Origin: Escherichia coli | GTDB lineage: Bacteria; Pseudomonadota; Gammaproteobacteria; Enterobacterales; Enterobacteriaceae | Direction: 5' to 3' (one strand) | Assembly: GCF_030384885.1 (NCBI RefSeq) | Contig: NZ_CP128615.1 | DNA: 64,000 nt | In this document: positions 1-64,000 of the stretch, one piece after another | Layout of the letters: each line of letters begins with the position of its first letter | Numbering within the stretch: the first letter of the stretch is position 1 | Notes under the pieces: generated by a model | The model's input: only the letters and a program-made list of their open reading frames with translations | Database searches by the model: none | What the model was told of the DNA's origin: nothing | Made by a program: the position numbers and the translations under genes

Positions 1-978
1 ATGGATAAGTCGTCCGGTGAGCTGGTGACACTGACACCAAACAATAACAACACCGTACAACCTGTGGCGCTGATGCGTCTGGGCGTCTTTGTACCGACCC
101 TTAAGTCACTGAAGAACAGTAAAAAAAATACTCTGTCACGCACCGATGCCACGGAAGAACTGACGCGTCTTTCCCTGGCCCGTGCAGAAGGATTCGATAA
201 GGTTGAGATCACCGGCCCCCGGCTGGATATGGATAACGATTTCAAGACCTGGGTGGGGATCATTCATTCCTTTGCCCGCCATAACGTGATTGGTGACAAA
301 GTTGAACTGCCTTTTGTCGAGTTTGCAAAACTGTGTGGTATACCCTCAAGCCAGTCATCACGCAGGCTGCGTGAGCGCATCAGCCCTTCCCTGAAACGCA
401 TTGCCGGTACCGTGATCTCCTTTTCCCGCACCGATGAGAAGCACACCCGGGAATACATCACCCATCTGGTACAGTCAGCCTACTACGATACTGAGCGGGA
501 TATTGTTCAGTTACAGGCTGATCCCCGCCTGTTTGAACTGTACCAGTTTGACAGAAAAGTCCTTCTCCAGCTTAAGGCGATTAATGCCCTGAAGCGACGG
601 GAGTCCGCCCAGGCACTCTACACCTTTATAGAGAGCCTGCCCCGGGATCCGGCACCGATATCGCTGGCGCGGCTGCGTGCACGCCTCAATCTGAAGTCTC
701 CGGTATTTTCCCAGAACCAGACGGTCAGACGGGCAATGGAGCAGTTACGCGAGATTGGATATCTTGATTACACGGAGATCCAGCGGGGGCGAACAAAACT
801 CTTCTGTATTCACTACCGGCGTCCCCGGTTAAAAGCGCCGAATGATGAGAGTAAGGAAAATCCGTTGCCACCTTCACCTGCGGAAAAAGTCAGTCCGGAG
901 ATGGCGGAGAAACTTGCCCTGCTTGAAAAACTGGGCATCACGCTGGATGACCTGGAAAAACTCTTCAAATCCCGCTGA
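1..978 (+). CDS. repA: RepFIB-type plasmid replication initiator RepA (Rep_3 family)
   Basis: 325-aa ORF starting at base 1; sequence recognised as IncFIB RepA-like; followed immediately by iteron-like repeats. Confidence 0.85.
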
Positions 979-1004
979 ACATAAACTGTAGTCAGTGAAG
1001 AACG

Positions 1005-1250
1005 CCCCTTTACTGACTACAGCTTATATTAACCGGTGCAGTGAGTGCTCTGCTCACTGCAGTTTATATTCTGTTTCCTGCAGTACTGTCTGTAGCTGAG
1101 CTGCCATCTGCCTGTCCCTTACGTAAGTGATCCCGTAACCTGATGCTGAGGCATTGCTCCCTTCATAAAACATGACTTACTCACTACAGCTTATATACAT
1201 GCTCCAGCTTATGTTATGTCTGTTCTGCTGACCACAGCTTATATAAGGAA
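1005..1250. repeat. Iteron-like direct repeats of the RepFIB origin/incompatibility region
   Basis: Repeated ACAGCTTATAT-type motifs at about 1014, 1056, 1181, 1202 and 1231, directly downstream of repA. Confidence 0.65.
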
Positions 1251-1262
1251 GCGCGTATGCCG

Positions 1263-2003
1263 TCACCTCAGGGGAGGCAGTGTACGCAGGATCTCCGCAG
1301 CATCCCGCCCGTCACCTGTGAAAGGCACTGCCAGCGTGGCAGCCATATCCAGTGCAAACACCCGCGTATAAACCTCCATCGAACGTGGATCCCTGTGACC
1401 AGCCAGTGCCTGAATGACTTTCCGGGGCTGGCGGTGATAGAGCATGTGCATGATATAGCTGTGCCGGAAGGTGTGTGGTGTGACCGGAATCGAAAAGTGT
1501 ACCCCGTCAGCTTCGGCCCGTCTGACAGCCTGCTTCAGCCAGTTGCGCATGGTTTCATCGGTCACGGCCCATAATGGTTCACGACGACGGGGCCGGGTGG
1601 TGATCATCCAGCTTTCCATCTGCCTGACATAGCTTATATCTGTCAACGGAACCAGGCGCACTTCATCTTTTGGCGGGCGTCCGCGTCGCGCACGCACTTT
1701 TTCGGACAGGATCCGCACAAACGGTCTTACTCCATCCAGGTCAAATGATTCCGGCGTCAGCATCCGGGCTTCGCCAATACGCATTCCGGTATTCCAGAGG
1801 GTGGCGAACAGCATATGGTGACGCTGATCCGGCATATAGAAGAGAAGGGCACTCACTTCCGGGGCCAGCAGGTAGGCCGGTGTGGCCCCCGTGGAAGTGG
1901 CCATTCTTCTAAGGGAGAGCGCTGTTGCAAAATCCACCCCCGGCGCAATGGGTAACAGGGAAACGCGTTCTGGTGAATTCTGCAGGGGAATGACATTGTT
2001 CAT
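1263..2003 (-). CDS. int: Tyrosine site-specific recombinase (phage integrase family), RepFIB-associated
   Basis: 246-aa ORF with C-terminal HTFRHSY...LAGH...Y catalytic region; paralogous to the ORF at 26886-27677. Confidence 0.8.
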
Positions 2004-2827
2004 GAGTTATTTTTCACGTAGCACACGCACTGTTTATGGATACAGGTATTCTGACCTGAACGCCCGGATCCTTCCACGACAATAAATCGCAGCGCGCGGA
2101 TCCTTTTGTTTGCTTATCACGCATTATTGCGGGTAAAACCAAATACGTAAAGGTATGTTTTGCAGCAGGGATCCCGTATTAAGCCAGTCGTGGCGCGGGC
2201 TGAGGGCTGGTTTGCCGTTTTTGGGAGAAATGGGGTAATGCCAGGGCAAAGATGATCGCAAGGAAAGGAGAAGAATACACAGAGAGGAGAGTTGCGCTAC
2301 GTGAATTCTGGCCCGGGACGTCACCCGTCCCCCTGACCGTTTGACTTTACTCAGGAAGGTTGCAGACTCAACATAGTGACTGATTTATATGTAATCCTGC
2401 CAATGATTAATATAAAAAATAATAATGATTATGCAAAAAATTACTTTCGATAAGATGTATATAATTACAAAACAAGAAAATATATGTGCCTGAAATATAT
2501 CATGCTGAAGATATGAGCTTATATAAGTACCTTATGTATTGCCTGATATACTATTTTCAGAACGGCATGTACATGAATCTGACTCATGATTGCCACTCTC
2601 TTATTTTTTAAGTCCTCGCAAATACAGATAAGTTCTGGCTATAGAACAAGAAAGTACTTTTTAGGAATTTGCATGTGGGTTAACATTTTTTTTGCTATAA
2701 AATACATACAGTTATGTTATCACTTTGCGTTTTGTGCTTAGATCAAAAAAGAATATTCTGATTTTGATAATGTTGAAGGTATTCTGTAAAAAAAATCATT
2801 ATTTATTTTCATCAATTTTGTTAGCGT

Positions 2828-5800
2828 TTGTTTTTATTATCTATTATGAAAGAATTAAAAAAGTTTAATAGATATGTCATGTGTTTCTTTTTGGGGGCTC
2901 GCTTAGCATACGCCGAAAGTATTGACGGTAGCAGTACCATTAATAATAGGGATATCTCCGGATCATTAAATATAGGGGTTTGGAAAGATGCAAGTGTTAA
3001 CATTAATGGCACTGTAAATATTAAACAATATTTTTCGGTAGCTACTTGTAATGGTCAATCAAGCACCTGCCCTACTGGTGGATTAAATGCATCAGCAAAT
3101 ATTAATAACTCTGCAAAGGTAGGTGCAAGTGTTACTATTGTTGGCGACTCTTCAAAGGGAATATTAGATATAGATGGTGGTAGCTCTCTATATACACAGC
3201 AATTATGGGTCTCTGGAAATGATAACGACAAAACCAGTAATTTCAGTGATGACAGTAATGGTTCATTGAAAATTAACAATGGAAGCAATGTTTTTGTCGT
3301 ATTATCTCAAGATAATACCCCATTTAAAGATAACCCGATAAAATGGGATCAAAAAATTATTTCACAAGGAAATAATATAACAGATGGGACGGTTTCCTCC
3401 GGGGATTTAGTCTTGGGTAAAACTGGCAATGGTATTATTGACATAGATAACAAATCAAGACTAGATGTAAAAAATGATGTGGTTGTATCTACGGGGGTCG
3501 ATGGCATTCCTAATGAAAAACCTTCGCTTATAAATATAAATAATGAAAGTGATTTCTTGATTCATGGAAACATGAAAGGAGGGATTTCTGCTGCAGGCAA
3601 GTTACAGTTAAATATGGATAGTAGTTCCAATCTGCGTGTTGATAACAATATTACTGTGGGGATTGGGAGTGGATCAGATATTTCTGTGAGTGCGGCTAAT
3701 GGAAGCTCTATATCTGCAACTGGTGATTTCACTGTAGCTACAGGAGATAATTCGAATGCTAATTTAAATTTAGATGCTTCAAACCTGACAGTGAATGGAG
3801 TTTCTACCATAGGAAGTGGAAATGGCTCCACAACTAAATTTGATATTCAGAATAGCTCTGTTGTAACAAGCGGCAGTGGTATGACTTTGGCTAAAGGTAA
3901 GGGTACACAGGCCAATATAAATATATCCTCTTCGAAGTTAAATACTGGTTCGCTATCAGTTGGTGAGGGAGAGGCTGCTAAAGTCACAATGACCGGAAAT
4001 GGAGCTACCGTTAGCACCGGTAATTCCTTCACTGTTGCAAAAGGTAATAATGCATCCGCGACGCTGGATTACACTGATTCGGAAATTGATATCGGTAGTG
4101 GTTATATCGGAGAGGGCGACGCTGCTGAGACCCAGCTGGAGCTGAATAATTCGAAACTGACTGCCAGTGATAAGGTATTTATCGGGCAGGGAGATACAAC
4201 CCAAACAAACCTGACATTAAATAATCATTCGTCAGTAAATGTGTCCGGTGAGATGTCAGTGGCCCGGGGAAGTTCTGCTTCGGTTGATGTGACTGTTACT
4301 AATGCAATGTTGTCTGCTGACTCTCTGTCTCTTGGTGGAGGAGAAGCTGCTAAAGTCACAATGACCGGAAATGGAGCTACCGTTAACAGCGGTAATTCCT
4401 TCACTGTTGCAAAAGGTAATAATGCATCCGCGACACTGGATTACACTGATTCGGAAATTGATATCGGTAGTGGTTATATCGGAGAGGGCGACGCTGCTGA
4501 GACCCAGCTGGAGCTGAATAATTCGAAACTGACTGCCAGTGATAAGGTATTTATCGGGCAGGGAGATACAACCCAAACAAACCTGACATTAAATAATCAT
4601 TCGTCAGTAAATGTGTCCGGTGAGATGTCAGTGGCCCGGGGAAGTTCTGCTTCGGTTGATGTGACTGTTACTAATGCAATGTTGTCTGCTGACTCTCTGT
4701 CTCTTGGTGGAGGAGAAGCTGCTAAAGTCACAATGACCGGAAATGGAGCTACCGTTAACAGCGGTAATTCCTTCACTGTTGCAAAAGGTAATAATGCATC
4801 CGCGACACTGAATTACACTGATTCGAAAATTGATATCGGTGGTGGTTATATCGGAGAGGGCGACGCTGCTGAGACTCAGCTGGAGCTGAATAATTCGGAA
4901 CTGACTGCCAGTGGTAAGGTGTTTATTGGGCAGGGAAATACAACCCAAACAAACCTGACATTAAATAATCATTCGTCAGTAAATGTGTCCGGTGAGATGT
5001 CAGTGGCCCAGGGAAATTCTGCTTCGGTTGATGTAACAGTCACTAATGCAGTGCTGTCTGCTGACTCTCTGTCTCTTGGTGGAGGAGAGGCTGCTAAAGT
5101 CACAATGACCGGAAACGGAGCAACGATTAGCAGCGGCAATACTTTCACGGTCGCAAAAGGTAATAACGCATCTGCAGCGCTGGACTACTCTGATTCAAAA
5201 ATTAATATCGGTAATGGATATATCGGTGTGGGCGAAAAATCTCATACATTACTAAAACTGGACAACTCAATTTTCCATGCCGCTGGGAATATTGATATAG
5301 GTAAAGGCAGCTCTACTATAGCTACTGTTTCTGTCGGGGCTGGTAGTAATATGTCAATAAAAGGGAATGCTAGTATTGGCGTTGGAGATCAGGCTAAAGC
5401 AAAGTTTTCAGTAAAAGATAGTGTGCTGAATATAGGTAGTAGTCTGGTTCTCGGACAGGGGAATAGTACCGAAGCAGAAATGTCTGTTGAGCATTCTCAG
5501 CTTTATAGTGGTAGCCTGTTGCTTGGGACGGCTAACAATGCTGTCGTTTCTATGGATGCTAATGATGCAGGGATATCTGTCGTGGGAGATTATATAGTAG
5601 CAAAAGGTGATGGTTCAGAAGCTACGTTGATTTATAAAAACTCAGATATTAATCTTGGGAATGGTATACTAGGTGCTGGTTCCGGAGTAAAAACAGATTT
5701 ATCATTGGATAACAGTAAATTTGTTGCATCTGATGGAATAATCATCGGTGAAGGTGATAATGCCATAACTAATCTTTCTATCTCTGATCACTCTGTGTTT

Positions 5801-7783
5801 AAAGGAGAACGTATAAATATTGGTAATGGTGCATATTCAAAAAATTCTATAAGTATAACCGGAAATTCCATATTTGATTTCGGATCATCTCAGGAATCAA
5901 CCATTGGTGAAGGTGATTACAGCCAGTCGTTAGTTACCATTAATGATGCATCAGTTTATGGTGATGGTTCATTAACTCTGGCAAAAGGTAATAATAGTTT
6001 TGCAGTACTGAATCTTCAGGATAATGCAGTGACTAATGCCAACAACATTTCACTTGCTACAGGACTGGGCAGTAAAGCAATCGTGAATGTTAGTAATATG
6101 AATTCCGGACAGTTCAATCCTGTATCTATGGGAGCAGGAGATGGTTATGCGGAAGTAAATTTTGATGGTGTTAATGGCTATACACTCTCAACTAATTTCA
6201 TTTGTATGGATTCCGGTTCATGTGCAGACACTGTCATAAATGTAAACAGAGGGACAGTTTCTCTGTCAGGAACAAATGACTGGAAAGGGCAGATAAATGT
6301 TTATGACGGAACCCGACTGGATGCAAGGGGGAATGATGCCGTTGATGGTATACTGAATGTCAGCAAAGAAGCACAGGTTGACTTTAACGGATACTCGCAG
6401 CATATGACAGGGATAGATAATAAAGGGATGATTTATCTTTCTGACGGAAGTGCTTCATCAGATGTGTATCTGGATAAAGATTATGTTGCACATGATGGTT
6501 CCGGTGTACAGTTCGGGATTTTCGGGCAGAAAGAGGCGGATGTGATGCATGTTAAAGGTGATACATCCGGGAGTTCAGGTATAGTTGTCACGACAAACAG
6601 TAAAAATAAAATAAAGAAAGGTGGCGACATTCTTCTTGTTGAGGTTAATGGGGACTCATCAGGTAGTTTTTACCTTAACTCACTGATTAAGAATGGTAAG
6701 GAGTATAAGGTGACAGGTGACTACATTGATGTGGGGGCCTGGGAGTATGCGCTGAACAAGAAAAGGAAGAATTGGTATCTGAGTGTGGATATGCGTCCTG
6801 AGCCAGGTGCGTTTATAAACAATAGTAAAAGTATGTTAGATATGTTTGCTCTACAACGGTATGACATACCCGGGCAACATCGTTATCCTACATTGTTTGA
6901 AAACTTATATAACAATGGGATGTGGATTCAATTTAACAACAACTCAGGTAGTAATAGTGAGGTGTATGATAATCTCAAGACCAGTTATAGTTTAAATACT
7001 ATGATGATTGGAGGGGATATATACAATTGGACTGATGGATATAACTATTCACATATCGGGATAATGGGCGGGATGGGGAGTGCCGCTAACAAAACAACGT
7101 CAACAAATAATAAAAGAGCTACCGGAAATGTAGACGGTTATACTCTTGGGCTTTATCATGTATTTCAACAAAATATCAGTGATGGACTAAATGAGTCAGA
7201 ACGTCAGGGGCTGTGGACTTATTCGTCTATACAATACATGGATTATGATAACAGCGTCAGTTCAACAAATAATTTCAAGGCTAATTATGGTGTAAATGGT
7301 TTTCGCCTGACAGGTGAGGTTGGTTATCTAAAAAATATAGGTGGCATACAACCAAGCGATTTCTACGTTGAACCTAAGTTATACCTTTCGCATACTGAGT
7401 TGTCTGGAGGTGTAGTTGAAGATCTTCAGGGAGGGAAAATAACTTATCCGAATTCGCTAACTATTATTGAACCAGGAGTATTTTTCTCTTATCGAAAAAC
7501 TCATGAATCGACTTCCAATGATGAAGCAATGTTTAAAGATTATATAAAACAATCTGTAGTCGATGCATGGTTTGGTGGGGGGTATTCATTTAAAACTGGA
7601 AATTATAGTCGTACTAACTTTGATTCAGATATGGTTGAATATAATACATCGGATAATTTCGCTCTTAAGAGTGGTGTTGAATTTGAATTTTTGAAGGATG
7701 CACGTCTTTTATTAACATCCTCATACTCAATAAATAATGATCGCAACTTGAGTTTTATTCTTGGTGGCAATTATTATTTTTAA
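2828..7783 (+). CDS. Autotransporter (type Va) adhesin-like protein with repetitive beta-helical passenger and C-terminal beta-barrel
   Basis: 1651-aa ORF; N-terminal signal-like segment ending LAYAES (start may be the Met at 2846); Gly/Asn/Ser/Thr-rich repeats; C-terminus ends in aromatic ...NYYF typical of autotransporter barrels; AT-rich. Confidence 0.8.
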   Translation: MFLLSIMKELKKFNRYVMCFFLGARLAYAESIDGSSTINNRDISGSLNIGVWKDASVNINGTVNIKQYFSVATCNGQSSTCPTGGLNASANINNSAKVGASVTIVGDSSKGILDIDGGSSLYTQQLWVSGNDNDKTSNFSDDSNGSLKINNGSNVFVVLSQDNTPFKDNPIKWDQKIISQGNNITDGTVSSGDLVLGKTGNGIIDIDNKSRLDVKNDVVVSTGVDGIPNEKPSLININNESDFLIHGNMKGGISAAGKLQLNMDSSSNLRVDNNITVGIGSGSDISVSAANGSSISATGDFTVATGDNSNANLNLDASNLTVNGVSTIGSGNGSTTKFDIQNSSVVTSGSGMTLAKGKGTQANINISSSKLNTGSLSVGEGEAAKVTMTGNGATVSTGNSFTVAKGNNASATLDYTDSEIDIGSGYIGEGDAAETQLELNNSKLTASDKVFIGQGDTTQTNLTLNNHSSVNVSGEMSVARGSSASVDVTVTNAMLSADSLSLGGGEAAKVTMTGNGATVNSGNSFTVAKGNNASATLDYTDSEIDIGSGYIGEGDAAETQLELNNSKLTASDKVFIGQGDTTQTNLTLNNHSSVNVSGEMSVARGSSASVDVTVTNAMLSADSLSLGGGEAAKVTMTGNGATVNSGNSFTVAKGNNASATLNYTDSKIDIGGGYIGEGDAAETQLELNNSELTASGKVFIGQGNTTQTNLTLNNHSSVNVSGEMSVAQGNSASVDVTVTNAVLSADSLSLGGGEAAKVTMTGNGATISSGNTFTVAKGNNASAALDYSDSKINIGNGYIGVGEKSHTLLKLDNSIFHAAGNIDIGKGSSTIATVSVGAGSNMSIKGNASIGVGDQAKAKFSVKDSVLNIGSSLVLGQGNSTEAEMSVEHSQLYSGSLLLGTANNAVVSMDANDAGISVVGDYIVAKGDGSEATLIYKNSDINLGNGILGAGSGVKTDLSLDNSKFVASDGIIIGEGDNAITNLSISDHSVFKGERINIGNGAYSKNSISITGNSIFDFGSSQESTIGEGDYSQSLVTINDASVYGDGSLTLAKGNNSFAVLNLQDNAVTNANNISLATGLGSKAIVNVSNMNSGQFNPVSMGAGDGYAEVNFDGVNGYTLSTNFICMDSGSCADTVINVNRGTVSLSGTNDWKGQINVYDGTRLDARGNDAVDGILNVSKEAQVDFNGYSQHMTGIDNKGMIYLSDGSASSDVYLDKDYVAHDGSGVQFGIFGQKEADVMHVKGDTSGSSGIVVTTNSKNKIKKGGDILLVEVNGDSSGSFYLNSLIKNGKEYKVTGDYIDVGAWEYALNKKRKNWYLSVDMRPEPGAFINNSKSMLDMFALQRYDIPGQHRYPTLFENLYNNGMWIQFNNNSGSNSEVYDNLKTSYSLNTMMIGGDIYNWTDGYNYSHIGIMGGMGSAANKTTSTNNKRATGNVDGYTLGLYHVFQQNISDGLNESERQGLWTYSSIQYMDYDNSVSSTNNFKANYGVNGFRLTGEVGYLKNIGGIQPSDFYVEPKLYLSHTELSGGVVEDLQGGKITYPNSLTIIEPGVFFSYRKTHESTSNDEAMFKDYIKQSVVDAWFGGGYSFKTGNYSRTNFDSDMVEYNTSDNFALKSGVEFEFLKDARLLLTSSYSINNDRNLSFILGGNYYF
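3952..5230. repeat. Tandem array of about 3.4 near-identical 372-bp (124-codon) coding repeats inside the autotransporter passenger
   Basis: Protein repeat LSVGEGEAAKVTMTGNGATV...NAMLSADS recurs; DNA copies at about 4256-4627 and 4628-4999 differ by only a few bases; antisense ORFs recur at 372-nt spacing. Confidence 0.9.
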
Positions 7784-7829
7784 TCGTTACTGGTGAGGGT
7801 TAGCAATCGTCCAGCAAATTATTTGCAGG

Positions 7830-8102
7830 ATGATTGCTATATTCTGTCATTGGTTTTTTGAGGTAACAATGGTAAGATATCATGGCGAATTTACATACTA
7901 TGTTTATCAACAATCTGGACGTTACTTTTTTTGTAAGAAGCTAACGAAAAAGAGAGATACATCAAATTGTAATCATCTTCATATAATTCGAGAATTATCC
8001 TTCAATGAGGACGAGTTAGAATTAATAGATTTCAGCACAGACGGTTTGGACGCAAATGATAAAGAAATAATCAGGGGAATGATTGATGTGTTGAAAAAAT
8101 AA
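7830..8102 (+). CDS. Hypothetical protein
   Basis: 90-aa ORF in AT-rich DNA; no recognisable motif. Confidence 0.25.
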   Translation: MIAIFCHWFFEVTMVRYHGEFTYYVYQQSGRYFFCKKLTKKRDTSNCNHLHIIRELSFNEDELELIDFSTDGLDANDKEIIRGMIDVLKK

Positions 8103-8224
8103 ATATGTAAAAAAAGAATGTTTTATCAAATGTAACATATTTTCTTTTTTGTGCATGTATCTACCATAATCAAAGTAAATATATGCTTTGTATGTTGTTG
8201 ATTCGAATTAAATAATTTCCGACA

Positions 8225-8425
8225 GTGTATATGATCGATTATATGTTTTGGATAGGGGTTGTACTTTGGTCTACAGTAATAGTCATGTGGTTTTATGATA
8301 ACAAGGCATCATGCTCTGGACTTTTTGCCTTAAGTATATTTATATTTTCAGGTGGAGTTATGATTATGTTGTTTTTAATATCTTTTTTATATGGTGTAAT
8401 ATCAGCGTTAGGCCTTGCGGTATGA
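8225..8425 (+). CDS. Hypothetical small membrane protein
   Basis: 66-aa ORF, two hydrophobic segments. Confidence 0.3.
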   Translation: MYMIDYMFWIGVVLWSTVIVMWFYDNKASCSGLFALSIFIFSGGVMIMLFLISFLYGVISALGLAV

Positions 8426-8528
8426 AATTAATCATTGCGGTTGATTTATTCTCAAGTTGAACTTAAAGAAATCATGCTTATGTAAATATACTATTAAAAG
8501 ACAAAAAGAAGCCATTTAACCTGGAGGA

Positions 8529-9224
8529 GTGATGTATAGAGTTAATCATATTATGAGAACAATAAATGAAATGAGTTCTTATACTCCGCACATGAAAGTA
8601 AACAGAATTGCTGAACGGTTGAGTAAGGTGCAAAAAATATCTTTTTGCATCTCTGTTATTTCTTTTTTTCTTCTTGCCATAATTACTTTGACATATGGGC
8701 CGTTTAATACAAAAAGTAACTTGAGTTTTATTAGCGCATTATCTCTTTATTTTATTAATGTCATTATGGGAGTTACATATTTATCAGTTCCTGTAATTAA
8801 TACAATAAAGTATATATATAATTTTAAAGGGGAGGTGGTCAATGAATTAATATATGACATTGATAGTGATGAGCAACATATTGAAGCATTGTTACCTTAT
8901 TCATTAGAAGAGTTGACATATGTGTCAAACTGTATACAGGTAAGAATTCCCAAAATAAAATCAAAATGTTTCTTATGGGGAGGCGGGAAAACAGCAATTA
9001 TATCAATTTTATGCCTATCGTATTCGGCTATTTGTATCGTTAATGGAGGTAGCATAGATGGTATTTTTGTTGGGGAGACTGGTGATAAAATTATTGTCGC
9101 CATCATGTTTTTTATACTTTACACATCATTGATGAATATGTTTTTCAAACAAAAATTGCTATATTTACAAAATTTAAAAATGATAATAGATATGACTATA
9201 AAGATAAAAAGAAATTTCACATGA
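8529..9224 (+). CDS. Hypothetical multi-pass membrane protein
   Basis: 231-aa ORF with several hydrophobic helices; GGAGG RBS-like sequence upstream. Confidence 0.4.
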   Translation: MMYRVNHIMRTINEMSSYTPHMKVNRIAERLSKVQKISFCISVISFFLLAIITLTYGPFNTKSNLSFISALSLYFINVIMGVTYLSVPVINTIKYIYNFKGEVVNELIYDIDSDEQHIEALLPYSLEELTYVSNCIQVRIPKIKSKCFLWGGGKTAIISILCLSYSAICIVNGGSIDGIFVGETGDKIIVAIMFFILYTSLMNMFFKQKLLYLQNLKMIIDMTIKIKRNFT

Positions 9225-9865
9225 CTGCTACTCTAAAATAAAACAACACATGGGAGACTGTCTATTATTATTAATAACGAGTAACATTTGTTATTGCCAT
9301 TTATGGTGCTCCCGGGATCAGTTTTAACCATAAGCAAGAAAATGTTTCTTTGAACGGTTAGACATCACAAATGAGCGTCTGCCAAAAGTTGATGTAGCGC
9401 TTGCGGAATGTGTTGAGATTATATAGGGAAAGAACTACGGGGAATTATTATTGCCAGGCTTTCTCCTATGAATTTTAGCCATATCAATAGACCTTTGCTC
9501 TCAGTAACGCAAAGAGAGCATCTTTACTGATTGAAGGTAGTCAAGCGACATATGGTCACTTATTTTCTCATGTGTCGCTTGACACTATCCTGAAGTTTTT
9601 TAAGTCGATTTACGTCACCCAAAATGAAAAACTCCTTTGCATGAGTATTCATAATAATATCACAATGGTAAAGCTACATGACAGACATCTTAACTTAGTC
9701 AAGAGAGTACATAACAACTTTGCTATTACATATATTCAGGGTTGTTTGTAGTGGTTCACAAAATCAGGACACTGGAATAACCTGTTTCCACTTTTCTTCA
9801 TGTAAGCAAGGCGATAAACCACCATTGTTTGTATGAGGTCGATAAACGTTGTAATAACAATTTAT

Positions 9866-10117
9866 CTACTGCTTTATATCGCGTACTGCATGACTAAAAT
9901 CACCATAACCACCCTTCGCAAGCCATTTACTTTTAAATCTGTGAAAGACTCTTCCCATCGGCGAATTATCCAGGTAATTCCCTCTGCGACTCATACTTTG
10001 CATCGTCTCATAACGGCAGAGTAAAATTTTGTATTTATTGCTTTTATATTGAACACCTTGATCTGAATGCAACATCAGGTGGCCATCACGCGGTTGTGTT
10101 TCCTGAGCACTATGCAA
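9866..10117 (-). pseudogene. IS3-family transposase (OrfB) C-terminal fragment
   Basis: [10 protein letters not shown]...[15 protein letters not shown] integrase-core remnant; no intact element. Confidence 0.5.
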
Positions 10118-10177
10118 GTAAACGGCTCAACAGAACAGTATTGATATTTACTGAGCGGCCAGATCAACTTTTCAGGG

Positions 10178-11383
10178 TTACAGATCGCGTACCAGGTTTG
10201 CCGACCAGTCCTGGATATGTTCAATGCCGTAACACAGCCATTTTTCCAGCTCCACATTATTCAGACGGCATGTGCCGATCAGCGAGTACAGCACCGCCGC
10301 ATGTTCGCCACCACTGCCGGAACCCGCGAAGAGCCAGTTCTTCCGGCCTATGGCCACTCCCCGTAAGGCGTTCTCTGCGATGTTGTTGTCGATTTCCACC
10401 CAACCATTACTGCAGTACACGTTCCGAGCATCCCGCTACTGCAGCAGGTATGCAAACGCTTTTGCCGTATCCGAGTGACGCGCCAGTGTTTTCATCTGAG
10501 TCTGTATCCAGTCGTACAGTGACTGCATCAGTGGCGCAGGTCTGGCTTTTCTTGCCGCCAGACGCTGTTCTGCTGAACAGCCCCGGACCGCAACCTCGAT
10601 GGCATACAGTTCACTGATACGCTGCAGGGCTTCCATGGTGACGTCGGTTGGCGCTCTTGCATGCACATCGTGGATTTTTCTCCGGGCATGGGCCATACAC
10701 GCGGCTTCCGTTATTCTGCCTGATTCGTATAACGCCCGGTAGCCACCGTAAGCATCGGCTTGAAACACACCGCTGTAACCGGCCAGGTGATTTTGTGAAT
10801 GGATACCTTTCCAGCCGGACTGTACGCGAACCAGACCGCCGGGGGCATCTCCGAGCCGGCATCACGGTCATCACGGACGTAGCACCACTGCCGGACGGTT
10901 CGAGTTTTACCGGCCATCAGCACATACTGGCGCAGTATGTTATACAGCAGCTCCAGTAGTTCGCAACGGAACAGATCCAGCGTGGCACGCCTCAGCTACA
11001 CGCCCTGGCGACGGTATATTTCTGACTCGCGGTATAATGGCAGATGGTCTGCATATTTCCCGGTGACTACATGGGCCTAAAGCCCCGGTCCGGAATAACT
11101 GCTGAAGGCTCAGGTGTCTGCACGATATAGTTGCACCGGCAACAGGCCTGTTTCGGGCGTTGTGTTTCGATAACCTTAAAGGTGCAGCTGATAAGCTCTA
11201 GCAGCTCTGACACATTACACCCCAGAGGGCTGAGCTCACCACCACAGGCCGGGCAGCATTCCTCTTCCGGCCGGATGACCCTGGCTTCATAGGGAAGTGA
11301 GGCTGGTAACGATTTACGGGCTGAAGACTGGCGCAGGGAAGATGGCAGTGCCGGGTCATATTGCTCACCAGTGTTTCTGCCAT
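10178..11383 (-). pseudogene. IS66-family transposase (TnpC) remnant, multiple frame breaks, interrupted by IS3
   Basis: Adjacent ORF pieces (10178-10420, 10436-10768, 10711-10923, 11198-11383) with IS66 TnpC-like sequence in different frames. Confidence 0.6.
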
Positions 11384-11663
11384 TTCCTCCTGAAGTGCGC
11401 TGATTCGCTCCTGTGCTTCCTGTATTTACCGTTCGATTTTTGCGCGAAGTTTTTCTGAGCTTTTACCGAACTGCATGCGCTGCAGTTTTGCAACCAGCGA
11501 CTTCAGCCGGTTGGTTTCGGAAGCATAAGTCGCCACCTGCGATGAGAGCAGGCGGTTGTATTCATCCATCTGGCAGATGGTGTCCTGTTGCTTCTTCAAC
11601 CGTGCCAGCCACTGGCCTGCATCAACACCACTCTGATCCTACCCACGTAATATGGACACAGGC

Positions 11664-12479
11664 CTAAGCGAGGTTCTTGTTTTCAAATTGTTCCGGACTG
11701 AGGCCGCCACACCAACTGTGCCGCCGCCACCGATTGTAATCACATTCGATATAATTAAACACCGTTGCCCGCATTATTTCCCGGCTGATAAAGTGTTCTC
11801 CATGGATACATTCCACTTTCAGCGAATGAAAGAAGCTTTCCACGCAGGCATTATCGTAGCAGCAACCTTTTGCGCTCATACTTCCACGCAGATTATGCCG
11901 CTTCAGTTGCGCCTGATAATCTGCTGAACAGTACTGGCCTCCACGGTCCGTGTGAACGATAACGTTCCAGGGCCTCTTACGCCGCCATAGCGCCATCTGC
12001 AGGGCATCGCAGGCCAGTTGCGCCGTCATGCGTGGCGACATTGACCAGCCAATAACGGCACGTGACCACAGGTCAATGACCACTGCCAGATACAGCCAGC
12101 CTTCATCTGTACGTAAGTACGTGATGTCTCCTGCCCACTTCTGGTTCGGGCCACTGGCGTAAAAATCCTGCTCCAACAGATTTTCTGACACAGGCAGGCC
12201 GTGTGCGCGGTAGCTGACCGGGCTGAACTTCCGGGAGGCCTTTGCCCTCAGTCCCTGACAGCGCAGGCTTGCCGCCACGGTTTTTACGTTAAAGGGGTAA
12301 CCCTGAGCACGCAGTTCATCCGTCAGGCGTGGGGCACCGTAACGCTGTTTTGACCGGGTAAAAGCCGCGAGGACAACGCTGTCGCAGTGTTGGCGGAACT
12401 GCTGACGCGTGCTTATCCTTGTCCGCCGCTGACACCACGTATACCAGCCGCTGCGGGCCACCCGGAGCACGCGGCACAT
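11664..12479 (-). CDS. insF: IS3 OrfB (InsF-type DDE transposase catalytic subunit)
   Basis: 271-aa ORF with DDE integrase core (WAGDITY...HTDRGGQY...). Confidence 0.9.
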
Positions 12480-12526
12480 TGCTTTGATGCTGAACTCAGC
12501 CTGATGTTTTTCAATAAAGACTTACT

Positions 12527-12835
12527 TCATTTCAGGCGCTTCGCGAAGTATGTCGCGGCCTTTTGGAGGATAGCCAGCTCTTCATCCCGTTCTGCCAGCT
12601 GGCGTTTGAGACGTGCAATCTCGGTAGACATCTCCAGTTCACGTTCAGAAGACGTCTGCTGATTTTGCTGTTTACTGCGCCAGTTGTAGAGCTGTGATTC
12701 ATACAGGCTGAGTTCACGGGCTGCGGCAGTAACACCGATGCGTTCAGCAAGCTTCAGGGCTTCACTGCGAAATTCAGGCGAATGCTGTTTACGGGGTTTT
12801 TTACTGGTTGATACTGTTTTTGTCATGTGAGTCAC
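12527..12835 (-). CDS. insE: IS3 OrfA (InsE-type transposase DNA-binding subunit)
   Basis: 102-aa ORF, HTH and leucine-zipper region typical of IS3 OrfA. Confidence 0.9.
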   Translation of the reverse strand: MTHMTKTVSTSKKPRKQHSPEFRSEALKLAERIGVTAAARELSLYESQLYNWRSKQQNQQTSSERELEMSTEIARLKRQLAERDEELAILQKAATYFAKRLK

Positions 12836-13735
12836 CTCTGACTGAGAGTTTACTCACTTAGCCGCGTGTCCACTATTGCTGGGTAAGATCACTCTGGCGC
12901 AACGTCTGGCTGATTGCCCGGCTTCGTAATTCAATTCTTTGTACATAAACAGGACGCTTCACCTGCGCGCAATAAACGGTACGGTGAACACCGAATAAAT
13001 AACAAAGAATCCGCACTGGCCGCTTTGCCTTCAGCCGTGTGCTTAGTCCGACAAGTTTTGAGCATGCATTGAGAAAAACTCCGTTCCGTATGCCTTCATG
13101 AGTCTAATCCATTGAAATCAGCGATAGCTGTGATGAACTGTTTAGTGCTAAAACAGCACTACAATTTAACCTATACAACAATTAGGCGTACAATTTATTT
13201 TATGTTAAATTCAGTTTTATGTATCTGATTGCTTAATGTTCAAGTATTTAGATATTAGATAACACAGAATAACTCTTGTTTGGTATTTATTTTTTAGACG
13301 CTAGTCATTTAAAAAATGATAACTATAAGAATAATCACAAATTTAAACAACAATAAAAGTTATAGTTTTCAATGTCTTAATAAACCATGTTAACAATTTA
13401 TGCTTTATTCAATTCATTACATTTTCTTTAAGAATTTTCACGTTTAAAATAAAAAAATCATCACGGACAGGAGGTGTTTAGTTTATAGCTCAAAGAATTA
13501 ACATGATGATAACATCAGCGCAACCATTCTTTCTCCTTTTTGTTTTGATTTAACATAAAGGATTTTAGAATTTTAAAATCAAATAATGCTAAATAATAAA
13601 ATTGGAAAATAACACTTATTTTTCATCATAAAAATACCCATAAAATGGGGGGGGGGCAGCATTCATTATAATAAACAATATAAACTCCGACTTTGTGCTT
13701 GCCCTCAAAAAGAGGGCTTCTTTTAAGAAGATGAT

Positions 13736-13924
13736 ATGACAGATAATGAAAAAATAGACCTGATGATAAAAGAGATAAAATCTGTTATTTTAAAAAGGAC
13801 GGGAGAAGATAGCAAGGTAAGTATTGTAGAAATTGATGGTTGCAGGCGTATAAATATTTTAATAGATAACATATCAAGTTATCTAATTAAATTTTCAGAG
13901 CATCAAAACAACCAAATCACATAA
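13736..13924 (+). CDS. Hypothetical protein
   Basis: 62-aa ORF in AT-rich island. Confidence 0.25.
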   Translation: MTDNEKIDLMIKEIKSVILKRTGEDSKVSIVEIDGCRRINILIDNISSYLIKFSEHQNNQIT

Positions 13925-13931
13925 TTATAAG

Positions 13932-14534
13932 ATGTATTGTATAAATACTGATTGCACATATACAAAGATTGCAATAGAGCAGCTACTGCACGAAAAGTAT
14001 TTTGATGACAGGCGTTATTGCCATAGTATTAAGATCTATGATTTAAGGTTTTTTAAAATAGAGGATGTTGCCTACAAATTAATACAGTTATTTAAGGAGA
14101 GAAGAAAAGAAAATATAATATTTCTCTGTTCCGATAGGTTTATACACAGCAAAGAAAAACCAAGAAACATTTTTTTTCTGGATACAAAAGATAGCATACG
14201 CAACTGGAGTAGACATTTAAAAAAACTTCGTTATTGTAATAGTAACTTGCTTATATGCTTTTTATTTTTATGTGGCCTCTACCATATATCTGTATTTACA
14301 GGAAAAAAACAGGTGATTATTGCCTGTATAAAAAAAGGATTTTCTTTTGCTGAAATTGTGAATTTTCTTAACATTAATGCGAGAACATTAGTTAATTATC
14401 TTGGGAGGCTTACAACTTATTTTATTCTTCCATATAGTGATTCTTTATATAAATATATTATAGATAATATTATAGCATCATCTACCGAAGAGTATCATAT
14501 TCTTTTGACAAATCAAAGGAGATATTATGTTTAA
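13932..14534 (+). CDS. Putative regulator with C-terminal LuxR/GerE-like HTH
   Basis: 200-aa ORF; C-terminal segment GFSFAEIVNFLNINARTLVNYLGRL resembles a LuxR-type HTH. Confidence 0.35.
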   Translation: MYCINTDCTYTKIAIEQLLHEKYFDDRRYCHSIKIYDLRFFKIEDVAYKLIQLFKERRKENIIFLCSDRFIHSKEKPRNIFFLDTKDSIRNWSRHLKKLRYCNSNLLICFLFLCGLYHISVFTGKKQVIIACIKKGFSFAEIVNFLNINARTLVNYLGRLTTYFILPYSDSLYKYIIDNIIASSTEEYHILLTNQRRYYV

Positions 14535-14940
14535 TAGGCGCGTCTTATTTCTGTCTGTTTTTTCCTGTGCTGTATTCATGTTATCAGGTTGTTCATCTAA
14601 TAGATTTGCCTCTAGGGATGCAAATGCTACGTATGTTAATACGCAGCTAAAAATAATACCTCGATCCCAGGAGAAAATACAAGCTCAATCACAATGCTCA
14701 AGGAGCTTTTCGCTACTGCAAAAATTAAACACGGATAAGTTTAGCATGTATAGAAATCAGTTCGATGAGATAAATGATGCATACTTTTTTTATAAAAGAA
14801 ATGTTGATTTAATGAATAAAGACTCTAAAGAGTTAATGGCAAGCGTTCTTGATTCTAAACTAGATATGGTATGTGTACGAGTCGATAACGCCTCATTTGT
14901 AGGTATTTATGGGAAAATGAAAAAAGTTATGGACTTATAA
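14527..14940 (+). CDS. Putative lipoprotein
   Basis: Signal peptide with lipobox LSGC; C-terminal MNKDSKELM...LDMVCVRV motif shared with the ORF at 15665-16087. Confidence 0.5.
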   Translation: MFNRRVLFLSVFSCAVFMLSGCSSNRFASRDANATYVNTQLKIIPRSQEKIQAQSQCSRSFSLLQKLNTDKFSMYRNQFDEINDAYFFYKRNVDLMNKDSKELMASVLDSKLDMVCVRVDNASFVGIYGKMKKVMDL

Positions 14941-14946
14941 ACAGGA

Positions 14947-15510
14947 ATGAGGGCTTACTGCCCTCATTATCAATTTATGTTATTTTGGATCGCATCACTG
15001 TGTTGGTTTTCTCTAATTGTGTTATGGGGGACTGGATTTTATTCATTGCTCTTTTATATCATTTCTGTATTACTGATAATCATTTTATATACTTTATATT
15101 TTATTGGAGAGAATATGTTTTCTAAAGGAAAAATAAAGGAAAGTGATTCGACCACGACAATTATTTCAAAAAATACTTCGTTTGTTGGCGATATTAGTTC
15201 TGGTGAAAAAATAATAATTCACGGAAAAATTAATGGTAATATAAATACTAACAATGGTGTGGTATTTATTGATAAAGGAGGAGTTGTTAATGGTAGGGTT
15301 TTATGTGAAAAAATGATTTTAAATGGTGAATTGTATGGTGAATGCTGTTGCTCCACGTTAGATGTTTATGAAAATGGTTTTTTACAAGGAGAAGTTAGCT
15401 ATCGATTTCTGGAGATTCGCAATGGCGGATGTATTACAGGGATTGTAAACAAGGTGACTGACGAAGTGCAAAACAATGTATCTGAGTTAGTAAAAGCGAG
15501 AGAAAGTTAA
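14947..15510 (+). CDS. Bactofilin-like protein with N-terminal transmembrane segments
   Basis: 187-aa ORF; hydrophobic N-terminus then repeated G-x-V/I-x-G beta-helix-like units ([29 protein letters not shown]...). Confidence 0.45.
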
Positions 15511-15664
15511 AAATATGAAATTCGAGAATGTTATCTTACTCCTTGTTCTTGTCATTATGTTTTATTTTGTAATAACAAATTTAATTGAAGCGAATGATTA
15601 CTACAAAGAAATACATGTATATTCCGATGTATACAAGTGATTACATTTAATGTAATGATTACGT

Positions 15665-16087
15665 GTGGATAATATGATGATTATATTTCGATATTTAATT
15701 ATTATTATTTTAAGCGTATACATGACAGGGTGTACTAATAATAATTTAAAGAAAGAAGATATCCCCGAAGATATGTTCGCAATAATTTATGGTTCGGATA
15801 GCATAAAAAAATATGAACACGGACAGATGGAGCTTACAAAAAATATCAACAGTGGATGTATTGAAGCCTTGGTTTTTTTAAGTGAAGAGGACCCCGAGAA
15901 ATATAGCGATTATATAAATGATTATCATAAAATAGCAGAGGGGTATCGTTTTCTTGATGATAACAGAACATTCATGAATAAAGATTCAATTGAATTATTG
16001 GTAAGAGGGTTAAATGTTAAAAAGGATGTCCTCTGCTCAAGAGTAAAGTTTGAAAGCTTTCAGCACCTTAAAAACAAATTCCAATAA
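15665..16087 (+). CDS. Putative lipoprotein (paralog of 14527-14940)
   Basis: Lipobox MTGC; shared C-terminal MNKDSIELL...VLCSRV motif. Confidence 0.5.
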   Translation: MDNMMIIFRYLIIIILSVYMTGCTNNNLKKEDIPEDMFAIIYGSDSIKKYEHGQMELTKNINSGCIEALVFLSEEDPEKYSDYINDYHKIAEGYRFLDDNRTFMNKDSIELLVRGLNVKKDVLCSRVKFESFQHLKNKFQ

Positions 16088-16184
16088 TAGAAAAAACAAA
16101 TGCCAAGGTAATGCAATTCAGTTATTGCAGAGAATATACTTTATCTATTATCCTCACATTAGATGGGGATGATTAATATATTTC

Positions 16185-17258
16185 ATGAGACTCTTTATGA
16201 ATACTATAAAAATAAAGCTAAACCTAATTGATTATGATTCAATTGTAAATATTGAACTTCCCTGTCTTCTATCTGAAATAGAGATAGAGTTATTATCTCA
16301 ATTACTGAAGGGGTATTCTGTAAATGAGATTTCCAAGCGAAGAAACAGAAGTATCAAAACAGTCTCGTGCCAAAAAATGAAATTATATAAAAAACTTAAC
16401 GTAAAAAGCGATCTGACTTTATGGCGAGATGTTTTTTTAAGATTTAAAGCCTACCTACAACCTAAAAATATCATCTGTGATAATTTTAATAGCTCTGTTT
16501 TACCAGTTGTTTCATCTAAAGGGGAGAGTATGGCGCACTACAACATATATTACCAACCGATCTATAACGCAAAAAATGGAAATATTGCTGGATGTGATGT
16601 TACTATTGCGTTAAAAAATTCAGATGGTAGTGCTTTTGCACTAGATTCTGACAGAATTAATTATAACCCCAATGATAACAAAGTATCTTATTTGTTTGGA
16701 CATATCAACAAACTATTCTCACCGATTAAAAATAATCTTCCGCATGGTTTTTTTATTACGATAAACATTAATCCTGAAGATATTCTTACCTGTGATATCG
16801 AAAGGGAGTGTTTACATTTTATTAAAGTTTTCGGAACGGAACGGATAAGACTTGTCTTGCAGTTTTCAACTAAAGAAGAACTTTACATAATAAGAAGATA
16901 CCAGTCTTCTTTAAGACGTATCAGAAATAATAATGTTTATTTATCGCTTAATGATTTCGGTATGGGATATGCTGAGCTTTCACACTTGCAAAACATACCT
17001 TTCTCCTATGTAAACCTACATAAAACAATGTTCCATGATATAGAAAGCAATAGTTTAACAGATATAATAGCAACTACAATTATTGATTTATCAAAACAAC
17101 TGCATATAGATGTTATTGCTGATGGTATAGAAACGAAGAAACAGGCAGGTTATATGATTGAAAGAGGAGTTAAATATTTAAAAGGCATTGCATTATCATC
17201 ACCGCTACCTGCAGATGCATTTGTACGAAAATTGTTAGCTTCATTAAAACAAGTCTAA
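16185..17258 (+). CDS. LuxR-type HTH / EAL-domain protein (PdeL-like architecture, EAL motifs possibly degenerate)
   Basis: 357-aa ORF; N-terminal LuxR HTH (ELLSQLLKGYSVNEISKRRNRSIKTVSCQKMKLYKKLNV); C-terminal EAL-like domain (YQPIYNAKNGNIAGCDV, NDFGMGYAELSHL). Confidence 0.6.
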   Translation: MRLFMNTIKIKLNLIDYDSIVNIELPCLLSEIEIELLSQLLKGYSVNEISKRRNRSIKTVSCQKMKLYKKLNVKSDLTLWRDVFLRFKAYLQPKNIICDNFNSSVLPVVSSKGESMAHYNIYYQPIYNAKNGNIAGCDVTIALKNSDGSAFALDSDRINYNPNDNKVSYLFGHINKLFSPIKNNLPHGFFITININPEDILTCDIERECLHFIKVFGTERIRLVLQFSTKEELYIIRRYQSSLRRIRNNNVYLSLNDFGMGYAELSHLQNIPFSYVNLHKTMFHDIESNSLTDIIATTIIDLSKQLHIDVIADGIETKKQAGYMIERGVKYLKGIALSSPLPADAFVRKLLASLKQV

Positions 17259-17262
17259 AAAT

Positions 17263-17300
17263 CAGAACCACCCATATAGCGGGTGGTTCTGATTTTTTTA
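17263..17300 (+). terminator. Rho-independent terminator after the LuxR/EAL gene
   Basis: Stem CAGAACCACCC / GGGTGGTTCTG with a 7-nt loop followed by a T-run. Confidence 0.6.
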
Positions 17301-17799
17301 ATATCACCTGGTAAATATTATACCATTTTCATTTGATATGAATTTTCTTAAAATTGATATCAGCGAAGATTATAATTTTCGAGTGCGCAAAACCTGTCCG
17401 ATTTGTTAAACAACAAAAAGATTAAGGGTTTATTGGTATGAAATAAGAAAAAAACCTCCTTTGAATTCAAAGGAGGAGAAAAATAAGGCTTACTTCAAGT
17501 CACCCCCACTATCAATGGAAGTTTCTTATTTATACCTGTTCTTAATGTTAAATGTGATGTGTAAATTCCTAAATTTAAATCTATTGCCCATTTTGGGGTA
17601 AATTTCTTTGCTCAAGGGTAATTGTCATGGCGGTCACCAAACAATAACGTAGCTGGCGAAGTTCCATTGCGATTCTCCGGAGAAGGCTGGGATATTTACA
17701 TTAAATCAACATGCTGTCAGAAGAAAGCACTGAGTAGAGAATGGCGCGCATAACAAAACAACCGACAGGTTGACTTTTCAGAATAGGGGCAGTTTGGTG

Positions 17800-17937
17800 A
17801 TCGTCACCAGTATATGCAGCGTCAGCTGCATGGAAGGCGGCACTTCGTTGTTGCATATGGCACAGGAGTAAAACCGCCGAAGCCCGGCGTAAGCCGGTAC
17901 GTATTGATAGGTTTCACCTATCCCATCCCTGCCCTGC
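17800..17937. repeat. Direct repeat copy A (structured, about 140 bp; candidate ssDNA promoter/ssi-like element)
   Basis: Shares long identical stretches (GGCATGGAAGGCGGCAC, GGAGTAAAACCGCCGAAGCCCGGCGTAAGCCGGTAC) with 20329-20469. Confidence 0.6.
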
Positions 17938-18282
17938 GAGGCCATGCGGGCTTTCAGCGATGATGAAGTATAGATAAGCCCTTTTAACCCCGTTAGCGCG
18001 GCGTAGCCGCGCTAACGGGGACTTAGTGCTGACAGCTTGCTGGCAGTACTTAGGGGCTGTATGTCAGAGTTTAAGTGATTTTTCTTGACGGAACACGGTA
18101 GCTGCTAAGCTATATCCGCTTTCAGCCATGAGAGAGCTTCTGTGCGCGGTCAGAGTGGTCCCGACGAGGGGTTACCCGCAGTCGGGGCGTATCTCCGCGT
18201 TAGCGGACCGTCAGGGCCGCTAACGCGCGTGTATGGGATCAGTTTGGATATTCGAAATTATTGTACGTTTAACGAACCACAC

Positions 18283-18318
18283 ATTAATGCTAATGTATGC
18301 ATACATTAGCATTAATGA
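18283..18318. repeat. 36-bp perfect palindrome
   Basis: CATTAATGCTAATGTATGCATACATTAGCATTAATG is its own reverse complement. Confidence 0.7.
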
Positions 18319-18352
18319 TGAAGGAAAAGAATAACAATGGCAGTCAACCCAC

Positions 18353-18826
18353 TTATTTTTTGGATTTCTTAATTTTCGTCTGATAAAGCCGCTTTACCCG
18401 TTCAATTTCTGCCAGCGTTGCGGACCAGTGTAGTTCGGCGGCATGACGATATCTGGCAGCCATTTTTTCCACCATCTCCGGATTGCTGTCCGCGCTGCGG
18501 TGCTGACGCCCCTTCTCCCCAAAAACTTCAACAACCAGCCACTGGCTTCCGGTTCTGCCGAACAATGCCTTGCACAAACGTCTCACAGTCAGCGGGGTTA
18601 AATCTGGATCGGGATCGTAGGCAATGGTAGCAAAAATAAAGCGCAGCATTTCTGATGTCTTGTAACGCTTTACGCTGGCAGCCAGGCGTGAGGCACGTTG
18701 CGGTGCTTCCCAGCGGTCGTTACTGTAATTAGCCACTTCAGCCAGATAATCCTTTTCAAGTTTTTCAGCCGTGTAGCACCTGCAGCCTAAAAAAAGCCGC
18801 ATGGCCTCCCTGGTTTTGTCTCTCAC
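18353..18826 (-). CDS. Hypothetical protein bracketed by palindromes
   Basis: 157-aa ORF; no motif recognised. Confidence 0.45.
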   Translation of the reverse strand: MRDKTREAMRLFLGCRCYTAEKLEKDYLAEVANYSNDRWEAPQRASRLAASVKRYKTSEMLRFIFATIAYDPDPDLTPLTVRRLCKALFGRTGSQWLVVEVFGEKGRQHRSADSNPEMVEKMAARYRHAAELHWSATLAEIERVKRLYQTKIKKSKK

Positions 18827-18829
18827 ATA

Positions 18830-19687
18830 TCATCCCTCATTAATGCTAATGTACGCATACATTAGCATTAATGAGGGATGATATGCAGCAATAGCGTTTA
18901 CCACCCCAGCCGTCATCCGTGCGTCGGCGATCGCTGAGTGTGCCAGCCCTTCCCAGGTCAATCCGGCCTGGCTGGCAGCACTGGCCAGTGAAATCGTGCC
19001 ATAGCGGTTGGTGACCCCATAATATCCTGCAGCCAGCTCCATCGCACAATATACCGTCATTTCTTCCAGCCAGTCAGCCGGATCTCTATGTGCGGCAGCA
19101 GTCTGTTTCAGAATGCGGATGTCGAACCGGGCATTAAAGATAATTACTGGTCGGCCCCCGATAGCATGACGCAGTTGCCGCGCCACATCTGTCCATAATG
19201 GTGCGCCGCAGAGAGCCTGCTCACTGATACCATGCACAGCGGCGGCCTGCGCCCCGATGGCGACCGTGGGCTTCAGTCTGGTTTCAAATACCACCTGACC
19301 GGACGCATTGGTCAGGCCGATTTCCAGGGCTTCCGTGGTATTGTCCAGTCCTGTTGTTTCAGTATCCAGAAAGAGCGGTGCCAGACTCAGCCAGTCATAT
19401 GCCTGCCGTGCCATCCGGCCACTGGTGCTGTTAAGTCTGGATAAAACGGAAAGTCGCTGGCCAGCCAGAAGTTGTTTACTCGTCAGTGGGCGTTTCTCAC
19501 GCATCGGAACACAGTCTGCAATTCGGTATACAGCGAACCTGTCACCATAAGTGTTTTTATACCACTTAACTGGCTCAGCACCGGGGGCTGGCTTCATTCT
19601 GAATTCATCGCGCAGACGTCCTTTCGAGAAACATCTGTTTTCGGCAATCGCCTGCGCACGTCTGGTGGCCAGCTCATCATTATTCAT
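18830..19687 (-). CDS. DnaQ-like (DEDDh) 3'-5' exonuclease with about 100-aa N-terminal extension
   Basis: Exo motifs FLDTETTGL, HGISEQAL and HSAIADARMTAGV in a 285-aa ORF. Confidence 0.7.
   Translation of the reverse strand: MNNDELATRRAQAIAENRCFSKGRLRDEFRMKPAPGAEPVKWYKNTYGDRFAVYRIADCVPMREKRPLTSKQLLAGQRLSVLSRLNSTSGRMARQAYDWLSLAPLFLDTETTGLDNTTEALEIGLTNASGQVVFETRLKPTVAIGAQAAAVHGISEQALCGAPLWTDVARQLRHAIGGRPVIIFNARFDIRILKQTAAAHRDPADWLEEMTVYCAMELAAGYYGVTNRYGTISLASAASQAGLTWEGLAHSAIADARMTAGVVNAIAAYHPSLMLMYAYISINEG
18832..18878. repeat. Near-perfect palindrome (about 46 bp) related to the one at 18283
   Basis: CCCTCATTAATGCTAATGTACGCATACATTAGCATTAATGAGGG; one central mismatch. Confidence 0.7.
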
Positions 19688-19732
19688 GGTTCTTGCATCT
19701 CCGTCAGACGTTTTTATATCCGGACAGCCCCT

Positions 19733-20014
19733 TTATGGCCACTTCTGTGCAGTATGCAATACACGCAGGATATACACTTTTCCCCACTGGCTATCGATCT
19801 CATAAACCAGAACAAAATGCGGGTAAATAACCAGTTCCCGGATACCTTCCACACGACCGTTGCGGCCTTTATACGGCTGTCCGGCCAGGCTGCTGGCTGA
19901 ATAACCAATCCGTTCGTCCAGTTCAATGGCGGCCATCAGGTTCTGCTCCGTAATGTATCCACGAATGCACTTCCTGTCCTGGCTGGCCAGTATGGTCCAG
20001 AATATCTCCATCAT
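19733..20014 (-). CDS. relE: RelE/ParE-family toxin (type II TA)
   Basis: 93-aa ORF; 4-bp overlap with the upstream antitoxin ORF; C-terminal ...VYILRVLHTAQKWP. Confidence 0.7.
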   Translation of the reverse strand: MMEIFWTILASQDRKCIRGYITEQNLMAAIELDERIGYSASSLAGQPYKGRNGRVEGIRELVIYPHFVLVYEIDSQWGKVYILRVLHTAQKWP

Positions 20015-20301
20015 TTACCGGCGACCTTCCTGCTCATTTCATCCCGCCATGCGGTCGCGGAGGATTCGACCATGTCATGTGGAAGCACATCACCGCGCCC
20101 GAGTTGCTGACGTCCTGCCTCAACCTGGTCACGGAACCAGGTATTATGCTGCCGTTCAACGGTCTGGCGCATAAAATCCCGGATTAACTGAGAGCCATTA
20201 CGGTCCATGCTTTTTGCAGCGGCCATAAAAGCATCCTTCAGTTCAGCGTCAATTCTTAAACTCATATTAACCTGTGTCATTTGCCATCTCGTCATTACCA
20301 C
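20011..20301 (-). CDS. relB: RHH antitoxin (RelB/DinJ/ParD-like)
   Basis: N-terminal MSLRIDAELKDAFMAAAKSMDRNGSQLIRDFM ribbon-helix-helix-like segment; true start may be the internal Met at about 20265. Confidence 0.65.
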   Translation of the reverse strand: MVMTRWQMTQVNMSLRIDAELKDAFMAAAKSMDRNGSQLIRDFMRQTVERQHNTWFRDQVEAGRQQLGRGDVLPHDMVESSATAWRDEMSRKVAGK

Positions 20302-20328
20302 GTATATACGCAGTATATAACGATTCAG

Positions 20329-20469
20329 ATATCGTCACCAGGATATGCCGCGTCAGCGGCATGGAAGGCGGCACGCTGTGGTTACATGTGATACTGGAGT
20401 AAAACCGCCGAAGCCCGGCGTAAGCCGGTACTGATTGATAGATTTCACCTTACCCATCCCCGGCCCTGC
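20329..20469. repeat. Direct repeat copy B (paired with 17800-17937)
   Basis: Same orientation and conserved core as copy A; sits between the antitoxin start and the TraC fragment stop. Confidence 0.6.
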
Positions 20470-20473
20470 TAAG

Positions 20474-21470
20474 CTACAGCTGGTTGTATTTCGCGAACTC
20501 CTTCGCACTCTGTTTGAGGATAATTTTGTAGGAGGAGTTACCCCATGCCGCGCGGGCAGCACTGGAAGCCTTGTCAGAGTCAAAGTCGACGATGTTCTGT
20601 GTGATGGTGATATAGGCACCGGTATGACGGCGGGCGGTACGGTAACCTTTCTCAATAAATTCACCGACCTTGTGATTTTTGAAGTCCAGCAGACGCCAGC
20701 CTTCATCAATGACGTTCAGTTTCTTGAGGTTACGCGGCGTGCGGTACATCCGGTTCTCAATGTAAATGATAAGGCTGAACATCACCGCAACCAGCAGGGA
20801 CGGACGGTCTTCCAGTCCGCCCAGCTCCAGCACCACCATTTTCGCATCATCCCGCAGGGACGGCTCATCGGAGTTGAAATACTGGCCATAAGTGCCGTTA
20901 GCAGTGTACTGGTCAAGCAGCACAATCATTTCGTCCAGACGGCTGCGGATGGTCGGTGACTCGGCATACTGCTCGCTGTCACTGGCGTTTTTCAGGAAAT
21001 CCACCACGTCATCAATACGTGCCCTGTTCTCTTTGGCCAGCCATGATGCCCTGACTGCCTGCAGCAGCAGACCTTCATGCACTTCATCCAGGTTACCGTT
21101 GGGGCTGGCCATCACCGACAGCTGGTCGCGGACACGCTCCGCTGACTGGTCAATATCGGTGATGTTCGCAAACGGGTTAAAGCGCAGGGTTTCACCGTCC
21201 AGATATACGCCCCCCATGTTCTCACACAGGGACTTGTAGCCATCCCCCATGTCGAACACCACGGCAAAGCCCCCGGAGTCCAGCACGCTGCGGATAAGTG
21301 GCTGTATCAGCCCGGTTTTACCGGCCCCGGAGGTGCCACAGACCGCCATGTTATAGTTGGTGTTATTCATCCCCCGGAAGAAAATATCGATAAACGCCAG
21401 CTGGTTACGGTAGGTGGGTGCCAGCAGACCTGCCGGTGTCAGGGGGTTATCCGCCACTACCCCAGATGTC
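20474..21470 (-). pseudogene. traC: Internal fragment of an F-type conjugative ATPase TraC (VirB4 family)
   Basis: Walker A-containing segment NMAVCGTSGAGKTGLIQPL and surrounding sequence recognised as TraC-like; both ends of the protein missing, no other tra genes in the window. Confidence 0.5.
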
Positions 21471-21884
21471 ACACCAGTCACCTCTTTTTGCGGTGAAATG
21501 CACAGTGATGATTTCCCTGACATCATCCGGTAATCCTTCCCAGCGACGCTGTCCAGTACCGCTCTGCAGCCAGAGTTTATGCAGCATCAGGCAGTTTTGC
21601 TCATCCAGCAGTACACCGTCCTGCAGGTATGTCAGCCAGCGGGTGAACGCGATATTCTCCGGCGATACAACGCCACGCCCGGCAGCCGTCAGTCCGGGGC
21701 ATGGTTCAAACCGCACATCTTCAGTGGTCTGCAGAAGTCCGGCACTTCCGGCCAGAAACAGCTGAATACCTTCATTTGTGGCGCGGCGATAAAGCGGTGT
21801 GACTGCACCGCTGGCCAGTCGTTTAATCTCAGCAATCTGTGCCGGTTCACCAGAAAAATGCATACGATTTGAGCACCAGTTTGG
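21447..21884 (-). CDS. Hypothetical protein
   Basis: ORF with GGAG RBS before the ATG at 21884 (MPNWCSNRMHF...); overlaps the TraC fragment by about 80 bp. Confidence 0.4.
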   Translation of the reverse strand, partial: PNWCSNRMHFSGEPAQIAEIKRLASGAVTPLYRRATNEGIQLFLAGSAGLLQTTEDVRFEPCPGLTAAGRGVVSPENIAFTRWLTYLQDGVLLDEQNCLMLHKLWLQSGTGQRRWEGLPDDVREIITVHFTAKRGDWCDIWGSGG

Positions 21885-22241
21885 CATGGGAATTCTCCTC
21901 TCACATGCGGCCTCTATCAGGCCGTGCCGCACCTGTAACCGGGCGACCGCATACGAATGCAGGTGCGGCCCCGAAGCCGCAGCGCGTGGAGGAGGAACGA
22001 CGAAACGTGACCGGGTGAGGAGGCCGGCGACAGCGACACACTTGCATCGGATGCAGCTCGGTTAACGTGCCGGCACGGCCTGGGTAACCAGGTATTTTAT
22101 TCACAGAACCGTGCGCAAAATGCTGTGGATAAGCTGGACACAGCAGTCCACAGCAGGCATACAGCCACACCCTCAGAGAATTGAGCGTTTTTTAGTCACA
22201 ATAATGACATTTGACTGTGTGTGGATTCAGTTATTAGAATA

Positions 22242-22257
22242 CTGTATATACATACAG
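22242..22257. promoter_or_regulatory. LexA (SOS) box upstream of impC
   Basis: CTGTATATACATACAG matches CTGT-N8-ACAG; TTGACT -35-like hexamer at 22211. Confidence 0.65.
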
Positions 22258-22280
22258 CAATAGAAAAGGGAGATGAGAAC

Positions 22281-22529
22281 ATGATCCGCATTGAAATTCT
22301 TTTCGACCGCCAGAGCACAAAAAACCTCAAATCAGGCACACTTCAGGCGCTACAGAATGAAATCGAACAACGTCTGAAACCACACTCCCCGGAAATCTGG
22401 CTGCGTATAGACCAGGGCAGCGCCCCGTCTGTATCTGTCACAGGAGCCCGCAACGACAAGGATAAAGAACGTATCATGTCTCTGCTGGAAGAAATCTGGC
22501 AGGACGACAGCTGGCTGCCTGCAGCATGA
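22281..22529 (+). CDS. impC: ImpC (DinI-like small SOS protein)
   Basis: 82-aa ORF from the ATG at 22281 with GGGAGA RBS; first gene of an imp/umu-type operon. Confidence 0.75.
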   Translation: MIRIEILFDRQSTKNLKSGTLQALQNEIEQRLKPHSPEIWLRIDQGSAPSVSVTGARNDKDKERIMSLLEEIWQDDSWLPAA

Positions 22530-22963
22530 GTACCGTTTATCACCGTCCGGCTGACCCTTCAGGCGATGACAGTTACGTGCGACCGTTGTTTGCCGATCGT
22601 TGCCAGGCCGGTTTTCCTTCGCCTGCCACTGATTATGCTGAGCAGGAACTGGATCTGAACAGCTATTGCATCAGCAGACCTGCAGCCACCTTCTTTCTGC
22701 GCGCCAGCGGTGAATCGATGAACCAGGCTGGCGTGCAGAATGGTGATCTGCTGGTAGTGGACAGGGCCGAGAAACCACAACACGGGGACATCGTTATCGC
22801 TGAGATCGACGGTGAGTTCACCGTCAAACGACTGCTGTTGCGCCCACGCCCGGCACTGGAGCCGGTTTCAGACAGCCCGGAATTTCGCACACTGTATCCG
22901 GAAAACATCTGTATTTTTGGTGTTGTCACTCACGTGATACACAGGACGCGGGAGTTACGCTGA
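22526..22963 (+). CDS. impA: ImpA/UmuD-like protein (LexA-type S24 peptidase)
   Basis: 145-aa ORF with Ser/Lys self-cleavage region (GESMNQAG...VKRL); 4-bp overlaps with both neighbours. Confidence 0.85.
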   Translation: MSTVYHRPADPSGDDSYVRPLFADRCQAGFPSPATDYAEQELDLNSYCISRPAATFFLRASGESMNQAGVQNGDLLVVDRAEKPQHGDIVIAEIDGEFTVKRLLLRPRPALEPVSDSPEFRTLYPENICIFGVVTHVIHRTRELR

Positions 22964-24233
22964 TGTTTGCACTGGCTGATATCAACAGTTTCTACGCCTC
23001 ATGTGAAAAAGTTTTCCGCCCGGACCTTCGCAACGAACCGGTCATCGTACTCAGCAATAACGATGGCTGTGTGATCGCGCGCAGCCGGAGGCAAAAGCCC
23101 TTGGCATCAGAATGGGGCAGCCCTGGTTTCAGGTGAGACAGATGCGCCTGGAGAAGAAAATACATGTATTTTCCAGCAATTATGCGCTGTACCACAGCAT
23201 GAGCCAACGGGTCATGGCTGTTCTGGAGTCGCTTTCTCCCGCAGTTGAGCCCTACTCAATTGATGAAATGTTCATTGATTTGCGGGGGATAAATCATTGC
23301 ATCTCTCCGGAGGTTTTTGGTCATCAGCTCAGGGAACAGGTAAAGAGCTGGACAGGACTCACCATGGGGGTGGGCATTGCGCCTACAAAAACGCTGGCTA
23401 AAAGTGCACAGTGGGCAACAAAGCAATGGCCACAGTTTTCCGGTGTGGTCGCGCTGGAGGCAGAAAACCGTAATCGGATCTTGAAGCTACTGGGGCTGCA
23501 GCCAGTTGGTGAGGTCTGGGGAGTAGGACGCAGACTGACGGAAAAGCTGAATGCGCTGGGTATTAACACAGCACTGCAGCTGGCGCAGGCTAACACGGCA
23601 TTCATCCGGAAAAACTTCAGCATCATTCTTGAGCGTACGGTACGCGAACTCAACGGCGAGTCCTGCATATCCCTGGAAGAAGCACCACCGGCAAAACAGC
23701 AGATTGTCTGTAGTCGCAGTTTTGGTGAACGAATCACAGACAAAGATGCCATGCACCAGGCTGTTGTTCAGTATGCAGAGCGGGCCGCAGAGAAACTACG
23801 TGGGGAGCGTCAGTATTGCCGGCAGGTGACGACATTTGTACGGACATCCCCCTTTGCAGTAAAAGAACCCTGTTACAGCAATGCCGCTGTGGAAAAGCTT
23901 CCATTACCCACACAGGACAGCCGGGACATTATTGCCGCAGCATGCAGAGCGTTAAACCATGTCTGGCGTGAAGGGTACCGCTATATGAAGGCAGGAGTCA
24001 TGCTGGCTGATTTCACACCATCGGGTATAGCGCAGCCGGGATTATTTGATGAGATCCAGCCCCGTAAAAACAGCGAAAAGTTAATGAAAACACTCGATGA
24101 ACTGAACCAGTCTGGAAAAGGGAAAGTGTGGTTTGCGGGGCGAGGAACCGCCCCTGAATGGCAAATGAAACGGGAAATGCTCTCGCCTTCGTATACAACA
24201 CAATGGACTGAGATCCCCATTGCTTCATTCTGA
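22963..24233 (+). pseudogene. impB: ImpB/UmuC-like Y-family polymerase, interrupted by a 1-nt frameshift near 23086
   Basis: N-terminal 57 codons (MFALADINSFYASCEKVFRPDL...NDGCVIARS) in one frame stop at 23136; the rest (MGQPWFQ...) continues in another frame from 23112. Confidence 0.8.
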
Positions 24234-24237
24234 TATA

Positions 24238-24666
24238 TCAGAATAATTTTTGCATTTTAAGGCGCACATCATTCATTGCCTCCTGCACCGAATCAGTAGC
24301 AGAAGGAGGCATTTTTTCAGCAGATTGCAAAGCACCGAGTTCAGTCAACACAGCTCTGATATCGGCCTGAGAAGGCTTCCATCCTGTCGTCTGACTGAGT
24401 AAGGTTACAACCTGATCTGCTGAAAACTCCTCGCTCAAAATGGCAGTCAGCAATACAGGCAGGCGAGGATCAAGTTGGTGTAACGCCATTCCAGAAATAA
24501 ATGCATTCCGGAACAGCTCACCACGCTCAGAACGCGGAACGGACTCTATCGCTTCCAAAGCTTGAAAGTCTGCAGCTTTTTCCGGATGCAGATAAAGTGT
24601 GAATTTTTTCCTTTTCCGTTCATCGTCCACAATATTACTCCTCTTTGAAAGCCGCGATAGCTTCAA
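24238..24666 (-). CDS. ParR/StbB-like partition adaptor (type II system)
   Basis: Small ORF directly downstream of the ParM-like gene; assignment by position and size. Confidence 0.5.
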   Translation of the reverse strand: MKLSRLSKRSNIVDDERKRKKFTLYLHPEKAADFQALEAIESVPRSERGELFRNAFISGMALHQLDPRLPVLLTAILSEEFSADQVVTLLSQTTGWKPSQADIRAVLTELGALQSAEKMPPSATDSVQEAMNDVRLKMQKLF

Positions 24667-25606
24667 CCAGTGCTGTCTGTGGCGACTCCATCATCACTAC
24701 TTTTTGCCCAAGATGGTGCCATGCCGTTTTTATCGAATCATAGATCAACGGGGCCCCACCACCGACAACATAAACACGATTCACATGATGAAAATCACCG
24801 AGCTCATTGACTACTTGCTCCCCCAGACTGGCAATAGCCCCCTCAATGGTATTAAGGACCAGATCAGTTTTTGTTTCGTCATTTATAACCTGCCGAACAA
24901 AGTCCGGGTCATTACGACGTTTAATCAATTCATCTGCAACGAGGAAACTGGTATCACTGGATGCCATGCGCAATGCACTCATTGCAGCTTTCGTAACTGA
25001 AGACACACCAATGCCAGAATTACCATGAATGGCACTTACAGAGTCAAATTGACCAACGATAACACCAACATCAAGCGTAGTGCCGCCAATATCAACTACC
25101 AGCGATTTTTCGAACTGACCAACTTTATCCATGACCAGACGAGAAAACACAGCTGGCAATGATTCAGGCATCACATCAACGTGTTCAATGGTGAAAACAT
25201 CGCCTTTATTAAGACGAATCGGCCTCATTAAATTCTCAATTTTACGCTGAATGTTGAGTTCATTTTTTTGACACTCTTTCGTGTAGAACTCACTGATAGG
25301 CAAAGTCACAGTCAATGATACAGGCTGAGGCGCTAATCCACTATTCAGTAAAGCGTGATGCACAGCTAACAGGTTAACATCCGTATATTGATACTCAATA
25401 TGAGTCGTAAGAATAGATTGGTTGCTAACTTCATCATACGTGTATTTTTTACCATCCAGTTCATAGTTAAATGTCTGGCGAATCCCTAACCCGTCAACCT
25501 TCCATCCATGACGAAATGAGTTTTGCGACAACGACTTACAGATTTTCCCATTGTCATTCCATGCCAACTTGATTGTTGTTGAACCATCATCGCAGTATAC
25601 GTTCAT
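24635..25606 (-). CDS. ParM/StbA-like actin-type partition ATPase
   Basis: 323-aa ORF with actin-fold phosphate motifs (CDDGSTTIKLAW, VVDIGGTTLDVGV, YVVGGGAPL). Confidence 0.8.
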   Translation of the reverse strand: MNVYCDDGSTTIKLAWNDNGKICKSLSQNSFRHGWKVDGLGIRQTFNYELDGKKYTYDEVSNQSILTTHIEYQYTDVNLLAVHHALLNSGLAPQPVSLTVTLPISEFYTKECQKNELNIQRKIENLMRPIRLNKGDVFTIEHVDVMPESLPAVFSRLVMDKVGQFEKSLVVDIGGTTLDVGVIVGQFDSVSAIHGNSGIGVSSVTKAAMSALRMASSDTSFLVADELIKRRNDPDFVRQVINDETKTDLVLNTIEGAIASLGEQVVNELGDFHHVNRVYVVGGGAPLIYDSIKTAWHHLGQKVVMMESPQTALVEAIAAFKEE

Positions 25607-25609
25607 CTA

Positions 25610-25830
25610 TAGCCCCTTAAATACTCAATCTGAGTAAATCACTGTTTCTGGTTGCAAGGTAATACTCAATTTGAGCACTATCATAGTTATGAAATCACAA
25701 AACACAAGTAATATTTATTACATCATATGACATACTTCATATTTCATACTTCATAAATATGAATGCATGTTGACACATCAGGTTACAGTGTCAAAATATC
25801 ATCATACTTCACACATCACATTTATGAGGT
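25610..25830. promoter_or_regulatory. Divergent intergenic region with direct repeats; candidate centromere/promoter for both partition operons
   Basis: Repeated CATACTTCAT / TACTCAATTTGAG motifs between divergently transcribed partition genes. Confidence 0.4.
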
Positions 25831-25834
25831 TGCA

Positions 25835-26479
25835 ATGATTACTGTAGTTGGTGGGAACAAAGGTGGTTCAGGGAAAACTACCATTGCATCAAACCTGGCT
25901 ATTGCTCTCGCAAATAAAGGAAGGGAAGTCTGCCTGTTAAACGGAGATCTACAACGAACAGCCGCAAAACATCATGCGGAACGAGAAGCTGCAGGACTGT
26001 TACCAGCAATAACCCTTGTTGAGAAATTTGATAACCTGACACAAACACTACAGGCTCTGAATGAAAAGTTCGATGATGTAATAGTGGATGTCGCAGGAAG
26101 AAACTCAAAGGAATTCATAACGAGTGGAGTTGTCGCACATCAAATAATTGCGCCACTACAGTGTTCTCAACCAGATCTGGATACTCTTACAGAACTAGAA
26201 CAACAGATAGACGCAATGCGTAACCTTAACCCGGAACTTAAGGTTTATTGTTTACAAAGTATGGCAACAACCAATCCGGTTTTGAGGGGAAATGAGAGAA
26301 AAGAATTCCTTGAATATCTTGAAGAATTCCCAACAATTCAAGTCCTGGATTCAGTTATTTGTTTCAGAAAAGTCTATCGCGATTGCATGAGCAACGGCAC
26401 CGGTGTAGTAGAAACGAACAATACAGCAGCCAGAGCAGAAATTGAACATTTAATGAATGAGGTATTTGGCCCATGGTGA
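25835..26479 (+). CDS. parA: ParA-family partition ATPase (small ParF-like, type Ib)
   Basis: Deviant Walker A VVGGNKGGSGKTT at the N-terminus; start taken at the ATG at 25835 after a GAGG RBS. Confidence 0.8.
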   Translation: MITVVGGNKGGSGKTTIASNLAIALANKGREVCLLNGDLQRTAAKHHAEREAAGLLPAITLVEKFDNLTQTLQALNEKFDDVIVDVAGRNSKEFITSGVVAHQIIAPLQCSQPDLDTLTELEQQIDAMRNLNPELKVYCLQSMATTNPVLRGNERKEFLEYLEEFPTIQVLDSVICFRKVYRDCMSNGTGVVETNNTAARAEIEHLMNEVFGPW

Positions 26480-26748
26480 AGAAACCCAGCCAGCAAGCAT
26501 TAAACAGAGCTGCAGTTACGGTAGAACAAGCAGAGGCTCTGGCTCAGCGCCTTGCGGATAAACCATACGGCGCGCCGGAAAAACTCGAACCAGAAAAACA
26601 ATGTCGGACGACAATCTCTCTTGGTGAAAGCATGCTTGTCACAATAGAAGATCTGGCATTGAGGAATAAACGCAATGGTAAAGATCCAAAAAATGTAAGT
26701 GCCATCGTCAGAGTAGCCCTTGAGCAATACTTAAAAACACTAACGTAA
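26473..26748 (+). CDS. Small ParG-like DNA-binding partner of ParA (likely RHH)
   Basis: 91-aa ORF overlapping the parA stop; C-terminal AIVRVALEQYLK. Confidence 0.5.
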   Translation: MVKKPSQQALNRAAVTVEQAEALAQRLADKPYGAPEKLEPEKQCRTTISLGESMLVTIEDLALRNKRNGKDPKNVSAIVRVALEQYLKTLT

Positions 26749-26885
26749 TAATCAAGAAGTTATTACTTATGAAATCACACTTGTGAATTCACACTGTTTA
26801 AGCACCCTTGCATACAAGAGATCACATATTGCAGTGGTCTCTTCTTTTATAGAATAAATCACAATTCATAATTATGATTTGTGAC

Positions 26886-27677
26886 TTATGCGTGTCTGTT
26901 TTTCAGCATTGTGACAGCATCGGACTCAGGCATCGAAAACTGCACCCGGTGCCGTGCAGCCACATCCAGCGCAAACACCTTCGTGTACACCTCTGTCGAA
27001 CTAATCGACTTGTGCCCCATCAGGCTCTGCAGCACCTTCAGCGGAATACCAGCATACAGCATATGCATCGCGTAGGAATGGCGGAAAGTATGTGGGGTAA
27101 CCGGAACAGAGAACGTCACGCCGTCGGCCGCAGCGGCCTCTACAGCTTCATTCAGCCAGGTGCGAACTGTGCGGTCGGTGATTCCCCAGATGCGCGCCTT
27201 CTCCATTCTTCCGGTTCGTTTGTTTCTGCGCTCCAGTGGGATTTTCAGCGTGGCCACCATCATCTGCAGTTGGCTGACGTATTGTGTATCGGACAGGGGA
27301 ACCAGGCGATGCACCTGACTGCCAGCAGGGACACGGCCTGCCGTTCTGGTCGCTTTTTCAGTCCGTTGTTTGAGCGTGGCCAGCTGTACGAACGGATATG
27401 GCGGCGCCAGAGAAAAATCTCCCCGCGTCAGCGCCAGCGCTTCGTTTATACGTGCGCCCGTGTTCCACAGGGTGGCCAGCAACATTTTGCGGTGCAGATC
27501 CGGTACATAGTGGAGCAGGGCGCTGATCTCCGGCGCCAACAGATATTTTGGTAATTCGTCCTGCACAAGTGCCATCTGACGTAGTGCCAGCGCAGCCGGG
27601 TAATCAATGGCAACAGGTAATGTTGCCGGAGGCGTTAAAAAAGAACCTGGCAGGGAAAGCAATTGTGGGCCACTCAT
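26886..27677 (-). CDS. Tyrosine site-specific recombinase (candidate multimer resolvase)
   Basis: 263-aa ORF with HTFRHSYAMH...LMGH...Y catalytic region; paralog of int at 1263-2003. Confidence 0.8.
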   Translation of the reverse strand: MSGPQLLSLPGSFLTPPATLPVAIDYPAALALRQMALVQDELPKYLLAPEISALLHYVPDLHRKMLLATLWNTGARINEALALTRGDFSLAPPYPFVQLATLKQRTEKATRTAGRVPAGSQVHRLVPLSDTQYVSQLQMMVATLKIPLERRNKRTGRMEKARIWGITDRTVRTWLNEAVEAAAADGVTFSVPVTPHTFRHSYAMHMLYAGIPLKVLQSLMGHKSISSTEVYTKVFALDVAARHRVQFSMPESDAVTMLKNRHA

Positions 27678-28105
27678 GATGTCCCCTTTATGAAATCCTC
27701 AATCTCTTGCTCGGTCTTTTTAGACTTCTTTACCATTTCGTACTCCTTTTGGAGTGTTTTACCTCTGGCTTTCAACAATACCAACCTCGTTGGCGATAGT
27801 GTATCGGAAAGGCCGTGCAGAGGGAGGCCACATAACATTCTCAGTTCTCGTGATAACCGCAGTGCTTTTACTCCCAACATAGCTGCGTTTTTATGCAAAC
27901 TATATTCACCCGCTCCACCATAAGGAGTATCTTCAACAAACACATTATCTACACACACGACAGCTTCGTAGCTGAGAACAGAGAGTTCGCTGAGCCTATA
28001 CATCAGGCCAGAAGGAAGGGAGCGCCAGTTACCAGATACCGGGGAATAATCGATTTCCGGTAATAAGAACTCAGCTTCTCCTCTGCCATCCTGATCGTGC
28101 TCCAC
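27674..28105 (-). pseudogene. Gene of unknown function, N-terminus truncated by IS26
   Basis: ORF reads across the IS26 left inverted repeat at 28106; 4-bp overlap with the recombinase start. Confidence 0.5.
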
Positions 28106-28927
28106 AGGGCACTGTTGCAAATAGTCGGTGGTGATAAACTTATCATCCCCTTTTACTGATGGAGCTGCACATGAACCCATTCAAAGGCCGGTATTTTCAG
28201 CGTGACATCATTCTGTGGGCCGTACGCTGGTACTGCAAATACGGCATCAGTTACCGTGAGCTGCAGGAGATGCTGGCTGAACGCGGAGTGAATGTCGATC
28301 ACTCCACGATTTACCGCTGGGTTCAGCGTTATGCGCCTGAAATGGAAAAACGGCTGCGCTGGTACTGGCGTAACCCTTCCGATCTTTGCCCGTGGCACAT
28401 GGATGAAACCTACGTGAAGGTCAATGGCCGCTGGGCGTATCTGTACCGGGCCGTCGACAGCCGGGGCCGCACTGTCGATTTTTATCTCTCCTCCCGTCGT
28501 AACAGCAAAGCTGCATACCGGTTTCTGGGTAAAATCCTCAACAACGTGAAGAAGTGGCAGATCCCGCGATTCATCAACACGGATAAAGCGCCCGCCTATG
28601 GTCGCGCGCTTGCTCTGCTCAAACGCGAAGGCCGGTGCCCGTCTGACGTTGAACACCGACAGATTAAGTACCGGAACAACGTGATTGAATGCGATCATGG
28701 CAAACTGAAACGGATAATCGACGCCACGCTGGGATTTAAATCCATGAAGACGGCTTACGCCACCATCAAAGGTATTGAGGTGATGCGTGCACTACGCAAA
28801 GGCCAGGCCTCAGCATTTTATTATGGTGATCCCCTGGGCGAAATGCGCCTGGTAAGCAGAGTTTTTGAAATGTAAGGCCTTTGAATAAGACAAAAGGCTG
28901 CCTCATCGCTAACTTTGCAACAGTGCC
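28106..28927 (+). mobile_element. IS26, no flanking target-site duplication
   Basis: Terminal repeats GGCACTGTTGCAAA (28106) and TTTGCAACAGTGCC (ends about 28927); flanks CTCCACAG versus CCACCCAT. Confidence 0.95.
28171..28875 (+). CDS. tnpA: IS26 transposase Tnp26
   Basis: MNPFKGRYFQRDIILWAVRWYCKYGISYRELQEM... recognised. Confidence 0.95.
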   Translation: MNPFKGRYFQRDIILWAVRWYCKYGISYRELQEMLAERGVNVDHSTIYRWVQRYAPEMEKRLRWYWRNPSDLCPWHMDETYVKVNGRWAYLYRAVDSRGRTVDFYLSSRRNSKAAYRFLGKILNNVKKWQIPRFINTDKAPAYGRALALLKREGRCPSDVEHRQIKYRNNVIECDHGKLKRIIDATLGFKSMKTAYATIKGIEVMRALRKGQASAFYYGDPLGEMRLVSRVFEM

Positions 28928-29454
28928 CCACCCATCTGTTTGTGTCGGTACTCTGAGGGGGCATGGGGCAAAAACCTGAAAAAGGTATTCGCCTGGCTGC
29001 CCCGCTCCGGGCGAAAATGAAGGTACAGCGACGGGATGAATAGCACTTTTTGCTAAAGGAATATCAACAATAGCATGCTATAGTTACTTTAATGGGTAGC
29101 TGCGCCATTGACAATGGTGTGGTTTTCTGTTAACATTACTTTCATAGTATTGTTCCGTCCCGCTCCACTCCAACAAATCCGTTTATTTCCCGCCAGACCG
29201 GTTATCACCATTCCGGCCCGGATTTTTTTGGATTTTTTTCCGGGGAGCACCCGGGACGAGCTTAAAATCGGTATGACAGACAGGAGGATGCGAATGAACA
29301 CATCATAGCAGAATTGAAAGAGAAAACATTCTGTACGGTATCAACAGCGTTCACGTGTGTGAGGCGCCGGGTGCCTTTTATCTGAAAAAAGAGGTCAAGA
29401 AGATGATCAAGATTAACACATCAGTGTTAACAACAACCTGCCCAGGAGGGCTTT

Positions 29455-29799
29455 ATGAAAAATTTGTTCGACACCGAGGGAACGGTTCTATTCCCATTCC
29501 AGACTGAAATCCATTTTATCTGGACGATTTACACCACAGCTAAAACCCTTTACGTCAGTGCCTGTGGGCACATCGGACAGAAGCAATACTGGAGCGCCTG
29601 TCTCTGTATTTTGCTTCTTATGGCCTACGTGGGTCTCTGTGCTGCGGTGGTCTGGGCTGTAGTGCCCTGGCTTAAGGCCTTTATTGTGTCGAAATTTGCG
29701 GTTTCAGCACTCTGGGTCACGCCAGTAAAGAGTTTGTTGCTCAGGGGTATCGGTAAGATGGTGGGGGCCATCTGCCGAAAGTTTACTCTATTAAAGTAA
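29455..29799 (+). CDS. Hypothetical membrane protein
   Basis: 114-aa ORF with AGGAGGG RBS and two hydrophobic helices. Confidence 0.4.
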   Translation: MKNLFDTEGTVLFPFQTEIHFIWTIYTTAKTLYVSACGHIGQKQYWSACLCILLLMAYVGLCAAVVWAVVPWLKAFIVSKFAVSALWVTPVKSLLLRGIGKMVGAICRKFTLLK

Positions 29800-29972
29800 G
29801 AGCAGCAAGCTACACCAACGGATGGTGAATGTCAACAGGCATTCACCATCTCCTTACGGCGGTGGTCCCTGTGGCCACTGCCGCTTTCGCGCGGGTGTAA
29901 CACGGCAAAACTCCTCTGTACAACAGGGGCTCCCGCCGTCATTTTCCGGCACAGGTGAGGCCGGAATTGGAA

Positions 29973-30974
29973 CTAAAACGTAAACCGCGGGCCTGTCCGG
30001 TAGCGTTCACTATCGGCCAGCATTCTCTCAACCAGAGAGAAATCCTTTTCACCGCAGAACACGTACTGCTCCGCGAACTCCACCTGCAGGGCGTTGTAAT
30101 GCGTGACATGATCCGGGGTAAGCGGCATGAAAAGATAGTCCGTATACCTCCGGATATGTTCCAGTCTTTCAAAAGGCCGAATGTGACGGGGGATAAGATG
30201 CGGCGCTCTGGCAAGCAGATTGTGAAGATGCTGCTTTTGACGAATCATCTGTTCACGGATGGAGGGGCAATACATGGCCAGCATCAGCGTCGATGACAGG
30301 GGGAGGTAAATCTGTATCCCGCGAACGGCCAGACCAAGATTACCGTACGGACCGAAGTCATTGCTGTTCTTAAGCACGACGGGATTGTCTGATACGTAAA
30401 ACGGACTTTCTGGCCTGGTTTCCAGAAGGTACCAGTCCTTTTTCAGCAGGTGATCAATATGTGACATCTGCTGGACGAGCTGCCGCAGAAAAATATCCTT
30501 GGTATCGCCCCCGGACGACAGGCCCAGGGTTTCCAGGGCCTGCTCTTTAGTCGAGCCGATTGCCTCCATCTTATCGGTGAGCACCGAAATCATGCCTGAG
30601 ATACGCTCCAGTTCGCCGAAGGTTCGTGCGCGCTGCACGGCAACAAACACGGCCAGCCTGTAGCGTTCGTCATCTGTCAGCCTGCGAATATCCCTGTGCG
30701 CCAGCAGGGCTGCAATTACCGGTGCCGCGTGGTGCTCGTAAATCCCCAGCAGTGGTTCAAGACTCAGACGGTCCGGGTGATTTTCGAGGTTGTAGAACGT
30801 GTTGCGGACGGTTGCATCATCCGGCGTGGTGGCATAGGCGCGCCCTGCAGCCTTGTCAAAGGCGTATAAACGCTGACGCTTACCCTTTCCCGGCGTACTG
30901 AAATGCTTCAGTAAAAAACGGGGAACCGTATGCTGTCTGACCACATCGGTCTGCAGATTGACTGAATCGGCCAT
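29973..30974 (-). CDS. DUF4238-like protein (candidate defence-island gene)
   Basis: Start taken at the ATG at 30974 with GGAGA RBS; N-terminal HTVPRFLLKHF resembles the H-x-V/I-P-x-F-Y/L-L-K/R-x-F signature I associate with DUF4238. Confidence 0.45.
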   Translation of the reverse strand: MADSVNLQTDVVRQHTVPRFLLKHFSTPGKGKRQRLYAFDKAAGRAYATTPDDATVRNTFYNLENHPDRLSLEPLLGIYEHHAAPVIAALLAHRDIRRLTDDERYRLAVFVAVQRARTFGELERISGMISVLTDKMEAIGSTKEQALETLGLSSGGDTKDIFLRQLVQQMSHIDHLLKKDWYLLETRPESPFYVSDNPVVLKNSNDFGPYGNLGLAVRGIQIYLPLSSTLMLAMYCPSIREQMIRQKQHLHNLLARAPHLIPRHIRPFERLEHIRRYTDYLFMPLTPDHVTHYNALQVEFAEQYVFCGEKDFSLVERMLADSERYRTGPRFTF

Positions 30975-31179
30975 AACTTTATCTCCCTGAAAAGCCACGC
31001 AGGCGCACCGGTGCATCTGTATTGACGGCATGGGCAGCTGGTTTGCGGCATAACATTAGAAAACAGAACCGTTCGATAATACCTGTGTTTAACACCCTGT
31101 CAGTACTGATGAAATTTAAATCTCCGATTATAGCTTTTTTCGGATCTCAGCAGAAAAAAGACAGAAGTGTGTATAGGTT

Positions 31180-31270
31180 TGGCATATGCGTACCCCTGCC
31201 ATCTGCATATGCTATATCTATACATATGCCGATCATCTGCATATACTGAGCATATGTATAAAGGCCGGTC
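31180..31270. promoter_or_regulatory. vapBC-1 promoter/operator repeats
   Basis: Repeated CATCTGCATAT / GCATATG motifs upstream of vapB. Confidence 0.45.
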
Positions 31271-31285
31271 GGCCAGGAGGAAATA

Positions 31286-31516
31286 ATGAGAACCGTATCC
31301 ATTTTTAAAAACGGCAATAACCGCGCCATCCGTCTGCCCCGCGATCTTGATTTTGAGGGGGTGAGCGAGCTGGAGATCGTCCGGGAAGGGGACAGCATCA
31401 TCCTACGCCCCGTCCGGCCGACCTGGGGCTCGTTCGCGAAGCTCGAAAAAGCTGACCCGGACTTTATGGCGGAGCGCGAGGACGTTGTCACCGACGAAGG
31501 ACGGGTTAACCTGTGA
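31286..31516 (+). CDS. vapB: VapB antitoxin (AbrB/SpoVT fold), copy 1
   Basis: 76-aa ORF MRTVSIFKNGNNRAIRLPRDLDFEG...; 4-bp overlap with vapC. Confidence 0.85.
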   Translation: MRTVSIFKNGNNRAIRLPRDLDFEGVSELEIVREGDSIILRPVRPTWGSFAKLEKADPDFMAEREDVVTDEGRVNL

Positions 31517-31929
31517 ACAAAACGTATATGCTGGACACCAACATCTGCTCTTTCATCATGCGCGAGCAGCCGGAAGCCGTCCTGAAGCGCCTGGAGCAGG
31601 CGGTGCTGCGTGGCCACCGTATCGTGGTCTCGGCCATCACTTATTCCGAAATGCGCTTCGGGGCTACCGGCCCGAAGGCCTCGCCGCGCCACGTGCAGCT
31701 GGTTGACGCGTTCTGCACCCGCCTCGATGCCATCCTGCCCTGGGATCGCGCCGCGGTGGACGCGACCACGGAGATTAAGGTGGCGCTGCGCCTCGCCGGG
31801 ACGCCGATCGGCCCGAACGACACGGCGATTGCCGGACACTCCATCGCCGCCGGTGCCGTGCTGGTGACGAATAATACGCGGGAATTTGAACGGGTACCGG
31901 GTCTTGTGCTGGAAGACTGGATAAGATAA
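31513..31929 (+). CDS. vapC: VapC PIN-domain toxin, copy 1
   Basis: 138-aa ORF with PIN acidic residues (MLDTNICSF, ...TNNTREFERV). Confidence 0.85.
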   Translation: MNKTYMLDTNICSFIMREQPEAVLKRLEQAVLRGHRIVVSAITYSEMRFGATGPKASPRHVQLVDAFCTRLDAILPWDRAAVDATTEIKVALRLAGTPIGPNDTAIAGHSIAAGAVLVTNNTREFERVPGLVLEDWIR

Positions 31930-32002
31930 CGCTGTAAAACAAAACAGGCGGTCTGGCGCTGCCGGACACTCTTTCAGTCAGCGGTATATAAAGGAATAAA
32001 AG

Positions 32003-33565
32003 ATGCCTCTGATCACGCGGCTTATGCTGCAAAACTTTAAAAAGTTTCCGGAACTGGACCTGCGCTTCACTCATGACCGTAACATTCTGGTCGGGGATAA
32101 TGAGTCCGGGAAAAGCACGATTCTGCTGGCCCTTGACCTTGTGCTGAGCGACAGCCGGCACCGGGTCGAGGCATTGGGTGTGGAATCGCTCCTGTCCCAG
32201 TCAGCAGTCAGGCAGTTTCAGGAAGGTGAGCGCCGCGCCGATCGGTTACCCGTGCTGACAGCTGATGTTTTCCTGAGTAATGGGGGAGATCCTGACCTGA
32301 ACGGCAGGCAAAATCTGGCGGGTATCGATGCGGATGGTCTCAGAATGCGCATTGCACCCATGACGGAGGAATACGGTCAGGATATACATCATGTCCTGCA
32401 GCAGGATCCCGATAATTTTCCCTATGAATACTATTCCGTGCGGTTCAGCACCTTCTCCGGGGGGCATTTTGCCGGCTTCAGACGCTATCTGCGCCATCTG
32501 CTGTTAGACAGTGCACGCATCGATAACGAGCACGCCGCACAGGAATATACGCGCACAGTTTACAGCGTCAATGTGCCGGTAGCCGATCGGTACCGGCTTG
32601 AAAACAGTTACCGGCAACAGAAAATGCACTTCTGCACCCGGCATCTGTCAGCCATAAACGACACGCTGGATACGTATCAGTTTGGCGTGCGTTCCGGTGC
32701 TAAATCAGGTCTTGAGGCGAATCTGGACATTACCGAGGACGGTATTTCCATTCGTCACCGTGGAAAAGGAAGGCAGTGCTTCATCAAAACAGAGTTTGCA
32801 CTGCAGCGGCATCAGCAGCAGGGAGAGCTCCACGCACTGTTGCTTGAGGAGCCGGAGAATCATCTCAGCCATGTCAGTATGAAGAGGCTGGTTAATCAGC
32901 TTGCAACTGAACGGCAGACGCAGGTGTTTATTGCCACACACAGCAGCCATATCTCATCCCGCCTCGATCTGCGTAAGGCAATCCTCCTCGGGTCTGCCCG
33001 ACCGGTACTGATGAATGAACTTTCCGCTGAGACTGCCGCCTTCTTCATGAAAGCACCGGACAATAATGTGCTGGAATTTGCGCTGGCCAGACGTGTGCTG
33101 CTCGTGGAGGGGGATGCTGAGTTTATTCTGATCGAGGCCTTTTATCGCCGCCTGTATGGCAGGTCGCCGGAGGATGACGGGGTTCACATCATCGCTATCG
33201 GCGGAACGAGTTTCCGTCGTTATCTTGAACTGGCCCGTCTTCTGGAAAATCGCGTCGCGGCCCTTCGTGATAATGACGGCAACTATCAGCAAAACTGCGA
33301 TGAACGCTATGCTGACGTGCTTTGTTCCCGCTCCCGGGTATTTGCTGATCGCGATAACACCCGATCCACATTTGAAATCTGCCTGTATCAGGATAACGCT
33401 GGTCTGTGTGATGCGCTTTTCCGCGGAACACGCCGGACACTCACGGTGCAGGAATACATGCTGGCCAATAAGGCAGAAGCAGCATTCCGGCTGTTACAGC
33501 TGCACGCCGAAGAGCTGACAGTACCTGATTATATTCAGGAGGCACTGGCATGGATAAGAGAGTGA
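32003..33565 (+). CDS. OLD-family ATPase/TOPRIM nuclease (GajA-like)
   Basis: Walker A GDNESGKST, Walker B-like LLLEEPENH, H-loop IATHSSH, TOPRIM-like LLVEGDAEF and ALRDNDG. Confidence 0.65.
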   Translation: MPLITRLMLQNFKKFPELDLRFTHDRNILVGDNESGKSTILLALDLVLSDSRHRVEALGVESLLSQSAVRQFQEGERRADRLPVLTADVFLSNGGDPDLNGRQNLAGIDADGLRMRIAPMTEEYGQDIHHVLQQDPDNFPYEYYSVRFSTFSGGHFAGFRRYLRHLLLDSARIDNEHAAQEYTRTVYSVNVPVADRYRLENSYRQQKMHFCTRHLSAINDTLDTYQFGVRSGAKSGLEANLDITEDGISIRHRGKGRQCFIKTEFALQRHQQQGELHALLLEEPENHLSHVSMKRLVNQLATERQTQVFIATHSSHISSRLDLRKAILLGSARPVLMNELSAETAAFFMKAPDNNVLEFALARRVLLVEGDAEFILIEAFYRRLYGRSPEDDGVHIIAIGGTSFRRYLELARLLENRVAALRDNDGNYQQNCDERYADVLCSRSRVFADRDNTRSTFEICLYQDNAGLCDALFRGTRRTLTVQEYMLANKAEAAFRLLQLHAEELTVPDYIQEALAWIRE

Positions 33566-34572
33566 TATTTGCGGTTGCCGGCTCGGGCAAGACCACGCTG
33601 CTGATACAGCGGTTGAGTGAGGACCGGCGGACGCTGATCCTGACCTTCACCGTGAATAATGAAGCGCATCTCCGGGCGCAGATTATCAGACGTTTTGGCT
33701 TTATCCCGGACGGGATCAGGGTGATGACCTGGTTTGAGTTTCTGCACGGTTTTTGCTTCAGGCCTTTCCTGCAGGAGCAGCTGGCATCGCGTGGGCTGAG
33801 CTTCGACCAGCCCCCACCCAGAATACCGCGCACGAATGCCCGGCATTATCAGGATCCCGCCGGACGGCTGTATCACCGGAGGCTCGCACACTTACTCACA
33901 GCCCGGGGGCTGCTGCCAGATATCCGTACCCGGCTTGCCCGTTACTACGATGAACTGCTTGTCGATGAAGTCCAGGACTTTGCCGGACATGACTTTAATT
34001 TTCTGCTGGAGCTCTGCCGCGCGGAAATCACTGTGCTCTGTTGCGGCGATTTTTATCAACATACCTTTGATACAAGCCATGACGGCAACGTTAATTCAAC
34101 GCTGCACGATGACATTACGCGATATGAGGCCCGCTTCGACGCAGCAGGTTTCACGGTTGACCGGGACACGCTCAACCGGACATGGCGTTGCTCAGCTTCA
34201 GTGTGCGAGTTTATCACCGGACAACTGAACATCCGTATCGCTGCCCATGGGATACATGCCACCCTGATTGAAACGATCACAGATGCAGAGCGCACAGCCA
34301 CCCTGCACGCCGATAATACGGTGATTAAGCTCTTCTATCGTGAACATCACCGTTACGGCTGCTATTCCATGAACTGGGGCGTCAGTAAAGGGCTCGACCA
34401 CTTTCAGGATGTCTGCATTGTGATGGGATCTTCCCACTGGAAGCTTCTGACCCGTCAGGAACTGGCAGCCCTTCCACCGTCGTCCCGTAACAGGCTGTAC
34501 GTGGCATGCTCACGGGCGCGCGGCAACATTTATTTTGTTCCCGAAATTCATCTGCGCCGATTCCGGAACTGA
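33550..34572 (+). CDS. Compact SF1/UvrD-like helicase (GajB-like)
   Basis: Motifs AVAGSGKTT (I), LLVDEVQD (II), GDFYQ (III), YVACSRAR (VI); 16-bp overlap with the upstream nuclease gene. Confidence 0.6.
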   Translation: MDKRVIFAVAGSGKTTLLIQRLSEDRRTLILTFTVNNEAHLRAQIIRRFGFIPDGIRVMTWFEFLHGFCFRPFLQEQLASRGLSFDQPPPRIPRTNARHYQDPAGRLYHRRLAHLLTARGLLPDIRTRLARYYDELLVDEVQDFAGHDFNFLLELCRAEITVLCCGDFYQHTFDTSHDGNVNSTLHDDITRYEARFDAAGFTVDRDTLNRTWRCSASVCEFITGQLNIRIAAHGIHATLIETITDAERTATLHADNTVIKLFYREHHRYGCYSMNWGVSKGLDHFQDVCIVMGSSHWKLLTRQELAALPPSSRNRLYVACSRARGNIYFVPEIHLRRFRN

Positions 34573-34861
34573 GTCAGCTGCTTCTCAGTCGGGCACAATT
34601 CAGAAATAAAGCTGTATGGCCAACGATGTCACTTCAGGCTGGAAAAGTGCGGATCCGGTTTTGCCTTTTTTCGGATCTGAGCGGGAAAAGTGAGAAACCA
34701 ACATAGGTGTAACATATCCATATGCCGGGCATCTGCATAGGCAAAGCATACGCATATACCTACCATCTGCATATGTAACACCTATACAAGCCGGGCTTGC
34801 AGGCATATACTTCACCTATGCGGGAATACTCCCTGGCACACTCAGCATATGAGGAAAAACC

Positions 34862-35092
34862 ATGCGCACAGTTTCGATATTTAAAAACGGCAATAACCGC
34901 GCCATCCGTCTGCCCCGGGACCTGGATTTTGATGGCGTCAGCGAGCTGGAGATCGTCCGGGAAGGGGACAGCATCATTCTGCGTCCCGTCCGGCCGACCT
35001 GGGGCTCGTTCGCGCAGCTGGACAGGGCCGATCCGGACTTTATGGCGGAGCGTGAGGATGTGGTCAGCGATGAAGGACGCTTTGAGCCATGA
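34862..35092 (+). CDS. vapB: VapB antitoxin, copy 2 (diverged paralog)
   Basis: 76-aa ORF MRTVSIFKNGNNRAIRLPRDLDFDG...; own CATCTGCATAT operator repeats upstream (about 34700-34850). Confidence 0.85.
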   Translation: MRTVSIFKNGNNRAIRLPRDLDFDGVSELEIVREGDSIILRPVRPTWGSFAQLDRADPDFMAEREDVVSDEGRFEP

Positions 35093-35505
35093 AGAAAACC
35101 TGGATGCTCGACACCAACATCTGCTCGTTCATCATGCGCGAGCAGCCGGCAGCGGTGCTGAAGCGCCTGGAGCAGGCGGTGCTGCGCGGTGATCGCATTG
35201 TGGTCTCGGCCGTGACGTATGCCGAGATGCGCTTCGGCGCCACCGGCCCGAAGGCCTCGCCGCGCCATATTCAGCTGGTCGACGCGTTCTGCGCGCGCCT
35301 CGATGCCGTCCTGCCCTGGGACCGCGCCGCGGTGGACGCCACGACGGACATCCGGGTGGCGCTGCGCCTAGCCGGGACGCCGATCGGCCCGAATGACACG
35401 GCCATTGCCGGGCACGCCATCGCGGCGGGCGCCATCCTGGTGACGAACAATGTGAGAGAGTTTGCGCGGGTCCCGGGCCTGGTGCTGGAAGACTGGGTGA
35501 AATAA
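35089..35505 (+). CDS. vapC: VapC PIN-domain toxin, copy 2
   Basis: 138-aa ORF, clear paralog of copy 1. Confidence 0.85.
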   Translation: MKKTWMLDTNICSFIMREQPAAVLKRLEQAVLRGDRIVVSAVTYAEMRFGATGPKASPRHIQLVDAFCARLDAVLPWDRAAVDATTDIRVALRLAGTPIGPNDTAIAGHAIAAGAILVTNNVREFARVPGLVLEDWVK

Positions 35506-35546
35506 TCCCGTAATAATTTCCGTGACGGAGACGACAGACATGAATG

Positions 35547-35608
35547 GGCTTTGTTGAATAAATCGAACTTTTGCTGAGTTGAAGGATCAGATCACGCATC
35601 CTCCCGAC
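35547..35608 (+). mobile_element. 62-bp IS903-group left-end remnant
   Basis: GGCTTTGTTGAATAAATCGAACTTTTGCTGAGTTGAAGGATCAGATCACGCATCCTCCCGAC identical to the left end of the full copy at 55903. Confidence 0.75.
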
Positions 35609-35708
35609 TGGATTTGCCCCTATATTTCCAGACACCTGTTATCACTTAATGGAGTGACCCCGAGCCCGTAGACAAATCTGCCCTATAGTTTGAGCATAGG
35701 AGGAGTCT

Positions 35709-35993
35709 ATGGGCACATCACGTTTTACCCCTGAATTTAAGGAAGAGGCCGTCCGCCAGATCACCGAGCGGGGCTATTCTATTGCTGAAGTATCTGAACG
35801 GCTCGGCGTGTCGGCGCACAGCCTATATAAATGGCTCCGGGCTGTTAAGCCTGACAACAGTGGACAGCAGGCACAGGATTTACTGGATGCCAGAACAGAA
35901 ATTCTCAGGCTGAAAGCACAGCTTAAACGCACTGAGGAAGAGCGGGATATTCTGAAAAAGGCAGCGCGGTACTTTGCAAGGGAGCCCGACTGA
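35709..35993 (+). CDS. IS3-family OrfA
   Basis: 94-aa HTH protein MGTSRFTPEFKEEAVRQITERGYSIAEVSERLGVS... Confidence 0.7.
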   Translation: MGTSRFTPEFKEEAVRQITERGYSIAEVSERLGVSAHSLYKWLRAVKPDNSGQQAQDLLDARTEILRLKAQLKRTEEERDILKKAARYFAREPD

Positions 35994-36040
35994 AGTATCG
36001 CTTTATCAACGATCACCGTGAAATCTGGTCGATCGTTACA

Positions 36041-36566
36041 ATGTGTCGGGTCCTTAAGGTTGCCCGTGCCGGATTTTATGTCTGGCTCCATAACCCTGTA
36101 TCTGCCGGAGAAAAGGATAACCAGCGACTGCTGGAACTCATCCGCGACTCCTATACGCTGAGTGGTGGAGTTTACGGTTATCGCAGGGTTCATGGCGATC
36201 TTCGCGAAATTGGCGAAGTGTGCAGCAGAAACCGGGTTGCCAAAATCATGAGGAAAAACAGGATTCAGGCTATACATGGTTATAAAGTGCCACGCGGGAG
36301 CCGGGGACGACCGTCACTGATAGCGCCTAATCACGTGCGGCGTGAATTTACTGTAGTGAAGCCCAATCAGGTGTGGGTCACCGACATCACCTACATCCGC
36401 ACCTGGCAGGGCTGGCTGTACCTGGCAGTGGTTATCGATCTTTTTGCCCGTAATGTGGTGGGCTGGTCGATGAAGCCGACACTGTCGCGCGAGCTGGCAC
36501 TGGATGCGCTGCTGATGGCGGTCTGGCGACGTAAACCTGAAGAAAACGTCATTGTGCACAGCGATA
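36041..36566 (+). pseudogene. IS3-family OrfB, N-terminal part (interrupted after ...NVIVHSD)
   Basis: DDE core present up to HSD, then unrelated sequence. Confidence 0.6.
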
Positions 36567-37960
36567 GTAATAATGCCGATGTCAGTCTTTACCACCACTT
36601 AGTTTGCCGTTTAACCAGATTGGTGTGATTACTGATGCAGTGAAGACCTTCCCGCATCCTGACTCACACAGCGATCGACCTTTTGTGTCCTGCCCTGGAC
36701 CCGTCGGTTGCCGGAAGCGCCTTCATGCGAGGCATCTCCTCACCGATGCGCGTGACTCAAGAAGGGCCTGACGGCTTGTCTCGTTACTGTCCTGTCCGGG
36801 TTATCTGTCTGGAGATTCAACTCTGTTTCCTCACAGGAGCTCTGTCATGGTTGATAAAGTTACCGAAGCTGCCGTTGTGGGTGGCGTGGATACACATAAA
36901 GATTTGCACGTTGCCGCTGTCGTAGATCAGAACAATAAAGTCCTTGGGACTCAGTATTTCTCCACAACACGACAAGGTTACCGGCAGATGCTGGCATGGA
37001 TGACCTCGTTTGGGACATTAAAGCGAATTGGTGTTGAGTGCACAGGTACCTATGGTTCCGGTTTGCTTCGTTATTTTCAGAACGCCGGGTTAGAAGTTCT
37101 TGAGGTGACTGCTCCAGACCGGATGGAGCGACGCAAACGGGGTAAAAGTGACACAATTGATGCTGAATGTGCCGCTCATGCAGCATTCTCAGGCATCAGG
37201 ACAGTTACTCCCAAAACGCGTGATGGCATGATTGAGTCCCTGCGGGTATTAAAAACTTGCCGAAAAACAGCAATATCAGCCCGCAGAGTCGCTCTCCAGA
37301 TTATCCATTCAAATATTATCTCTGCCCCGGATGAATTACGTGAACAGCTCAGAAATATGACGCGCATGCAGCTCATCAGGACCCTGGGTTCCTGGAGACC
37401 TGATGCCAGTGAATACCGCAATGTAACCAACGTTTATCGCATTTCATTAAAGTCCCTTGCCCGACGCTATCTCGAGTTACATGACGAAATCGCTGATCTG
37501 GATGTCATGATTGCGGCAATTGTCGACGAGTTGGCACCTGAGCTGATTAAACGTAATGCTATCGGATACGAAAGCGCTTCACAGTTGCTGATCACTGCCG
37601 GAGACAATCCTCAACGGTTAAGATCAGAATCAGGATTTGCGGCACTGTGTGGTGTCAGCCCGGTCCCCGTTTCTTCTGGAAAAACGAACCGTTACCGACT
37701 TAATCGTGGTGGAGATCGTGCTGCAAATAGTGCACTTCACATCATCGCCATCGGACGCTTACGAACTGACGCAAAAACAAAGGAATATGTCGCCAGGCGT
37801 GTAGCCGAAGGACATACAAAAATGGAAGCGATACGCTGTCTAAAGCGATATATCTCCCGCGAAGTTTACACGTTACTGCGCAATCAAAACAGGCGGATCA
37901 ACAGTATCCCGATAACAGCTTGACTCTTAGAAGGGCGTCCAGGGCAGTCAGTATGGCAGT
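36567..37960 (+). mobile_element. IS110-family insertion sequence (boundaries approximate)
   Basis: Insert splitting the IS3-family orfB; carries an IS110-type transposase; no terminal inverted repeats, as expected for the family. Confidence 0.55.
36847..37923 (+). CDS. IS110-family transposase
   Basis: 358-aa ORF with N-terminal VGGVDTHKDLHVAAV motif. Confidence 0.8.
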   Translation: MVDKVTEAAVVGGVDTHKDLHVAAVVDQNNKVLGTQYFSTTRQGYRQMLAWMTSFGTLKRIGVECTGTYGSGLLRYFQNAGLEVLEVTAPDRMERRKRGKSDTIDAECAAHAAFSGIRTVTPKTRDGMIESLRVLKTCRKTAISARRVALQIIHSNIISAPDELREQLRNMTRMQLIRTLGSWRPDASEYRNVTNVYRISLKSLARRYLELHDEIADLDVMIAAIVDELAPELIKRNAIGYESASQLLITAGDNPQRLRSESGFAALCGVSPVPVSSGKTNRYRLNRGGDRAANSALHIIAIGRLRTDAKTKEYVARRVAEGHTKMEAIRCLKRYISREVYTLLRNQNRRINSIPITA

Positions 37961-37984
37961 GATGACTGGCAGCGGTTCTGCCGG

Positions 37985-38218
37985 GCCAATAATCTGGTAC
38001 CGAGCATGAGCCGTCGCGGCAACTGCTGGGATAATGCAGTGGCAGAATCGTTCTTCAGTTCACTCAAAAAAGAGCGCATCAGGAAGCGGATATACAAAAC
38101 CCGGGACATGGCCCGGGCGGATATTTTCGATTATATTGAAGTGTTCTACAACCGGGCCCGGCGCCACAGTCATCTCGGCGGCGTCAGCCCGGAGGCCTTC
38201 GAAAAGGCCTCGCAGTGA
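37985..38218 (+). pseudogene. IS3-family OrfB, C-terminal part
   Basis: ...NLVPSMSRRGNCWDNAVAESFF...RRHSHLGGVSPEAFE, the typical OrfB C-terminus. Confidence 0.6.
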
Positions 38219-38325
38219 GGACAGAAACTGTCTACCGGAGCGTGGTCACTCCACATTTAAAGAAACGAGCTTTGGTAAACATACCTGTAATGACTCCATA
38301 AAATGGCGCGTCAAACGACACCTAA

Positions 38326-40401
38326 TCAATTAACCCCAAGCGCCTTAAACACGGCATCGACGGGGTCTGCATAAAAGCTGATCTGGAATTTTGAGAACAA
38401 CTCAGCAGGAACCGTTGGAATATCTGAGGCTGAGGCCATTGGGAGCAAAATACGCTTTGCGCCACTGTCCATAGCTAACTGAAGACTGCCTGCAAGATCT
38501 TGAACAGGATTGACGACACCACCTAAAGTCATCTCACCCAAAACAACCATCTGCTCTTGAATCGGTCGGTTCATCAGAATTGAACAGAACGCAATTAATG
38601 CAGCGAGCGATGACTTTGTACTTGGCCCCGTATTGTGGAGCTCAACAACATGGAGGTGATACTCATGATCAGAAAACTTCGCCGACGCACTGATTCTATT
38701 CAGGTTACCTTTGAAATAATCAAAGCCAACACGCACAGCTTCTTTCGCTGCGGTATTCGAACCAAGGCCAGACACTGAGTGTTTACCAGAACCAGCCATC
38801 ATCTGGGTTTCATAGCGATATAACCCAAGCTGCCCAGTGCTTCCCTGAGTAACCAAGTGCACGACACCAGCGCGAGGTAAGCCCTCAGGAATTAGCTTGC
38901 TGCCACCTTGTTCCGGTACATTGATGAAGAATTCTTCTAATGAATCGTTATCGATGTAGCTAAAGTGCACATCAAAAAATTCCATTCCGCCAAGCTTTTT
39001 CAATTGCTCTTTGACTCTACGTCTAGTTTCCAGCGCATAGGTCAGGCAGGCTCTTACATCATCTTTTGTGTACTGTGCGTCGGGGTGTAGTAGCTTTAAC
39101 AAGCCCGAAACAGTTCTGCGTACAGCAATTACATCACGCTGATTAAGGTTATTACCGAGTTTGAAGAACTTATCGATAGCATCCGCAAAACTTCTTTTGC
39201 GCATTTCACGCATGTATTCAGCAAGATAGTCTGTGATTAATCCGTAACTATTGGTGAAAAACTCAGGACGCATCTTCGGTATTTCCCATCCAGGAATATA
39301 GGAATGGAAACGGTCAAAAAAAGCAGTGTCAATCATGGCTTCAGGAAAAGGTGCCAACAGATGACTGGTCTTCACCAGTGTCTCAACGCTTTGATTGATG
39401 TTACCGACGAATACCATGGAAGCCTTCGCTTCGATTGAATCACGACCACGGGCAAAAGACCCTGACGCCATATAATCTTTCATTATTTGGACGCCGTCTT
39501 TGTCTTTAAAGTTAATACCCGCTACTTCATCAAAGGCGACAACATCCCACATTCCGACCAACCCAACTTGGCGCGAGCTCATGTTATAGAACAAGTTCGC
39601 CACAGTTGTTTGTCCGCCCGAGACAAGCAATGAGTTTGGTGAGCACTCCTTGTAGACATGGCTTTTACCTGTCCCTCTTGGTCCGAGCTCACAAACGTTG
39701 TAGTTGTTTTCAACGAATGGGATCATACGAGTGATAAGATGCCATTTCACCCGATGCTCTAAGTTGGTTGGCTCCATACCCACGGAACGAAGCAACACAT
39801 CCATCCACTGATCGGTACTAAAATGTCTTCTGGTTGAAAACACCTCATCCATGTTCATGGACGGCATTTGTATCGGTTTTAAACTCATAATGGAGAAAGG
39901 TGATGTCTTCTGACCTTCCTCAAAGAAATACTGGACGGTAATAATGCACCAGATGCCGCCAGTTAATAATTTTTCGTTGTCTTGTACTATTTTGGTCGGT
40001 ACAAGGGCATCCTTGATACCCAGGTTCGACAACGCAGCTTCATAGACGTCTTTTTTCTGGTTGAGCTTAACGCTTACTTTGTCGATGATTTTAAACGTGC
40101 CGCGTTCACGGATCAGTGACTTCACTTTCTCCGCTTCATCTGGTCGGACATAGTTCTCAGCCAAGATTTTTTTTACATTATCAAGGCCTTGCATTACAAC
40201 TTCGTCGTCATCGGACGCACAATACATGCCTAGTAAATACTCAAGCACATAGACAGGGACGTTAGCGCCTTCTTTCAATTGCTTTGTCAGATCTTTTCGA
40301 ACGACACGGCCTTTAAAATATTGGTTGAGCAATGCGTCTAAATCGGCGCTTTGCATCTGATTTTTTTCGTCTTTATGATCTTGTGAAAAATCAGTTGTCA
40401 T
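38326..40401 (-). CDS. brxL: BrxL (BREX Lon-like protease/ATPase)
   Basis: 691-aa ORF, last gene of the BREX operon; P-loop GPRGTGKSH and C-terminal Lon-protease-like domain. Confidence 0.85.
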   Translation of the reverse strand: MTTDFSQDHKDEKNQMQSADLDALLNQYFKGRVVRKDLTKQLKEGANVPVYVLEYLLGMYCASDDDEVVMQGLDNVKKILAENYVRPDEAEKVKSLIRERGTFKIIDKVSVKLNQKKDVYEAALSNLGIKDALVPTKIVQDNEKLLTGGIWCIITVQYFFEEGQKTSPFSIMSLKPIQMPSMNMDEVFSTRRHFSTDQWMDVLLRSVGMEPTNLEHRVKWHLITRMIPFVENNYNVCELGPRGTGKSHVYKECSPNSLLVSGGQTTVANLFYNMSSRQVGLVGMWDVVAFDEVAGINFKDKDGVQIMKDYMASGSFARGRDSIEAKASMVFVGNINQSVETLVKTSHLLAPFPEAMIDTAFFDRFHSYIPGWEIPKMRPEFFTNSYGLITDYLAEYMREMRKRSFADAIDKFFKLGNNLNQRDVIAVRRTVSGLLKLLHPDAQYTKDDVRACLTYALETRRRVKEQLKKLGGMEFFDVHFSYIDNDSLEEFFINVPEQGGSKLIPEGLPRAGVVHLVTQGSTGQLGLYRYETQMMAGSGKHSVSGLGSNTAAKEAVRVGFDYFKGNLNRISASAKFSDHEYHLHVVELHNTGPSTKSSLAALIAFCSILMNRPIQEQMVVLGEMTLGGVVNPVQDLAGSLQLAMDSGAKRILLPMASASDIPTVPAELFSKFQISFYADPVDAVFKALGVN

Positions 40402-40417
40402 GTTTCACCTCAGCGCC

Positions 40418-43090
40418 TTAGAAAAAATCATCTTGGAATGCCAAATCAATGGTTACCGCGTATTGGCTATAACGGGTTCTCATTTCCGCATTCTCAAGAA
40501 CTAATGTGTATTGAGCGTTTCTATCGAACTGGGAGCCAATAAGCTTTAACCTAGCTTCGCGAGTACGTTCATCCATCACTTTACTCACGCTATCAAAGTT
40601 AATCGTTTCACGACTGGAGACTTCATTACCTTGTGCATCGACGATATAGACATCCAACAACCGTGCGACGAAACGCTCGCCTACAGGGTCTGTCTGAATA
40701 AATCTGACCTTGTCGATATTGTTTACTAATTTGATGGGCTGAGTGGCTGCTACAACACCTACCGGTTGTTTCTCATGTTTTGCTGCTTGTTCTTTTTGTA
40801 GCTCTCGCACATGTAGTACCGGTACGCAGACTTCCTGTAGCATCGCTCCGCCATGCACAAACTTAGCACCACCAACGAAGTGGAAGCGTTGAGCCGCTTT
40901 TGGAAGCAGGAACTCGGTATCACTTGAGCCATGAGCCGTATCGTTAATTGAGCCTTTCCAACAGGCTTCATCTGAAGGCAAGTTATTACCAACGATATAA
41001 CGTTTCTTGGCTTCTATCGCTCCAGCAGGTTTGGTTTTCAACGAGGTTTTGTCAGCCGCTACAAGTGCTTTTTGTTGGAAGAGGAAGCCATGGTCAGCAG
41101 TGATCACAACTCGGCTGCCGTTTAGACGGTTGATGACCCGCCCAACGAGGTCTTTTAGCTCTTCAATGGCACTACGACAGGCTTCAAACGTTTTCTCTTC
41201 AGTTGCTGCCTTATCACCAATCGCATCAATGGTATCGTGATAGATATAAACGACTTCTACGTCTCGAACCTTGTCACGCCCCTCCTGGTTACTCCAGCTC
41301 ATCAGTTCCTTAGAACTCACTGCCATACCACCTACTTTTTGTAGGATGGCGTTGCGGTTGTCTAGACCCTGTGAAGAAATACCATCCACATAAACAGCCG
41401 TGCCTTGCTCTGGCTGGTAACTGAGCGCCTTATGAGGCAATAATGCCGCCATCCCAAGTTGGGTATAACTCGGCAAAACGCCCAACTGCGTAGACACCTC
41501 AGCCTTAAATCGCTTCTCGTTGTTAATGATAGCGCCAAGCTCATTCGCAATTTCAAAACGCAGGGCATCAGAGATGATCACAAACACTCGTTTTGTCTGT
41601 TTCAGACTCAGTCGTGTGCGAACTTCTTTTTCATAGAAGTCATACTGGTGCGGTACGCCAGAAATCTGCCACTTTTCAAGTAATTTTTCATTGGCCAAGT
41701 GACGATCCCATGCAAGGCCAAGCTCATACAAGTACCAGTTGGTATAAATGCTTTCGACTTCGTCGTCGAGCTGACGCAGTATGTCTGCACCTTTACTCAA
41801 TACAGAGTGCACATGCTCATTGAACAAACGGTAAGCCTGGTCAAAACGATAAATGTCTGTGGTATAGGCGTCGTACATTGCTTTCGCGTTATCAAAGTGG
41901 AACCCATCCACATAGCGATTTCGCAAGTGCATTAACTCTTCAGCGTTGCGGATAGCTTCATAAATTGCGAAGTATTCTTTGCGTGACAATGTCCAGTGGC
42001 TAGAAAGACGTCTTGATAAGACCGTATCAAACTGAACCCGGTCTAGCGCTTTACTGCTATCGAGCAAATCACGAACTAAACCACGGATTATGGCCTGTTC
42101 CACAGCTTCGAACGTTTCGCATTCGATAAGCTCAACCGGATGGTACTGCCCAGCACGAGTCGAAATTTCCAACTGTTGGCTAAGCACCTTAGAGATGCTT
42201 TCGTAGTAAGCGGCGAAAGAGCGGCTGTCGCGCCAGCTCACCATAAACGCCAAGGCTGTCGCCCGGCCTGATGCGCTTTTTAGAACATTGTTAAGCAACC
42301 AATCGCGTTCAACACCTTCAATTTGGCTCCAGAATTCAGTACAGAATAATTTCAACACGAAGTCTGAGAAGGTTGGCTCTTCAACTGTATAGCCAAAACC
42401 CTCACTCAGATATGCCCAGAGTGAGGTCTCAAGATCAAACTTTCCTAGCTGGCTCCATAAAGGTTGACCAAGGCTTTCATCTTCGATATAAGCCGCATAT
42501 TCGCGTAGTAACCCAAGCAGAATGTCCGACAAAGACGCAGAATCAGCTTTTACAACCACTGCCATCATCTTTCTGTCTAACGACAGTTCGTCTTCGTTCT
42601 CAGTCACCCACTTTTTTAAACCGGCTATGCGCTGTTTATTGGCAAAAAAGCTCTGGCGCTTACGAATGTGCGTGCGAAGCGCCATTTTCGGAATACCCAG
42701 CTCATTAAGCAGCATTGAGCTGTGATCAGCAAAAAACTGCTCGCTATACAAACGCACGTCTAGCAACCAATCGCGGTCAGGCTCTGGCTCAGCGCTTGGA
42801 AAATAGATAAGGAATTTAGCTTCACGCTCATCTACTTCAATGCGTTTTTTCACTGCCAATACAGACTCATTGCCCATATTGAGGATGGTCAAATCATTTG
42901 GAAGCACCCGTGCAGTTTTATCCGCCGATTTATCGTCTGTTTCTTTTGCAAGCCCTTCTTTTGCAATAGAGAGGGCGTTAGCTAAATGCTCAAGCTCTTC
43001 AGTAAAGCTTTGCTCTGGGTCGTACCAAAACACAATGCGGCTTTGTTCAAATTTGGCAGCAACGCCTTGTGCCAGTTCACTAATCTGCAT
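40418..43090 (-). CDS. pglZ: PglZ (alkaline-phosphatase-superfamily BREX protein)
   Basis: 890-aa ORF with ITADHGF motif. Confidence 0.85.
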   Translation of the reverse strand: MQISELAQGVAAKFEQSRIVFWYDPEQSFTEELEHLANALSIAKEGLAKETDDKSADKTARVLPNDLTILNMGNESVLAVKKRIEVDEREAKFLIYFPSAEPEPDRDWLLDVRLYSEQFFADHSSMLLNELGIPKMALRTHIRKRQSFFANKQRIAGLKKWVTENEDELSLDRKMMAVVVKADSASLSDILLGLLREYAAYIEDESLGQPLWSQLGKFDLETSLWAYLSEGFGYTVEEPTFSDFVLKLFCTEFWSQIEGVERDWLLNNVLKSASGRATALAFMVSWRDSRSFAAYYESISKVLSQQLEISTRAGQYHPVELIECETFEAVEQAIIRGLVRDLLDSSKALDRVQFDTVLSRRLSSHWTLSRKEYFAIYEAIRNAEELMHLRNRYVDGFHFDNAKAMYDAYTTDIYRFDQAYRLFNEHVHSVLSKGADILRQLDDEVESIYTNWYLYELGLAWDRHLANEKLLEKWQISGVPHQYDFYEKEVRTRLSLKQTKRVFVIISDALRFEIANELGAIINNEKRFKAEVSTQLGVLPSYTQLGMAALLPHKALSYQPEQGTAVYVDGISSQGLDNRNAILQKVGGMAVSSKELMSWSNQEGRDKVRDVEVVYIYHDTIDAIGDKAATEEKTFEACRSAIEELKDLVGRVINRLNGSRVVITADHGFLFQQKALVAADKTSLKTKPAGAIEAKKRYIVGNNLPSDEACWKGSINDTAHGSSDTEFLLPKAAQRFHFVGGAKFVHGGAMLQEVCVPVLHVRELQKEQAAKHEKQPVGVVAATQPIKLVNNIDKVRFIQTDPVGERFVARLLDVYIVDAQGNEVSSRETINFDSVSKVMDERTREARLKLIGSQFDRNAQYTLVLENAEMRTRYSQYAVTIDLAFQDDFF

Positions 43091-46000
43091 TAGTTAACCT
43101 CCGGGGCCGAACCGGTAATGGCCTTAACATCAGCCAACAGATCACCAAACTTGCCGTAATTCACTTTCACGCCATCATCCAAATCCAGTGAAATACGCAT
43201 ATCAGCGTAGTGTTTTAGCTTGTCATCAAACTCGCGTAGTTCAACCTGTTTCTTGATTAAGGCATCCAACTCTTTCTTGAAGCGGTTCGCTTCACTGGTC
43301 GAGTCTGCCGTTTCAATCTGCTTCTCAAGCTGCTCTGCATAAGCATCGTATTTGCCGAGTAACGGGGTGACATACTCGGTACGCATACGCGAAAGCGTGC
43401 CCTCGTTGTAACGGTGCAGGTAAACCAGGCACTCAAAAGCCTTCTGTTTGCCTGAGCTAAACAACCAATAAATAGGACGTTTTTTGTATGTCTTCAGGTG
43501 GTCTTTGTAGAATTGAGTCGATAAATAGCGGCGGATCGTCTCAAGAGCTGATTCTGATTTTTTGGGCTTTATGGCATTTAAGCACAGAGACTCTGCAACA
43601 AAATCGAGATTTTCTTGTAAGTGTTCTTCACCCCAAACAACTTGGACAAACTCGCGGAAACGATTGGTTGCGTCGTCCTTGAACCATTCTTGGTCGGTTA
43701 GGGGAATGATGCCATTTTCGTCGGCAGCAAAAGATTGATAAGCACCTTCGGCAACGAGTTTATCAAACCCATAATTACAAGCATGAGCGTAGACTAAGCC
43801 TTCACGATCAAGAGAGTAACGCCCCATCATGCAACCAATGGAGTAACTAATGAGTTCACAGGTTGTATCAGATTTTAACTTACTTAAATCAGTAGAATTT
43901 TCATATCGAAAAGCAGGGTTAGCAAATAATGATAGTGTTGAAATATCTATTGAAACCGGCACCGAAATTCCAAAATCATTGCATATTAAAGAATTAACTT
44001 CACTTTCCAAATTGGCTTGTTCATTAACTAGATTTAACTTCACTTCATTTAGAACCTGATAAGATTCAGCAATTTTGGCACGTTTTATTTTACACAGAGG
44101 CGAACATTCAAAGTTCCATGACGTTTCGTACATATCCCAATCAACCTTTGCGTTGGAAATTAAATCGCTCACCTTTTCAAACAATGCTTCTTTGTCAGCC
44201 TTATTGAAAATTGCCGGCAATGAGGCTATTTGACTCGTTTCATAGTTAAGCGTTGGCGAAATGATTTTTAACTGTTCCAGCACTACAGATGAGTTTAACT
44301 GAGCCAATAAGGCATATTCTTCAATTCGAGAATTAAGAAATACTGATGCACCTGCAACGTCAAATATCGCTCCTTCAGGCTGCCATCTGAACGATGGAAT
44401 TCCACTCGAAATTTTTGACCAAGTTACTGAGCTACGAAAATAAAATGCACCATTTTTCACAGTTCTAGTAGGAGACCCATACAAACTTTTAGCGTATGCA
44501 AATACCTCTTCACCTGCATTTTCCCAATTAATTACGTATTCCTGATTGCCATACCATTTTCTATATGAACCGCCTTTATTATATGGAAACCATTTGAATC
44601 CTGAGGATTCAGCTTCATCTTTAGAACTAGAGTCATACATTGAGGTGTTTACTGGAACTTCATGCCATAGCCTTAAGAATCTATTATTATCACTTGTTTG
44701 ACACCCAACTCTAGTTTTAGCAACTGACGATATTGGCGCGTCCATAAATGTATTTAATATTTCCTTGGCAACCCAATAAGCAATCGGACTCCCAGGAATC
44801 TTTTTGAAATCATCCTGAGCTGTCGCTGCAAATTCATTCTCTCTATTGAGCAATGCTTTTTGCTTTTCTTCTTCATTGCCATCTATCAGCCTATAAAAGG
44901 TAGGTTGATAATGATTGATGTGCTTATTTTGAATAATCCAGGCAGTAGTCTGTACAACCTCGCCACTAATCTGACTAAAAGCGCGTGCACCGAGGTGAGC
45001 CATAGTAATAAATGTATGGTCTTCCAATAAATTGTTTCTTAGTTGCTCATAACTCGACAAGAACATCCACGATTGCATATTGATTTGAGCATTAAATCCA
45101 TATTGAGAAAGCAATTTAAATGCTCGCTCCATAAAAATGGCAAACAAGTCTGATTTACTATTTGGGTATTGTTTCTTAGCAAACTCTTTCAAATCTGCAT
45201 TCATTCCTTTTGCTCCCATATAGGGAGGATTAGCAATCACAGCATCGTAACGAATAGATAAAACCAAAGCCTGGTGAACAAACTCAATCAATTGCTTCGC
45301 TGCCAGCTTCTGCATTGAGTCGCCTGACTCTTGTAGCTCTACTAGCGTGCTCAGGAGCTCTTTTAGCTGTTCATGGTCATCGCTTGGTACATCAATCAAT
45401 GAACCAAAGGTCTTGGCTTGAGTAAATCTTGCCAACGTTCGCTTCAGCAGTTGGTAGCGGTTGTCTGCATTGAACGAGCTTAAATCTTGCTCTTCGTCAG
45501 AGAACAGTCCTTGTGATGTGCCGCTTTGCCAACTTCCCGATAGGTTGAGTGCTTTCCATAAGGTCGGCAGATCAATATGGTTACTTTCCTGCAATGACAG
45601 TACATTGAGTCGCACGTTACGGGTAAAAATACGCTTGTCGTCATCTCTCGCCATCATCATCAGGGCAAAGCCAGATAGCTGTGCTGCACGATCATCTATG
45701 TCCAAGCCGAAGAGGTTGTTCTCCAGGATCATCTTTGGAATGTCACGAGAGCGGAAACCACGTTCTTCGTAGATGGCTTTTAGTACGTTGTAAGCTTCAA
45801 TCAGTATGTGGCCCGAGCCACAAGCGGGATCGAGTACTTTGATGGTTTCAGGTTCAATCGATTCTGGCGTAATAGCCTTTAGCTGTTGGTTAACTTCGTC
45901 AGATTGCTGCGCAGGCTCAATGTAGTATTCCATCTGGCTTTTAATGGCAGAGTCTGGGTAGGTTTGCAGCCATTGACGACCGACTGAGTTTTGTACCAGG

Positions 46001-46758
46001 TACTTTACAATCCAGTTAGGTGTAAATAGCTGAGTAGCGGCAGGAATGTCTTCACTTTTGACTACTTTTCCGATGACCTGATCTTTCTTTTCAGAAATGT
46101 AGAATTGGTAAAGCCAACCAATCACTTCGACTTGTTGCCAGTCCTCTTCAGGGATGCCGTCTACCAATCCACGCAGAATGGAGTCGGTACGCATTAGGTT
46201 GTCTGGTAGCAGAAGCTCTGTTTCATCGTCCAATGCGTCAAATAAGAAAGGCATCGCTTCATGTAGCTTATGGCACTGGCCTAACAGCAGTTCACGATAC
46301 AGCTCTTCGTCTTTGTTGCCCGCAAGCTTGAGTTCAACAATGCGAGCTCTATCTAATCCGAGTTCATCCGCAGCGTCTTGGGCATGGTCGATAATTTCAA
46401 AGCCTTTAGGGTTGTCTGGGTGCGACAAAACACGAAAACCGTGGCCTAGATAGTCATGGATTTCCATATAGCGAATAGCACACAGACGGTTGAACCAGGT
46501 ATAAGCTACTTGTTCAATAAGTTGTGCATACCCAAGTTTCTGGCTTCTGGCTACTATGCGTTTTCTGGGCTCGGCCAGTTTACCGTCAAAACTGTTACCA
46601 GCGATTTGAAGCACAGAACCTTGTAGATTCGCTTCTGCAATTTGTAGCTCGCCCTTTTTATTCGCGGTGATACCAAAGGTATTTAATCGTTTAGCTACCG
46701 CATCCATAAATTCGCGGCGCGCTTTTGGTGCGTATTTTTTAATGTTGTTCGTATTCAT
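43090..46758 (-). CDS. pglX: PglX (BREX N6-adenine DNA methyltransferase)
   Basis: 1222-aa ORF with SAM motif LDPACGSGHIL and catalytic NPPY (VIANPPYMG). Confidence 0.85.
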   Translation of the reverse strand: MNTNNIKKYAPKARREFMDAVAKRLNTFGITANKKGELQIAEANLQGSVLQIAGNSFDGKLAEPRKRIVARSQKLGYAQLIEQVAYTWFNRLCAIRYMEIHDYLGHGFRVLSHPDNPKGFEIIDHAQDAADELGLDRARIVELKLAGNKDEELYRELLLGQCHKLHEAMPFLFDALDDETELLLPDNLMRTDSILRGLVDGIPEEDWQQVEVIGWLYQFYISEKKDQVIGKVVKSEDIPAATQLFTPNWIVKYLVQNSVGRQWLQTYPDSAIKSQMEYYIEPAQQSDEVNQQLKAITPESIEPETIKVLDPACGSGHILIEAYNVLKAIYEERGFRSRDIPKMILENNLFGLDIDDRAAQLSGFALMMMARDDDKRIFTRNVRLNVLSLQESNHIDLPTLWKALNLSGSWQSGTSQGLFSDEEQDLSSFNADNRYQLLKRTLARFTQAKTFGSLIDVPSDDHEQLKELLSTLVELQESGDSMQKLAAKQLIEFVHQALVLSIRYDAVIANPPYMGAKGMNADLKEFAKKQYPNSKSDLFAIFMERAFKLLSQYGFNAQINMQSWMFLSSYEQLRNNLLEDHTFITMAHLGARAFSQISGEVVQTTAWIIQNKHINHYQPTFYRLIDGNEEEKQKALLNRENEFAATAQDDFKKIPGSPIAYWVAKEILNTFMDAPISSVAKTRVGCQTSDNNRFLRLWHEVPVNTSMYDSSSKDEAESSGFKWFPYNKGGSYRKWYGNQEYVINWENAGEEVFAYAKSLYGSPTRTVKNGAFYFRSSVTWSKISSGIPSFRWQPEGAIFDVAGASVFLNSRIEEYALLAQLNSSVVLEQLKIISPTLNYETSQIASLPAIFNKADKEALFEKVSDLISNAKVDWDMYETSWNFECSPLCKIKRAKIAESYQVLNEVKLNLVNEQANLESEVNSLICNDFGISVPVSIDISTLSLFANPAFRYENSTDLSKLKSDTTCELISYSIGCMMGRYSLDREGLVYAHACNYGFDKLVAEGAYQSFAADENGIIPLTDQEWFKDDATNRFREFVQVVWGEEHLQENLDFVAESLCLNAIKPKKSESALETIRRYLSTQFYKDHLKTYKKRPIYWLFSSGKQKAFECLVYLHRYNEGTLSRMRTEYVTPLLGKYDAYAEQLEKQIETADSTSEANRFKKELDALIKKQVELREFDDKLKHYADMRISLDLDDGVKVNYGKFGDLLADVKAITGSAPEVN

Positions 46759-46773
46759 ATGATCTTGCGCCTC

Positions 46774-48537
46774 TTATTCTGTCTCTACGCTGTTTGCGGG
46801 TTGTAATGCGGTTCTAATGCGGGCAAGCAGTGTTTCCTGACGCTCGCGGTAAAAGTCCATAAACTGGTTTAGTTGTTCAGGTAATGATGTTATGGCTTGC
46901 GATTGCAGATGTGCTTGTCTTGCATTCACATCAGGCCACTGCTGCGCATACCATTCATGGGGCATTTTTTGCCGCTTCTGGTTGTTGATTGTCCCTTCCA
47001 ACAGTTGAAGGTTTGGCAGCTTGTTAGATGCCTCGATGAGTTCATCTAGCTGTTCAGCTGGGACACCAACTTTTGCAAGCTTGTTACGCGTAAACAAACC
47101 TTTGGGGTAAATGTGGTCCACATGAAAGTGTCGTGAAAAATCGAATCCTGGGAACAACAAAGTCAACAAGGCAAAGGTACGCGGATTACCATAATCCAAC
47201 TGCGCTAGTTCACTAATTTCCTCTGGGTCAAAGCGCAACGATTTACCACGCTGTTGCATGGTCGCTTCAATTTTCGCTAGCGGGAAACCCGTATCACCCG
47301 ATTGTTTAATGTCTGAGCGAAGCATAGTAAGCAGGGTATCCAAACCACTTCCCCAGATGCCTGACGCTTTCAACAACGACCTAATGAGCCAGTTTCTGAT
47401 GCATTCTCTATCGACCGCATATTCAACCCTAGAAAGGTAGCTTGCCGTTAACTTTCGGTGGTGCAGGTAATAGGCTAACGGGAGGATGGCACTTGTTGCT
47501 CTGAGGTTTTGTGCATTAAAACCAAAACTTGCCAGCAACTGCATTGAGAGCAATAACGCATCACGAATTGGCGTCCAGTTCTTTTCGAGAATCGCCATAT
47601 TTTCCTTGTTAAAGTTCTCAACCTTAAAGCCCACGCTACCGATGTCAGAGAGCATTAAGCCTGCTTTTAAAACGAGATCTTTTGATACGTTGAATCCATC
47701 ACCAACACGGTTCATCTCATCCACTAAGGCATGAATTTCTTCACGGGCATCTAACGAGCTCCACTGCGCTACGGCTATTGAAAGTAGTAAGTCTGAGTAG
47801 GACAAAGTAGTGCCGCCGCTATTCATGCGGATAAAGATATTCAGAACACGTTCAAGGCTCTGATCACTTTCTTCGTAAAACGAAATCTTATCTTTGTCAT
47901 GGATAGTTCGATACAAGTGACGAAGAGTTGAGCGAGCCTCTTTGCGTTGCTCCGAGCTCAACCTAGCATCATCAGCAACTTCATCGATAAGTGCATCTTC
48001 TTCCTCTTCCATGATCCGGCCTACACGGAACCAGTATTGTTCAGATGCATCCAAAGAGGCTTTATCGTCGGTTAGGAACTCAAAGTCATACATCGACCCA
48101 GTTTCTAAGTCGGGCTGGCTTAACAGATTTAAGTGAAGCCTGCGCACTGGGAAGGCGTCATCATTGCTCCACCATTTACCTGTCAGCTTCCACGCAAATG
48201 AGCCGCGTAGGCCGATGTTCAAAGCGGTAATCCGCTGCTGTCCATCTAGGACGGCAATGAACTCACGCTCTGGTAACTGAGTGACATTTTCACAATGGTA
48301 GTTATCTCGCTCATGGTAATGCTGCATGAACTGATAAAACTGATAGCTATGCCGGTTCTCTGGTTTTATCTTCCAGAATAGAAAGGTCCCAAACGGGTAA
48401 CCTTGCAACAGGCTATCAAATAGACGACAGATCTGTTCTGGTCGCCATACAAACTCTCGCTGGATGGCCGGTAACAGGTATTCCTGCTCAGCAACCTTGT
48501 CGAGTAATGATCTTATTGTTCCACCCGCTTGATACAT
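46774..48537 (-). CDS. GmrSD-like DUF262/DUF1524 protein (BrxU-like type IV restriction enzyme candidate) embedded in BREX
   Basis: N-terminal DUF262 DGQQR motif (IAVLDGQQRITALN); C-terminal His-Me-finger-like HVDHIYPKG. Confidence 0.7.
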   Translation of the reverse strand: MYQAGGTIRSLLDKVAEQEYLLPAIQREFVWRPEQICRLFDSLLQGYPFGTFLFWKIKPENRHSYQFYQFMQHYHERDNYHCENVTQLPEREFIAVLDGQQRITALNIGLRGSFAWKLTGKWWSNDDAFPVRRLHLNLLSQPDLETGSMYDFEFLTDDKASLDASEQYWFRVGRIMEEEEDALIDEVADDARLSSEQRKEARSTLRHLYRTIHDKDKISFYEESDQSLERVLNIFIRMNSGGTTLSYSDLLLSIAVAQWSSLDAREEIHALVDEMNRVGDGFNVSKDLVLKAGLMLSDIGSVGFKVENFNKENMAILEKNWTPIRDALLLSMQLLASFGFNAQNLRATSAILPLAYYLHHRKLTASYLSRVEYAVDRECIRNWLIRSLLKASGIWGSGLDTLLTMLRSDIKQSGDTGFPLAKIEATMQQRGKSLRFDPEEISELAQLDYGNPRTFALLTLLFPGFDFSRHFHVDHIYPKGLFTRNKLAKVGVPAEQLDELIEASNKLPNLQLLEGTINNQKRQKMPHEWYAQQWPDVNARQAHLQSQAITSLPEQLNQFMDFYRERQETLLARIRTALQPANSVETE

Positions 48538-48553
48538 AGTTATCCGTTGCCTC

Positions 48554-51500
48554 TTACTTAATTCTTACTCGGTCGCCAGCTTTGACCGCAGCAATCAGCT
48601 GCTCTCTTAAAGCGGCAAGATAGGCATCAACTTCGGCTTCACTTTCAATGAATCCGGTTGTTACTGACTTAGCCATGGCATCGGTTGAGTTAATCGTTAC
48701 GGTACGTTTTGCAACCGGCTGTGGCTGCACTGGTTCAGAGGCTGGCTCAGGTGCTGGAGCTGCTTTACCGGCTTTCGCTGCTTCCTCTTCGCGTGTCTGC
48801 TGTTCGAGTTCACGACGTCTTTGCTCAGCTTCAGCTTTTTTGCGTTGATCTTCGATAAAGCCATTCAGCAACTCATAGGCTTCGTCCTCGTAACCTTCCG
48901 CTTCAGTTTGCTCACTGATAATTTGTGGTATTGAAGAGGTCGCTTCAATACGCTGTCTGCACATTTGTAACGGGCGCAGTGCTTGGTTCTGTAATTCAGA
49001 CGGTGCATGAGCTTCAGCTAGCGCTTCTTTTACACGTCCGATGCGCAGATCAACACGCTCTAAGGCATGAGTGCGTTTTTCTTCAACCAATGTTGAGTTA
49101 ATTTTTGCCACCTGCTCGATAAGCGGATTAATGTGGCGCAGCTGCTCATACGGCGAGGGCATATTGTAAATGCGTTCTAATTCAGTGAGCGCTTTTAATG
49201 CTTCACTGTCTTTTTCTAACGCAGGTCTATTGGCCTTAAACTTCTCGTTCAATGCGCCAGCAAGGGCTTGCCAAGTTTGAAATTGGCTATTGTAGAAGTC
49301 ATCAAGATCCTCAAAGTCCTCAGCAAACTCTTCAAGGGCATCAGCGTTTTCTAAGAATCGGGTGATAAGAGCGAAGCTTGAAGTTTGCTCAAGAATACCC
49401 GCGACCAATGCAAGACCATCGTCAATTTGAGATTTACCTGGGAAATGGCCTGTCTGTGACTTGGTTCTGAATGATTTAAGCTCTTCATTCCAAGCCAGTA
49501 ATTCATCGCGCACTAATTCGTAGAGCTCCTTTTCACCAGAGCCGGTAAAGGTTTTTGAAAAGATCTCTTTAACAAGACCAGCAGCCTTTTTGATTTGGCG
49601 CTCGTCATGTTGCCTGATTTTATGTACACGGATCTCACCGCGTTTACGCACGCTGGTAAACGGCTCGTAAGCTTTTTTCAACGCCAGATCTGTGCCCTGG
49701 GTACTAAAAGATAACTTTCCAGCCAAGCCCAGCCTTGCAGTGAGCAATAAGATTTCATTGTCTGGCCAGCCATACGGGCGCTTGCCGAAGTGGGCAACGA
49801 TGTCACGTAAGTAAACAGGCTCATTACGCTCGACTTTTAGCGTTACGTACTGCTCAACCTCACGCGTAGCTTCTGGGTTACATTCATCCGCTTGAAGATC
49901 CAGTCCAATCTGAGCAATATCATCAGCAACAAGTACGGCCTGTAGCTCACGCAAAACTTCACCAGGCGTCGCCTTGAGCATGTTCAATTTAGCGAAGGTG
50001 TTTTCGATAACGTATTTGTATGCTTCTTCGACGATGGCACTTGGCGTTGCTGATTTCTTCGGTAGTTTTGTGCCGATAGCGTAAACGTCAGCCTCTGCAA
50101 ACAAAGCTTCAAAATCCGTTCTTAAGCGTTTTTCACGCTCAATATTTTCCATCTGCTTTTCGCGGAGAAGGTGTTCTTGCTCTGGTCGCTGTCCTGAATT
50201 TTGTTTTAAGAATCGGTCAGTTTTTATAAAGGTTGTCAGGTCATCCCAAAGACGTTTATGTTCGCCCAGCTTGACGAGCACGCACCCATCAGCCTCAAGC
50301 GTATGATTGATGCAGGCTTGATCGTGGGAGTAATTTTCAAAGTGCGAATCCAAAGGTGAAATGACTTTAATGACTAGATCTTCCAGCGTGGTGCCATCTT
50401 TTGGATGACCATTGCAAAAACGGCTCACCGCAAAGTCTTGCTTATTAATCGGGTATCGATAGGCACGATTACCTTTCAAAATACCGTCAAATACGATTGC
50501 TGAAAGCTTGTTAGAGACCTCTGACATTTCAACGTCAGTGTGGCGGATCTCGTTTTCAATCTCTTTTTCTTCGTTGGTCAGGAAGATAAATTCATCACCA
50601 TTACGCGCAATCAGCAATTGGCGTTCAAGACGATTCAAGCTCTCTTCAATTTGTTTACGCAGCGCAATTTTATCTGCATCGATTCGATCAATTGACAGCG
50701 TCACAAGGTTGTCTAGTGTGCTTTTGACAACGTCCACATAACGGATCAAGAAAAGAGTTTTTAGAATCTTGCCATCGAATTCTGTTAAGGAATCCAACTC
50801 ACAGGCTTGGTCAATCGTTCGCTTAACCGCTGGCTCCAAAAAGCTTTCAATCGGTGCATAGAAACTGTAAAACGGGATTAACACATCAAGGCCAGAGTCC
50901 TTCATCTGTTTTGCAGCTGATTGGAAAGCATCAAGTAATGAACGCTCACCCATGGCTAAGTGCTTACCCGTCGCGCCTTTTGTTCGAATTGACTCAAACA
51001 CTTTTTGAACCAGCGTGTAGTGGTAAGGCACAAACGGATAGTTGTCCACGAAAGACGGAGCGTCGGTGTAGCCCTTTAGAGACGCAGTTGTCGTTTTATC
51101 AAATGTCAGCTGGTTACGAAGAATGTCGCCCTTTTCAGCAAACACATCGATGAGGTGTGTACGAGCTTCTTCCGTTTTGGACAACAAACGCTTTTGAATA
51201 ACTTCCGAGGTATTCGAGCTCGACAGCTGCAAGCGGGTACTAAAACGCCCTTGAATTTTAGAGAAGTCCTCGCCATCGCGCTTATCCATACCACCAATGG
51301 CAGCATCAATGTCTGCCTGAGAGGTAACAACGACCCAAGCTCTGCCACCACAATATGTGCCAAGATCTTCAGTAATGGTCTGAAGCTTCAACATCATTTG
51401 TGTGTTCTTACCGATAAACTGACCGACTTCATCGACTAAGAAAAGAAGGTTACGATCTCCAGTTCGATCTAAGTATTCATTAACCCACTTACAGAAGTTT

Positions 51501-52231
51501 CGGATATCTAGCGGGAAATTGTTTTCAACCTGTTCAACCCACGCTTTGGCAGACTCTAATGATTGCTCACTGGCATGAGCGAGTGCTTCTGAAAGTTCGT
51601 CTCGATAGAAGTCATAGGCGTCACGCTCCTTTTCCCAAGTTGATTGAGTCAACTCAGCAAATTTGTCCTTGAAAGACATGTATTGATTACGCTTATCAAG
51701 CTCGCGTTCTAAATGCGCAATGTGAGGAAAATCAGCGCAGTATCCTACACGCTCATTAAAGACTTTGAGGAAGACCTTAAGAATGGCATTTTCTCGGTCA
51801 TCCGTATTGGCTCGTGAATCGATGTTAAAAAGAATAACATCAGTGTCTTTGGTAACAGCGTTTTGGATATCGGCCAACAGCATGGCATCGTTGATTTTGT
51901 CTTTAAAAAACTCAAATGCTTGACGGCCTTGGCCATCCTTTTCGACAGACTTATTTTCGAGGAGGTAAGACAAAATTTTCAGGAAGTGAGACTTACCCGA
52001 ACCAAAGAAGCCAGAGATCCACACACCAATTTTTCCTGACATTGATGCGCCACTTTGCGTCACAGATGGAACGTAAGCCTCAAAGAAAGCGCGAAAATGT
52101 CGATCTAGCTCTCGGGTTACAACATACTCATCAAGTTCGACATACACACTGTCATTGTCTTTCTGTTCCGCTTTAACAACGCCGTTAATATCACGCGTCA
52201 ACTTCTTGGAAAAAATCTGTTCAATTTTCAT
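48554..52231 (-). CDS. brxC: BrxC (large BREX P-loop ATPase)
   Basis: 1225-aa ORF with Walker A GFFGSGKSHFLK. Confidence 0.85.
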   Translation of the reverse strand: MKIEQIFSKKLTRDINGVVKAEQKDNDSVYVELDEYVVTRELDRHFRAFFEAYVPSVTQSGASMSGKIGVWISGFFGSGKSHFLKILSYLLENKSVEKDGQGRQAFEFFKDKINDAMLLADIQNAVTKDTDVILFNIDSRANTDDRENAILKVFLKVFNERVGYCADFPHIAHLERELDKRNQYMSFKDKFAELTQSTWEKERDAYDFYRDELSEALAHASEQSLESAKAWVEQVENNFPLDIRNFCKWVNEYLDRTGDRNLLFLVDEVGQFIGKNTQMMLKLQTITEDLGTYCGGRAWVVVTSQADIDAAIGGMDKRDGEDFSKIQGRFSTRLQLSSSNTSEVIQKRLLSKTEEARTHLIDVFAEKGDILRNQLTFDKTTTASLKGYTDAPSFVDNYPFVPYHYTLVQKVFESIRTKGATGKHLAMGERSLLDAFQSAAKQMKDSGLDVLIPFYSFYAPIESFLEPAVKRTIDQACELDSLTEFDGKILKTLFLIRYVDVVKSTLDNLVTLSIDRIDADKIALRKQIEESLNRLERQLLIARNGDEFIFLTNEEKEIENEIRHTDVEMSEVSNKLSAIVFDGILKGNRAYRYPINKQDFAVSRFCNGHPKDGTTLEDLVIKVISPLDSHFENYSHDQACINHTLEADGCVLVKLGEHKRLWDDLTTFIKTDRFLKQNSGQRPEQEHLLREKQMENIEREKRLRTDFEALFAEADVYAIGTKLPKKSATPSAIVEEAYKYVIENTFAKLNMLKATPGEVLRELQAVLVADDIAQIGLDLQADECNPEATREVEQYVTLKVERNEPVYLRDIVAHFGKRPYGWPDNEILLLTARLGLAGKLSFSTQGTDLALKKAYEPFTSVRKRGEIRVHKIRQHDERQIKKAAGLVKEIFSKTFTGSGEKELYELVRDELLAWNEELKSFRTKSQTGHFPGKSQIDDGLALVAGILEQTSSFALITRFLENADALEEFAEDFEDLDDFYNSQFQTWQALAGALNEKFKANRPALEKDSEALKALTELERIYNMPSPYEQLRHINPLIEQVAKINSTLVEEKRTHALERVDLRIGRVKEALAEAHAPSELQNQALRPLQMCRQRIEATSSIPQIISEQTEAEGYEDEAYELLNGFIEDQRKKAEAEQRRRELEQQTREEEAAKAGKAAPAPEPASEPVQPQPVAKRTVTINSTDAMAKSVTTGFIESEAEVDAYLAALREQLIAAVKAGDRVRIK

Positions 52232-52249
52232 TCGGGAGGCTCCCTGCTC

Positions 52250-52843
52250 TTAATTTTTTTTACCGTCTTCAGGCACAAGCTTGAAGGCGCGATAGTAGTT
52301 TTTAGATTCGATCATGCCGAAAGGATGCAAATCCCTTCCGCTATATTCACCCGGATAGAAAAGCACTAATGGCGTGCTACCCATAACGTCTTGCAGAGCA
52401 CTAAGTAACTCATGTCCTCGGATAAGAGGCCACGCACTGCCTAAGCCTGACAGCAACACAAACTCAAGTTCTGATGGCTTATATTTGTCCGCGATATACC
52501 TTGCCACTTTCTCTTGGCTCAGAGGCCCGGCTAGTGTTTTTCGAAGGCCATCAACACCGACTTGCAATTCACGCTGGCAAGCTCGGTCGAAAAGGCCTCG
52601 CTCCTCAAGCATATCTATCAAGACTTCAAAAATATTGAGATGGACAAAGCGGTAACCACGCTTGTTGAGTTTTTCGTCAACGTGCTTAATGTGCTCTCGT
52701 ACAAGCAGTTCATACTTGGCTGGATAGTCAAATACCCAAAATCCAATTTCATTGCCCAAGCCATCGTTTTTCAAAAACTTAGGGCTTTCAATTCGTTCCA
52801 GTATCAGATCAAGCCTGGTCTGAAGAGCCTTCATATTGTGCAC
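52250..52843 (-). CDS. brxB: BrxB (DUF1788)
   Basis: 197-aa ORF between brxA and brxC; assignment by size and synteny. Confidence 0.7.
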   Translation of the reverse strand: MHNMKALQTRLDLILERIESPKFLKNDGLGNEIGFWVFDYPAKYELLVREHIKHVDEKLNKRGYRFVHLNIFEVLIDMLEERGLFDRACQRELQVGVDGLRKTLAGPLSQEKVARYIADKYKPSELEFVLLSGLGSAWPLIRGHELLSALQDVMGSTPLVLFYPGEYSGRDLHPFGMIESKNYYRAFKLVPEDGKKN

Positions 52844-53430
52844 TCCATTACCTCAATCAAATCTTCCCGGCCCAGACGAACTAACCAGTCTTTAACTTCT
52901 GGCATTAGGTAAACAGGTTGTATTTTCTTTGTCCTGCTATCACTCAGGTAGCCACTATCAACCAGTGCCTTAATTGCGTTGTTACCCATTTTTTTGACAG
53001 TTGAGTCAGAAAAACCGCCAAGCTCAGCATATGCCCGCACTCTCGTGTCATAAAACTCAGACCATGCATCAGCGGTTAAAGAGGGTTTATAGGTGCGACG
53101 AGCTTCGGCTAAGGTAAGTCGCATAAAATAAGCGACAACCGGAGAATGAATGAGTAATGACATCATCAGCATTTGGACATAGGCACGTTCACTCGCGGCT
53201 AAAAGATCAGTCATAAACTCATCACCCAGGCCTTCAATACGCCAACGGATTGTTCTGGCATAACGAATAGCCGTCTGACCGGATTTTTTCTGAAGAACAT
53301 TTTGCTCAACGATCAGCGACTTCCACTCATCTTCTGGAAGTTTTTTCAATAGCGATTCTGCGATTATTCTAGATTCAGTTATCAATAAACTGCCTCCGAT
53401 AAGATCGCCTAAATATTCTTTTATATTCAT
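52831..53430 (-). CDS. brxA: BrxA (DUF1819)
   Basis: 199-aa ORF, first structural BREX gene; 13-bp overlap with brxB. Confidence 0.7.
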   Translation of the reverse strand: MNIKEYLGDLIGGSLLITESRIIAESLLKKLPEDEWKSLIVEQNVLQKKSGQTAIRYARTIRWRIEGLGDEFMTDLLAASERAYVQMLMMSLLIHSPVVAYFMRLTLAEARRTYKPSLTADAWSEFYDTRVRAYAELGGFSDSTVKKMGNNAIKALVDSGYLSDSRTKKIQPVYLMPEVKDWLVRLGREDLIEVMECTI

Positions 53431-53439
53431 AAATTCATC

Positions 53440-54366
53440 TCACGATTCGCTATATCCAGGAGCGAGTGCAGCATTGTCAACGCCGTATAGTGCTTCTGGA
53501 TTTTTAAGTGCTAAATGGAACTCTCGCCCATTGCTCTTACAATTCTTTGAACAATCGATATTCCATAAACGCAGTAAATATCCAGCGAACGCAGCTCTTA
53601 TCTCTACACGCAACCTATTGTTTTCCATTGCGTAGTCCATCGATACAGCTTCTGGATGTGCTAGTTTTGGATGAGGTATCAGCTCTAGCTCAACGATTCG
53701 GTTCCATTGCTTATCCCACTGAAGAGTCTCAACTTCGTCGTTAACCTCATCCTCTAACAACTCAACTTCACTTATTCTGGTTAAAACAAAATCCCTAAAT
53801 TCTCTAAGCTTTCTATCGAATGCTCGGACATGCCATCTCAAGCCATTGTCAATCAGGGTATGAGGAACTATTTGCCTGCTCCCATGACCACTCGACAATG
53901 AGGTGTACTCAATATTAATCACAGCGCGCTTATGTATGGCTTCACTAATAGCCGCTACAACTTCCAATTTCGGCTTATTGAGATGGAATGGTGCTTCACA
54001 AGCCATAGGTGGCCTGGCCTTGCCAAGAAAGCCATCACCGAACCCTTGGCTTATCGTCGCAAGAGTTCGAACAACGTCATAATCAAACAACGGCTGGAAT
54101 GCGCTCGTCTTCAAGTGCACTCTGCGCTTTTCGTCATACATAACGTTGTTAGGAGCCAACTCTTTGTACCGCGCAAAATCTTGTGTTGCCACAGACGGCG
54201 CTACGCTAAATCGCTCGGTTAAATAACTACGCCCAGCTTCACCTTTAAATAACAAAGTGAAATCAATATGAGCGAGTCGTTCTCTCTGTGCTTGGCTAAG
54301 CTCTTCAAGTCCAGTGTTGTCTTGCACTGTCAGCCTCTCAATCCATCTGGGACAAGCCCTAATCAT
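53440..54366 (-). CDS. brxR: BrxR-like regulator (wHTH-WYL type)
   Basis: 308-aa ORF immediately upstream of brxA, same strand; assignment by position and size. Confidence 0.6.
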   Translation of the reverse strand: MIRACPRWIERLTVQDNTGLEELSQAQRERLAHIDFTLLFKGEAGRSYLTERFSVAPSVATQDFARYKELAPNNVMYDEKRRVHLKTSAFQPLFDYDVVRTLATISQGFGDGFLGKARPPMACEAPFHLNKPKLEVVAAISEAIHKRAVINIEYTSLSSGHGSRQIVPHTLIDNGLRWHVRAFDRKLREFRDFVLTRISEVELLEDEVNDEVETLQWDKQWNRIVELELIPHPKLAHPEAVSMDYAMENNRLRVEIRAAFAGYLLRLWNIDCSKNCKSNGREFHLALKNPEALYGVDNAALAPGYSES

Positions 54367-54685
54367 TTAAAACTAGGAAGCCATCGATTGAATGCCATCA
54401 AGCAACCTACTTTTTTTCATTAGGTATCATAGTATCAACAAGTCGTCTTGTTGGCTATAAAAATTGGCTTGACGTTGTTCGAATGTTTCTTTTCTGGCCT
54501 TGATAGAAGCTCACGCTGGAATGCCAACTGACGCAATTCATTCTCTCGAACACGCCTAGCAACTTCTGCCTGGGCTGGTAGCTGATCTTGACCCTCCATC
54601 TCCGAACAGCTTTTGTATCTTAAGTTAACGATGTCCGCTGCCGCCGGTATTCCCTCGGGGAGTGATATCCCAGCGCGCTGTGCGG

Positions 54686-54961
54686 GTGGCTTCCATTTCC
54701 ATCAGATGTCCTTCCTGCTCCGCTACTGAAGGCGTGGTGCGTAACGGCAAAAGCACTGCCGGACATCAGCGCTATCTCTGCTCTCACTGCCGTAAAACAT
54801 GGCAACTACAGTTCACTTACACCGCCTCTCAGCCCGGTACGCACCAGAAAATCATTGATATGGCCATGAATGGCGTTGGATGCCGGGCAACCGCCCGCAT
54901 TATGGGCGTTGGCCTCAACACGATTTTACGTCACTTAAAAAACTCAGACCGCAGTCGGTAA
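54686..54961 (+). CDS. insA: IS1 InsA (GTG start)
   Basis: [43 protein letters not shown]... Confidence 0.8.
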
Positions 54962-55383
54962 CCTCACGCATACAACCGGGCAGTGACGTCATTGTTTGCG
55001 CGGAAATGGACGAACAGTGGGGTTATGTCGGCGCTAAATCACGCCAGCGCTGGTTGTTTTACGCGTATGACAGGATACGGAGGACGGTTGTGGCGCACGT
55101 ATTCGGTGAACGCACGTTGTCCACGCTGGAGCGTCTTCTGGGCCTGCTGTCGGCCTTTGAGGTCGTGGTATGGATGACGGATGGCTGGCCGCTTTATGAA
55201 TCACGCCTGAAGGGAGAACTGCACGTTATCAGCAAGCGATATAAGCAGCGCATTGAGCGGCATAACCTGAATCTGAGGCAGCATCTGTCAAGGCTGGGCA
55301 GGAAGTCACTGTCGTTCTCAAAATCGGTGGCGCTGCATGACAAAGTCATCGGGCATTATCTGAACATAAAACACTATCAGTAA
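54880..55383 (+). CDS. insB: IS1 InsB (expressed as InsAB' by frameshift)
   Basis: Overlaps insA in the -1 frame; 167-aa ORF. Confidence 0.8.
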
Positions 55384-55590
55384 GTTGGAGTCATTACCTT
55401 CTTTGCCGCCGGACATTGTCCGGCGCAACACCAAACCGGTCTGGCGGGCTGAGCCAATCCCGCAGGCAAATTCAGCCCTTACCGGATGGCTCAGCCCCCT
55501 ACTCATTGGAATTGGATATTCAACTTTCAGGGGCTACTGCGCCAGACTTCAGTCTTTAAAGTGATTGACTTAGCGCCTGGCACACTCAAT

Positions 55591-55902
55591 TTATTTAGGT
55601 AGCGGGCCTAATTGCACCCCATCAGGATAATACTTCCAGCCATCGCGAATTTTGACATTTTCATCCCACGGAAGTTTGTATTCGCCATTGGCAAGATCGC
55701 GCACCCAGGTCAGGTAATTCTCGCGTTCGCCTCCCGGTTTGCCGACATAGCCCCGGCAGCCAAGGTTGAAAATATTGTTTTCCAACGCCCAGTTTTCACG
55801 CGCTTTATCCACCAGGCGCGGGAACAGCTCTGCGGTAACAATTTCCCATGGGTTGCGGTGCCCCTGCTGAATGACGTTACCGTCATAATTGCAGACCGTA
55901 CC
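55591..55902 (-). pseudogene. C-terminal remnant of an unknown gene truncated by IS903
   Basis: ORF runs into the IS903 left inverted repeat at 55903 with no start. Confidence 0.4.
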
Positions 55903-56959
55903 GGCTTTGTTGAATAAATCGAACTTTTGCTGAGTTGAAGGATCAGATCACGCATCCTCCCGACAACACAGACCATTCCGTGGCAAAGCAAAAGTTCAGA
56001 ATCACCAACTGGTCCACCTACAACAAAGCTCTCATCAACCGTGGCTCCCTCACTTTCTGGCTGGATGATGGGGCGATTCAGGCCTGGTATGAGTCGGCAA
56101 CGCCTTCATCACGGGGAAGGCCCCAGCGCTATTCTGACCTTGCCATCACGACTGTGCTGGTCATTAAACGCGTATTCAGGCTGACCCTGCGCGCTGCGCA
56201 GGGCTTTATTGATTCCATTTTTACACTGATGAATGTTCCGTTGCGCTGCCCGGATTACAGCTGTGTCAGCAGGCGGGCAAAGTCGGTTAACGTCAGTTTC
56301 AAAACGTTCACCCGGGGTGAAATCGCGCATCTGGTGATTGATTCCACCGGGCTGAAGGTCTTTGGTGAAGGCGAGTGGAAAGTCAAAAAGCATGGCCAGG
56401 AACGCCGTCGTATATGGCGAAAGTTGCATCTGGCAGTTGACAGCAACACACATGAAATCATCTGTGCAGACCTGTCGCTGAACAATGTGACGGACTCAGA
56501 AGCCTTCCCGGGTCTTATCCGGCAGACTCACAGAAAAATCAGGGCAGCATCGGCAGACGGCGCTTACGACACCCGGCTCTGTCACGATGAACTGCGGCGT
56601 AAGAAAATCAGCGCGCTTATCCCTCCCCGAAAAGGTGCGGGTTACTGGCCCGGTGAATATGCAGACCGTAACCGTGCAGTGGCTAATCAGCGAATGACCG
56701 GGAGTAATGCGCGGTGGAAATGGACAACAGATTACAACCGTCGCTCGATAGCGGAAACGGCGATGTACCGGGTAAAACAGCTGTTCGGGGGTTCACTGAC
56801 GCTGCGTGACTACGATGGTCAGGTTGCGGAGGCTATGGCCCTGGTACGAGCGCTGAACAAAATGACGAAAGCAGGTATGCCTGAAAGCGTGCGTATTGCC
56901 TGAAAACACAACCCGCTACGGGGGAGACTTACCCGAAATCTGATTTATTCAACAAAGCC
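55903..56959 (+). mobile_element. IS903-group insertion sequence (1057 bp), no target duplication
   Basis: 18-bp terminal repeats GGCTTTGTTGAATAAATC at 55903 and inverted at 56942-56959; flanks GACCGTACC versus AGATGGAAT. Confidence 0.85.
55935..56903 (+). CDS. IS903-group (IS5-family) DDE transposase
   Basis: Sequence recognised as IS903/IS102-type transposase; canonical start may be further downstream. Confidence 0.85.
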
Positions 56960-57040
56960 AGATGGAATAGCCCCGCTCGGTGATTTGGCGGACAGCTTCT
57001 TCCTTAAATTCAGGGGTAAAACGTGGTGTGCCCATAGACT
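56960..57040 (-). mobile_element. About 80-bp fragment of an IS3-family orfA 5' region, inverted relative to 35703-35785
   Basis: Reverse complement closely matches AGTCTATGGGCACATCACGTTTTACCCCTGAATTTAAGGAAGAGGCCGTCCGCCAGATCACCGAGCGGGGCTATTC. Confidence 0.55.
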
Positions 57041-57041
57041 A

Positions 57042-57624
57042 TGACCTGCTCCCCGTTGATTAGTACACCCCGATGTTAGTAATGTCTTCATAAGCCACAT
57101 GAGGACATCCCCATGAAGAAGCGTTTTTCCGACGAACAGATCATCAGTATTCTCCGCGAAGCCGAAGCTGGGGTACCCGCCCGTGAACTCTGCCGCAAGC
57201 ATGCCATTTCCGATGCCACGTTTTACACCTGGCGTAAGAAGTATGGCGGTATGGAGGTGCCTGAAGTTAAGCGCCTGAAGTCGCTTGAGGAAGAGAACGC
57301 CAGACTCAAGAAGCTGCTTGCCGAAGCCATGCTGGATAAAGAGGCGCTTCAGGTGGCTCTTGGGCGAAAGTACTGACGACAGACCAGAAGCGGGAAGCCG
57401 TGATGCTGATGTGTGATGCGACCGGTCTGTCGCAACGTCGTGCCTGCAGGCTTACAGGTTTGTCCCTGTCGACCTGCCGCTATGAGGCTCACCGTCCGGC
57501 TGCTGATGCGCATTTATCAGGGCGCATCACTGAGCTGGCACTGGAGCGCAGGCGTTTTGGCTACCGTCGTATTTGGCAATTGCTGCGCCGTGAAGGGCTT
57601 CATGTTAATCATAAGCGCGTGTAG
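57042..57624 (+). mobile_element. Truncated IS3-family (IS407-group-like) element: intact orfA, orfB cut off
   Basis: Left end begins TGACCTGC; orfA 57113-57376; orfB fragment 57400-57624 ends abruptly. Confidence 0.6.
57113..57376 (+). CDS. IS3-family OrfA
   Basis: 87-aa HTH/leucine-zipper protein MKKRFSDEQIISILREAEAGVPARELCRKHAISDATFYTWRKKYGG. Confidence 0.7.
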   Translation: MKKRFSDEQIISILREAEAGVPARELCRKHAISDATFYTWRKKYGGMEVPEVKRLKSLEEENARLKKLLAEAMLDKEALQVALGRKY

Positions 57625-57873
57625 TGATGCGGACTACGACGTGCGTTTGGTCCAGGACTGCTGCTACGACCCGGATCGGGATGCCCACGAAGCTCTGTTG
57701 CGTTCCGGGTTCGGCGGACGTGTACAGGTCGTGTAATTTTCGGGCCTCGCATGATCGCGGCCATAGCCGCAGGTGGATTGGTGCGAGGCAGGGCCAGTCC
57801 AAGTCAGGGTGCGGTCATCGCGGCGCCTGCAACTCTCAAAAACCCATCGCCGTAGCGGAGGTCTTGTAATCGC

Positions 57874-58758
57874 ATGTCATTACGCACGCCCGATTTATTG
57901 TTCACAGCGATAGCACCTGCCATTTGGGGCAGCACCTACATTGTCACCACCCAATACCTGCCGAACTTCTCACCGATGACGGTCGCGATGCTGCGGGCGT
58001 TGCCGGCGGGTTTATTGCTCGTGATGATCGTCCGACAGATTCCAACGGGAATCTGGTGGATGCGCATCTTCATCCTCGGCGCACTTAATATTTCGCTATT
58101 CTGGAGCTTGTTGTTTATTTCGGTCTACCGCCTGCCGGGCGGGGTCGCGGCGACGGTAGGCGCTGTGCAGCCGCTGATGGTCGTGTTCATCTCTGCCGCT
58201 CTGCTAGGTAGCCCGATACGATTGATGGCGGTCCTGGGGGCTATTTGCGGAACTGCGGGCGTGGCGCTGTTGGTGTTGACACCAAACGCAGCGCTAGATC
58301 CTGTCGGCGTCGCAGCGGGCCTGGCGGGGGCGGTTTCCATGGCGTTCGGAACCGTGCTGACCCGCAAGTGGCAACCTCCCGTGCCTCTGCTCACCTTTAC
58401 CGCCTGGCAACTGGCGGCCGGAGGACTTCTGCTCGTTCCAGTAGCTTTAGTGTTTGATCCGCCAATCCCGATGCCTACAGGAACCAATGTTCTCGGCCTG
58501 GCGTGGCTCGGCCTGATCGGAGCGGGTTTAACCTACTTCCTTTGGTTCCGGGGGATCTCGCGACTCGAACCTACAGTTGTTTCCTTACTGGGCTTTCTCA
58601 GCCCGGGGACCGCCGTGTTGCTAGGATGGTTGTTCTTGGATCAGACGCTGAGTGCGCTTCAAATCATCGGCGTCCTGCTCGTGATCGGGAGTATCTGGCT
58701 GGGCCAACGTTCCAACCGCACTCCTAGGGCGCGTATAGCTTGCCGGAAGTCGCCTTGA
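57874..58758 (+). CDS. pecM: PecM-like EamA/DMT-family transporter (Tn1721 tet module)
   Basis: 294-aa polytopic membrane protein convergent with tetA. Confidence 0.85.
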   Translation: MSLRTPDLLFTAIAPAIWGSTYIVTTQYLPNFSPMTVAMLRALPAGLLLVMIVRQIPTGIWWMRIFILGALNISLFWSLLFISVYRLPGGVAATVGAVQPLMVVFISAALLGSPIRLMAVLGAICGTAGVALLVLTPNAALDPVGVAAGLAGAVSMAFGTVLTRKWQPPVPLLTFTAWQLAAGGLLLVPVALVFDPPIPMPTGTNVLGLAWLGLIGAGLTYFLWFRGISRLEPTVVSLLGFLSPGTAVLLGWLFLDQTLSALQIIGVLLVIGSIWLGQRSNRTPRARIACRKSP

Positions 58759-58789
58759 CCCGCATGGCATAGGCCTATCGTTTCCACGA

Positions 58790-59989
58790 TCAGCGATCGG
58801 CTCGTTGCCCTGCGCCGCTCCAAAGCCCGCGACGCAGCGCCGGCAGGCAGAGCAAGTAGAGGGCAGCGCCTGCAATCCATGCCCACCCGTTCCACGTTGT
58901 TATAGAAGCCGCATAGATCGCCGTGAAGAGGAGGGGTCCGACGATCGAGGTCAGGCTGGTGAGCGCCGCCAGTGAGCCTTGCAGCTGCCCCTGACGTTCC
59001 TCATCCACCTGCCTGGACAACATTGCTTGCAGCGCCGGCATTCCGATGCCACCCGAAGCAAGCAGGACCATGATCGGGAACGCCATCCATCCCCGTGTCG
59101 CGAAGGCAAGCAGGATGTAGCCTGTGCCGTCGGCAATCATTCCGAGCATGAGTGCCCGCCTTTCGCCGAGCCGGGCGGCTACAGGGCCGGTGATCATTGC
59201 CTGGGCGAGTGAATGCAGAATGCCAAATGCGGCAAGCGAAATGCCGATCGTGGTCGCGTCCCAGTGAAAGCGATCCTCGCCGAAAATGACCCAAAGCGCG
59301 GCCGGCACCTGTCCGACAAGTTGCATGATGAAGAAGACCGCCATCAGGGCGGCGACGACGGTCATGCCCCGGGCCCACCGGAACGAAGCGAGCGGGTTGA
59401 GAGCCTCCCGGCGTAACGGCCGGCGTTCGCCTTTGTGCGACTCCGGCAAAAGGAAACAGCCCGTCAGGAAATTGAGGCCGTTCAAGGCTGCCGCGGCGAA
59501 GAACGGAGCGTGGGGGGAGAAACCGCCCATCAGCCCACCGAGCACAGGTCCCGCGACCATCCCGAACCCGAAACAGGCGCTCATGAAGCCGAAGTGCCGC
59601 GCGCGCTCATCGCCATCAGTGATATCGGCAATATAAGCGCCGGCTACCGCCCCAGTCGCCCCGGTGATGCCGGCCACGATCCGCCCGATATAGAGAACCC
59701 AAAGGAAAGGCGCCGTCGCCATGATGGCGTAGTCGACAGCAGCGCCGGCCAGCGAGACGAGCAAGACCGGCCGCCGCCCGAAACGATCCGACAGCGCGCC
59801 CAGCACAGGTGCGCAGGCAAATTGCATCAACGCATACAGCGCCAGCAGAATGCCATAGTGGGCGGTGACGTCGTTCGAGTGAACCAGATCGCGCAGGAGG
59901 CCCGGCAGCACCGGCATAATCAGGCCGATGCCGACAGCGTCGAGCGCGACAGTGCTCAGAATTACGATCAGGGGTCTGTTGGGTTTCAC
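58790..59989 (-). CDS. tetA: TetA(A) tetracycline efflux MFS transporter
   Basis: 399 codons from the GTG at 59989 (KPNRPLIVILSTVALDAVGIGLIMPVLPGLLRD...). Confidence 0.95.
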   Translation of the reverse strand: MKPNRPLIVILSTVALDAVGIGLIMPVLPGLLRDLVHSNDVTAHYGILLALYALMQFACAPVLGALSDRFGRRPVLLVSLAGAAVDYAIMATAPFLWVLYIGRIVAGITGATGAVAGAYIADITDGDERARHFGFMSACFGFGMVAGPVLGGLMGGFSPHAPFFAAAALNGLNFLTGCFLLPESHKGERRPLRREALNPLASFRWARGMTVVAALMAVFFIMQLVGQVPAALWVIFGEDRFHWDATTIGISLAAFGILHSLAQAMITGPVAARLGERRALMLGMIADGTGYILLAFATRGWMAFPIMVLLASGGIGMPALQAMLSRQVDEERQGQLQGSLAALTSLTSIVGPLLFTAIYAASITTWNGWAWIAGAALYLLCLPALRRGLWSGAGQRADR

Positions 59990-60037
59990 GTCTGGCCTCC
60001 GGACCAGCCTCCGCTGGTCCGATTGAACGCGCGGATT

Positions 60038-60085
60038 CTTTATCACTGATAAGTTGGTGGACATATTATGTTTATCAGTGATAAA
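60038..60085. promoter_or_regulatory. tetO operators / divergent tetA-tetR promoters
   Basis: Palindromic TATCACTGATAA and TATCAGTGATAA between the divergent genes. Confidence 0.7.
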
Positions 60086-60094
60086 GTGTCAAGC

Positions 60095-60745
60095 ATGACA
60101 AAGTTGCAGCCGAATACAGTGATCCGTGCCGCCCTGGACCTGTTGAACGAGGTCGGCGTAGACGGTCTGACGACACGCAAACTGGCGGAACGGTTGGGGG
60201 TTCAGCAGCCGGCGCTTTACTGGCACTTCAGGAACAAGCGGGCGCTGCTCGACGCACTGGCCGAAGCCATGCTGGCGGAGAATCATACGCATTCGGTGCC
60301 GAGAGCCGACGACGACTGGCGCTCATTTCTGATCGGGAATGCCCGCAGCTTCAGGCAGGCGCTGCTCGCCTACCGCGATGGCGCGCGCATCCATGCCGGC
60401 ACGCGACCGGGCGCACCGCAGATGGAAACGGCCGACGCGCAGCTTCGCTTCCTCTGCGAGGCGGGTTTTTCGGCCGGGGACGCCGTCAATGCGCTGATGA
60501 CAATCAGCTACTTCACTGTTGGGGCCGTGCTTGAGGAGCAGGCCGGCGACAGCGATGCCGGCGAGCGCGGCGGCACCGTTGAACAGGCTCCGCTCTCGCC
60601 GCTGTTGCGGGCCGCGATAGACGCCTTCGACGAAGCCGGTCCGGACGCAGCGTTCGAGCAGGGACTCGCGGTGATTGTCGATGGATTGGCGAAAAGGAGG
60701 CTCGTTGTCAGGAACGTTGAAGGACCGAGAAAGGGTGACGATTGA
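60095..60745 (+). CDS. tetR: TetR(A) repressor
   Basis: 216 codons from MTKLQPNTVIRAALDLLNEVG... Confidence 0.95.
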   Translation: MTKLQPNTVIRAALDLLNEVGVDGLTTRKLAERLGVQQPALYWHFRNKRALLDALAEAMLAENHTHSVPRADDDWRSFLIGNARSFRQALLAYRDGARIHAGTRPGAPQMETADAQLRFLCEAGFSAGDAVNALMTISYFTVGAVLEEQAGDSDAGERGGTVEQAPLSPLLRAAIDAFDEAGPDAAFEQGLAVIVDGLAKRRLVVRNVEGPRKGDD

Positions 60746-61043
60746 TCAGGACCGCTGCCGGAGCGCAACCCACTCACTACAGCAGAGCCATGTAGACAAC
60801 ATCCCCTCCCCCTTTCCACCGCGTCAGACGCCCGTAGCAGCCCGCTACGGGCTTTTTCATGCCCTGCCCTAGCGTCCAAGCCTCACGGCCGCGCTCGGCC
60901 TCTCTGGCGGCCTTCTGGCGCTCCTGCTGCGGCGTCCGCTCGTGGGCCGTGGCGCGGGTCCGCGCGCCGGCCTCGTGCGCCTGGCGCTCGCGGGCGAGGT
61001 CCAGGGCGGCCGTCTTCACGTTCTGCCTTGCGCAGATGAGATA

Positions 61044-61081
61044 GGGGAGCCCGCAGAATTCGGAAAAAATCGTACGCTAAG
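61044..61081. repeat. 38-bp Tn1721/Tn3-family terminal inverted repeat
   Basis: GGGGAGCCCGCAGAATTCGGAAAAAATCGTACGCTAAG; the tnpA stop lies inside it. Confidence 0.85.
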
Positions 61082-64000
61082 GTTTTCCGGGCATCCGTAA
61101 GGGCCGAAACTTCCCGTCTTCCAGTCTGCGGCTCTGCCGCCAGACGTAATCGCCGGTTAGGTTGATGTGCTCCCAGCCCAGCGGCGACAGGAATTGCAGC
61201 AGCTCGCCGTCCACCGGCTTGCCGGCCTCGACCAACCCCTGGGTGGCGCGTTCCAGGTACACCGTGTTCCACAGCACGATAGCCGCCGTCACCAGGTTGA
61301 GGCCGCTGGCCCGGTAGCGCTGCTGCTCGAAGCTCCGATCCCTGATTTCCCCAAGGCGGTTGAAGAACACCGCCCTGGCCAGCGAGTTGCGCGCCTCACC
61401 TTTGTTCAGGCCGGCATGCACGCGGCGGCGCAGTTCAACACTTTGCAGCCAGTCCAGGATGAACAGCGTGCGCTCGATCCGGCCCAGCTCGCGCAGGGCC
61501 ACGGCCAGTCCGTTCTGGCGCGGGTAGCTGCCGAGCTTGCGCAGCATCAGCGAGGCGGTGACGGTGCCCTGCTTGATCGAGCTGGCCAGGCGCAGGATGT
61601 CGTCCCAGTGGGCACGCACGTGCTTGATGTTCAGGGTGCCGCCGATCAGCGGGCGCAACGTCGGGTAGGCTTGCACGCCCTGCGGCACGTACAGCTTGGT
61701 TTCGCCGAGGTCGCGGATGCGCGGCGCGAAGCGGAAGCCTAGCAGGTGCATCAGGGCAAAGACGTGATCGGTGAAGCCGGCCGTGTCGGTGTAGTGCTCC
61801 TCGATCCGCAGGTCGGACTCGTGGTACAGCAGGCCGTCGAGCACATAGGTGGAATCGCGGACGCCGACATTCACCACGCGGGTGCTGAACGGCGCGTACT
61901 GGTCGGAGATATGGGTATAGAACAGCCGTCCCGGCTCGCTACCGTACTTCGGGTTGACGTGCCCGGTGCTCTCGCCCCGGCCACCCGCGCGGAAGCGCTG
62001 GCCATCGGAGGATGAGGTCGTGCCGTCGCCCCAGTGGGCGGCAAAGGCGTGGCGATACTGGTGGTTGACCAGCTCGGCCAAGGCCGCCGAATAGGTTTCG
62101 TCGCGGATGTGCCAGGCTTGCAGCCAGGACAGCTTGGCGTAGGTCAGGCCGGGGCTCGACTCGGCCATCTTGGTCAGCCCGAGGTTGATCGCATCACCGA
62201 GGATTGCGGACAGCAGCAACGTCCTGTCTTTGGCCTCGGCCCCGTCCTTCAAGTGGGTGAAGTGGCGGCTGAAGCCCGTCCAGTCGTCCACGTCCATCAG
62301 CAGTTCGGTGATCTTGATGCGCGGCAGTAACTGGCTGGTTTGGTCGATCAGCGCCTGCGCCCGATCCGGCACCGCCGCATCCAGCGGGGTGATTTTCAGC
62401 CCTGACTCGGTGAGGATGGCATCGGGCAGCTCGTTGTCCTTGGCCAGGCGGGTGACGGTGGCCAACTGCTCGTCCAGCAGCTGCAAACGCTCTTCCAGGT
62501 ACTGGTCGCTGTTCGGGTTGATCGCCAGGGGCAGGGCCTGCTCGCGCTTGAGTGCGGCGAACTTCTCGGCCGGCAGCAGGTAGTCGTCGAAGTCGCGGAA
62601 CTGCCGCGAGCCCTTGACCCAGATGTCGCCGGAGCGCAGGGCGTTCTTCAGCTCGGACAGGGCGCAGATTTCGTAGAATTTCCGGTCGAGGCCTTCCGGG
62701 GTGATCACCAGCGGCTTCCAGCGCGGCTTGATGAAGGCCGTGGGTGCATCGGCCGGCACCTTGCGCAGGTTGTCGGCGTTCATCTCACGCAGGGTCTGCA
62801 CGGCTGCCAGCACGCCTTGCGCGGCCGGCGCGGCGCGCAGTTCCAGCACCTCCAGCAAGGCCGGCGTGTAACGGCGCAGGGTGGCGAAGTTCTCGCCGAC
62901 CAGGTGCAGGTGGTCGAAGCCTTCCGGCCGGGCCAGCAGCTCGGCCTCGCTGACGCTCTCGGTGAACTCGTCCCAGGGAATCACCGCCTCGATGGCGGCA
63001 TAGGGGTCGCTGCCGCTTTCCTTCGCTTCCAGCAGCGCCTGGCCGATCCTGGAGTACAGGCGCACCTTGTCGTTGATCGCCTTGCCCTGCTTCTGGAACT
63101 GCTGCTGATGCTTGTGCTTCGCGCCGCTGAACAGCTTGACCAGGATGCGGTCATGCAGATCGACCAGCTCATCGATCACGGTCGCGGTGCTCTCCAGCAC
63201 CACGGCGGCCAGGGTCGCGTAGCGGCGCTGCGGCTCGAACTTACCGAGGTCTTTGGGCGTCATCTGCCCACCCTCGCGGGCCAGCTTGAGCAGGCGGTTC
63301 TGGTGGATGTGCCGGCCCAGGCCTTCGGGCAAGTCCACCAACTGAAATGTCTTCAGCCGCTCGATGTGTTCCAGCATGTGCCGAGAGTTGGGTTTCAGCG
63401 GTGCCTGGCGCAGCCAGGTCAACCAGGTGATGCTGCTGCCGGCCTTGAGCTTCAACAGCTCGTCCAGCTTGGCCCGATGCGAGTCCGTGAGTGGTTCGAC
63501 CAGGGCGCGGTAGACCCGCCGATTGGCTCGCGCAATGGCTTCCGAGCAGGCCCGGTCAATCACGCTCAGCGCCGGCAGGATGCGTCGTTTCTGCCGTAGG
63601 CTCTCCAGGGCCTGACCGGCCAGCAGCAAGCCTTTGTCGGTCTGCTGGGCCAGCTCGGTTAGCTCGCGCACCAGGGCGCGGAAGTCGGACAGGCCGAACG
63701 GGGCCAGTTGCAGGTAGGTGCGCAGTTCCTGGGCATGCTCGCGACGGGTCACGTCGCGCTCGCCGTACTTTGCCCAGCTCGCCGGCTCGGCCTGGACTTG
63801 CTTCGCCACCCACAGGATGACCGGCTCGGGCAGCTCGCTGTCGGTTCCCAGCGCGTAACCGGGGTAGCGCAGCAGGCAGAGCTGCACGGCGAAGCCGAGG
63901 CGGTTGGCGTCGCCGCGTCGCTGGCGGATCAGCGACAGGTCGGAGTCGTTGAAGGTGTAGTAGCGGATCAGGTCATCCTGGCTTTCCGGCAGCGCAAGCA
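61077..64000 (-). CDS. tnpA: Tn3-family transposase TnpA (Tn1721-type), N-terminus beyond the window edge
   Basis: At least 936 aa with the Tn3-family DDE region; ORF still open at 64000. Confidence 0.9.

Follow-up and report, generated by a model that had tools for sequence, protein, structure and literature searches.

The only IS26 element in the 64-kb stretch of Escherichia coli plasmid DNA analysed here, which is referred to below as the window, lies between the remains of two different genes and is not bordered by a target site duplication. Comparison with related plasmids indicates that this arrangement probably arose from one ancestral insertion, which was followed by intramolecular copy-in transposition of the resident IS26, i.e. 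by an adjacent deletion. The left junction of the element is old and widespread, and the right junction is rare. The event affected an operon that encodes a ResD-like recombinase and the adjoining end of a phage-defence island.

Boundaries and sequence of the IS26 element

The insertion sequence was delimited with exact ends to 820 bp (28108..28927, plus strand). Its terminal repeats are intact, as had been stated in the initial annotation of this DNA: the left inverted repeat of 14 bp, GGCACTGTTGCAAA (28108..28121, plus strand), is an exact match, and the right one (28914..28927, minus strand) is its perfect complement. These two sites are the only matches to the 14-bp sequence in the window, where 0.02 matches would be expected by chance. 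The transposase ORF of 234 aa (28171..28875, plus strand) matched the NCBIfam model NF033587 (transpos_IS6) with an E-value of 2.6e-81 and a score of 272 bits, the cut-off of this model being 125. Additional IS26 copies, for which a check had been proposed, were found neither elsewhere in the window, which covers 64 kb of a replicon that may carry further copies outside it, nor in pRHB41-C14_2, a plasmid that is described below.

Copies that are 100% identical to the element exist in the databases, and 5000 records match it with an identity of 99% or more. It is a three-SNP variant that differs from the majority IS26 sequence. In comparison with the copy in p1658/97 there are 3 differences in 820 bp, and the variant bases are A at IS position 48 (window position 28155), T at position 85 (28192) and A at position 614 (28721). 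The change at position 48 is non-coding, and the transposase of the variant differs from that of p1658/97 by H8Y and G184D. Exactly this transposase protein is present on 487 contigs.

An 8-bp target site duplication is the signature left when an IS inserts by simple copy-in, and it belongs to the insertion event, not to the element. Around the IS of the window it is absent: the left flank CTCCACAG (28100..28107), a conserved junction that is common to more than 100 plasmids, and the right flank CCACCCAT (28928..28935), a rare junction and the presumed target site of the deletion event, match at 4/8 positions. That the flanks are unlike had been noted before, and no matching duplication came to light at the exact boundaries. 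The absence of a duplication is predicted by the deletion model.

The truncated gene on the left and the chimeric reading frame

To the left, the element abuts the 3′ remnant of a 229-aa gene (434 nt, codons 87-229 and the stop codon; 27674..28107, minus strand). The uninterrupted gene, which the initial annotation had proposed to look for in related plasmids, is full-length in pTB201. The minus-strand ORF at 27674-28105 had been described as running into the IS26 end without a start codon. It is indeed truncated by the IS end, but the frame remains open across this end up to an ATG at 28180. The result is a chimeric ORF of 168 aa (27674..28180, minus strand), in which 25 codons from the left end of IS26 precede the remnant of the 229-aa gene. 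It is represented in RefSeq as a hypothetical protein (WP_001505085.1), and exact copies of the 168-aa sequence occur on at least 1000 contigs. A promoter-like site was not found upstream of the predicted chimeric ORF. At its other end, the remnant overlaps the start of the recombinase gene by 4 bp, and the 229-aa gene is translationally coupled to the recombinase.

The full-length 229-aa protein matches the PADLOC candidate PDC-S67 (E-value 1.2e-17, residues 34-210), while Pfam and NCBIfam gave no match, and all of its homologues (266/266) are labelled 'hypothetical'. Its AlphaFold model (pLDDT 76.7) is helical with an N-terminal membrane-like helix, and a fold search of this model against the PDB returned no match (best E-value 0.65). 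No mention of PDC-S67 was found in the literature. The linkage of the 229-aa gene to the recombinase is conserved, which suggests that the PDC-S67 label may reflect the neighbourhood only.

Uninterrupted relatives and the lost DNA

To the right, the element is followed by the 3′-terminal 29 nt of an 84-aa ORF (WP_000678528.1; 28928..28956, plus strand), the other 226 nt of which are deleted. In pTB201, this ORF is located at L003 8775-9029 and the right flank of the window begins at L003 9001, while the left site is at L003 1588; both sites are colinear with the window and share its orientation, with a gap of 7,412 bp between them. This layout is common to four plasmids. In the simpler layout of pSE11-1 and pRHB37, the order is unchanged and the flank sites are separated by about 2.4 kb; here, in pSE11-1 and pRHB37-C22_2, the right site lies 1.34 kb beyond an rfsF-like repeat.

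Since both flanks are colinear, and separated by a gap, in the uninterrupted relatives, DNA was lost between the ends that are now joined by the IS. A deletion of sequence between the recombinase operon and the defence island had been suspected from the window itself; the colinear, gapped relatives support the deletion, but the word "between" turned out to be too narrow. As judged from these relatives, the deletion also extended over two-thirds of the operon, counted from its 5′ end, and over the first two genes of the island. Of the 229-aa gene, codons 1-86 are missing, and the 116-aa gene is gone altogether, together with a promoter/oriV1-like block and the rfsF-like site proximal to the operon. 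A 308-aa ORF and all but 29 nt of the 84-aa ORF were lost as well. Starting from an ancestor with the simple layout, the lost segment would have comprised about 2.4 kb, whereas a pTB201-like ancestor would imply a loss of 7.4 kb.

Distribution of the two junctions

The left junction was detected in 119 PLSDB records, in 103 records from 101 complete E. coli genomes and on 13 metagenome contigs, which doubled as positive control for the scan for the ancestor. The right junction of the window was found in one other plasmid only, pRHB41-C14_2, which is the only complete plasmid with both junctions of the window, originates from a different study, was assembled independently and contains one IS26. 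The colinearity of the window and pRHB41-C14_2 does not extend beyond a segment of about 13.7 kb that surrounds the junction, so that the window is not this plasmid itself. Because the sharing is limited to this length, the segment has moved between plasmid backbones since the event.

These data also bear on the idea that the unlike flanks reflect a simple insertion whose 8-bp duplication was later erased by mutation, or a misassembly in which a collapsed repeat brought together two IS26-adjacent contigs. Assemblies classically break at IS26 copies, and most metagenome contigs that contain the left junction stop within the IS. However, the flanks agree at only half of their positions, the outer DNA belongs to two different genes that are located 2.4-7.4 kb apart in uninterrupted plasmids, and the same double junction around a single IS26 recurs in the independently assembled pRHB41-C14_2, so that both variants of this explanation are very improbable.

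At the fixed left junction, the right flanks of different plasmids form a nested, colinear series. In pRHB11-C13_2 and three others 41 bp are lost, in p2_STEC346 the loss amounts to 251 bp, the junction of the window is shared with pRHB41-C14_2, and in pDETEC81 and four others the deletion reaches 2,131 bp further than the junction of the window. Two further right flanks are non-colinear. At this left junction, 7 other plasmid loci, which represent six different right flanks, carry an IS with 0 differences from that of the window.

Probable adjacent deletion by the resident IS26

In the proposed course of events, the variant IS would have inserted once in an ancestral plasmid, at CTCCACAG within the 229-aa gene, and the predicted ancestor would carry the IS between two copies of CTCCACAG, with the join TTTGCAACAGTGCC+CTCCACAGTTGCTG. 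Later, in the lineage of the window, the resident IS would have attacked CCACCCAT in the 84-aa ORF, a few kb away on the same molecule, by copy-in (replicative) intramolecular transposition in the orientation that gives a deletion. One IS copy would stay at the original left junction and now abut the new target, and the intervening DNA would leave as a non-replicating circle, a translocatable unit (TU), with the second IS copy. The expected outcome would be an intact IS without target duplication and a deletion on one side only. The recombinase ORF is kept in the window, without a recognisable promoter upstream.

In the adjacent deletion described for IS26 by Harmer, Hall and co-workers, a TU is formed, one IS remains and the target site duplication is split between the two products (PMC9602291). 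The window agrees with this process in its single intact IS, in the absent duplication, in having one conserved and one variable flank, in the colinearity of the flanks with an uninterrupted reference and in the nested deletions that start from one IS end. It differs in that neither the excised circle nor the duplication-bearing ancestor was seen and in that no resistance gene is involved, the lost and adjoining cargo consisting of plasmid maintenance and phage defence functions; nothing essential differs.

The predicted ancestor with the IS between two CTCCACAG copies was not found in PLSDB, which was searched with a constructed junction probe, nor in JGI metagenomes and GTDB representative genomes, which were searched with a degenerate pattern covering both the ancestor and the right junction of the window. 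The assignment of the left junction as the original insertion site therefore rests on parsimony. Likewise, a search for plasmids in which IS26 occupies the right site next to the retained other part of the 84-aa ORF gave no match.

The latter result is relevant for a route via two IS copies, which is considered rather unlikely. Here, a second IS26 in direct orientation would have arrived at CCACCCAT, by its own insertion or by cointegrate formation with another plasmid, and RecA-dependent homologous recombination or the targeted conservative reaction of Tnp26 would have removed the segment or joined parts of two plasmids. IS26 is known to act in this way (PMC9602291), the region is mosaic with the junction segment on different backbones, and other IS26 copies sit in the same locus in p1658/97 and pXJW9B277-F18. 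Moreover, the IS that p1_115106 carries at this left junction is a mosaic with position 614 reverted, so that exchange between IS copies does happen. Loss of the segment by recombination between two copies of the variant in direct repeat would fit the sequence equally well. This route predicts, however, a second IS at the right site with the join GGCGTGGCCACCCAT+GGCACTGTTGCAAA, and IS26 was present at this site in no record except the plasmid with both junctions. In addition, a crossover with a majority IS26 retains the variant bases at positions 48, 85 and 614 only if it falls within the last 206 bp, and the variant is unmixed at all six different right flanks. Finally, a join between plasmids does not predict that both flanks align colinearly to one and the same reference molecule. 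As repeated exchange with the far commoner majority IS26 should produce mosaics, the unmixed variant in the 7 loci supports deletion by the resident IS.

Minor IS26 variants are known from the literature (IS26-v1 to v4 and IS15DI/DII/DIV), and the transposase of IS26-v1 with the exchange G184N has enhanced activity (PMC12540391, PMC9412624). The IS of the window resembles these variants in its length of 820 bp, in the shared inverted repeats and in its 3 nucleotide differences from the majority sequence, and it resembles IS26-v1 in the alteration of codon 184. In contrast to IS26-v1, codon 184 is GAC (Asp) instead of AAC (Asn), and H8Y as well as the non-coding change at position 48 are present in addition. 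A named variant with H8Y/G184D was not found in a literature search, which yielded only general statements on minor variants. Because G184N at the same residue raises transposase activity, G184D could, as a weaker reading by analogy, alter it as well; if so, this could explain the many one-sided deletions from the variant IS.

The recombinase operon and the rfsF-like sites

The tyrosine recombinase gene to the left of the remnant (26886..27677, minus strand) has an intact ORF. Its product is 91% identical over 244 aa to F-plasmid ResD, which is encoded downstream of ccdAB in F, and it matches Phage_integrase with an E-value of 1.2e-18. In relatives with an intact operon, the recombinase gene is preceded by the 116-aa gene and, in the middle, the 229-aa gene, and the block upstream of the operon is homologous to the region of F with rfsF and oriV-1 (PMC4398462). 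In the window, the upstream operon partners and the promoter region are gone, and a consensus scan for promoters that read out of IS26 into the recombinase gene gave no candidate. Lesions of the recombinase, which might point to its pseudogenisation after the event, were seen in some of the loci with the left junction, in a small sample with no baseline; the copy of the window is intact.

The window contains neither the operon-proximal rfsF-like repeat nor the oriV1-like block. The sole rfsF-like inverted repeat that is left is a hybrid one, GATCCG-N14-CGGATC (34652..34677), located at the distal end of the Abi/DUF4238/VapBC/Gabija block and about 7 kb from the recombinase gene; it surfaced with a looser pattern, while stricter patterns gave no match. 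The locus thus shares with the multimer resolution system ccdA-ccdB-resD/rfsF of F the closely similar recombinase and, in intact relatives, the homologous upstream block. It differs from this system in that two unrelated genes, the 116-aa and 229-aa genes, occupy the position of ccdAB, and in that the operon of the window has been decapitated by IS26, with loss of its proximal rfsF-like repeat.

Sites of the rfsF type in this region are recombination switch points (PMC8004404, PMC9412624), and with the hybrid site still present it might be supposed that ResD/rfsF site-specific recombination or another deletion had already removed the DNA before IS26 inserted at the scar. This sequence of events is highly unlikely: both junctions are inside ORFs and neither is at an rfsF-like repeat, a later simple insertion would leave the 8-bp duplication that is absent here, and the left junction also occurs in plasmids in which the loss amounts to only 41 or 251 bp. 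Adjacent deletion by an already resident IS26 is preferred here as well.

The module of rfsF-like repeat, 116-aa gene, 229-aa gene for a putatively membrane-anchored protein and ResD-type recombinase is conserved and occurs on F-type and I-type plasmids of E. coli and as far afield as Pectobacterium. Homology between plasmids switches within the spacer of the rfsF-like repeat, and in pRHB37-C22_2 the Abi/DUF4238/VapBC/Gabija block is bracketed by two rfsF-like repeats, of which the window keeps the distal, hybrid one. Tentatively, the module may therefore be a site-specific capture point at which phage-defence cassettes are swapped. If this is true, deletion of the operon-proximal site and of the partners of the recombinase would have frozen the island of the window.

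Implications

The IS26 event itself represents known and well-described behaviour and is one more example of plasmid remodelling. For annotation, it calls for caution with the 168-aa 'hypothetical protein', which is a chimera across the IS end. The combination of the fixed left junction, the three-SNP variant and a particular right junction provides a lineage marker for the descendants of single events, and such markers also show that a maintenance-plus-defence segment has been transferred from one plasmid backbone to another. The more interesting biology lies in the locus that was hit, a ResD/rfsF-type module flanking a variable phage-defence island, which in the window has lost its promoter, two conserved partner genes and the adjacent recombination site.

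IS26 element and interrupted genes

A single IS26 element was located at 28108-28927 (820 bp end to end) by a terminal-repeat scan and direct reading of 27400-29300. Its left terminal repeat at 28108-28121 (GGCACTGTTGCAAA) is matched by a perfect inverted copy at 28914-28927, which confirms the intact repeats described in the initial annotation, and these are the only two matches to the repeat in 64 kb, where 0.02 are expected by chance. The transposase ORF (28171-28875, 234 aa) belongs to the IS6 family (NF033587, E 2.6e-81), and the whole element is 100% identical to plasmid-database copies. The 8-bp flanks, already noted to differ, are also unlike at the exact boundaries (CTCCACAG on the left, CCACCCAT on the right), and hence there is no target duplication. 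By every membership test the element is IS26; the absent duplication belongs to the event and not to the element.

The left end lies inside a gene for a 229-aa protein, of which the last 143 codons (residues 87-229) remain on the minus strand at 27674-28107, overlapping the start of the recombinase gene by 4 bp. This ORF had been described as running into the IS26 end without a start; the native start is indeed lost, yet the reading frame continues without a stop through the IS end up to an ATG at 28180. The resulting 168-aa chimera corresponds to RefSeq WP_001505085.1, and its exact sequence is present on at least 1000 public contigs. Comparison with related plasmids revealed the uninterrupted gene at full length (WP_000796228.1) in pTB201 (NZ_CP029243.1) and p1658/97. 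The right flank starts 29 nt ahead of the stop codon of an 84-aa ORF (WP_000678528.1), which is missing 226 of its 255 nt.

DNA missing between the flanks

In pTB201 the left and right sites (locus positions 1588 and 9001) keep their strand and order and are separated by 7,412 bp, and this layout was found in four plasmids. The colinear flanks indicate that DNA was lost between the two IS26 ends, as had been proposed for the sequence between the recombinase operon and the defence island. In two other uninterrupted relatives, pSE11-1 and pRHB37-C22_2, a 5-kb HEPN/DUF4238 module is located elsewhere or absent, and the right site lies 1.34 kb past a conserved repeat upstream of the operon; as the left site and that repeat are 1.05 kb apart, no less than about 2.4 kb must have been lost. 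Missing from the window are codons 1-86 of the 229-aa gene, which cover its predicted membrane helix, the 116-aa gene upstream of it, a block of about 400 bp homologous to the pifC-ccdA region of F, which holds rfsF and oriV-1 (PMC4398462), a 308-aa ORF (hyp308) and most of the 84-aa ORF.

Origin of the deletion

IS26 is known to cause adjacent deletions when it transposes by the copy-in route within one molecule; the DNA in between then departs in the form of a translocatable unit, and the two halves of the 8-bp duplication end up on different products (PMC9602291). Here, a resident IS26 would have transposed into a second target on the same molecule; one IS copy would have stayed where it was and come to lie directly against the new target, while the intervening DNA would have been released with its share of the duplication. 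The event agrees with IS26 adjacent deletion in all features that can be tested on sequence, and intramolecular copy-in transposition is considered its probable origin. Since an ancestor with CTCCACAG on both sides of IS26 was not found in PLSDB or in metagenome or representative-genome contigs, the order of events rests on parsimony. That the DNA was lost first and IS26 inserted later is very improbable, as a later insertion would leave a duplication. An assembly artefact or a decayed duplication is just as improbable and in practice excluded, because the same double junction occurs in the independent complete plasmid pRHB41-C14_2.

The main rival, recombination between two directly repeated IS26 copies or an inter-plasmid join at IS26, is rather unlikely. 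A search for further copies returned one IS26 in the window and one in pRHB41-C14_2, and PLSDB has no record of an intermediate in which an IS occupies the right site. The identity of the element also speaks against exchange with ordinary copies, as it is an unmixed three-SNP variant of the majority IS26 (IS positions 48, 85 and 614; window positions 28155, 28192 and 28721), with the transposase changes H8Y and G184D. The p1658/97 copy differs from it at positions 48, 85 and 614, and most database copies have two mismatches to it within the first 250 bp. The full variant sits at this one left junction in all 7 sampled plasmid loci having it, and the exact variant transposase protein is present on 487 public contigs. 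Codon 184 is also altered in IS26-v1, for which enhanced activity was reported (PMC12540391, PMC9412624), but to Asn rather than Asp; no named variant with H8Y/G184D was found in the literature.

Nested right flanks

Among the sampled plasmids having the left junction, the sequence resumes at pTB201 position 1630 in pRHB11-C13_2 and three others (41 bp lost), at 1840 in p2_STEC346 (251 bp lost, ending 5 nt inside the start of the gene), at 9001 in the window and pRHB41-C14_2 (7,412 bp lost on the pTB201 scale), and at window position 31059 in pDETEC81 and four others (a further 2,131 bp lost); four others carry unrelated, non-colinear DNA (rclA; a TIR-protein region). The IS is identical to the window copy over all 820 bp at 7 loci spanning six different right flanks. 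If right flanks had been swapped by recombination with the far commoner majority IS26, mosaics would be expected; only one was seen (p1_115106, position 614 reverted). That the deletions extend to the right calls for no particular cause, since the left side offers only the 434-bp remnant before the recombinase and partition genes and the right side tens of kb of dispensable cargo. The locus is a repeated IS26 target.

Other IS26 copies, of the majority type and the G184N type, are present in p1658/97 and pXJW9B277-F18 (comparison loci L005 and L006, both 3331-4150). They cut into this locus from the other side, with the recombinase removed, the 229-aa gene whole and resistance genes beyond.

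Distribution of the junctions

A 500-bp probe with the left junction at its centre has complete matches in 119 PLSDB plasmids. The left flank plus IS is matched by 103 records, some chromosomal, in 101 of the 5,426 complete E. coli genomes, and a junction 39-mer by 13 metagenome contigs. The right junction was found in one PLSDB plasmid only, pRHB41-C14_2 (CP056975.1), and in none of the complete RefSeq E. coli genomes or the metagenome or representative-genome contigs. Only 21458-35184 of the window is colinear with this plasmid (99.4% identity), which rules out that the window is pRHB41-C14_2 itself and implies that the double junction has travelled inside a segment of about 13.7 kb.

The start of the window (1-2467) holds a RepFIB-type replication gene with 96% identity to pRHB41-C14_2 positions 2-2466; besides this, the two share no more than the 13.7-kb maintenance/defence segment and a piece of 1 kb (within 20475-35184). 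PLSDB and the complete RefSeq E. coli set do not contain the source replicon. A 372-bp unit is repeated four times in tandem at 3945-5360, the copies having 64-96% identity to the first; they lie in a region of which only parts (2-2467 and 5783-9237) align with the autotransporter gene region of pRHB41-C14_2.

Defence island

The defence island reported next to IS26 was substantiated by GajA (32003-33565, E 1.5e-101), a GajB-like helicase of only 340 aa (33550-34572), two vapBC toxin-antitoxin pairs (31281-31580 and 34857-35156, 86% identical) flanking the Gabija genes, an Abi-annotated ORF, a DUF4238 protein and a BREX type 1 system (about 35.2 to 57 kb). Identical 62-bp direct repeats (35547-35608 and 55903-55964), which presumably resemble IS903-group ends, and a 79-bp inverted pair (35704-35782 and 56962-57040) bound a segment of about 20 kb with the BREX genes brxC, pglX, pglZ and brxL; several E. 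coli plasmids match this segment at 98-100% identity.

Recombinase module

The intact tyrosine recombinase (26886-27677, minus strand, 263 aa) is 91% identical to the F-plasmid gene following ccdAB, and is thus a relative of ResD, but its adjacent site is lost. A consensus scan found no sigma-70-like promoter between IS26 and its gene. Comparison of the intact window gene with seven left-junction loci (L001, L014, L015, L022, L025, L028, L029) showed lesions in the latter: pRHB41-C14_2 lacks 1 bp at nt 546, NZ_CP083514.1 has 1 bp inserted at nt 494, codon 98 is a nonsense codon in one metagenome contig, and four loci have a deletion in the 3′-terminal A-run at nt 779. In this small sample without a baseline, these independent lesions are suggestive of decay once the promoter and the partner genes had been lost, but could also be sequencing errors.

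The 229-aa protein has no family or fold match, and its homologues are all annotated as hypothetical; its match to the PADLOC candidate PDC-S67 (E 1.2e-17) may reflect guilt by association. Homologues with 43-51% identity occur in Pectobacterium and another enterobacterium, where a small ORF is again followed by the 229-aa homologue and the tyrosine recombinase, the same inverted repeat is kept upstream and different defence-like cargo lies beyond it, so that the gene seems to belong to the recombinase as a conserved partner and not to the cargo. Across its range from E. coli plasmids to Pectobacterium, the module consists of the inverted repeat, a small ORF, the 229-aa protein with its predicted membrane anchor and a ResD-type recombinase (L030 4232-6890, L032 4285-6550, and L002-L006 upstream of the 116-aa gene); the cargo past the repeat varies (S_4TM+SMODS, Abi_2, MazE/PIN, HEPN, BREX).

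With a looser search pattern, one rfsF-like inverted repeat (GATCCG-N14-CGGATC) was identified at 34652-34677, where it separates the GajB-like gene from the second vapB. The deletion therefore took the operon-proximal site and promoter block but not all rfsF-like sites. The repeat is a hybrid: the left half and its flank match the gajB side of pRHB37-C22_2 and pDETEC81, whereas the right half and its flank match p1658/97 on the rfsF-vapB side. The homology switch falls within the spacer, where a crossover by a tyrosine recombinase would be expected to lie. The hyp308-to-gajB block of pRHB37-C22_2 has one such repeat on either side.

The IS26 event is nothing new in kind, and its left junction is already present in more than 100 sequenced plasmids. 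Homology breakpoints in the repeat spacer, together with comments in the literature about rfsF being a switch point (PMC8004404, PMC9412624), suggest that the ResD/rfsF-type module may act as a site-specific exchange point for defence cassettes.

What the first reader, a model, noticed from the sequence alone, without database searches (positions are those of the whole stretch)
29973..30974. Stand-alone DUF4238-like gene at the edge of the defence island
Seen: a 333-codon ORF with a clear GGAGA RBS and N-terminal motif HTVPRFLLKHF, on the opposite strand from the vapBC/Gabija-like genes and about 260 bp from the vapB-1 operator, next to IS26. Inference: by motif memory this resembles DUF4238, a domain of unknown function that recurs in defence islands. 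Its position at the start of a run of defence genes (vapBC, OLD/helicase, BREX) makes it a candidate single-gene defence or abortive-infection factor.
Basis: inference. Interest (0 to 1): 0.6.

Follow-up and report, generated by a model that had tools for sequence, protein, structure and literature searches.

The report
DUF4238 gene beside classical ColIb abi
The ORF is a real, well-conserved DUF4238 gene from a family already shown to block phage T7, and it turns out to be the fixed neighbour of ibfA/abi, the 1960s–80s ColIb plasmid locus that aborts phage T5/BF23 infection and whose products and mechanism are still unresolved.

Summary
A 333-codon minus-strand ORF (29973–30974) has a GGGAGA ribosome-binding site and matches Pfam DUF4238 end to end (E = 1.6e-42). 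It is under purifying selection (dN/dS about 0.16).

A DUF4238 single-gene system from a P2 prophage hotspot is already validated against T7 (Rousset 2022), so the kind is known. This protein belongs to a divergent clade:
- It is 19–26% identical to the validated protein.
- Profile–profile homology is 98.2% probability.
- The PADLOC defence model misses it (12.5 bits against 718 for the prototype).
- The two share an invariant H15/R117/D196/N294/F312 set.
- The AlphaFold model is excellent (pLDDT 96), but no solved structure resembles it.

Its 5′ side is a variable defence hotspot on IncF/IncI plasmids. Cargo there includes Gabija+BREX (this window), GmrSD, Ppl, RES and AAA_13; a more distant homologue on a T4SS plasmid lies beside CBASS.

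The convergent 114-aa ORF (29455–29799) is the homologue of ColIb-P9 ibfA/abi. The whole 2.2-kb module is 91% identical to ColIb-P9, and the DUF4238 proteins are 96% identical.

This is a new member of a known defence family. It is also a testable candidate for ibfB or for the T7-inhibition gene of the classical ColIb Abi system. The mechanism remains inferred.

The parts
29973..30974 (-). DUF4238 coding sequence (333 aa, 38.5 kDa, pI 8.7, no hydrophobic segment)
   Evidence: ORF list and translation. Pfam DUF4238 E = 1.6e-42, full length. dN/dS 0.12-0.17. 96.1% identical to the ColIb-P9 protein WP_000774874.1. AF2 model pLDDT 96.3.
30982..30987 (-). Ribosome-binding site GGGAGA, 7 nt upstream of the ATG
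   Evidence: Read directly from the sequence.
31076..31103 (-). Promoter-like site (CTGACA, 16 nt, TATTAT; 10 of 12 matches), about 100 nt upstream of the ATG and inside the conserved module
   Evidence: Consensus scan. The stretch up to 31126 is conserved with ColIb-P9. Function is not shown.
29800..29972 (.). 173-nt structured spacer between the two convergent genes, containing conserved hairpins. Probably bidirectional terminators; an unannotated RNA is not excluded.
   Evidence: MFE -79.2 kcal/mol, z = -4.78. 84% mean identity across four alleles, against about 78% for the window versus the P0021-type allele over the whole 2-kb module. No Rfam match. Single copy.
29455..29799 (+). ibfA/abi homologue: a 114-aa small hydrophobic protein, convergent with DUF4238
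   Evidence: 82.5% identical to the product of ColIb-P9 nt 13401-13745, the annotated ibfA. Homologous to Swiss-Prot ABI_ECOLX. Intact 114 codons in four alleles, dN/dS 0.30-0.62, hydrophobic core around residues 45-78.
28928..31126 (.). Extent of the conserved ColIb-type module (ibfA + spacer + DUF4238 + its promoter region). The left end is cut by IS26. The right end is the junction with the variable defence cargo.
   Evidence: 91.4% nucleotide identity to ColIb-P9 12072-14272. DUF4238-side plasmid matches end at about 31126-31166, and vapBC-side matches start at about 31170-31286.

Best explanation
The gene encodes a soluble 38-kDa DUF4238 protein. It is the 96%-identical orthologue of the DUF4238 gene that lies beside ibfA/abi in the phage-inhibition region of plasmid ColIb-P9.

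I think it most likely is an anti-phage, abortive-infection-type factor with these properties:
- It is expressed from its own promoter.
- It is independent of the neighbouring vapBC, Gabija and BREX systems.
- It acts through an enzyme-like polar pocket formed by the family-invariant residues H15, R117, D196 and N294.
- By analogy with the validated P2 homologue, the most likely targets are T7-like phages. T5-like phages are a possibility because of the ColIb locus.

The chemistry is unknown. My best guess is hydrolysis of a phosphodiester or nucleotide substrate, that is, a nuclease-like effector triggered by infection.

Shown here: the gene is real and under selection; family membership; homology to the validated defence protein; the shared invariant residues; a confident fold with no solved relative; placement at the fixed edge of a variable plasmid defence hotspot; orthology with the ColIb-P9 ibf/abi region.

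Inferred: the anti-phage activity of this allele, the phage range, the catalytic role of the invariant residues, and the substrate.
For: - Family membership: Pfam DUF4238 E = 1.6e-42.
- Validated relative: a single-gene DUF4238 system gives strong T7 resistance (PMC9122126).
- Homology to it: hhalign of the window clade against the validated clade gives 98.2%, E = 4.7e-14, 257 columns. H15, R117, D196, N294 and F312 are invariant in 118 sequences that include the validated protein.
- Selection: dN/dS is 0.12-0.17.
- Structure: AF2 pLDDT 96.3, pTM 0.93.
- Defence neighbourhoods: Gabija+BREX in this window; GmrSD, RES/HEPN, YobI ATPase, AAA_15/21 and AAA_13; Ppl; type I RM; AbiEii; CBASS and PDC-S39; PDC-S31; Bub-like ubiquitin system, UvrD-PDDEXK and PIN_12 in a Citrobacter chromosome; AIPR.
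- Accessory distribution: the clade is sporadic, found in 16 of about 100,000 species representatives. It is plasmid-borne in E. coli: 302 of 5,426 genomes, 320 of 325 places on plasmids.
- ColIb-P9 link: ColIb-P9 carries the same module next to colicin Ib. Its ibfA at nt 13401-13745 is annotated as inhibiting T5/BF23 (PMC8004404). ColIb genes inhibit T5 and T7 (title of Duckworth & Pinkerton 1988, cited).
Against: - No phenotype exists for this allele or clade.
- The PADLOC defence HMM scores it only 12.5 bits, E = 0.019.
- Identity to the validated protein is only 19-26%, so the phage range and even the function could differ.
- The classical genetics assigns the T5/BF23 phenotype to the neighbouring ibfA, not to this gene.
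- The gene occupies a fixed backbone-like position beside partition and umuDC genes, which would also fit a plasmid-housekeeping role.
Confidence: 0.6

Rival explanations
1. Two-component abortive-infection system. DUF4238 would be the cytoplasmic sensor or activator, possibly the genetically defined ibfB. The convergent 114-aa membrane protein IbfA would be the effector that collapses membrane potential after the phage trigger (T5 pre-early A2) appears.
For: - Both genes are co-inherited at near-constant spacing (143-175 nt) in IncF and IncI plasmids, a Citrobacter chromosomal island and Enterobacter integrative elements.
- The spacer between them is more conserved than the genes.
- ColIb genetics defined two genes, ibfA and ibfB, and the phenotype is loss of membrane potential (PMC10644984). 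That fits a small hydrophobic effector.
- The products are said to be unidentified.
Against: - The genes are convergent, so they are not an operon.
- DUF4238 persists without ibfA in the roughly 82% allele group.
- The validated P2 DUF4238 works as a single gene.
- The most divergent IbfA-like protein has no DUF4238 neighbour.
- More distant DUF4238 homologues have other neighbours.
- The co-conservation could be simple linkage within a young 2-3.5 kb block.
Confidence: 0.25
2. Plasmid or mobile-element housekeeping function unrelated to phage, for example stability, plasmid competition or DNA processing. In that case the defence neighbourhood would only reflect a nearby recombination hotspot.
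For: - The gene has a constant position next to the resolvase-type integrase, ParA, ParM/StbA and umuDC on IncF/IncI backbones.
- It is found almost only on plasmids in E. coli.
- No phage-collection homologue was found by tblastn.
Against: - The same clade occurs in chromosomal islets and defence islands with no plasmid genes.
- The module is a divergent allelic cassette (78% nucleotide identity) inside a 98%-identical backbone. That is typical of genes under conflict-driven turnover.
- Disrupted copies exist (IS26 insertion), so the gene is dispensable.
- A family member is a proven anti-phage gene.
Confidence: 0.12
3. Mechanistic sub-hypothesis: DUF4238 is a highly diverged His-Me (HNH-like) nuclease. 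H15 would be the general base, D196 and N294 the metal ligands, and R117 the phosphate or transition-state contact.
For: - The H-x-x-P motif at the end of strand 1 (QHTVP) has the same spacing as the HNH 'DH-I-V-P' motif. The invariant set H/N/D/R is the residue set typical of His-Me nucleases. Both comparisons are from my own knowledge of those families.
Against: - No HNH Pfam signal in any of 118 members.
- H15 and D196 are 180 residues apart, and the predicted local topology is strand-helix-strand, not a contiguous beta-beta-alpha finger.
- I could not inspect the superpositions or the model coordinates.
Confidence: 0.2

Closest known systems
Rst_DUF4238 (single-gene anti-phage system from a P2-like prophage hotspot, E. 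coli TA007, plasmid pFR101; Rousset et al. 2022)
   Same: - Same Pfam family.
- Homologous over about 257 columns (hhalign 98.2%).
- Shared invariants H, R, D, N, F and the motifs H-x-x-[PS]-x-x-L-K-x-F and [ST]DNPV.
- One soluble protein of about 310-330 aa with no added domains.
- Located in a hotspot of variable defence genes on a mobile element.
   Different: - Only 19-26% identical.
- Fails the PADLOC DUF4238-Pers model (12.5 against 718 bits).
- The window clade has an extra helical insertion of about 40 residues (roughly residues 237-280). The Rst clade has an insertion in the helical bundle instead.
- Carried on conjugative plasmids and ICEs rather than phage.
- Sits at the constant edge of the hotspot rather than being its cargo.
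- Usually accompanied by ibfA.
- Phenotype untested.
ColIb-P9 ibf/abi abortive-infection locus (ibfA, ibfB; T5/BF23, and T7 inhibition)
   Same: The window carries the orthologous 2.2-kb region: 91.4% nucleotide identity to ColIb-P9 12072-14272, DUF4238 96.1% and IbfA 82.5% amino-acid identity. The downstream backbone is also the same (integrase, ParA, ParM, umuDC).
   Different: The gene annotated as ibfA is the neighbouring 114-aa ORF, not DUF4238. In the window, IS26 has removed the genes beyond ibfA, and the colicin Ib side is replaced by vapBC-Gabija-BREX.
TIR-associated DUF4238 systems in E. coli (PMC11350192)
   Same: A DUF4238 domain occurs in an experimentally active anti-phage system.
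   Different: In those systems defence needs a TIR NADase domain. No TIR gene is present next to the window gene.
F-plasmid PifA and R64 IbfA/PifA (plasmid-borne exclusion of T7 and BF23)
   Same: Plasmid-encoded abortive infection of T7-like and T5-like phages. The R64 genes lie in the equivalent variable region of IncI1 plasmids between repZ and rfsF.
   Different: Unrelated proteins. R64 IbfA is an ABC-ATPase-TOPRIM protein (HEC-04-like), and the paper states that it shares no sequence identity with the ColIb gene annotated as ibfA.

Membership tests
Pfam DUF4238 (PF14022) | Significant full-length match to the family HMM | tested here: met
   E = 1.6e-42, 146.3 bits, residues 13-310 on model positions 1-280 of 281. 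All 118 aligned relatives match.
Rst_DUF4238 defence system (DefenseFinder/PADLOC definition) | Match to the system's dedicated HMM (PADLOC PDLC03000, DUF4238-Pers) | tested here: not met
   12.5 bits, E = 0.019, only residues 172-233 aligned. The prototype scores 718 bits.
Rst_DUF4238 defence system | Homology to the validated protein, with conserved core residues | tested here: met
   BLASTP 26% identity over 249 aa, E = 5e-7. hhalign 98.2%, E = 4.7e-14. H15, R117, D196, N294 and F312 are invariant, including in pFR101.
Rst_DUF4238 defence system | A single gene is sufficient for phage resistance (strong against T7) | not testable with these tools
   Needs cloning and plaque assays. Published only for the P2 allele.
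Rst_DUF4238 defence system | Resides in a mobile-element hotspot of variable defence genes | tested here: met
   The 5' flank is variable and carries Gabija/BREX, GmrSD, Ppl, RES, AAA_13, YobI and other genes, while the 3' flank is constant. The hotspot is on plasmids rather than P2 prophages.
ColIb-P9 ibf/abi locus | Orthology with the ColIb-P9 region that carries ibfA | tested here: met
   Window 31126..28928 against NC_002122 12072..14272: 91.4% nucleotide identity. DUF4238 96.1% and IbfA 82.5% amino-acid identity.
ColIb-P9 ibf/abi locus | Being the annotated ibfA/abi gene itself | tested here: not met
   ibfA is nt 13401-13745 (PMC8004404). That corresponds to the neighbouring 114-aa ORF (window 29455-29799), not to the DUF4238 gene.
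ColIb-P9 ibf/abi locus | Being ibfB or the T7-inhibition determinant, or being required for abortive infection of T5/BF23 | not testable with these tools
   The original mapping papers are not held. Needs those maps or new genetics.
HNH / His-Me finger nucleases | Sequence match to an HNH family model | tested here: not met
   No HNH family among the weak Pfam hits of 118 members. No NCBIfam hit.
HNH / His-Me finger nucleases | Structural similarity to HNH proteins | tested here: inconclusive
Type II toxin-antitoxin or other functional unit with the adjacent vapBC | Co-distribution with the partner genes | tested here: not met
   The DUF4238 and vapBC segments match separate sets of plasmids.

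The most novel reading that the evidence does not exclude
DUF4238 is the missing component of the classical ColIb abortive-infection system. It would be either ibfB, acting as the cytoplasmic sensor or activator that works with the small membrane protein IbfA to depolarise T5/BF23-infected cells, or the separate ColIb determinant that inhibits T7. If so, a 50-year-old Abi system whose products are described as unidentified would map onto a widespread, structurally novel defence family. DUF4238 plus IbfA would then be a sensor plus membrane-effector pair that current defence-finding tools miss.
Probability: 0.35. Interest if true: 0.75.

Novelty: new member of a known kind. Interest (0 to 1): 0.55.

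Why it matters
- DUF4238 is one of the few validated single-gene anti-phage families that still has no assigned fold class or mechanism. The confident model here has no solved relative.
- This clade is common on clinically important IncF/IncI plasmids: 716 PLSDB records and 5.6% of complete E. coli genomes. The standard PADLOC model misses it, so plasmid defence repertoires are undercounted.
- Its fixed position marks the edge of a plasmid hotspot where Gabija, BREX, GmrSD, Ppl and other systems are exchanged. That makes it a useful anchor for finding new systems.
- It links a modern defence family to the ColIb ibf/abi locus. That locus has a known trigger (T5 A2) and a known phenotype (membrane depolarisation), but its gene products and mechanism remain unresolved. 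The old question becomes testable with two clones and a few point mutants.

Tried and rejected
- **NCBIfam and PHROGs** scans of the protein gave no usable hit.
- **PDB sequence searches** with the protein and with the 118-sequence profile gave nothing; there was one spurious adiponectin hit.
- **Foldseek against AFDB50**: the 50 best matches shown are all DUF4238 proteins.
- **Pfam scan of all 118 alignment members** for secondary families gave only noise and no HNH signal.
- **Genome-contig scan**: the 118-sequence alignment was too diverse to seed it. The narrower alignment found only 16 loci.
- **tblastn against the phage collection** found no match.
- **A functional unit with vapBC** was rejected, because the two have separate distributions.
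- **The 114-aa ORF**: no Pfam or PADLOC hit. Its identity emerged only from source names in the homology search.
- **Rfam** on the structured spacer gave no credible match. Four sequences are too few for a covariation verdict.
- **A 106-aa convergent ORF** next to a distant homologue (L016) is unrelated to IbfA.
- **Original papers** (Uemura & Mizobuchi 1982; Duckworth & Pinkerton 1988) are not held, so the identity of ibfB and the T7 mapping remain unknown to me.

Full report
**1. The observation**

The window holds a minus-strand ORF at 29973-30974. It has 333 codons and starts MADSVNLQTDVVRQHTVPRFLLKHF. A GGGAGA ribosome-binding site lies 7 nt before the ATG. A sigma-70-like site (CTGACA, 16 nt, TATTAT) lies at 31103-31076.

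An in-frame ATG at 31031 would give 352 aa, but two results favour the 333-aa start. Homologues are 333-334 aa. DNA homology between allele groups begins exactly at 30974.

The surrounding claims hold:
- vapB is 31286-31516 and vapC is 31513-31929, on the other strand.
- A short Gabija pair follows: GajA 32003-33565, PADLOC E = 1.5e-101, and GajB 33550-34572, E = 1.7e-47.
- BREX type 1 runs from brxL (38326-40401, E = 0) to about 52231.
- GCATATGC-type operator palindromes lie at 31170-31260.
- The IS26 transposase is 28159-28875. That is about 1 kb from the stop codon, not directly adjacent.

The gene is real. dN/dS is 0.12-0.17 against three other alleles at dS 0.4-0.67.

**2. What it is**

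Pfam gives a full-length DUF4238 match: E = 1.6e-42, residues 13-310 on model positions 1-280 of 281. NCBIfam and PHROGs add nothing.

The family is large. 2,742 representative clusters match at E below 1e-3, and members have a very uniform length.

In a 118-sequence alignment the invariant residues are H15, R117, D196, N294 and F312. The near-invariant residues are P18, L22, F25, D40, K41, E73, E80, Q114, K179, P198, N203 and Q297.

AlphaFold2 gives an excellent model: pLDDT 96.3, pTM 0.93. It is a mixed alpha/beta protein with a helical bundle inserted between N-terminal and central strands.

No solved structure resembles it:
- There are no PDB sequence hits, even with the profile.
- In Foldseek against AFDB50, the 50 best matches shown are all DUF4238 proteins.

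I treat the HNH result as a weak lead for three reasons. No member shows any HNH sequence signal. No HNH structure appears among the PDB hits. I could not inspect the superpositions.

**3. Relation to what is known about DUF4238**

Rousset et al. 2022 cloned a single DUF4238 gene from a P2-like prophage hotspot (pFR101, E. coli TA007). They found strong resistance to T7. The mechanism is unknown (PMC9122126).

Their panel was lambda, T4, P1, 186, CLB_P2, LF82_P8, AL505_P2 and T7. T5 was not tested.

A 2024 survey still lists Rst_DUF4238 among the systems that cannot be assigned to a known domain family. DUF4238 also occurs in an active TIR-containing system.

The window protein compares with pFR101 as follows:
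- It is 26% identical over 249 residues (E = 5e-7).
- A profile-profile comparison of the two clades gives 98.2% probability, E = 4.7e-14, 257 columns, 19% identity.
- The five invariant residues and both motifs are shared.
- Each clade has its own insertion.
- The PADLOC model built on the validated clade scores the window protein 12.5 bits (E = 0.019) against 718 bits for the prototype.

So this is a divergent clade of a validated defence family, and the PADLOC model (and probably similar narrow models) does not call it.

**4. Context: a plasmid defence hotspot**

The module occurs in 716 PLSDB plasmids, mostly conjugative plasmids of Escherichia, Klebsiella and Salmonella. It occurs in 302 of 5,426 complete E. 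coli genomes, with 320 of 325 places on plasmids. There are at least three allele groups.

The 3′ side is constant across plasmids: a 114-aa ORF, 84-aa and 308-aa ORFs, a resolvase-type integrase, ParA, ParM/StbA and umuDC.

The 5′ side differs from plasmid to plasmid. It carries:
- vapBC+Gabija(+BREX) in this window and in Klebsiella plasmids;
- GmrSD, HEPN/RES with vapBC, a YobI ATPase, AAA_15/21, AAA_13 and colicin Ia;
- Ppl.

DUF4238-side matches end at about 31126-31166. vapBC-side matches begin at about 31170-31286. vapBC is therefore cargo, not a partner.

The module itself is a divergent cassette. It is 78% identical in nucleotides, inside a backbone that is 98% identical.

Outside these plasmids the clade is sporadic, found in 16 of about 100,000 species representatives. 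It sits in islets or islands beside:
- type I RM;
- AbiEii and methylases;
- CBASS, mCpol and PDC-S39 on a T4SS plasmid;
- DUF2971, which is PDC-S31, and FRG;
- a Bub-type ubiquitin-like system, a UvrD-PDDEXK protein and PIN_12 in Citrobacter chromosomes;
- AIPR and PIN_12.

Roughly 12-13 of 17 distinct contexts have a known or candidate defence gene within 10 kb. I did not compute a matched background.

**5. The unexpected part: the ColIb ibf/abi locus**

The convergent 114-aa ORF (29455-29799) has no Pfam or PADLOC hit. It does keep an intact 114-codon frame in four alleles (dN/dS 0.30-0.62), and it has a hydrophobic core around residues 45-78.

Its homologues are named 'abortive infection protein', and one of them is Swiss-Prot ABI_ECOLX.

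ColIb-P9 (NC_002122) has the following layout:
- colicin Ib at 8294-10174;
- DUF4238 at 12224-13225;
- the Abi match at 13533-13751 on the opposite strand.

[quoted passage not shown] That interval encodes a 114-aa protein 82.5% identical to the window ORF. The two DUF4238 proteins are 96.1% identical. Window 31126-28928 aligns to ColIb-P9 12072-14272 at 91.4%.

The literature available to me says the following (PMC10644984):
- ColIb+ cells abort T5 and BF23 infection.
- The locus is called ibf or abi and comprises ibfA and ibfB.
- The trigger is the T5 pre-early product A2.
- The outcome is loss of membrane potential and death.
[quoted passage not shown]'

So the DUF4238 gene belongs to a family proven active against T7, and it is the fixed neighbour of the gene annotated for T5/BF23 inhibition, on a plasmid reported to inhibit both phages.

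**6. Are the two genes a unit?**

Evidence for a unit:
- They co-occur at 143-175 nt spacing in IncI and IncF plasmids, a Citrobacter island and Enterobacter integrative elements inserted at three different chromosomal sites.
- The spacer is strongly structured (MFE -79 kcal/mol, z = -4.8).
- The spacer is more conserved than the genes (84% against about 78%).

Evidence against a unit:
- The genes are convergent.
- The roughly 82% allele group has DUF4238 without ibfA.
- The P2 homologue acts alone.
- A 46%-identical IbfA-like protein has no DUF4238 neighbour.
- More distant DUF4238 genes have other neighbours.

I therefore rank 'independent single-gene factor' above 'obligate pair', but the pair model remains open.

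**7. Mechanism**

The protein is soluble, with pI 8.7 and no hydrophobic segment. It has one compact domain and five invariant residues drawn from four distant segments, which is the pattern of an active or ligand-binding site.

The set H, D, N, R, the H-x-x-P motif at the end of the first strand and the weak HNH-annotated structural neighbours are compatible with a metal-dependent phosphodiesterase or nuclease. This is inference, and I give it about 0.2.

The following are inferred, not shown: that the protein defends against phage (0.6 overall), which phages it targets, and whether it kills the host.

**8. Verdict**

The kind is already known, so this is a new member, from a divergent clade, of the DUF4238 defence family.

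Three things raise its value:
- the unsolved fold and mechanism;
- its role as the anchor of a plasmid defence hotspot;
That link makes an old question directly testable.

Noticed in passing
window 29455-29799 (+): A 114-aa hydrophobic ORF, convergent with DUF4238, is the homologue of ColIb-P9 ibfA/abi (82.5% identity). It is annotated 'abortive infection protein' or 'hypothetical' in GenBank records and has no Pfam, PADLOC or NCBI-curated family.
   Followed up: yes
window 29800-29972: The 173-nt spacer between the convergent genes folds very stably (-79 kcal/mol, z = -4.8). It is more conserved across alleles than the flanking genes, with near-invariant hairpins GGCAGTGGCCACAGGGACCACCGCC and GGTGAAT..CTGTTGACATTCACC. 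There is no Rfam match. It could be a bidirectional terminator or an unannotated RNA.
   Followed up: partly
P0482 (Swiss-Prot ABI_ECOLX) versus L054 (NC_002122) 13401-13800: The 89-aa Swiss-Prot Abi sequence has a 17-residue N-terminal extension and ends early at 'VVPC', compared with the 114-aa ORF in the complete ColIb-P9 sequence. The extension is in another frame in the complete sequence. This probably reflects frameshift errors in the 1988 sequence, so the database entry is likely wrong at both ends.
   Followed up: partly
window 34737-35513: A second vapBC-like copy lies downstream of the Gabija pair. It matches the first-copy region of the near-identical plasmid at about 85% nucleotide identity.
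   Followed up: no
window 28108-28927 and 27674-28180: IS26 abuts the module at 28928. It has replaced the 84-aa and 308-aa ORFs that follow ibfA in ColIb-P9 and in most other plasmids and integrative elements. Those two ORFs have no Pfam hit and always travel with the module.
   Followed up: partly
L008/L038: 8912-9898 next to 10001-11005: In Pectobacterium and Pantoea a DUF2971 gene (PADLOC candidate PDC-S31, E = 2.3e-51) lies about 100 nt upstream of the 60%-identical DUF4238 gene, on the same strand. This is a possible two-gene arrangement in that sub-clade.
   Followed up: partly
L054 11026-11873; also L003 4710-5557 and L004 6672-7513: A 196-aa plus roughly 85-aa gene pair of unknown function recurs between the colicin/ProQ side and DUF4238 on ColIb-type plasmids. 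It is another candidate for the unassigned ibfB.
   Followed up: no
L005 2567-6361: A 1,264-aa YobI-ATPase gene sits in the same hotspot. It may correspond to the 1,273-aa protein that Hiley et al. (PMC8004404) link to the Salmonella phage-type change to U307.
   Followed up: no
window 32003-34572: The Gabija pair is a short variant: GajA is 520 aa and GajB is 340 aa, with a 16-nt overlap between the genes. It matches dedicated short PADLOC sub-models end to end.
   Followed up: partly
window 36847-37923 and 55935-63887: An IS110-family transposase lies between Gabija/vapBC-2 and BREX. Beyond BREX there are an IS5-family transposase, an EamA-like transporter, tet(A)/tetR and a Tn3-family transposase. 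The defence run is therefore flanked by resistance transposon material.
   Followed up: no

What the first reader, a model, noticed from the sequence alone, without database searches (positions are those of the whole stretch)
31130..35505. Gabija-like OLD-nuclease plus miniature UvrD-like helicase, nested between two diverged vapBC operons
Seen: 32003-33565 encodes a 520-aa protein with Walker A (GDNESGKST), Walker B-like LLLEEPENH and a C-terminal TOPRIM-like acidic core (LLVEGDAEF, ALRDNDG). 33550-34572 overlaps it by 16 bp and encodes a 340-aa SF1 helicase core (AVAGSGKTT, LLVDEVQD, GDFYQ, YVACSRAR). Established: an OLD-family ATPase-TOPRIM nuclease paired with a UvrD-like helicase is the class 2 OLD / Gabija (GajA-GajB) architecture. 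Inference: the helicase looks much shorter than a canonical UvrD or GajB as I recall them, so this may be a compact variant or a distinct two-gene system. The pair is bracketed by two vapBC operons in direct orientation that are clearly paralogous but diverged (roughly 85% nucleotide identity by eye, not computed), each with its own CATCTGCATAT-type operator repeats, suggesting toxin-antitoxin-assisted retention or cassette-like delivery of the defence module.
Basis: partly seen in the sequence, partly recalled or inferred. Interest (0 to 1): 0.8.

Follow-up and report, generated by a model that had tools for sequence, protein, structure and literature searches.

The report
Compact Gabija defence pair on plasmid
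This is a small-sized version of the known Gabija nuclease-helicase anti-phage system, linked to a VapBC toxin-antitoxin on a very common IncF-type plasmid backbone; it is already catalogued and widespread, so it is ordinary, although I found no experimental test of this compact subtype.

Summary
The two vapBC operons are 85.6% identical in DNA.

The 520-aa protein matches PADLOC GajA models end to end (E 1.5e-101). The 340-aa protein matches a 369-position PADLOC GajB model end to end (E 1.7e-47). So this is Gabija (class 2 OLD), of a compact subtype that defence catalogues already hold.

The helicase is not truncated. Hundreds of homologues of 333-402 aa exist across Proteobacteria, always beside a ~520-aa OLD protein with the same 16-bp overlap. 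A confident AlphaFold model shows a UvrD/Rep-like core with all motifs but no 2B subdomain.

A 3.5-kb block, vapBC-gajAB (31170-34668), recurs in at least 1,571 PLSDB plasmids and 729 of 5,426 complete E. coli genomes. The downstream vapBC is a separate resident module, 100% identical to a plasmid that lacks Gabija. The bracketed arrangement occurs in only 67 plasmid records and looks like a mosaic junction, not a delivery cassette.

Published work already notes Gabija with VapBC on E. coli plasmids. The Gabija systems tested so far (B. cereus, ECOR49, PA14) are longer subtypes. Interest is low to moderate.

The parts
31170..31285 (+). Promoter/operator of vapBC(A), and left end of the conserved vapBC-gajAB block
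   Evidence: CATCTGCATA at 31200 and 31234, 34 bp apart. Several GCATAT/ATATGC inverted repeats. Promoter-like TATACA-17-TATACT at 31219-31247. Similarity to Klebsiella plasmids L016/L017 begins at 31170.
31286..31516 (+). vapB(A), AbrB/SpoVT-type antitoxin (76 aa)
   Evidence: NCBIfam TA_anti_VapB scores 94.1 bits against a cut-off of 60. Annotated vapB in related plasmids.
31513..31929 (+). vapC(A), PIN-domain toxin (138 aa); 4-bp overlap with vapB
   Evidence: NCBIfam VapC models score 109-123 bits, below the equivalog cut-offs of 143 and 140. The four PIN acidic positions can be read in the sequence (LDTN, SEM, NDTA, TREF).
31930..32002 (+). 73-nt spacer between vapC(A) and gajA
   Evidence: The scan found no terminator-like and no promoter-like site here. 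The spacer is 98.6% and 90.5% conserved in two other allele lineages of the block. A weak hairpin has z -1.6.
32003..33565 (+). gajA, compact OLD-family ABC-ATPase + TOPRIM nuclease (520 aa)
   Evidence: PADLOC GajA PDLC00102, E 1.5e-101, residues 4-517 against model 3-531/532. Pfam OLD-like_TOPRIM 1e-16 and AAA_15. Best solved relative is B. cereus GajA, E 5e-10. Invariant residues: K37, E282/E283/E285, H313, E369, D371, D423, D425, E458, K490. Aligns end to end with the 754-aa UTI89 GajA.
33550..34572 (+). gajB, compact SF1A UvrD-like helicase/ATPase lacking the 2B subdomain (340 aa)
34573..34668 (+). 3' flank of gajB, right end of the conserved block
   Evidence: Similarity to Klebsiella plasmids L001, L016 and L017 ends at 34668, although what follows differs in each. 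No convincing terminator.
34662..34861 (+). Promoter/operator of vapBC(B), start of the separate resident module
   Evidence: 100% identity to pPK8568 (L003) starts at 34662. CATCTGCATA at 34730 and 34764. Promoter-like site 34783-34811. A 40-nt inverted repeat lies at 34703-34785.
34862..35092 (+). vapB(B), second antitoxin allele (76 aa)
   Evidence: NCBIfam TA_anti_VapB 92.5 bits against a cut-off of 60. 100% identical to the pPK8568 vapB and 85.7% nt identical to vapB(A).
35089..35505 (+). vapC(B), second PIN toxin allele (138 aa)
   Evidence: NCBIfam VapC models 110-120 bits. 100% identical to the pPK8568 vapC and 85.4% nt identical to vapC(A).

Best explanation
The locus 32003-34572 encodes a compact-subtype Gabija system (class 2 OLD). 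GajA (520 aa) is an ABC-type ATPase fused to an OLD-type TOPRIM nuclease. GajB (340 aa) is a UvrD/Rep-like SF1A motor reduced to the two RecA-like core domains (1A, 2A) plus a short 1B-like insert, with no 2B subdomain.

By analogy with characterised Gabija (inference, not shown for this subtype), the two proteins form a complex. GajA's nuclease is held inactive by nucleotide binding, or by the absence of a suitable DNA substrate. It cuts invading phage or other mobile-element DNA once GajB and GajA sense DNA ends or nucleotide depletion.

The pair sits in the maintenance/leading region of an E. coli IncF plasmid. It is the downstream half of a co-inherited 3.5-kb block, vapBC(A)-gajAB (31170-34668). 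The VapBC(A) toxin-antitoxin most likely helps retain the block and plasmid, and its autoregulated promoter may read through into gajAB.

The second vapBC (from 34662) is an independent resident addiction module of another plasmid lineage. Mosaic recombination placed it next to the block, with IS26 on the left and a sharp junction near 34660-34668 on the right. A BREX type 1 locus follows, so the region is a plasmid-borne defence and addiction island.
For: Identity as Gabija:
- Full-length PADLOC hits: GajA E 1.5e-101 and GajB E 1.7e-47.
- Pfam OLD-like_TOPRIM 1e-16 plus AAA_15.
- The closest solved sequence for GajA is B. cereus GajA, 5e-10.
- Compact GajA aligns over residues 4-520 with the 754-aa UTI89 GajA. 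VEGDAE, DxD, TFE and NKAE line up.
- ATPase and TOPRIM catalytic residues are invariant in 7 homologues down to 53% identity.

Helicase:
- The model has pLDDT 89.9.
- SF1 motifs are invariant.
- Motif III to motif VI spans about 150 aa, against about 350 in Rep/UvrD1. There is no counterpart of the 103-aa Cacc/2B insert of B. cereus GajB (residues 314-416; PMC10681800).

A real family, not a truncation:
- 2,574 homologues, the full-length ones about 340-345 aa.
- 394 representative clusters (one per group at 50% identity) at E<=1e-30; the full-length ones among the best 150 are 333-402 aa.

A conserved operon: a 520-523-aa OLD gene plus a 340-345-aa helicase gene with the same 16-bp overlap is found in Pseudomonas, Acinetobacter, Achromobacter, Vreelandella, Dickeya and Serratia, plus a Rahnella-type homologue on a JGI metagenome contig. 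Neighbours include type I RM, Wadjet and Tn7-like elements.

Block and mosaic:
- Boundaries 31170 and 34668 are shared by Klebsiella plasmids with different flanks.
- At least 1,571 plasmids carry the block, as do 729 of 5,426 complete E. coli genomes, almost always on plasmids.
- The block persists in three allele lineages.
- The vapBC(B) segment is 100% identical to pPK8568, which lacks Gabija.

Literature: Gabija, tmn and VapBC are reported together in the leading region of E. coli plasmids (10.1101/2022.08.21.504612).
Against: - I found no experiment on this compact subtype. The tested systems are different, longer subtypes. ECOR49 has GajA K35/H317/E379/D495/K528, GajB K27/T28 and D183/E184, and a primer encoding MRIETVYIKGL. 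PA14 has a DESQ box. B. cereus is 578/494 aa.
- Pfam UvrD matches to the helicase are weak (best 0.005). No solved structure matches it by sequence.
- In B. cereus the GajA-GajB contacts use the 1B subdomain. Whether the shorter 1B-like region here does the same is unknown.
- The GajA model was poor (pLDDT 61), so the dimerisation insert could not be checked.
- Co-transcription with vapBC rests only on the absence of scan-level signals in the spacer.
Confidence: 0.85

Rival explanations
1. VapBC(A) and GajAB form one functionally integrated four-gene system. The VapB/VapC-autoregulated promoter sets Gabija expression, so antitoxin turnover under stress or infection raises defence. Alternatively, VapC is a back-up abortive effector, or VapBC makes cells addicted to the defence block.
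For: The four genes form a 3.5-kb block with fixed boundaries in plasmids with different flanks. The block is present in at least 1,571 plasmids and 729 E. coli genomes, and persists in three allele lineages with a conserved 73-74-nt spacer. The scan found no terminator-like or promoter-like site in the spacer. Wu et al. note VapBC beside plasmid Gabija.
Against: Every more distant homologue of the pair examined, including plasmid-borne ones in Serratia and Rahnella, lacks vapBC. This holds for Pseudomonas, Acinetobacter, Achromobacter, Vreelandella, Dickeya, Yersinia, Serratia, Pantoea and Rahnella. So the pair is autonomous. vapBC occurs alone in thousands of plasmids. Linkage within an IncF maintenance region (ccdAB, RepE, SopAB nearby) could be simple hitch-hiking. 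Genes within the block show unequal divergence, which points to recombination inside it.
Confidence: 0.25
2. On these plasmids the pair mainly serves conflict between mobile elements, or plasmid maintenance. It would restrict incoming competitor plasmids, or act during conjugative establishment, rather than defend against phage.
For: The location is among leading-region and maintenance genes: antirestriction, DNA methylase, umuDC, parM, ccdAB, RepE and SopAB. Places are almost all on plasmids in E. coli (2,138 against 34 on chromosomes). Wu et al. propose a role in fending off competing mobile elements. PA14 Gabija targets linear DNA ends not protected by RecBCD, and restricted a transduced cos plasmid in a recB mutant (PMC12407980).
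Against: Chromosomal homologues sit in classical defence islands next to RM and Wadjet. Every Gabija tested so far restricts phages. The two roles are not exclusive.
Confidence: 0.2
3. One reading: the two diverged vapBC copies act as flanking arms that deliver, or can excise, the defence module as a cassette.
For: Two direct repeats of about 0.85 kb at 85.6% identity bracket gajAB. The arrangement recurs in 67 plasmid records.
Against: The bracketed form is about 4% of block-carrying plasmids (67 against at least 1,571). Copy B with its upstream region is 100% identical to a stand-alone copy in a plasmid without Gabija, and copy A is the allele normally linked to gajAB. No hybrid alleles were seen at the junctions. 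The left border of the mosaic is IS26, not vapBC. At 85.6% identity, RecA-dependent recombination should be inefficient (established knowledge, not tested here).
Confidence: 0.07
4. The pair is a distinct, non-Gabija OLD-plus-helicase system that only resembles Gabija.
For: GajB lacks the 2B subdomain and is 154 aa shorter than B. cereus GajB. It has no sequence-level match to solved GajB. hhalign against a canonical 612-aa E. coli GajB aligns only the N-terminal half, at 72% probability.
Against: Full-length matches to PADLOC Gabija models for both proteins. Foldseek's best structural match is GajB. GajA aligns end to end with canonical GajA, with the catalytic residues in register. Gabija proteins span a wide range of sizes in PADLOC models: GajA 464-736 and GajB 365-647 positions.
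Confidence: 0.05

Closest known systems
Gabija of Bacillus cereus VD045 (GajA 578 aa, GajB 494 aa; structures 8SM3, 8TK0/8TK1, 8JQB and others)
   Same: Same two-gene order, and the same GajA build: ABC ATPase followed by OLD-type TOPRIM. Equivalents of K35, H320, E379, D511 and K541 are present (K37, H313, E369, E458, K490). GajB has an SF1A core with Walker A and a DExQD box. Both lack UvrD's Q-motif N-terminal extension, separation pin and GIG/gating elements.
   Different: GajB here has no Cacc/2B subdomain (103 aa in B. cereus), and its 1B-like insert is shorter (about 73 against 83 aa). GajA is 58 aa shorter, mostly within the TOPRIM domain after the DxD motif. Sequence identity is low: only residues 267-409 of GajA align significantly. 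Complex stoichiometry and activity are untested.
Canonical E. coli Gabija (UTI89 chromosome, 754 + 612 aa; the ECOR49 system tested by Wu et al.)
   Same: Same host species and the same system call by PADLOC. GajA aligns over its whole length (hhalign 98%).
   Different: The canonical proteins are 234 and 272 aa longer, through many insertions. Residue numbering and the cloning primer show that the ECOR49 system tested for phage defence is not the compact type.
Class 2 OLD nucleases (Burkholderia pseudomallei and Xanthomonas campestris OLD; Schiltz et al. 2019, recalled from my own knowledge and from citations in PMC10781630)
   Same: An OLD ATPase-TOPRIM gene in tandem with a UvrD/PcrA/Rep-like helicase gene. 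TOPRIM Glu, DxD and Lys residues fit two-metal catalysis.
   Different: Smaller proteins. The helicase partner is reduced to a minimal core.
Plasmid VapBC / VagCD type II toxin-antitoxin modules (e.g. MvpAT of Shigella pINV, Salmonella VapBC)
   Same: An AbrB/SpoVT antitoxin and a PIN toxin with overlapping genes. The promoter carries repeated palindromic operator half-sites. The location is an IncF maintenance region beside ccdAB.
   Different: VapC scores fall below NCBIfam's equivalog cut-offs for the tRNA(fMet)-specific enzymes (109-123 bits against 140-143), so the target is not established. Two diverged alleles sit on one plasmid, one of them fixed upstream of gajAB.

Membership tests
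Gabija (GajA/GajB) | GajA has an N-terminal ABC-type ATPase with Walker A, Walker B and H-loop | tested here: met
   Pfam AAA_15, AAA_23 and SMC_N at residues 4-68 and 226-317. G31-x4-GKS(37-38), LLEEPE 280-285 and H313 are invariant in 7 homologues.
Gabija (GajA/GajB) | GajA has a C-terminal OLD-type TOPRIM nuclease with a catalytic Glu, DxD, a further acidic residue and a Lys | tested here: met
   Pfam OLD-like_TOPRIM 1e-16, residues 362-425. E369, D423, D425, E458 and K490 are invariant and in register with VEGPAE, DLD, TFE and NKAE of UTI89 GajA. B. cereus reference residues come from PMC8136825.
Gabija (GajA/GajB) | GajB is an SF1 UvrD-like helicase/ATPase with conserved motifs | tested here: met
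Gabija (GajA/GajB) | gajA is immediately followed by a co-oriented gajB in one operon | tested here: met
   16-bp overlap in the window. The same overlap occurs in Pseudomonas, Acinetobacter, Achromobacter, Vreelandella, Dickeya and Serratia, and on a JGI metagenome contig carrying the Rahnella-type homologue.
Gabija (GajA/GajB) | Both proteins match curated Gabija profile models over their full length | tested here: met
   PADLOC PDLC00102 GajA: E 1.5e-101, residues 4-517 against model 3-531/532. PDLC00148 GajB: E 1.7e-47, residues 1-330 against model 1-352/369. DefenseFinder could not be run.
Gabija (GajA/GajB) | Four-subdomain GajB (1A, 1B, 2A, 2B). This is a feature of the characterised B. 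cereus protein, not part of the operational definition of Gabija. | tested here: not met
   The model shows no insert in the C-terminal RecA-like domain (residues ~189-340). Motif III to motif VI spans about 150 aa, against about 350 in Rep/UvrD1. The B. cereus Cacc/2B is residues 314-416.
Gabija (GajA/GajB) | A 4:4 GajA-GajB supramolecular complex | not testable with these tools
   No multimer prediction was available. The GajA monomer model was poor (pLDDT 61).
Gabija (GajA/GajB) | Protection against phage that needs both genes; a nuclease inhibited by nucleotides | not testable with these tools
   In the literature searched, only longer subtypes have been tested.
Class 2 OLD nucleases | An OLD ATPase-TOPRIM gene in tandem with a UvrD/PcrA/Rep-like helicase gene | tested here: met
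VapBC type II toxin-antitoxin | An AbrB/SpoVT-type VapB antitoxin upstream of, and overlapping, a PIN-domain VapC toxin | tested here: met
   VapB scores 94.1 and 92.5 bits against a cut-off of 60. VapC matches three VapC models. Both copies have a 4-bp overlap.
VapBC type II toxin-antitoxin | tRNA(fMet)-specific endonuclease VapC (equivalog level) | tested here: inconclusive
   Scores of 109-110 bits against cut-off 143 (PRK13725), and 120-123 against cut-off 140 (NF047863). Related, but below the curated thresholds.

The most novel reading that the evidence does not exclude
The 3.5-kb vapBC(A)-gajAB block works as a single toxin-antitoxin-gated minimal Gabija. gajAB would be transcribed from the VapB/VapC-autoregulated promoter, so antitoxin loss during stress, infection or plasmid entry switches on a stripped-down nuclease-motor complex. 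The 2B-less GajB would act as a DNA-end or nucleotide sensor rather than an unwinding helicase. This would be a distinct regulatory and structural solution carried by a large share of IncF resistance and virulence plasmids.
Probability: 0.12. Interest if true: 0.55.

Novelty: already known. Interest (0 to 1): 0.27.

Why it matters
The kind of system is known, so the value is practical rather than conceptual.

- **Prevalence.** This compact Gabija, with its linked VapBC, sits on at least 1,571 PLSDB plasmids of Klebsiella, E. coli, Salmonella and relatives. It is in about 13% of complete E. coli genomes, including IncFIA/FII backbones that carry aerobactin, sil/pco and resistance genes. It could therefore affect phage therapy host range and competition between plasmids.
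- **An untested form.** The experimentally studied Gabija systems are all longer subtypes, so the most common plasmid form in Enterobacteriaceae appears untested.
- **A minimal model.** At 520 + 340 aa it is a natural minimal Gabija. It could show whether the GajB 2B subdomain and the TOPRIM insertions are dispensable for complex formation, sensing and cleavage.
- **Mosaic plasmids.** The doubled vapBC illustrates how mosaic plasmid evolution stacks addiction modules and defence loci (Gabija next to BREX). It does not reveal a new delivery mechanism.

Tried and rejected
1. Sequence search of the helicase against solved structures gave no hit. A profile search reached only PcrA, UvrD1 and Rep weakly. 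I used it for motif spacing only.
2. An AlphaFold model of GajA from a 7-sequence alignment was poor (pLDDT 61, pTM 0.40). I did not use it for fold search or domain claims.
3. I checked whether the compact type had already been tested. ECOR49 Gabija (mutant numbering and cloning primer) and PA14 Gabija (DESQ box against DEVQD) are different subtypes. Accession searches for the RefSeq proteins found no paper. Searches for a described short or 2B-less GajB found none.
4. The reference plasmid of Wu et al. (CP083423.1) is not in the local collections. Their Table S1 as stored is cut and did not show plasmid Gabija coordinates. So I could not prove that their plasmid Gabija is this compact type.
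5. Operon structure stays unresolved. The promoter/terminator scan and RNA folds of the vapC-gajA spacer and the gajB 3' flank were not significant (z -1.6 and -0.2). The region upstream of gajA is not conserved with Dickeya, Pseudomonas or Vreelandella.
6. I looked for tmn, the reported plasmid partner of Gabija, in the window. There was no PADLOC hit among the larger ORFs tested.
7. The DUF4238 gene and the 114-aa 'abortive infection' ORF were considered as parts of the system. I rejected this because they are absent from L016, L017 and L022, which still carry the block.
8. hhalign of compact GajB against the 612-aa UTI89 GajB aligned only the N-terminal half (72%). That is not enough to map the deletion residue by residue.

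Full report
**Observation.** All quoted motifs are present at the stated places. The two vapBC coding regions are 85.6% identical in DNA, with VapB about 89.5% and VapC about 87% identical in protein. Synonymous codon differences outnumber non-synonymous ones, so both copies look functional. The 'CATCTGCATAT-type' repeats are real. CATCTGCATA occurs four times in 64 kb, only in the two vapB promoters, twice each and 34 bp apart, against 0.15 expected. The repeats overlap promoter-like TATACA-17-TATACT sites and GCATAT/ATATGC inverted repeats.

**What the two central genes are.** The 520-aa protein matches PADLOC GajA model PDLC00102 from end to end (E 1.5e-101; residues 4-517 on model positions 3-531 of 532). 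The 340-aa protein matches GajB model PDLC00148 from end to end (E 1.7e-47; 1-330 on 1-352 of 369). Pfam finds OLD-like_TOPRIM (1e-16) and AAA_15/SMC_N ATPase pieces in the first protein, and only weak UvrD signals in the second. The nearest solved sequence for the first protein is B. cereus GajA (5e-10). The second has no sequence-level match to a solved structure.

In an alignment of seven GajA homologues down to 53% identity, these residues are invariant: Walker A Lys (K37), the LLEEPE Walker B/D-loop, H-loop H313, TOPRIM E369, D423-x-D425, E458 and K490. They line up with VEGPAE, DLD, TFE and NKAE of the 754-aa chromosomal GajA of E. coli UTI89, which aligns with the compact protein over its whole length (hhalign 98%). 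The corresponding B. cereus residues (K35, H320, E379, D511, K541) are the ones shown by mutagenesis to matter (PMC8136825).

**The helicase is a genuine miniature, not a fragment.**
- A word-indexed search found 2,574 relatives. The full-length ones are about 340-345 aa, in Enterobacterales, Pseudomonas, Acinetobacter, Achromobacter, Cupriavidus and Vreelandella.
- An exhaustive profile search of 1.84 billion representatives found 394 clusters at E<=1e-30. The full-length proteins among the best 150 are 333-402 aa.
- An AlphaFold model built on 42 homologues is confident (pLDDT 89.9, pTM 0.84).
- SF1 motifs I, Ia, II (DEVQD), III, IV, V and VI are invariant or nearly so.
- The distance from motif III to motif VI is about 150 aa, against about 350 in Rep and UvrD1. 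The C-terminal RecA-like domain of the model (about residues 189-340) has no inserted helical domain. In B. cereus GajB the corresponding insert (Cacc, equivalent to 2B) is residues 314-416 (PMC10681800).

I therefore infer 1A = 1-60 plus 134-188, a short 1B-like insert = 61-133, 2A = 189-340, and no 2B. In the B. cereus complex the GajA contacts are made by 1B, not 2B (PMC10781630). A 2B-less GajB could therefore still dock, but this is inference.

**Conservation of the pair.** In every distant homologue examined, a 520-523-aa OLD gene precedes the 340-345-aa helicase gene with the same 16-bp overlap:
- P. protegens, next to AAA_21/HNH genes.
- Acinetobacter, next to Wadjet.
- Achromobacter.
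- Vreelandella and Dickeya, next to type I RM.
- A Yersinia Tn7-like element, with gajA disrupted.
- A Serratia plasmid, and a JGI metagenome contig carrying the Rahnella-type homologue; on the Rahnella plasmid itself gajA is cut short to 445 aa beside an IS.

None of these has vapBC. The pair is thus an autonomous two-gene defence-island module. That fits Gabija / class 2 OLD and argues against a separate kind of system.

**Context and the two vapBC operons.** The window is a mosaic E. coli IncF (FIB/FIC-type) plasmid region.
- Positions 21459-35185 are 99.4% identical to pRHB41-C14_2. There the neighbours are antirestriction, DNA methylase, dinI-umuDC, parM, IS26, a 114-aa 'abortive infection' ORF and a DUF4238 gene.
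- A block from 31170 to 34668 (vapBC(A)-gajAB) is shared at about 95% with Klebsiella IncFIB/FII plasmids whose left and right flanks differ.
- A third allele lineage of the block, 89.6% identical, sits beside RepE/SopAB/ccdAB of IncFIA plasmids. Per-gene identities show that the linkage persists while the individual genes recombine.
- The block or most of it is in at least 1,571 PLSDB records and in 729 of 5,426 complete E. coli genomes. Places are almost all on plasmids (2,138 against 34 on chromosomes).
- From 34662 onward, the window is 100% identical to pPK8568-156kb. That plasmid has vapBC(B) standing alone after an integrase and two small genes, has no Gabija, and continues into the same IS elements and BREX type 1 locus.
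- The left limit of that similarity is an IS26 at about 28108-28927.
- The gajB-to-vapBC(B) junction is found in only 67 plasmid records.

The 'nesting' is therefore best read as a recombination junction between a vapBC(A)-gajAB block and another lineage's resident vapBC. It is not a cassette defined by its flanking repeats. No terminator-like or promoter-like site was detected between vapC(A) and gajA. Read-through from the autoregulated vapB promoter is therefore possible but unproven. RNA folds and comparison with other genera were uninformative.

**Comparison with what is known.** Wu et al. (bioRxiv 10.1101/2022.08.21.504612) report that PADLOC-called Gabija is often plasmid-borne in E. 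coli. [quoted passage not shown] The Gabija they cloned (ECOR49) has GajA residues up to K528, GajB K27/T28 and D183/E184, and an N-terminus MRIETVYIKGL, so it is a longer subtype. The PA14 system has a DESQ box, unlike the DEVQD of compact Pseudomonas homologues. The B. cereus proteins are 578 and 494 aa. I found no paper describing or testing the compact, 2B-less form. No tmn gene was detected among the window ORFs tested.

**Verdict.** The system is already captured by dedicated PADLOC models, is extremely common on enterobacterial plasmids, and its co-location with VapBC has been noted in the literature. The 'distinct system' and 'cassette delivery' ideas are not supported. Two points keep some interest: the most prevalent plasmid form of Gabija appears untested, and it is a natural minimal version lacking GajB 2B. 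I rate the kind as already known and interest at about 0.27. The most novel reading still open is a VapBC-gated minimal Gabija unit, with a probability of about 0.12.

Noticed in passing
window 38326-54366 (- strand): A complete BREX type 1 locus (brxL, pglZ, pglX, brxC, DUF1788, DUF1819, WYL/BrxR-like regulator). An extra DUF262 gene at 46774-48537, inserted between pglX and brxC, matches the PADLOC candidate system HEC-05 (E 6e-234). The same layout is annotated in pPK8568-156kb; DNA identity was measured only up to 40000 (100% over 34662-40000).
   Followed up: partly
window ~28108-28927: An IS26 copy forms the left breakpoint between pPK8568-like sequence (integrase, truncated small gene) and the segment carrying the 'abortive infection' ORF, DUF4238, vapBC and gajAB.
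   Followed up: partly
window 35545-37923: A pile-up of IS debris lies between vapC(B) and BREX: a 62-64-bp IS5/IS903-end remnant (35545-35608), an IS3-family orfA (35709-35993) with a shortened orfB (36041-36628), and an IS110-family transposase (36847-37923).
   Followed up: no
window 29455-31031: A 114-aa ORF (29455-29799, +) is annotated 'abortive infection protein' in related plasmids. A DUF4238 gene (29973-31031, -) is a frequent left neighbour of the vapBC-gajAB block. Neither hits PADLOC or NCBIfam, and both are absent from other block-carrying plasmids, so they may be an uncharacterised accessory or defence candidate.
   Followed up: partly
window 2001-9500 and 13001-17500: Two low-GC islands (30-40% GC against about 52% for the backbone). 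The first encodes a 1,651-aa autotransporter (2828-7783). The second encodes a 357-aa protein with a LuxR-type HTH and an EAL c-di-GMP phosphodiesterase domain (16185-17258).
   Followed up: no
window 58000-64000: A high-GC segment (61-66% GC) with a 936-aa ORF on the - strand (61077-63887). It is probably an imported transposon or resistance region. Not examined.
   Followed up: no
L010-L012 (Yersinia contigs), gajA at about 4447-6016: A Tn7-like element (TnsA/B/C/D genes adjacent) carries the compact pair as cargo, but gajA is split into 227-aa and 244-262-aa ORFs. It is probably a decaying copy.
   Followed up: no
Phage records OR846759.1 (6101-7180) and OR848108.1: Two Listeria phage records (LM 4-11-1 and LM 4-14-1) encode a full-length relative of the 340-aa helicase (28.5% identity over 98% of the query, E 2e-45). 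Compact GajB-like motors therefore also occur on Firmicutes phages or phage-like elements.
   Followed up: no
window 33550-34572, residues 168-188 of the helicase: The only low-confidence stretch of the helicase model (pLDDT 54-75) coincides with a run of invariant residues (Q170, H171, D174, T175, S176, D178, G179, N182, L185, H186). This is an extended, family-specific form of motif III that may be a DNA or partner contact.
   Followed up: no

Follow-up and report, generated by a model that had tools for sequence, protein, structure and literature searches.

The BREX island

The window, the 64,000 nt stretch of Escherichia coli DNA analyzed here, carries a BREX island on the minus strand (positions 38326–54366). 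It is of the pEFER type, with NCBIfam and PADLOC matches and ~97% DNA identity to the island of pEFER. BrxC, PglX, PglZ and BrxL were assigned by NCBIfam scores above the curated cut-offs: brxC (48554–52231) has 1221 bits (cut-off 400), pglX (43090–46758, BREX-1 PglX) 1528 bits (cut-off 500), pglZ (40418–43090, PglZ type A) 945 bits (cut-off 270) and brxL (38326–40401) 1347 bits (cut-off 628). PADLOC matches identify brxA (52831–53430, 5e-108), brxB (52250–52834, 6e-71), brxR, which encodes a WYL regulator (53440–54366), and brxU, a DUF262 type IV restriction gene (46774–48537; HEC-05 match, 6e-234). All of these genes are on the minus strand. The genes of a type 1 BREX system are contiguous from 38326 to 53430; brxR is upstream of them and brxU is between brxC and pglX, which is the pEFER-type layout. 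RefSeq product names agree for brxR and brxU. Phage exclusion and PglX-dependent methylation of a 6-bp motif have been shown experimentally for the pEFER BREX of Escherichia fergusonii ATCC 35469 (PMC8565348). The cargo is the known and already characterized pEFER-type BREX-1 plus BrxU island.

The left scar beside vapC

The vapB/vapC (vagCD) toxin-antitoxin pair (34862–35505, plus strand), annotated in RefSeq records that are 100% identical, forms the conserved left flank of an IS scar. By local BLAST the block that is common to IncR/IncF relatives begins at ~34652. The scar itself is on the plus strand and starts with a 62-bp left-end remnant of an IS903-group element (35547–35608), which keeps the complete 18-bp terminal inverted repeat and is called delta-IS102 in the literature (PMC9412624). 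A 41-bp end fragment of IS2, read directly from the sequence, follows (35609–35649). The first-pass annotation did not have this fragment and placed an IS3-family element directly on the IS903 remnant. The IS3-family element is ISEc15 (35650–38253, terminal repeats TGGAGTGACC...). It is split at 36565/36566 by a 1374-bp IS110-family insertion (36566–37939, plus strand) that has an NCBIfam IS110 transposase match. The boundaries of the insertion were obtained by comparison with plasmid p1658/97, where ISEc15 is intact and annotated as such and 36565 is directly joined to 37940. The insertion is probably ISKpn60, a name taken from PMC9412624. No 3-bp duplication surrounds ISEc15 (TAA left, CAT right), and there is no target duplication at the IS110-family insertion.

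Beside vagCD, the nested delta-IS102, IS2 and ISEc15 reproduce the layout of IncR locus A, described by Oliva et al. 2022 (PMC9412624) as delta-IS102 cut by IS2, which is cut in turn by ISEc15. Locus A usually has ISKpn60 inserted at the same position (PMC9412624). In PLSDB the scar junction matches at 100% the reference plasmid of that study (CP082454), pKPS30, pEFER and others.

Insertion sequences to the right of the island

BREX homology with pK91-type plasmids ends at 54582 and the arrangement diverges from there. A 115-bp IS3-family end fragment (54583–54697, minus strand) matches, in inverted orientation and at 98.3%, the 3' end of an IS3-family element of pK91. The IS1 at 54686–55398 (plus strand) lacks ~55 bp on the left, and with them the left inverted repeat; the right inverted repeat is present and ends at 55398. 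It has 713-bp matches to other IS1 copies at 92–95%. A spacer and a 3' fragment of amiF, a formamidase gene, are found at 55399–55902 (minus strand), with the amiF part at ~55591–55902, where it is cut by IS903. The amiF fragment matches the amiF gene of large Klebsiella plasmids at 100% identity. It is annotated as a pseudogene in NZ_CP123330.1, and the gene extends 232 bp further in pIncHIA.

The IS903 at positions 55903–56959 (plus strand) is complete, as had been claimed at first reading. Its length of 1057 bp, the identical 18-bp terminal inverted repeats GGCTTTGTTGAATAAATC and the single transposase gene, which is intact, are those of the IS903 class (~1057 bp). The transposase gives a full-length IS5-family match in NCBIfam, and the RefSeq product name is 'IS5-like element IS903 family transposase'. 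Between the right end of IS903 and the left end of an ISSen4-like element there is an inverted 5' fragment of ~81 bp from an ISEc15-like element (56960–57041, minus strand, 94% to ISEc15). In pKp_SB62390_1 the corresponding fragment is longer (133 bp) and extends as far as the end of the element itself, which indicates that ISSen4 inserted into the ISEc15-like fragment later. The ISSen4-like IS3-family element (57042–57622, plus strand) consists of the left 581 bp, cut where Tn1721/TnAs1-type tet(A) sequence starts. It is annotated in NZ_CP123330.1 as an incomplete family member, and the homology switch is at 57622/57623.

Repeats and target duplications

Pairwise comparison within the window shows a 62-nt direct repeat with 100% identity (35547–35608 and 55903–55964), so that the two identical IS903 left ends in the same orientation reported by the first-pass annotation are real. 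This identity is no proof of kinship between the two copies because several IS903-group isoforms share the 62 bp. A 90%-diverged isoform, which is complete at the same site in other plasmids, is identical to the remnant over its first 62 bp; the first 168 bp of IS903 are common to a 90%-identical isoform; and the 62-mer matches thousands of records at ≥ 99%.

The inverted IS3-family match between the two sides is also real, but self-comparison of the window gives an extent of 79 nt (35704–35782 against 56962–57040, 94% identity) and not the 80 bp at 35703–35785 first described. Judged from this identity, the fragment at 56960–57041 is from a relative of ISEc15 rather than from a further copy of ISEc15 itself. 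Inversion between two ISEc15 copies was considered as the source of the inverted fragments. It is rejected since the right fragment is only 94% identical and its element has its own end preserved in pKp_SB62390_1, where it is beside Zorya and unrelated to BREX.

None of the nested elements has kept a target-site duplication. Reading of the flanks bears out the absence of duplications noted previously at IS26, IS903 and IS1; the IS3 at 11634–12891, as also noted, is flanked by a duplicated CTC (CTC/CTC). An 8-bp duplication was looked for in the flanks of IS26 (28108–28927) and none is present. IS903 at 55903–56959 has no 9-bp duplication (GACCGTACC left, AGATGGAAT right), and neither has the whole segment 35547–56959 (ACATGAATG left, AGATGGAAT right). 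The flank scan is able to detect duplications, since at a different IS903 copy it did find a genuine one of 9 bp, ACGGGAGAC.

The left flank of IS903, GACCGTACC, is paired with AGATGGAAT in the window and in NZ_CP024857 and with CCGAAAAAA in NZ_CP080127 and p1658/97. The right flank AGATGGAAT is in turn paired with amiF, with zorA (pKp_SB62390_1) or with Tn10 tetR(B) (p1506-1). Such alternative left and right flanks of one IS903 copy support assembly by recombination between IS copies. A query made of the IS903 right end, GACCGTACC and the amiF continuation from pIncHIA has no contiguous match in PLSDB; thus the original target duplication of this IS903 is preserved nowhere in PLSDB. The arsenic flank of NZ_CP080127 was also considered as a neighbor of Zorya in Klebsiella plasmids, a connection that was dropped as megablast gave no homology. 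The nesting of IS into IS, the missing duplications and the swapped IS903 flanks support the view, put forward in the first-pass annotation, that the region was assembled by IS recombination rather than by simple transposition.

Distribution of the junctions in plasmids

The plasmid survey covered PLSDB (72,556 plasmids). At least 363 plasmids, some with BREX and some without, have the scar together with the vapC flank, against 367 for the scar junction irrespective of flank; a comparison of these counts gives no sign of movement of the left end. Only 7 records have the right-hand amiF|IS903 junction in a single contiguous piece; every one of them has the scar too, and all are at the vapC site. 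The right-hand IS903 is absent from at least four relatives with the scar and BREX (pKO_3, pCUVET19-1426.1, PCN061p6 and pHS08-175-1), in which two hypothetical genes take the place of IS1, amiF and IS903. Plasmid pKPS30 has kept the scar and lost BREX. No copy of the 21.4-kb segment was found in PLSDB away from vapC, and no copy is flanked by a 9-bp duplication. Several matches that were called as ending exactly at IS903 position 62 (query position 20965) proved to be an artefact of piece joining; these plasmids are simply without the right-hand IS903. The right-end piece of ISEc15 is next to brxL in all contexts that were examined, those of non-IncR plasmids included, with matches that begin at 38111, 37418 or 36391.

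The left remnant is a fixed backbone scar on the vapC side in hundreds of plasmids, and therefore the proposal that the two IS903 sequences bracket BREX as a unit is not supported. Related plasmids with different junctions had been named as what would count against this proposal; the left junction is shared, but the right side does differ in the relatives.

It is very improbable that the 21.4-kb segment is a working IS903-bounded transposon, with BREX moved by the transposase of the complete copy acting on the left end of the remnant and the right end of the complete copy. The two 18-bp outer ends are indeed intact, with the right orientation, and the transposase has a full-length ORF; only one of the IS copies is complete. 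However, a duplication around the unit and its presence at different sites, the other properties of a compound transposon, are both absent: there is no 9-bp duplication in the window or in NZ_CP080127 (ACATGAATG left, CCGAAAAAA right), the only seven plasmids with both ends have them at the same site, and no second site is found in PLSDB. With 363 of 367 scars adjoining vapC, the left end has in effect stayed in place. The transposase of IS903 prefers to act in cis on ends close by, and given this preference the inner left end at 55903 would be expected to be used far more than an end 20 kb away.

The 62-bp direct repeats may also be viewed as an active deletion substrate, where recombination removes BREX, leaves vapC joined to the complete IS903 and so explains the BREX-free relatives. 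Such a deletion, suggested in the first-pass annotation, is physically possible, the repeats being identical and direct. In eight plasmids that lack BREX, the exact vapC site is occupied by a complete IS903-group element, with no duplication. In one of these, P_KP1462023_2 (vapC|IS|DUF2778-Zorya), the IS and its right flank have 99.6% identity to those that follow BREX in pIncHIA, and the base at IS position 51, where pIncHIA differs, is that of the scar. The match fits deletion and recombination between IS copies equally well, and the eight plasmids could represent either the ancestral state or products of the proposed deletion. No PLSDB record joins vapC to the IS903 isoform of the window, however: a synthetic query of the vapC flank and the first 300 bp of IS903 gave no 100% match, and the best matches (98.3%) are from the 90%-diverged isoform. 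The eight plasmids have at least three right flanks (Zorya side, IS110 + mrk, LuxR-lac), plus one with the IS cut by IS26, and this variety is explained no less well by an ancestral complete IS that acted as a recombination hub. Most BREX-free scar plasmids lost BREX otherwise and kept the truncated scar. In addition, a repeat of 62 bp is short for efficient RecA-dependent recombination, being near its lower limit. Deletion between these repeats is considered unlikely.

A third explanation has the two IS903 sequences arise as copies from a replicative IS903 cointegrate that fused a BREX replicon to the vapBC backbone, with later truncation of the left copy. The direct orientation of the copies is as expected, but the same 9 bp are predicted outside both copies and ACATGAATG matches neither AGATGGAAT nor CCGAAAAAA. 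The scar is also present in hundreds of plasmids without a second copy, BREX plasmids among them, and the complete IS903 is within a Klebsiella amiF fragment that is unrelated to the BREX flank of pK91-type relatives. The cointegrate is already contradicted by the junction distribution and is extremely improbable.

Proposed history of the region

The region is very probably an ordinary mosaic plasmid region in which unrelated IS leftovers surround a known BREX island and the two IS903 sequences have separate histories. The anatomy, the junction distribution and the alternative flanks are direct observations. The order of events is one that we infer and is not provable from extant sequences. 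The BREX island occupies the accessory slot just downstream of vapBC (vagCD), which belong to an IncR-derived maintenance module. An IS903-group element would have inserted beside vapC first; IS2 then cut into it and ISEc15 into IS2, and the IS110-family element presumably landed later in ISEc15. The nested scar would then have become fixed in the backbone and inherited whether or not BREX follows. The right end of ISEc15 is what BREX adjoins in all cases, also in non-IncR plasmids, and entry of BREX was therefore most likely through ISEc15, by recombination between two ISEc15 copies or an ISEc15-adjacent rearrangement; conservation of this junction is the evidence that points to it. The right side appears to be a second, younger pile of IS in a small sub-lineage, made up of the IS3-family end, the truncated IS1, the Klebsiella-plasmid amiF fragment and the complete IS903. 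The last of these probably serves as portable homology, with crossovers within it exchanging either side.

Some observations extend to whole defence islands. In the IncR plasmid P_KP1462023_2 the vapC slot has a type I Zorya locus between two direct IS903-group copies, where the window has BREX. To the left of one and the same IS903 copy, whose right flank consists of an ISEc15-like fragment, an AAA ATPase and a nuclease, there is BREX in NZ_CP024857 and Zorya in pKp_SB62390_1; pIncHIA has both systems, next to each other across such an IS. A tentative suggestion, rather improbable at present, is that IS903-group copies act here as a swap platform for defence islands. If such exchanges are recurrent and not a few historical accidents, enterobacterial plasmids would have in IS903-mediated homologous recombination a means of trading defence cargo. 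As a clue to the exchange of defence systems between plasmids, the alternation of BREX and Zorya around shared IS903 copies is a modest one. The region also cautions against reading a cargo as a mobile unit when a short IS remnant and a complete IS, identical over the remnant, surround it; how often each junction occurs in related plasmids tells old scars from active ends.

Comparison with known systems

Among the papers of the library searched, none combines BREX, plasmid and IS903. The components are already known: the pEFER island by experiment, the left scar as a published hallmark of the IncR type, and the complete bracket in GenBank since p1658/97. As in compound transposons of the Tn903 type, where a cargo gene has an IS903 copy on each side, the window has IS903 ends at both extremities of the cargo and a functional transposase, predicted here from the intact ORF. 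Unlike Tn903, there is one complete copy only and the copies are direct and not inverted, and the segment is further set apart by the lack of a surrounding duplication and of a second insertion site.

The nested scar adjoining vagCD in locus A (PMC9412624) is identical to that of the window, but that description has only a brxL remnant, without discussion of a BREX island as such, and does not link the scar to a second IS903. Plasmid pEFER (Picton et al. 2021, PMC8565348) is likewise IncR, with the same vapC scar and, at the ~97% identity given above, the same genes in the same order (brxR, brxA, brxB, brxC, brxU, pglX, pglZ, brxL). It differs in having a resistance region (strAB, Tn10, TEM-1, Tn3) between the scar and brxL and in the side upstream of brxR, which is without IS1, amiF and IS903. 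The E. coli IncF plasmid p1658/97 (NC_004998) has the whole bracket found in the window, i.e., vapC, scar, ISEc15, BREX, truncated IS1, amiF and IS903 with the same junctions. Its ISEc15, however, is without the IS110-family insertion, and its IS903 is flanked on the right by IS100 and an arsenic-resistance region in place of the ISEc15-like fragment.

Composition of the segment

The segment at 35547–56959 has a 62-bp IS903-group remnant at its left end, a complete IS903 at its right end and a BREX island in between. A repeat scan of the whole window shows a 62-nt direct repeat with 100% identity (35547–35608 and 55903–55964) and an inverted pair of 79 nt with 94% identity (35704–35782 and 56962–57040). 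The complete IS903 (55903–56959) is 1057 bp; its two 18-bp terminal inverted repeats are identical, and its IS5-family transposase is full-length. It has no 9-bp duplication, the outer nine bases being GACCGTACC and AGATGGAAT, nor does the segment as a whole (ACATGAATG and AGATGGAAT). IS26 (28108–28927) was checked for an 8-bp duplication and has none; the IS3 at 11634–12891 has CTC on either side. The repeats, the complete IS903, the missing duplications, the IS1 lacking its left end and the CTC at IS3 listed in the first-pass annotation are all present, and these features are far beyond chance.

The 62-bp IS903-group end (35547–35608) is followed by a 41-bp IS2 end (35609–35649), read from the sequence. 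This layer, between the IS903-group end and the IS3-family element, had been overlooked. The IS3-family element is ISEc15 (35650–38253, terminal repeats TGGAGTGACC...), named from the annotation of an intact copy in p1658/97; comparison with that plasmid reveals a clean IS110-family insertion of 1374 bp at 36566–37939. A type 1 BREX locus with brxR and brxU spans 38326–54366. BrxC, BREX-1 PglX, PglZ type A and BrxL have scores above the curated NCBIfam cut-offs, and BrxA, BrxB, a WYL regulator and a DUF262 protein have PADLOC matches. To the right of brxR are a 115-bp end of another IS3-family element (54583–54697), the IS1 without its left end (54686–55398), and a spacer with a 3' fragment of amiF (formamidase) up to 55902, which is 100% identical to amiF of Klebsiella plasmids. 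To the right of IS903 are an inverted 81-bp piece of an ISEc15-like element (56960–57041), the left 581 bp of ISSen4 (57042–57622) and, beyond 57622, Tn1721-type tet(A) sequence.

ISEc15 has been struck repeatedly. The IS110-family element is at one fixed position (36565/36566), and a group II intron (ltrA) is present about 170 bp upstream of that point (36391–36395) in NZ_CP024857, pK91, pCTXM-2248 and pIncHIA. Since IS110-family elements and group II introns both target specific sequences, these insertions may represent recurrent homing rather than shared ancestry. Within BREX, megablast alignments of the central pglX (43846–45186) break or drop to ~91% in nearly all relatives, whereas the loci are otherwise 97–99% identical. 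This pattern suggests that the target-recognition region has been exchanged, so that BREX motifs would differ from plasmid to plasmid.

The left remnant is a backbone scar

The left 62-bp remnant is an old backbone scar. The scar consists of the IS903-group, IS2 and ISEc15 layers beside the toxin gene vapC. A 303-bp query, the scar together with 150 bp of its vapC flank, matches 363 PLSDB records at a coverage of at least 80%. Among the 60 matches listed, all are 100% identical and 59 are in one contiguous piece; the carriers are Klebsiella, Escherichia, Salmonella, Enterobacter, Citrobacter, Raoultella and Leclercia. The scar junction alone (153 bp) is found in 367 records, thus practically every copy adjoins vapC. 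The scar is already published: locus A of IncR plasmids is delta-IS102 truncated by IS2 truncated by ISEc15, exactly the structure in the window, and ISKpn60 is at the same position in 41 of 48 locus A-linked plasmids (Oliva et al. 2022, PMC9412624). CP082454, the reference plasmid of that study, is among the 100% matches.

The 62-bp identity is not diagnostic of kinship between the remnant and the complete IS903, because a diverged (90%) isoform has the same first 168 bp as IS903 and the 62-mer matches thousands of records.

The right-hand IS903

The right-hand IS903 is rarer than the scar and was probably added later. Only seven PLSDB records match the amiF-IS903 junction in a single contiguous stretch (p1658/97, NZ_CP024857, NZ_CP080127, NZ_CP054192, NZ_MT136605, NZ_CP073944 and NC_024960), and every one of them also has the scar. 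In four plasmids, pKO_3, pCUVET19-1426.1, PCN061p6 and pHS08-175-1, the scar and BREX are present but IS1, amiF and IS903 are missing; their BREX homology stops at window position 54582 and is followed by two hypothetical genes, as in pK91. The rarity of the junction and these four plasmids imply that the bracket is confined to a small sub-lineage and is not definitive of the island.

IS903 as a probable crossover point

The flanks of every IS903-group end in the loci retrieved for comparison were scanned. The window and NZ_CP024857 combine left flank GACCGTACC (amiF) with right flank AGATGGAAT; NZ_CP080127 and p1658/97 combine the same left flank with CCGAAAAAA (arsenic region). Right flank AGATGGAAT is in turn found with amiF (window), zorA (pKp_SB62390_1) and the Tn10 tetR(B) side (p1506-1). 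The same scan recovered a true 9-bp duplication, ACGGGAGAC, for another IS903 copy, and is therefore able to detect duplications where present. The flank swaps have the form that homologous recombination between IS copies would be expected to produce, and these alternative pairings support the general proposal of IS-mediated assembly.

The more specific proposal, that the IS903 repeats could mobilise or delete the BREX segment, was also tested. In PLSDB neither the unit nor its left end was found anywhere but beside vapC, and no duplication is present, which argues against mobilisation. For deletion, PLSDB was searched with an artificial sequence in which the vapC flank runs straight into the initial 300 bp of IS903. 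Eight records have a contiguous match, but they carry the 90% isoform of the IS, and no record matches the join at 100%; the exact deletion product was thus not found. These eight plasmids have no duplications and several different right flanks, and may carry the ancestral complete element that gave rise to the scar. One of them, the IncR plasmid P_KP1462023_2, has the order vapC, IS, DUF2778-FUSC-Zorya; over 7 kb it shares 99.6% identity with the IS and adjoining flank on the right-hand side of BREX in pIncHIA. It is possibly a natural deletion product, but recombination between IS copies is an equally good explanation. PLSDB has no match to the reciprocal junction that the original insertion of IS903 into amiF predicts.

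Neighbouring loci

Two vapBC paralogues (31147–35505) are ~86% identical (31281–31580 and 34857–35156). Between them is a Gabija-like pair, a GajA-like ATPase (32003–33565; 1.5e-101) and a short GajB-like UvrD helicase (33550–34572; 1.7e-47), which would be a second candidate defence system directly upstream of the BREX module. The block common to all IncR/IncF relatives begins at ~34652, just upstream of vapB, and a 36-nt sequence there (34654–34689) repeats 31123–31158, upstream of the first vapB, with 81% identity. The closest record to window 34652–64000 is plasmid unnamed1 of E. coli AREA_497 (NZ_CP123330.1), which matches 52000–64000 at 100% in one piece and differs upstream of vapB, with a TrlF-like AAA ATPase and an S-4TM effector in place of the Gabija-like pair. 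This difference points to another recombination boundary at ~34573–34690.

The same slot beside vapC holds, in an IncR plasmid, a type I Zorya locus (zorABCD with FUSC and DUF2778 genes) between two direct IS903-group copies. Zorya loci are at NZ_OY856405.1 23856–36734, NZ_PP376100.1 26818–33876 and NZ_CP084853.1 7178–19531. Zorya directly adjoins BREX in pIncHIA, and in pKp_SB62390_1 it has on its right the same IS903 and right flank as those found after BREX in NZ_CP024857. Past the ISSen4/ISEc15-like fragment, relatives have an AAA-ATPase gene (~725 aa) and a nuclease-domain gene (~860 aa) with flanking IS903 copies (NZ_CP024857.1 33752–38532; NZ_CP084853.1 2033–6786). These genes may form another defence pair; they are absent from the window, which changes to tet(A) sequence at 57623.

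Elsewhere in the window, an autotransporter ORF of 1651 aa (2828–7783; beta-barrel domain 1e-88) has four tandem repeats of 372 nt (124 aa) at 3945–5360 with 64–96% identity. A pair of 44-nt AT-rich, internally palindromic repeats, CATTAATGCTAATGTA.GCATACATTAGCATTAATG (18282–18325 and 18830–18881), lies ~550 bp apart on either side of a small ORF beside a DnaQ-like exonuclease gene.

Proposed history and comparison with known systems

The most likely order of events would begin with insertion of an IS903-group element beside vapC in an IncR-type backbone. IS2 and then ISEc15 would have nested into it, with loss of the distal parts. BREX is joined to the ISEc15 right end in every context seen, non-IncR plasmids included, so it probably arrived by recombination or rearrangement at ISEc15. 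One sub-lineage would then have exchanged the side upstream of brxR for IS debris with the Klebsiella amiF fragment, into which IS903 inserted. Later crossovers within IS903 would have altered the right flank, and ISSen4 would have inserted into the adjacent ISEc15-like fragment before truncation by the tet(A) transposon region.

The bracket is incidental. The observation is genuine; it is also ordinary and already accounted for, and the alternation of BREX and Zorya around the same IS903-group copies in related plasmids is only a mildly interesting by-product. No paper in the literature collection searched links BREX, plasmids and IS903, so the bracket itself is undiscussed there. The full bracket is present in p1658/97. 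Plasmid pKPS30 has the scar and has lost BREX entirely; pEFER has the scar, but with a resistance region between it and brxL. The island itself corresponds to the pEFER system, and experiments on pEFER have demonstrated that BREX and BrxU defend against phage (PMC8565348).
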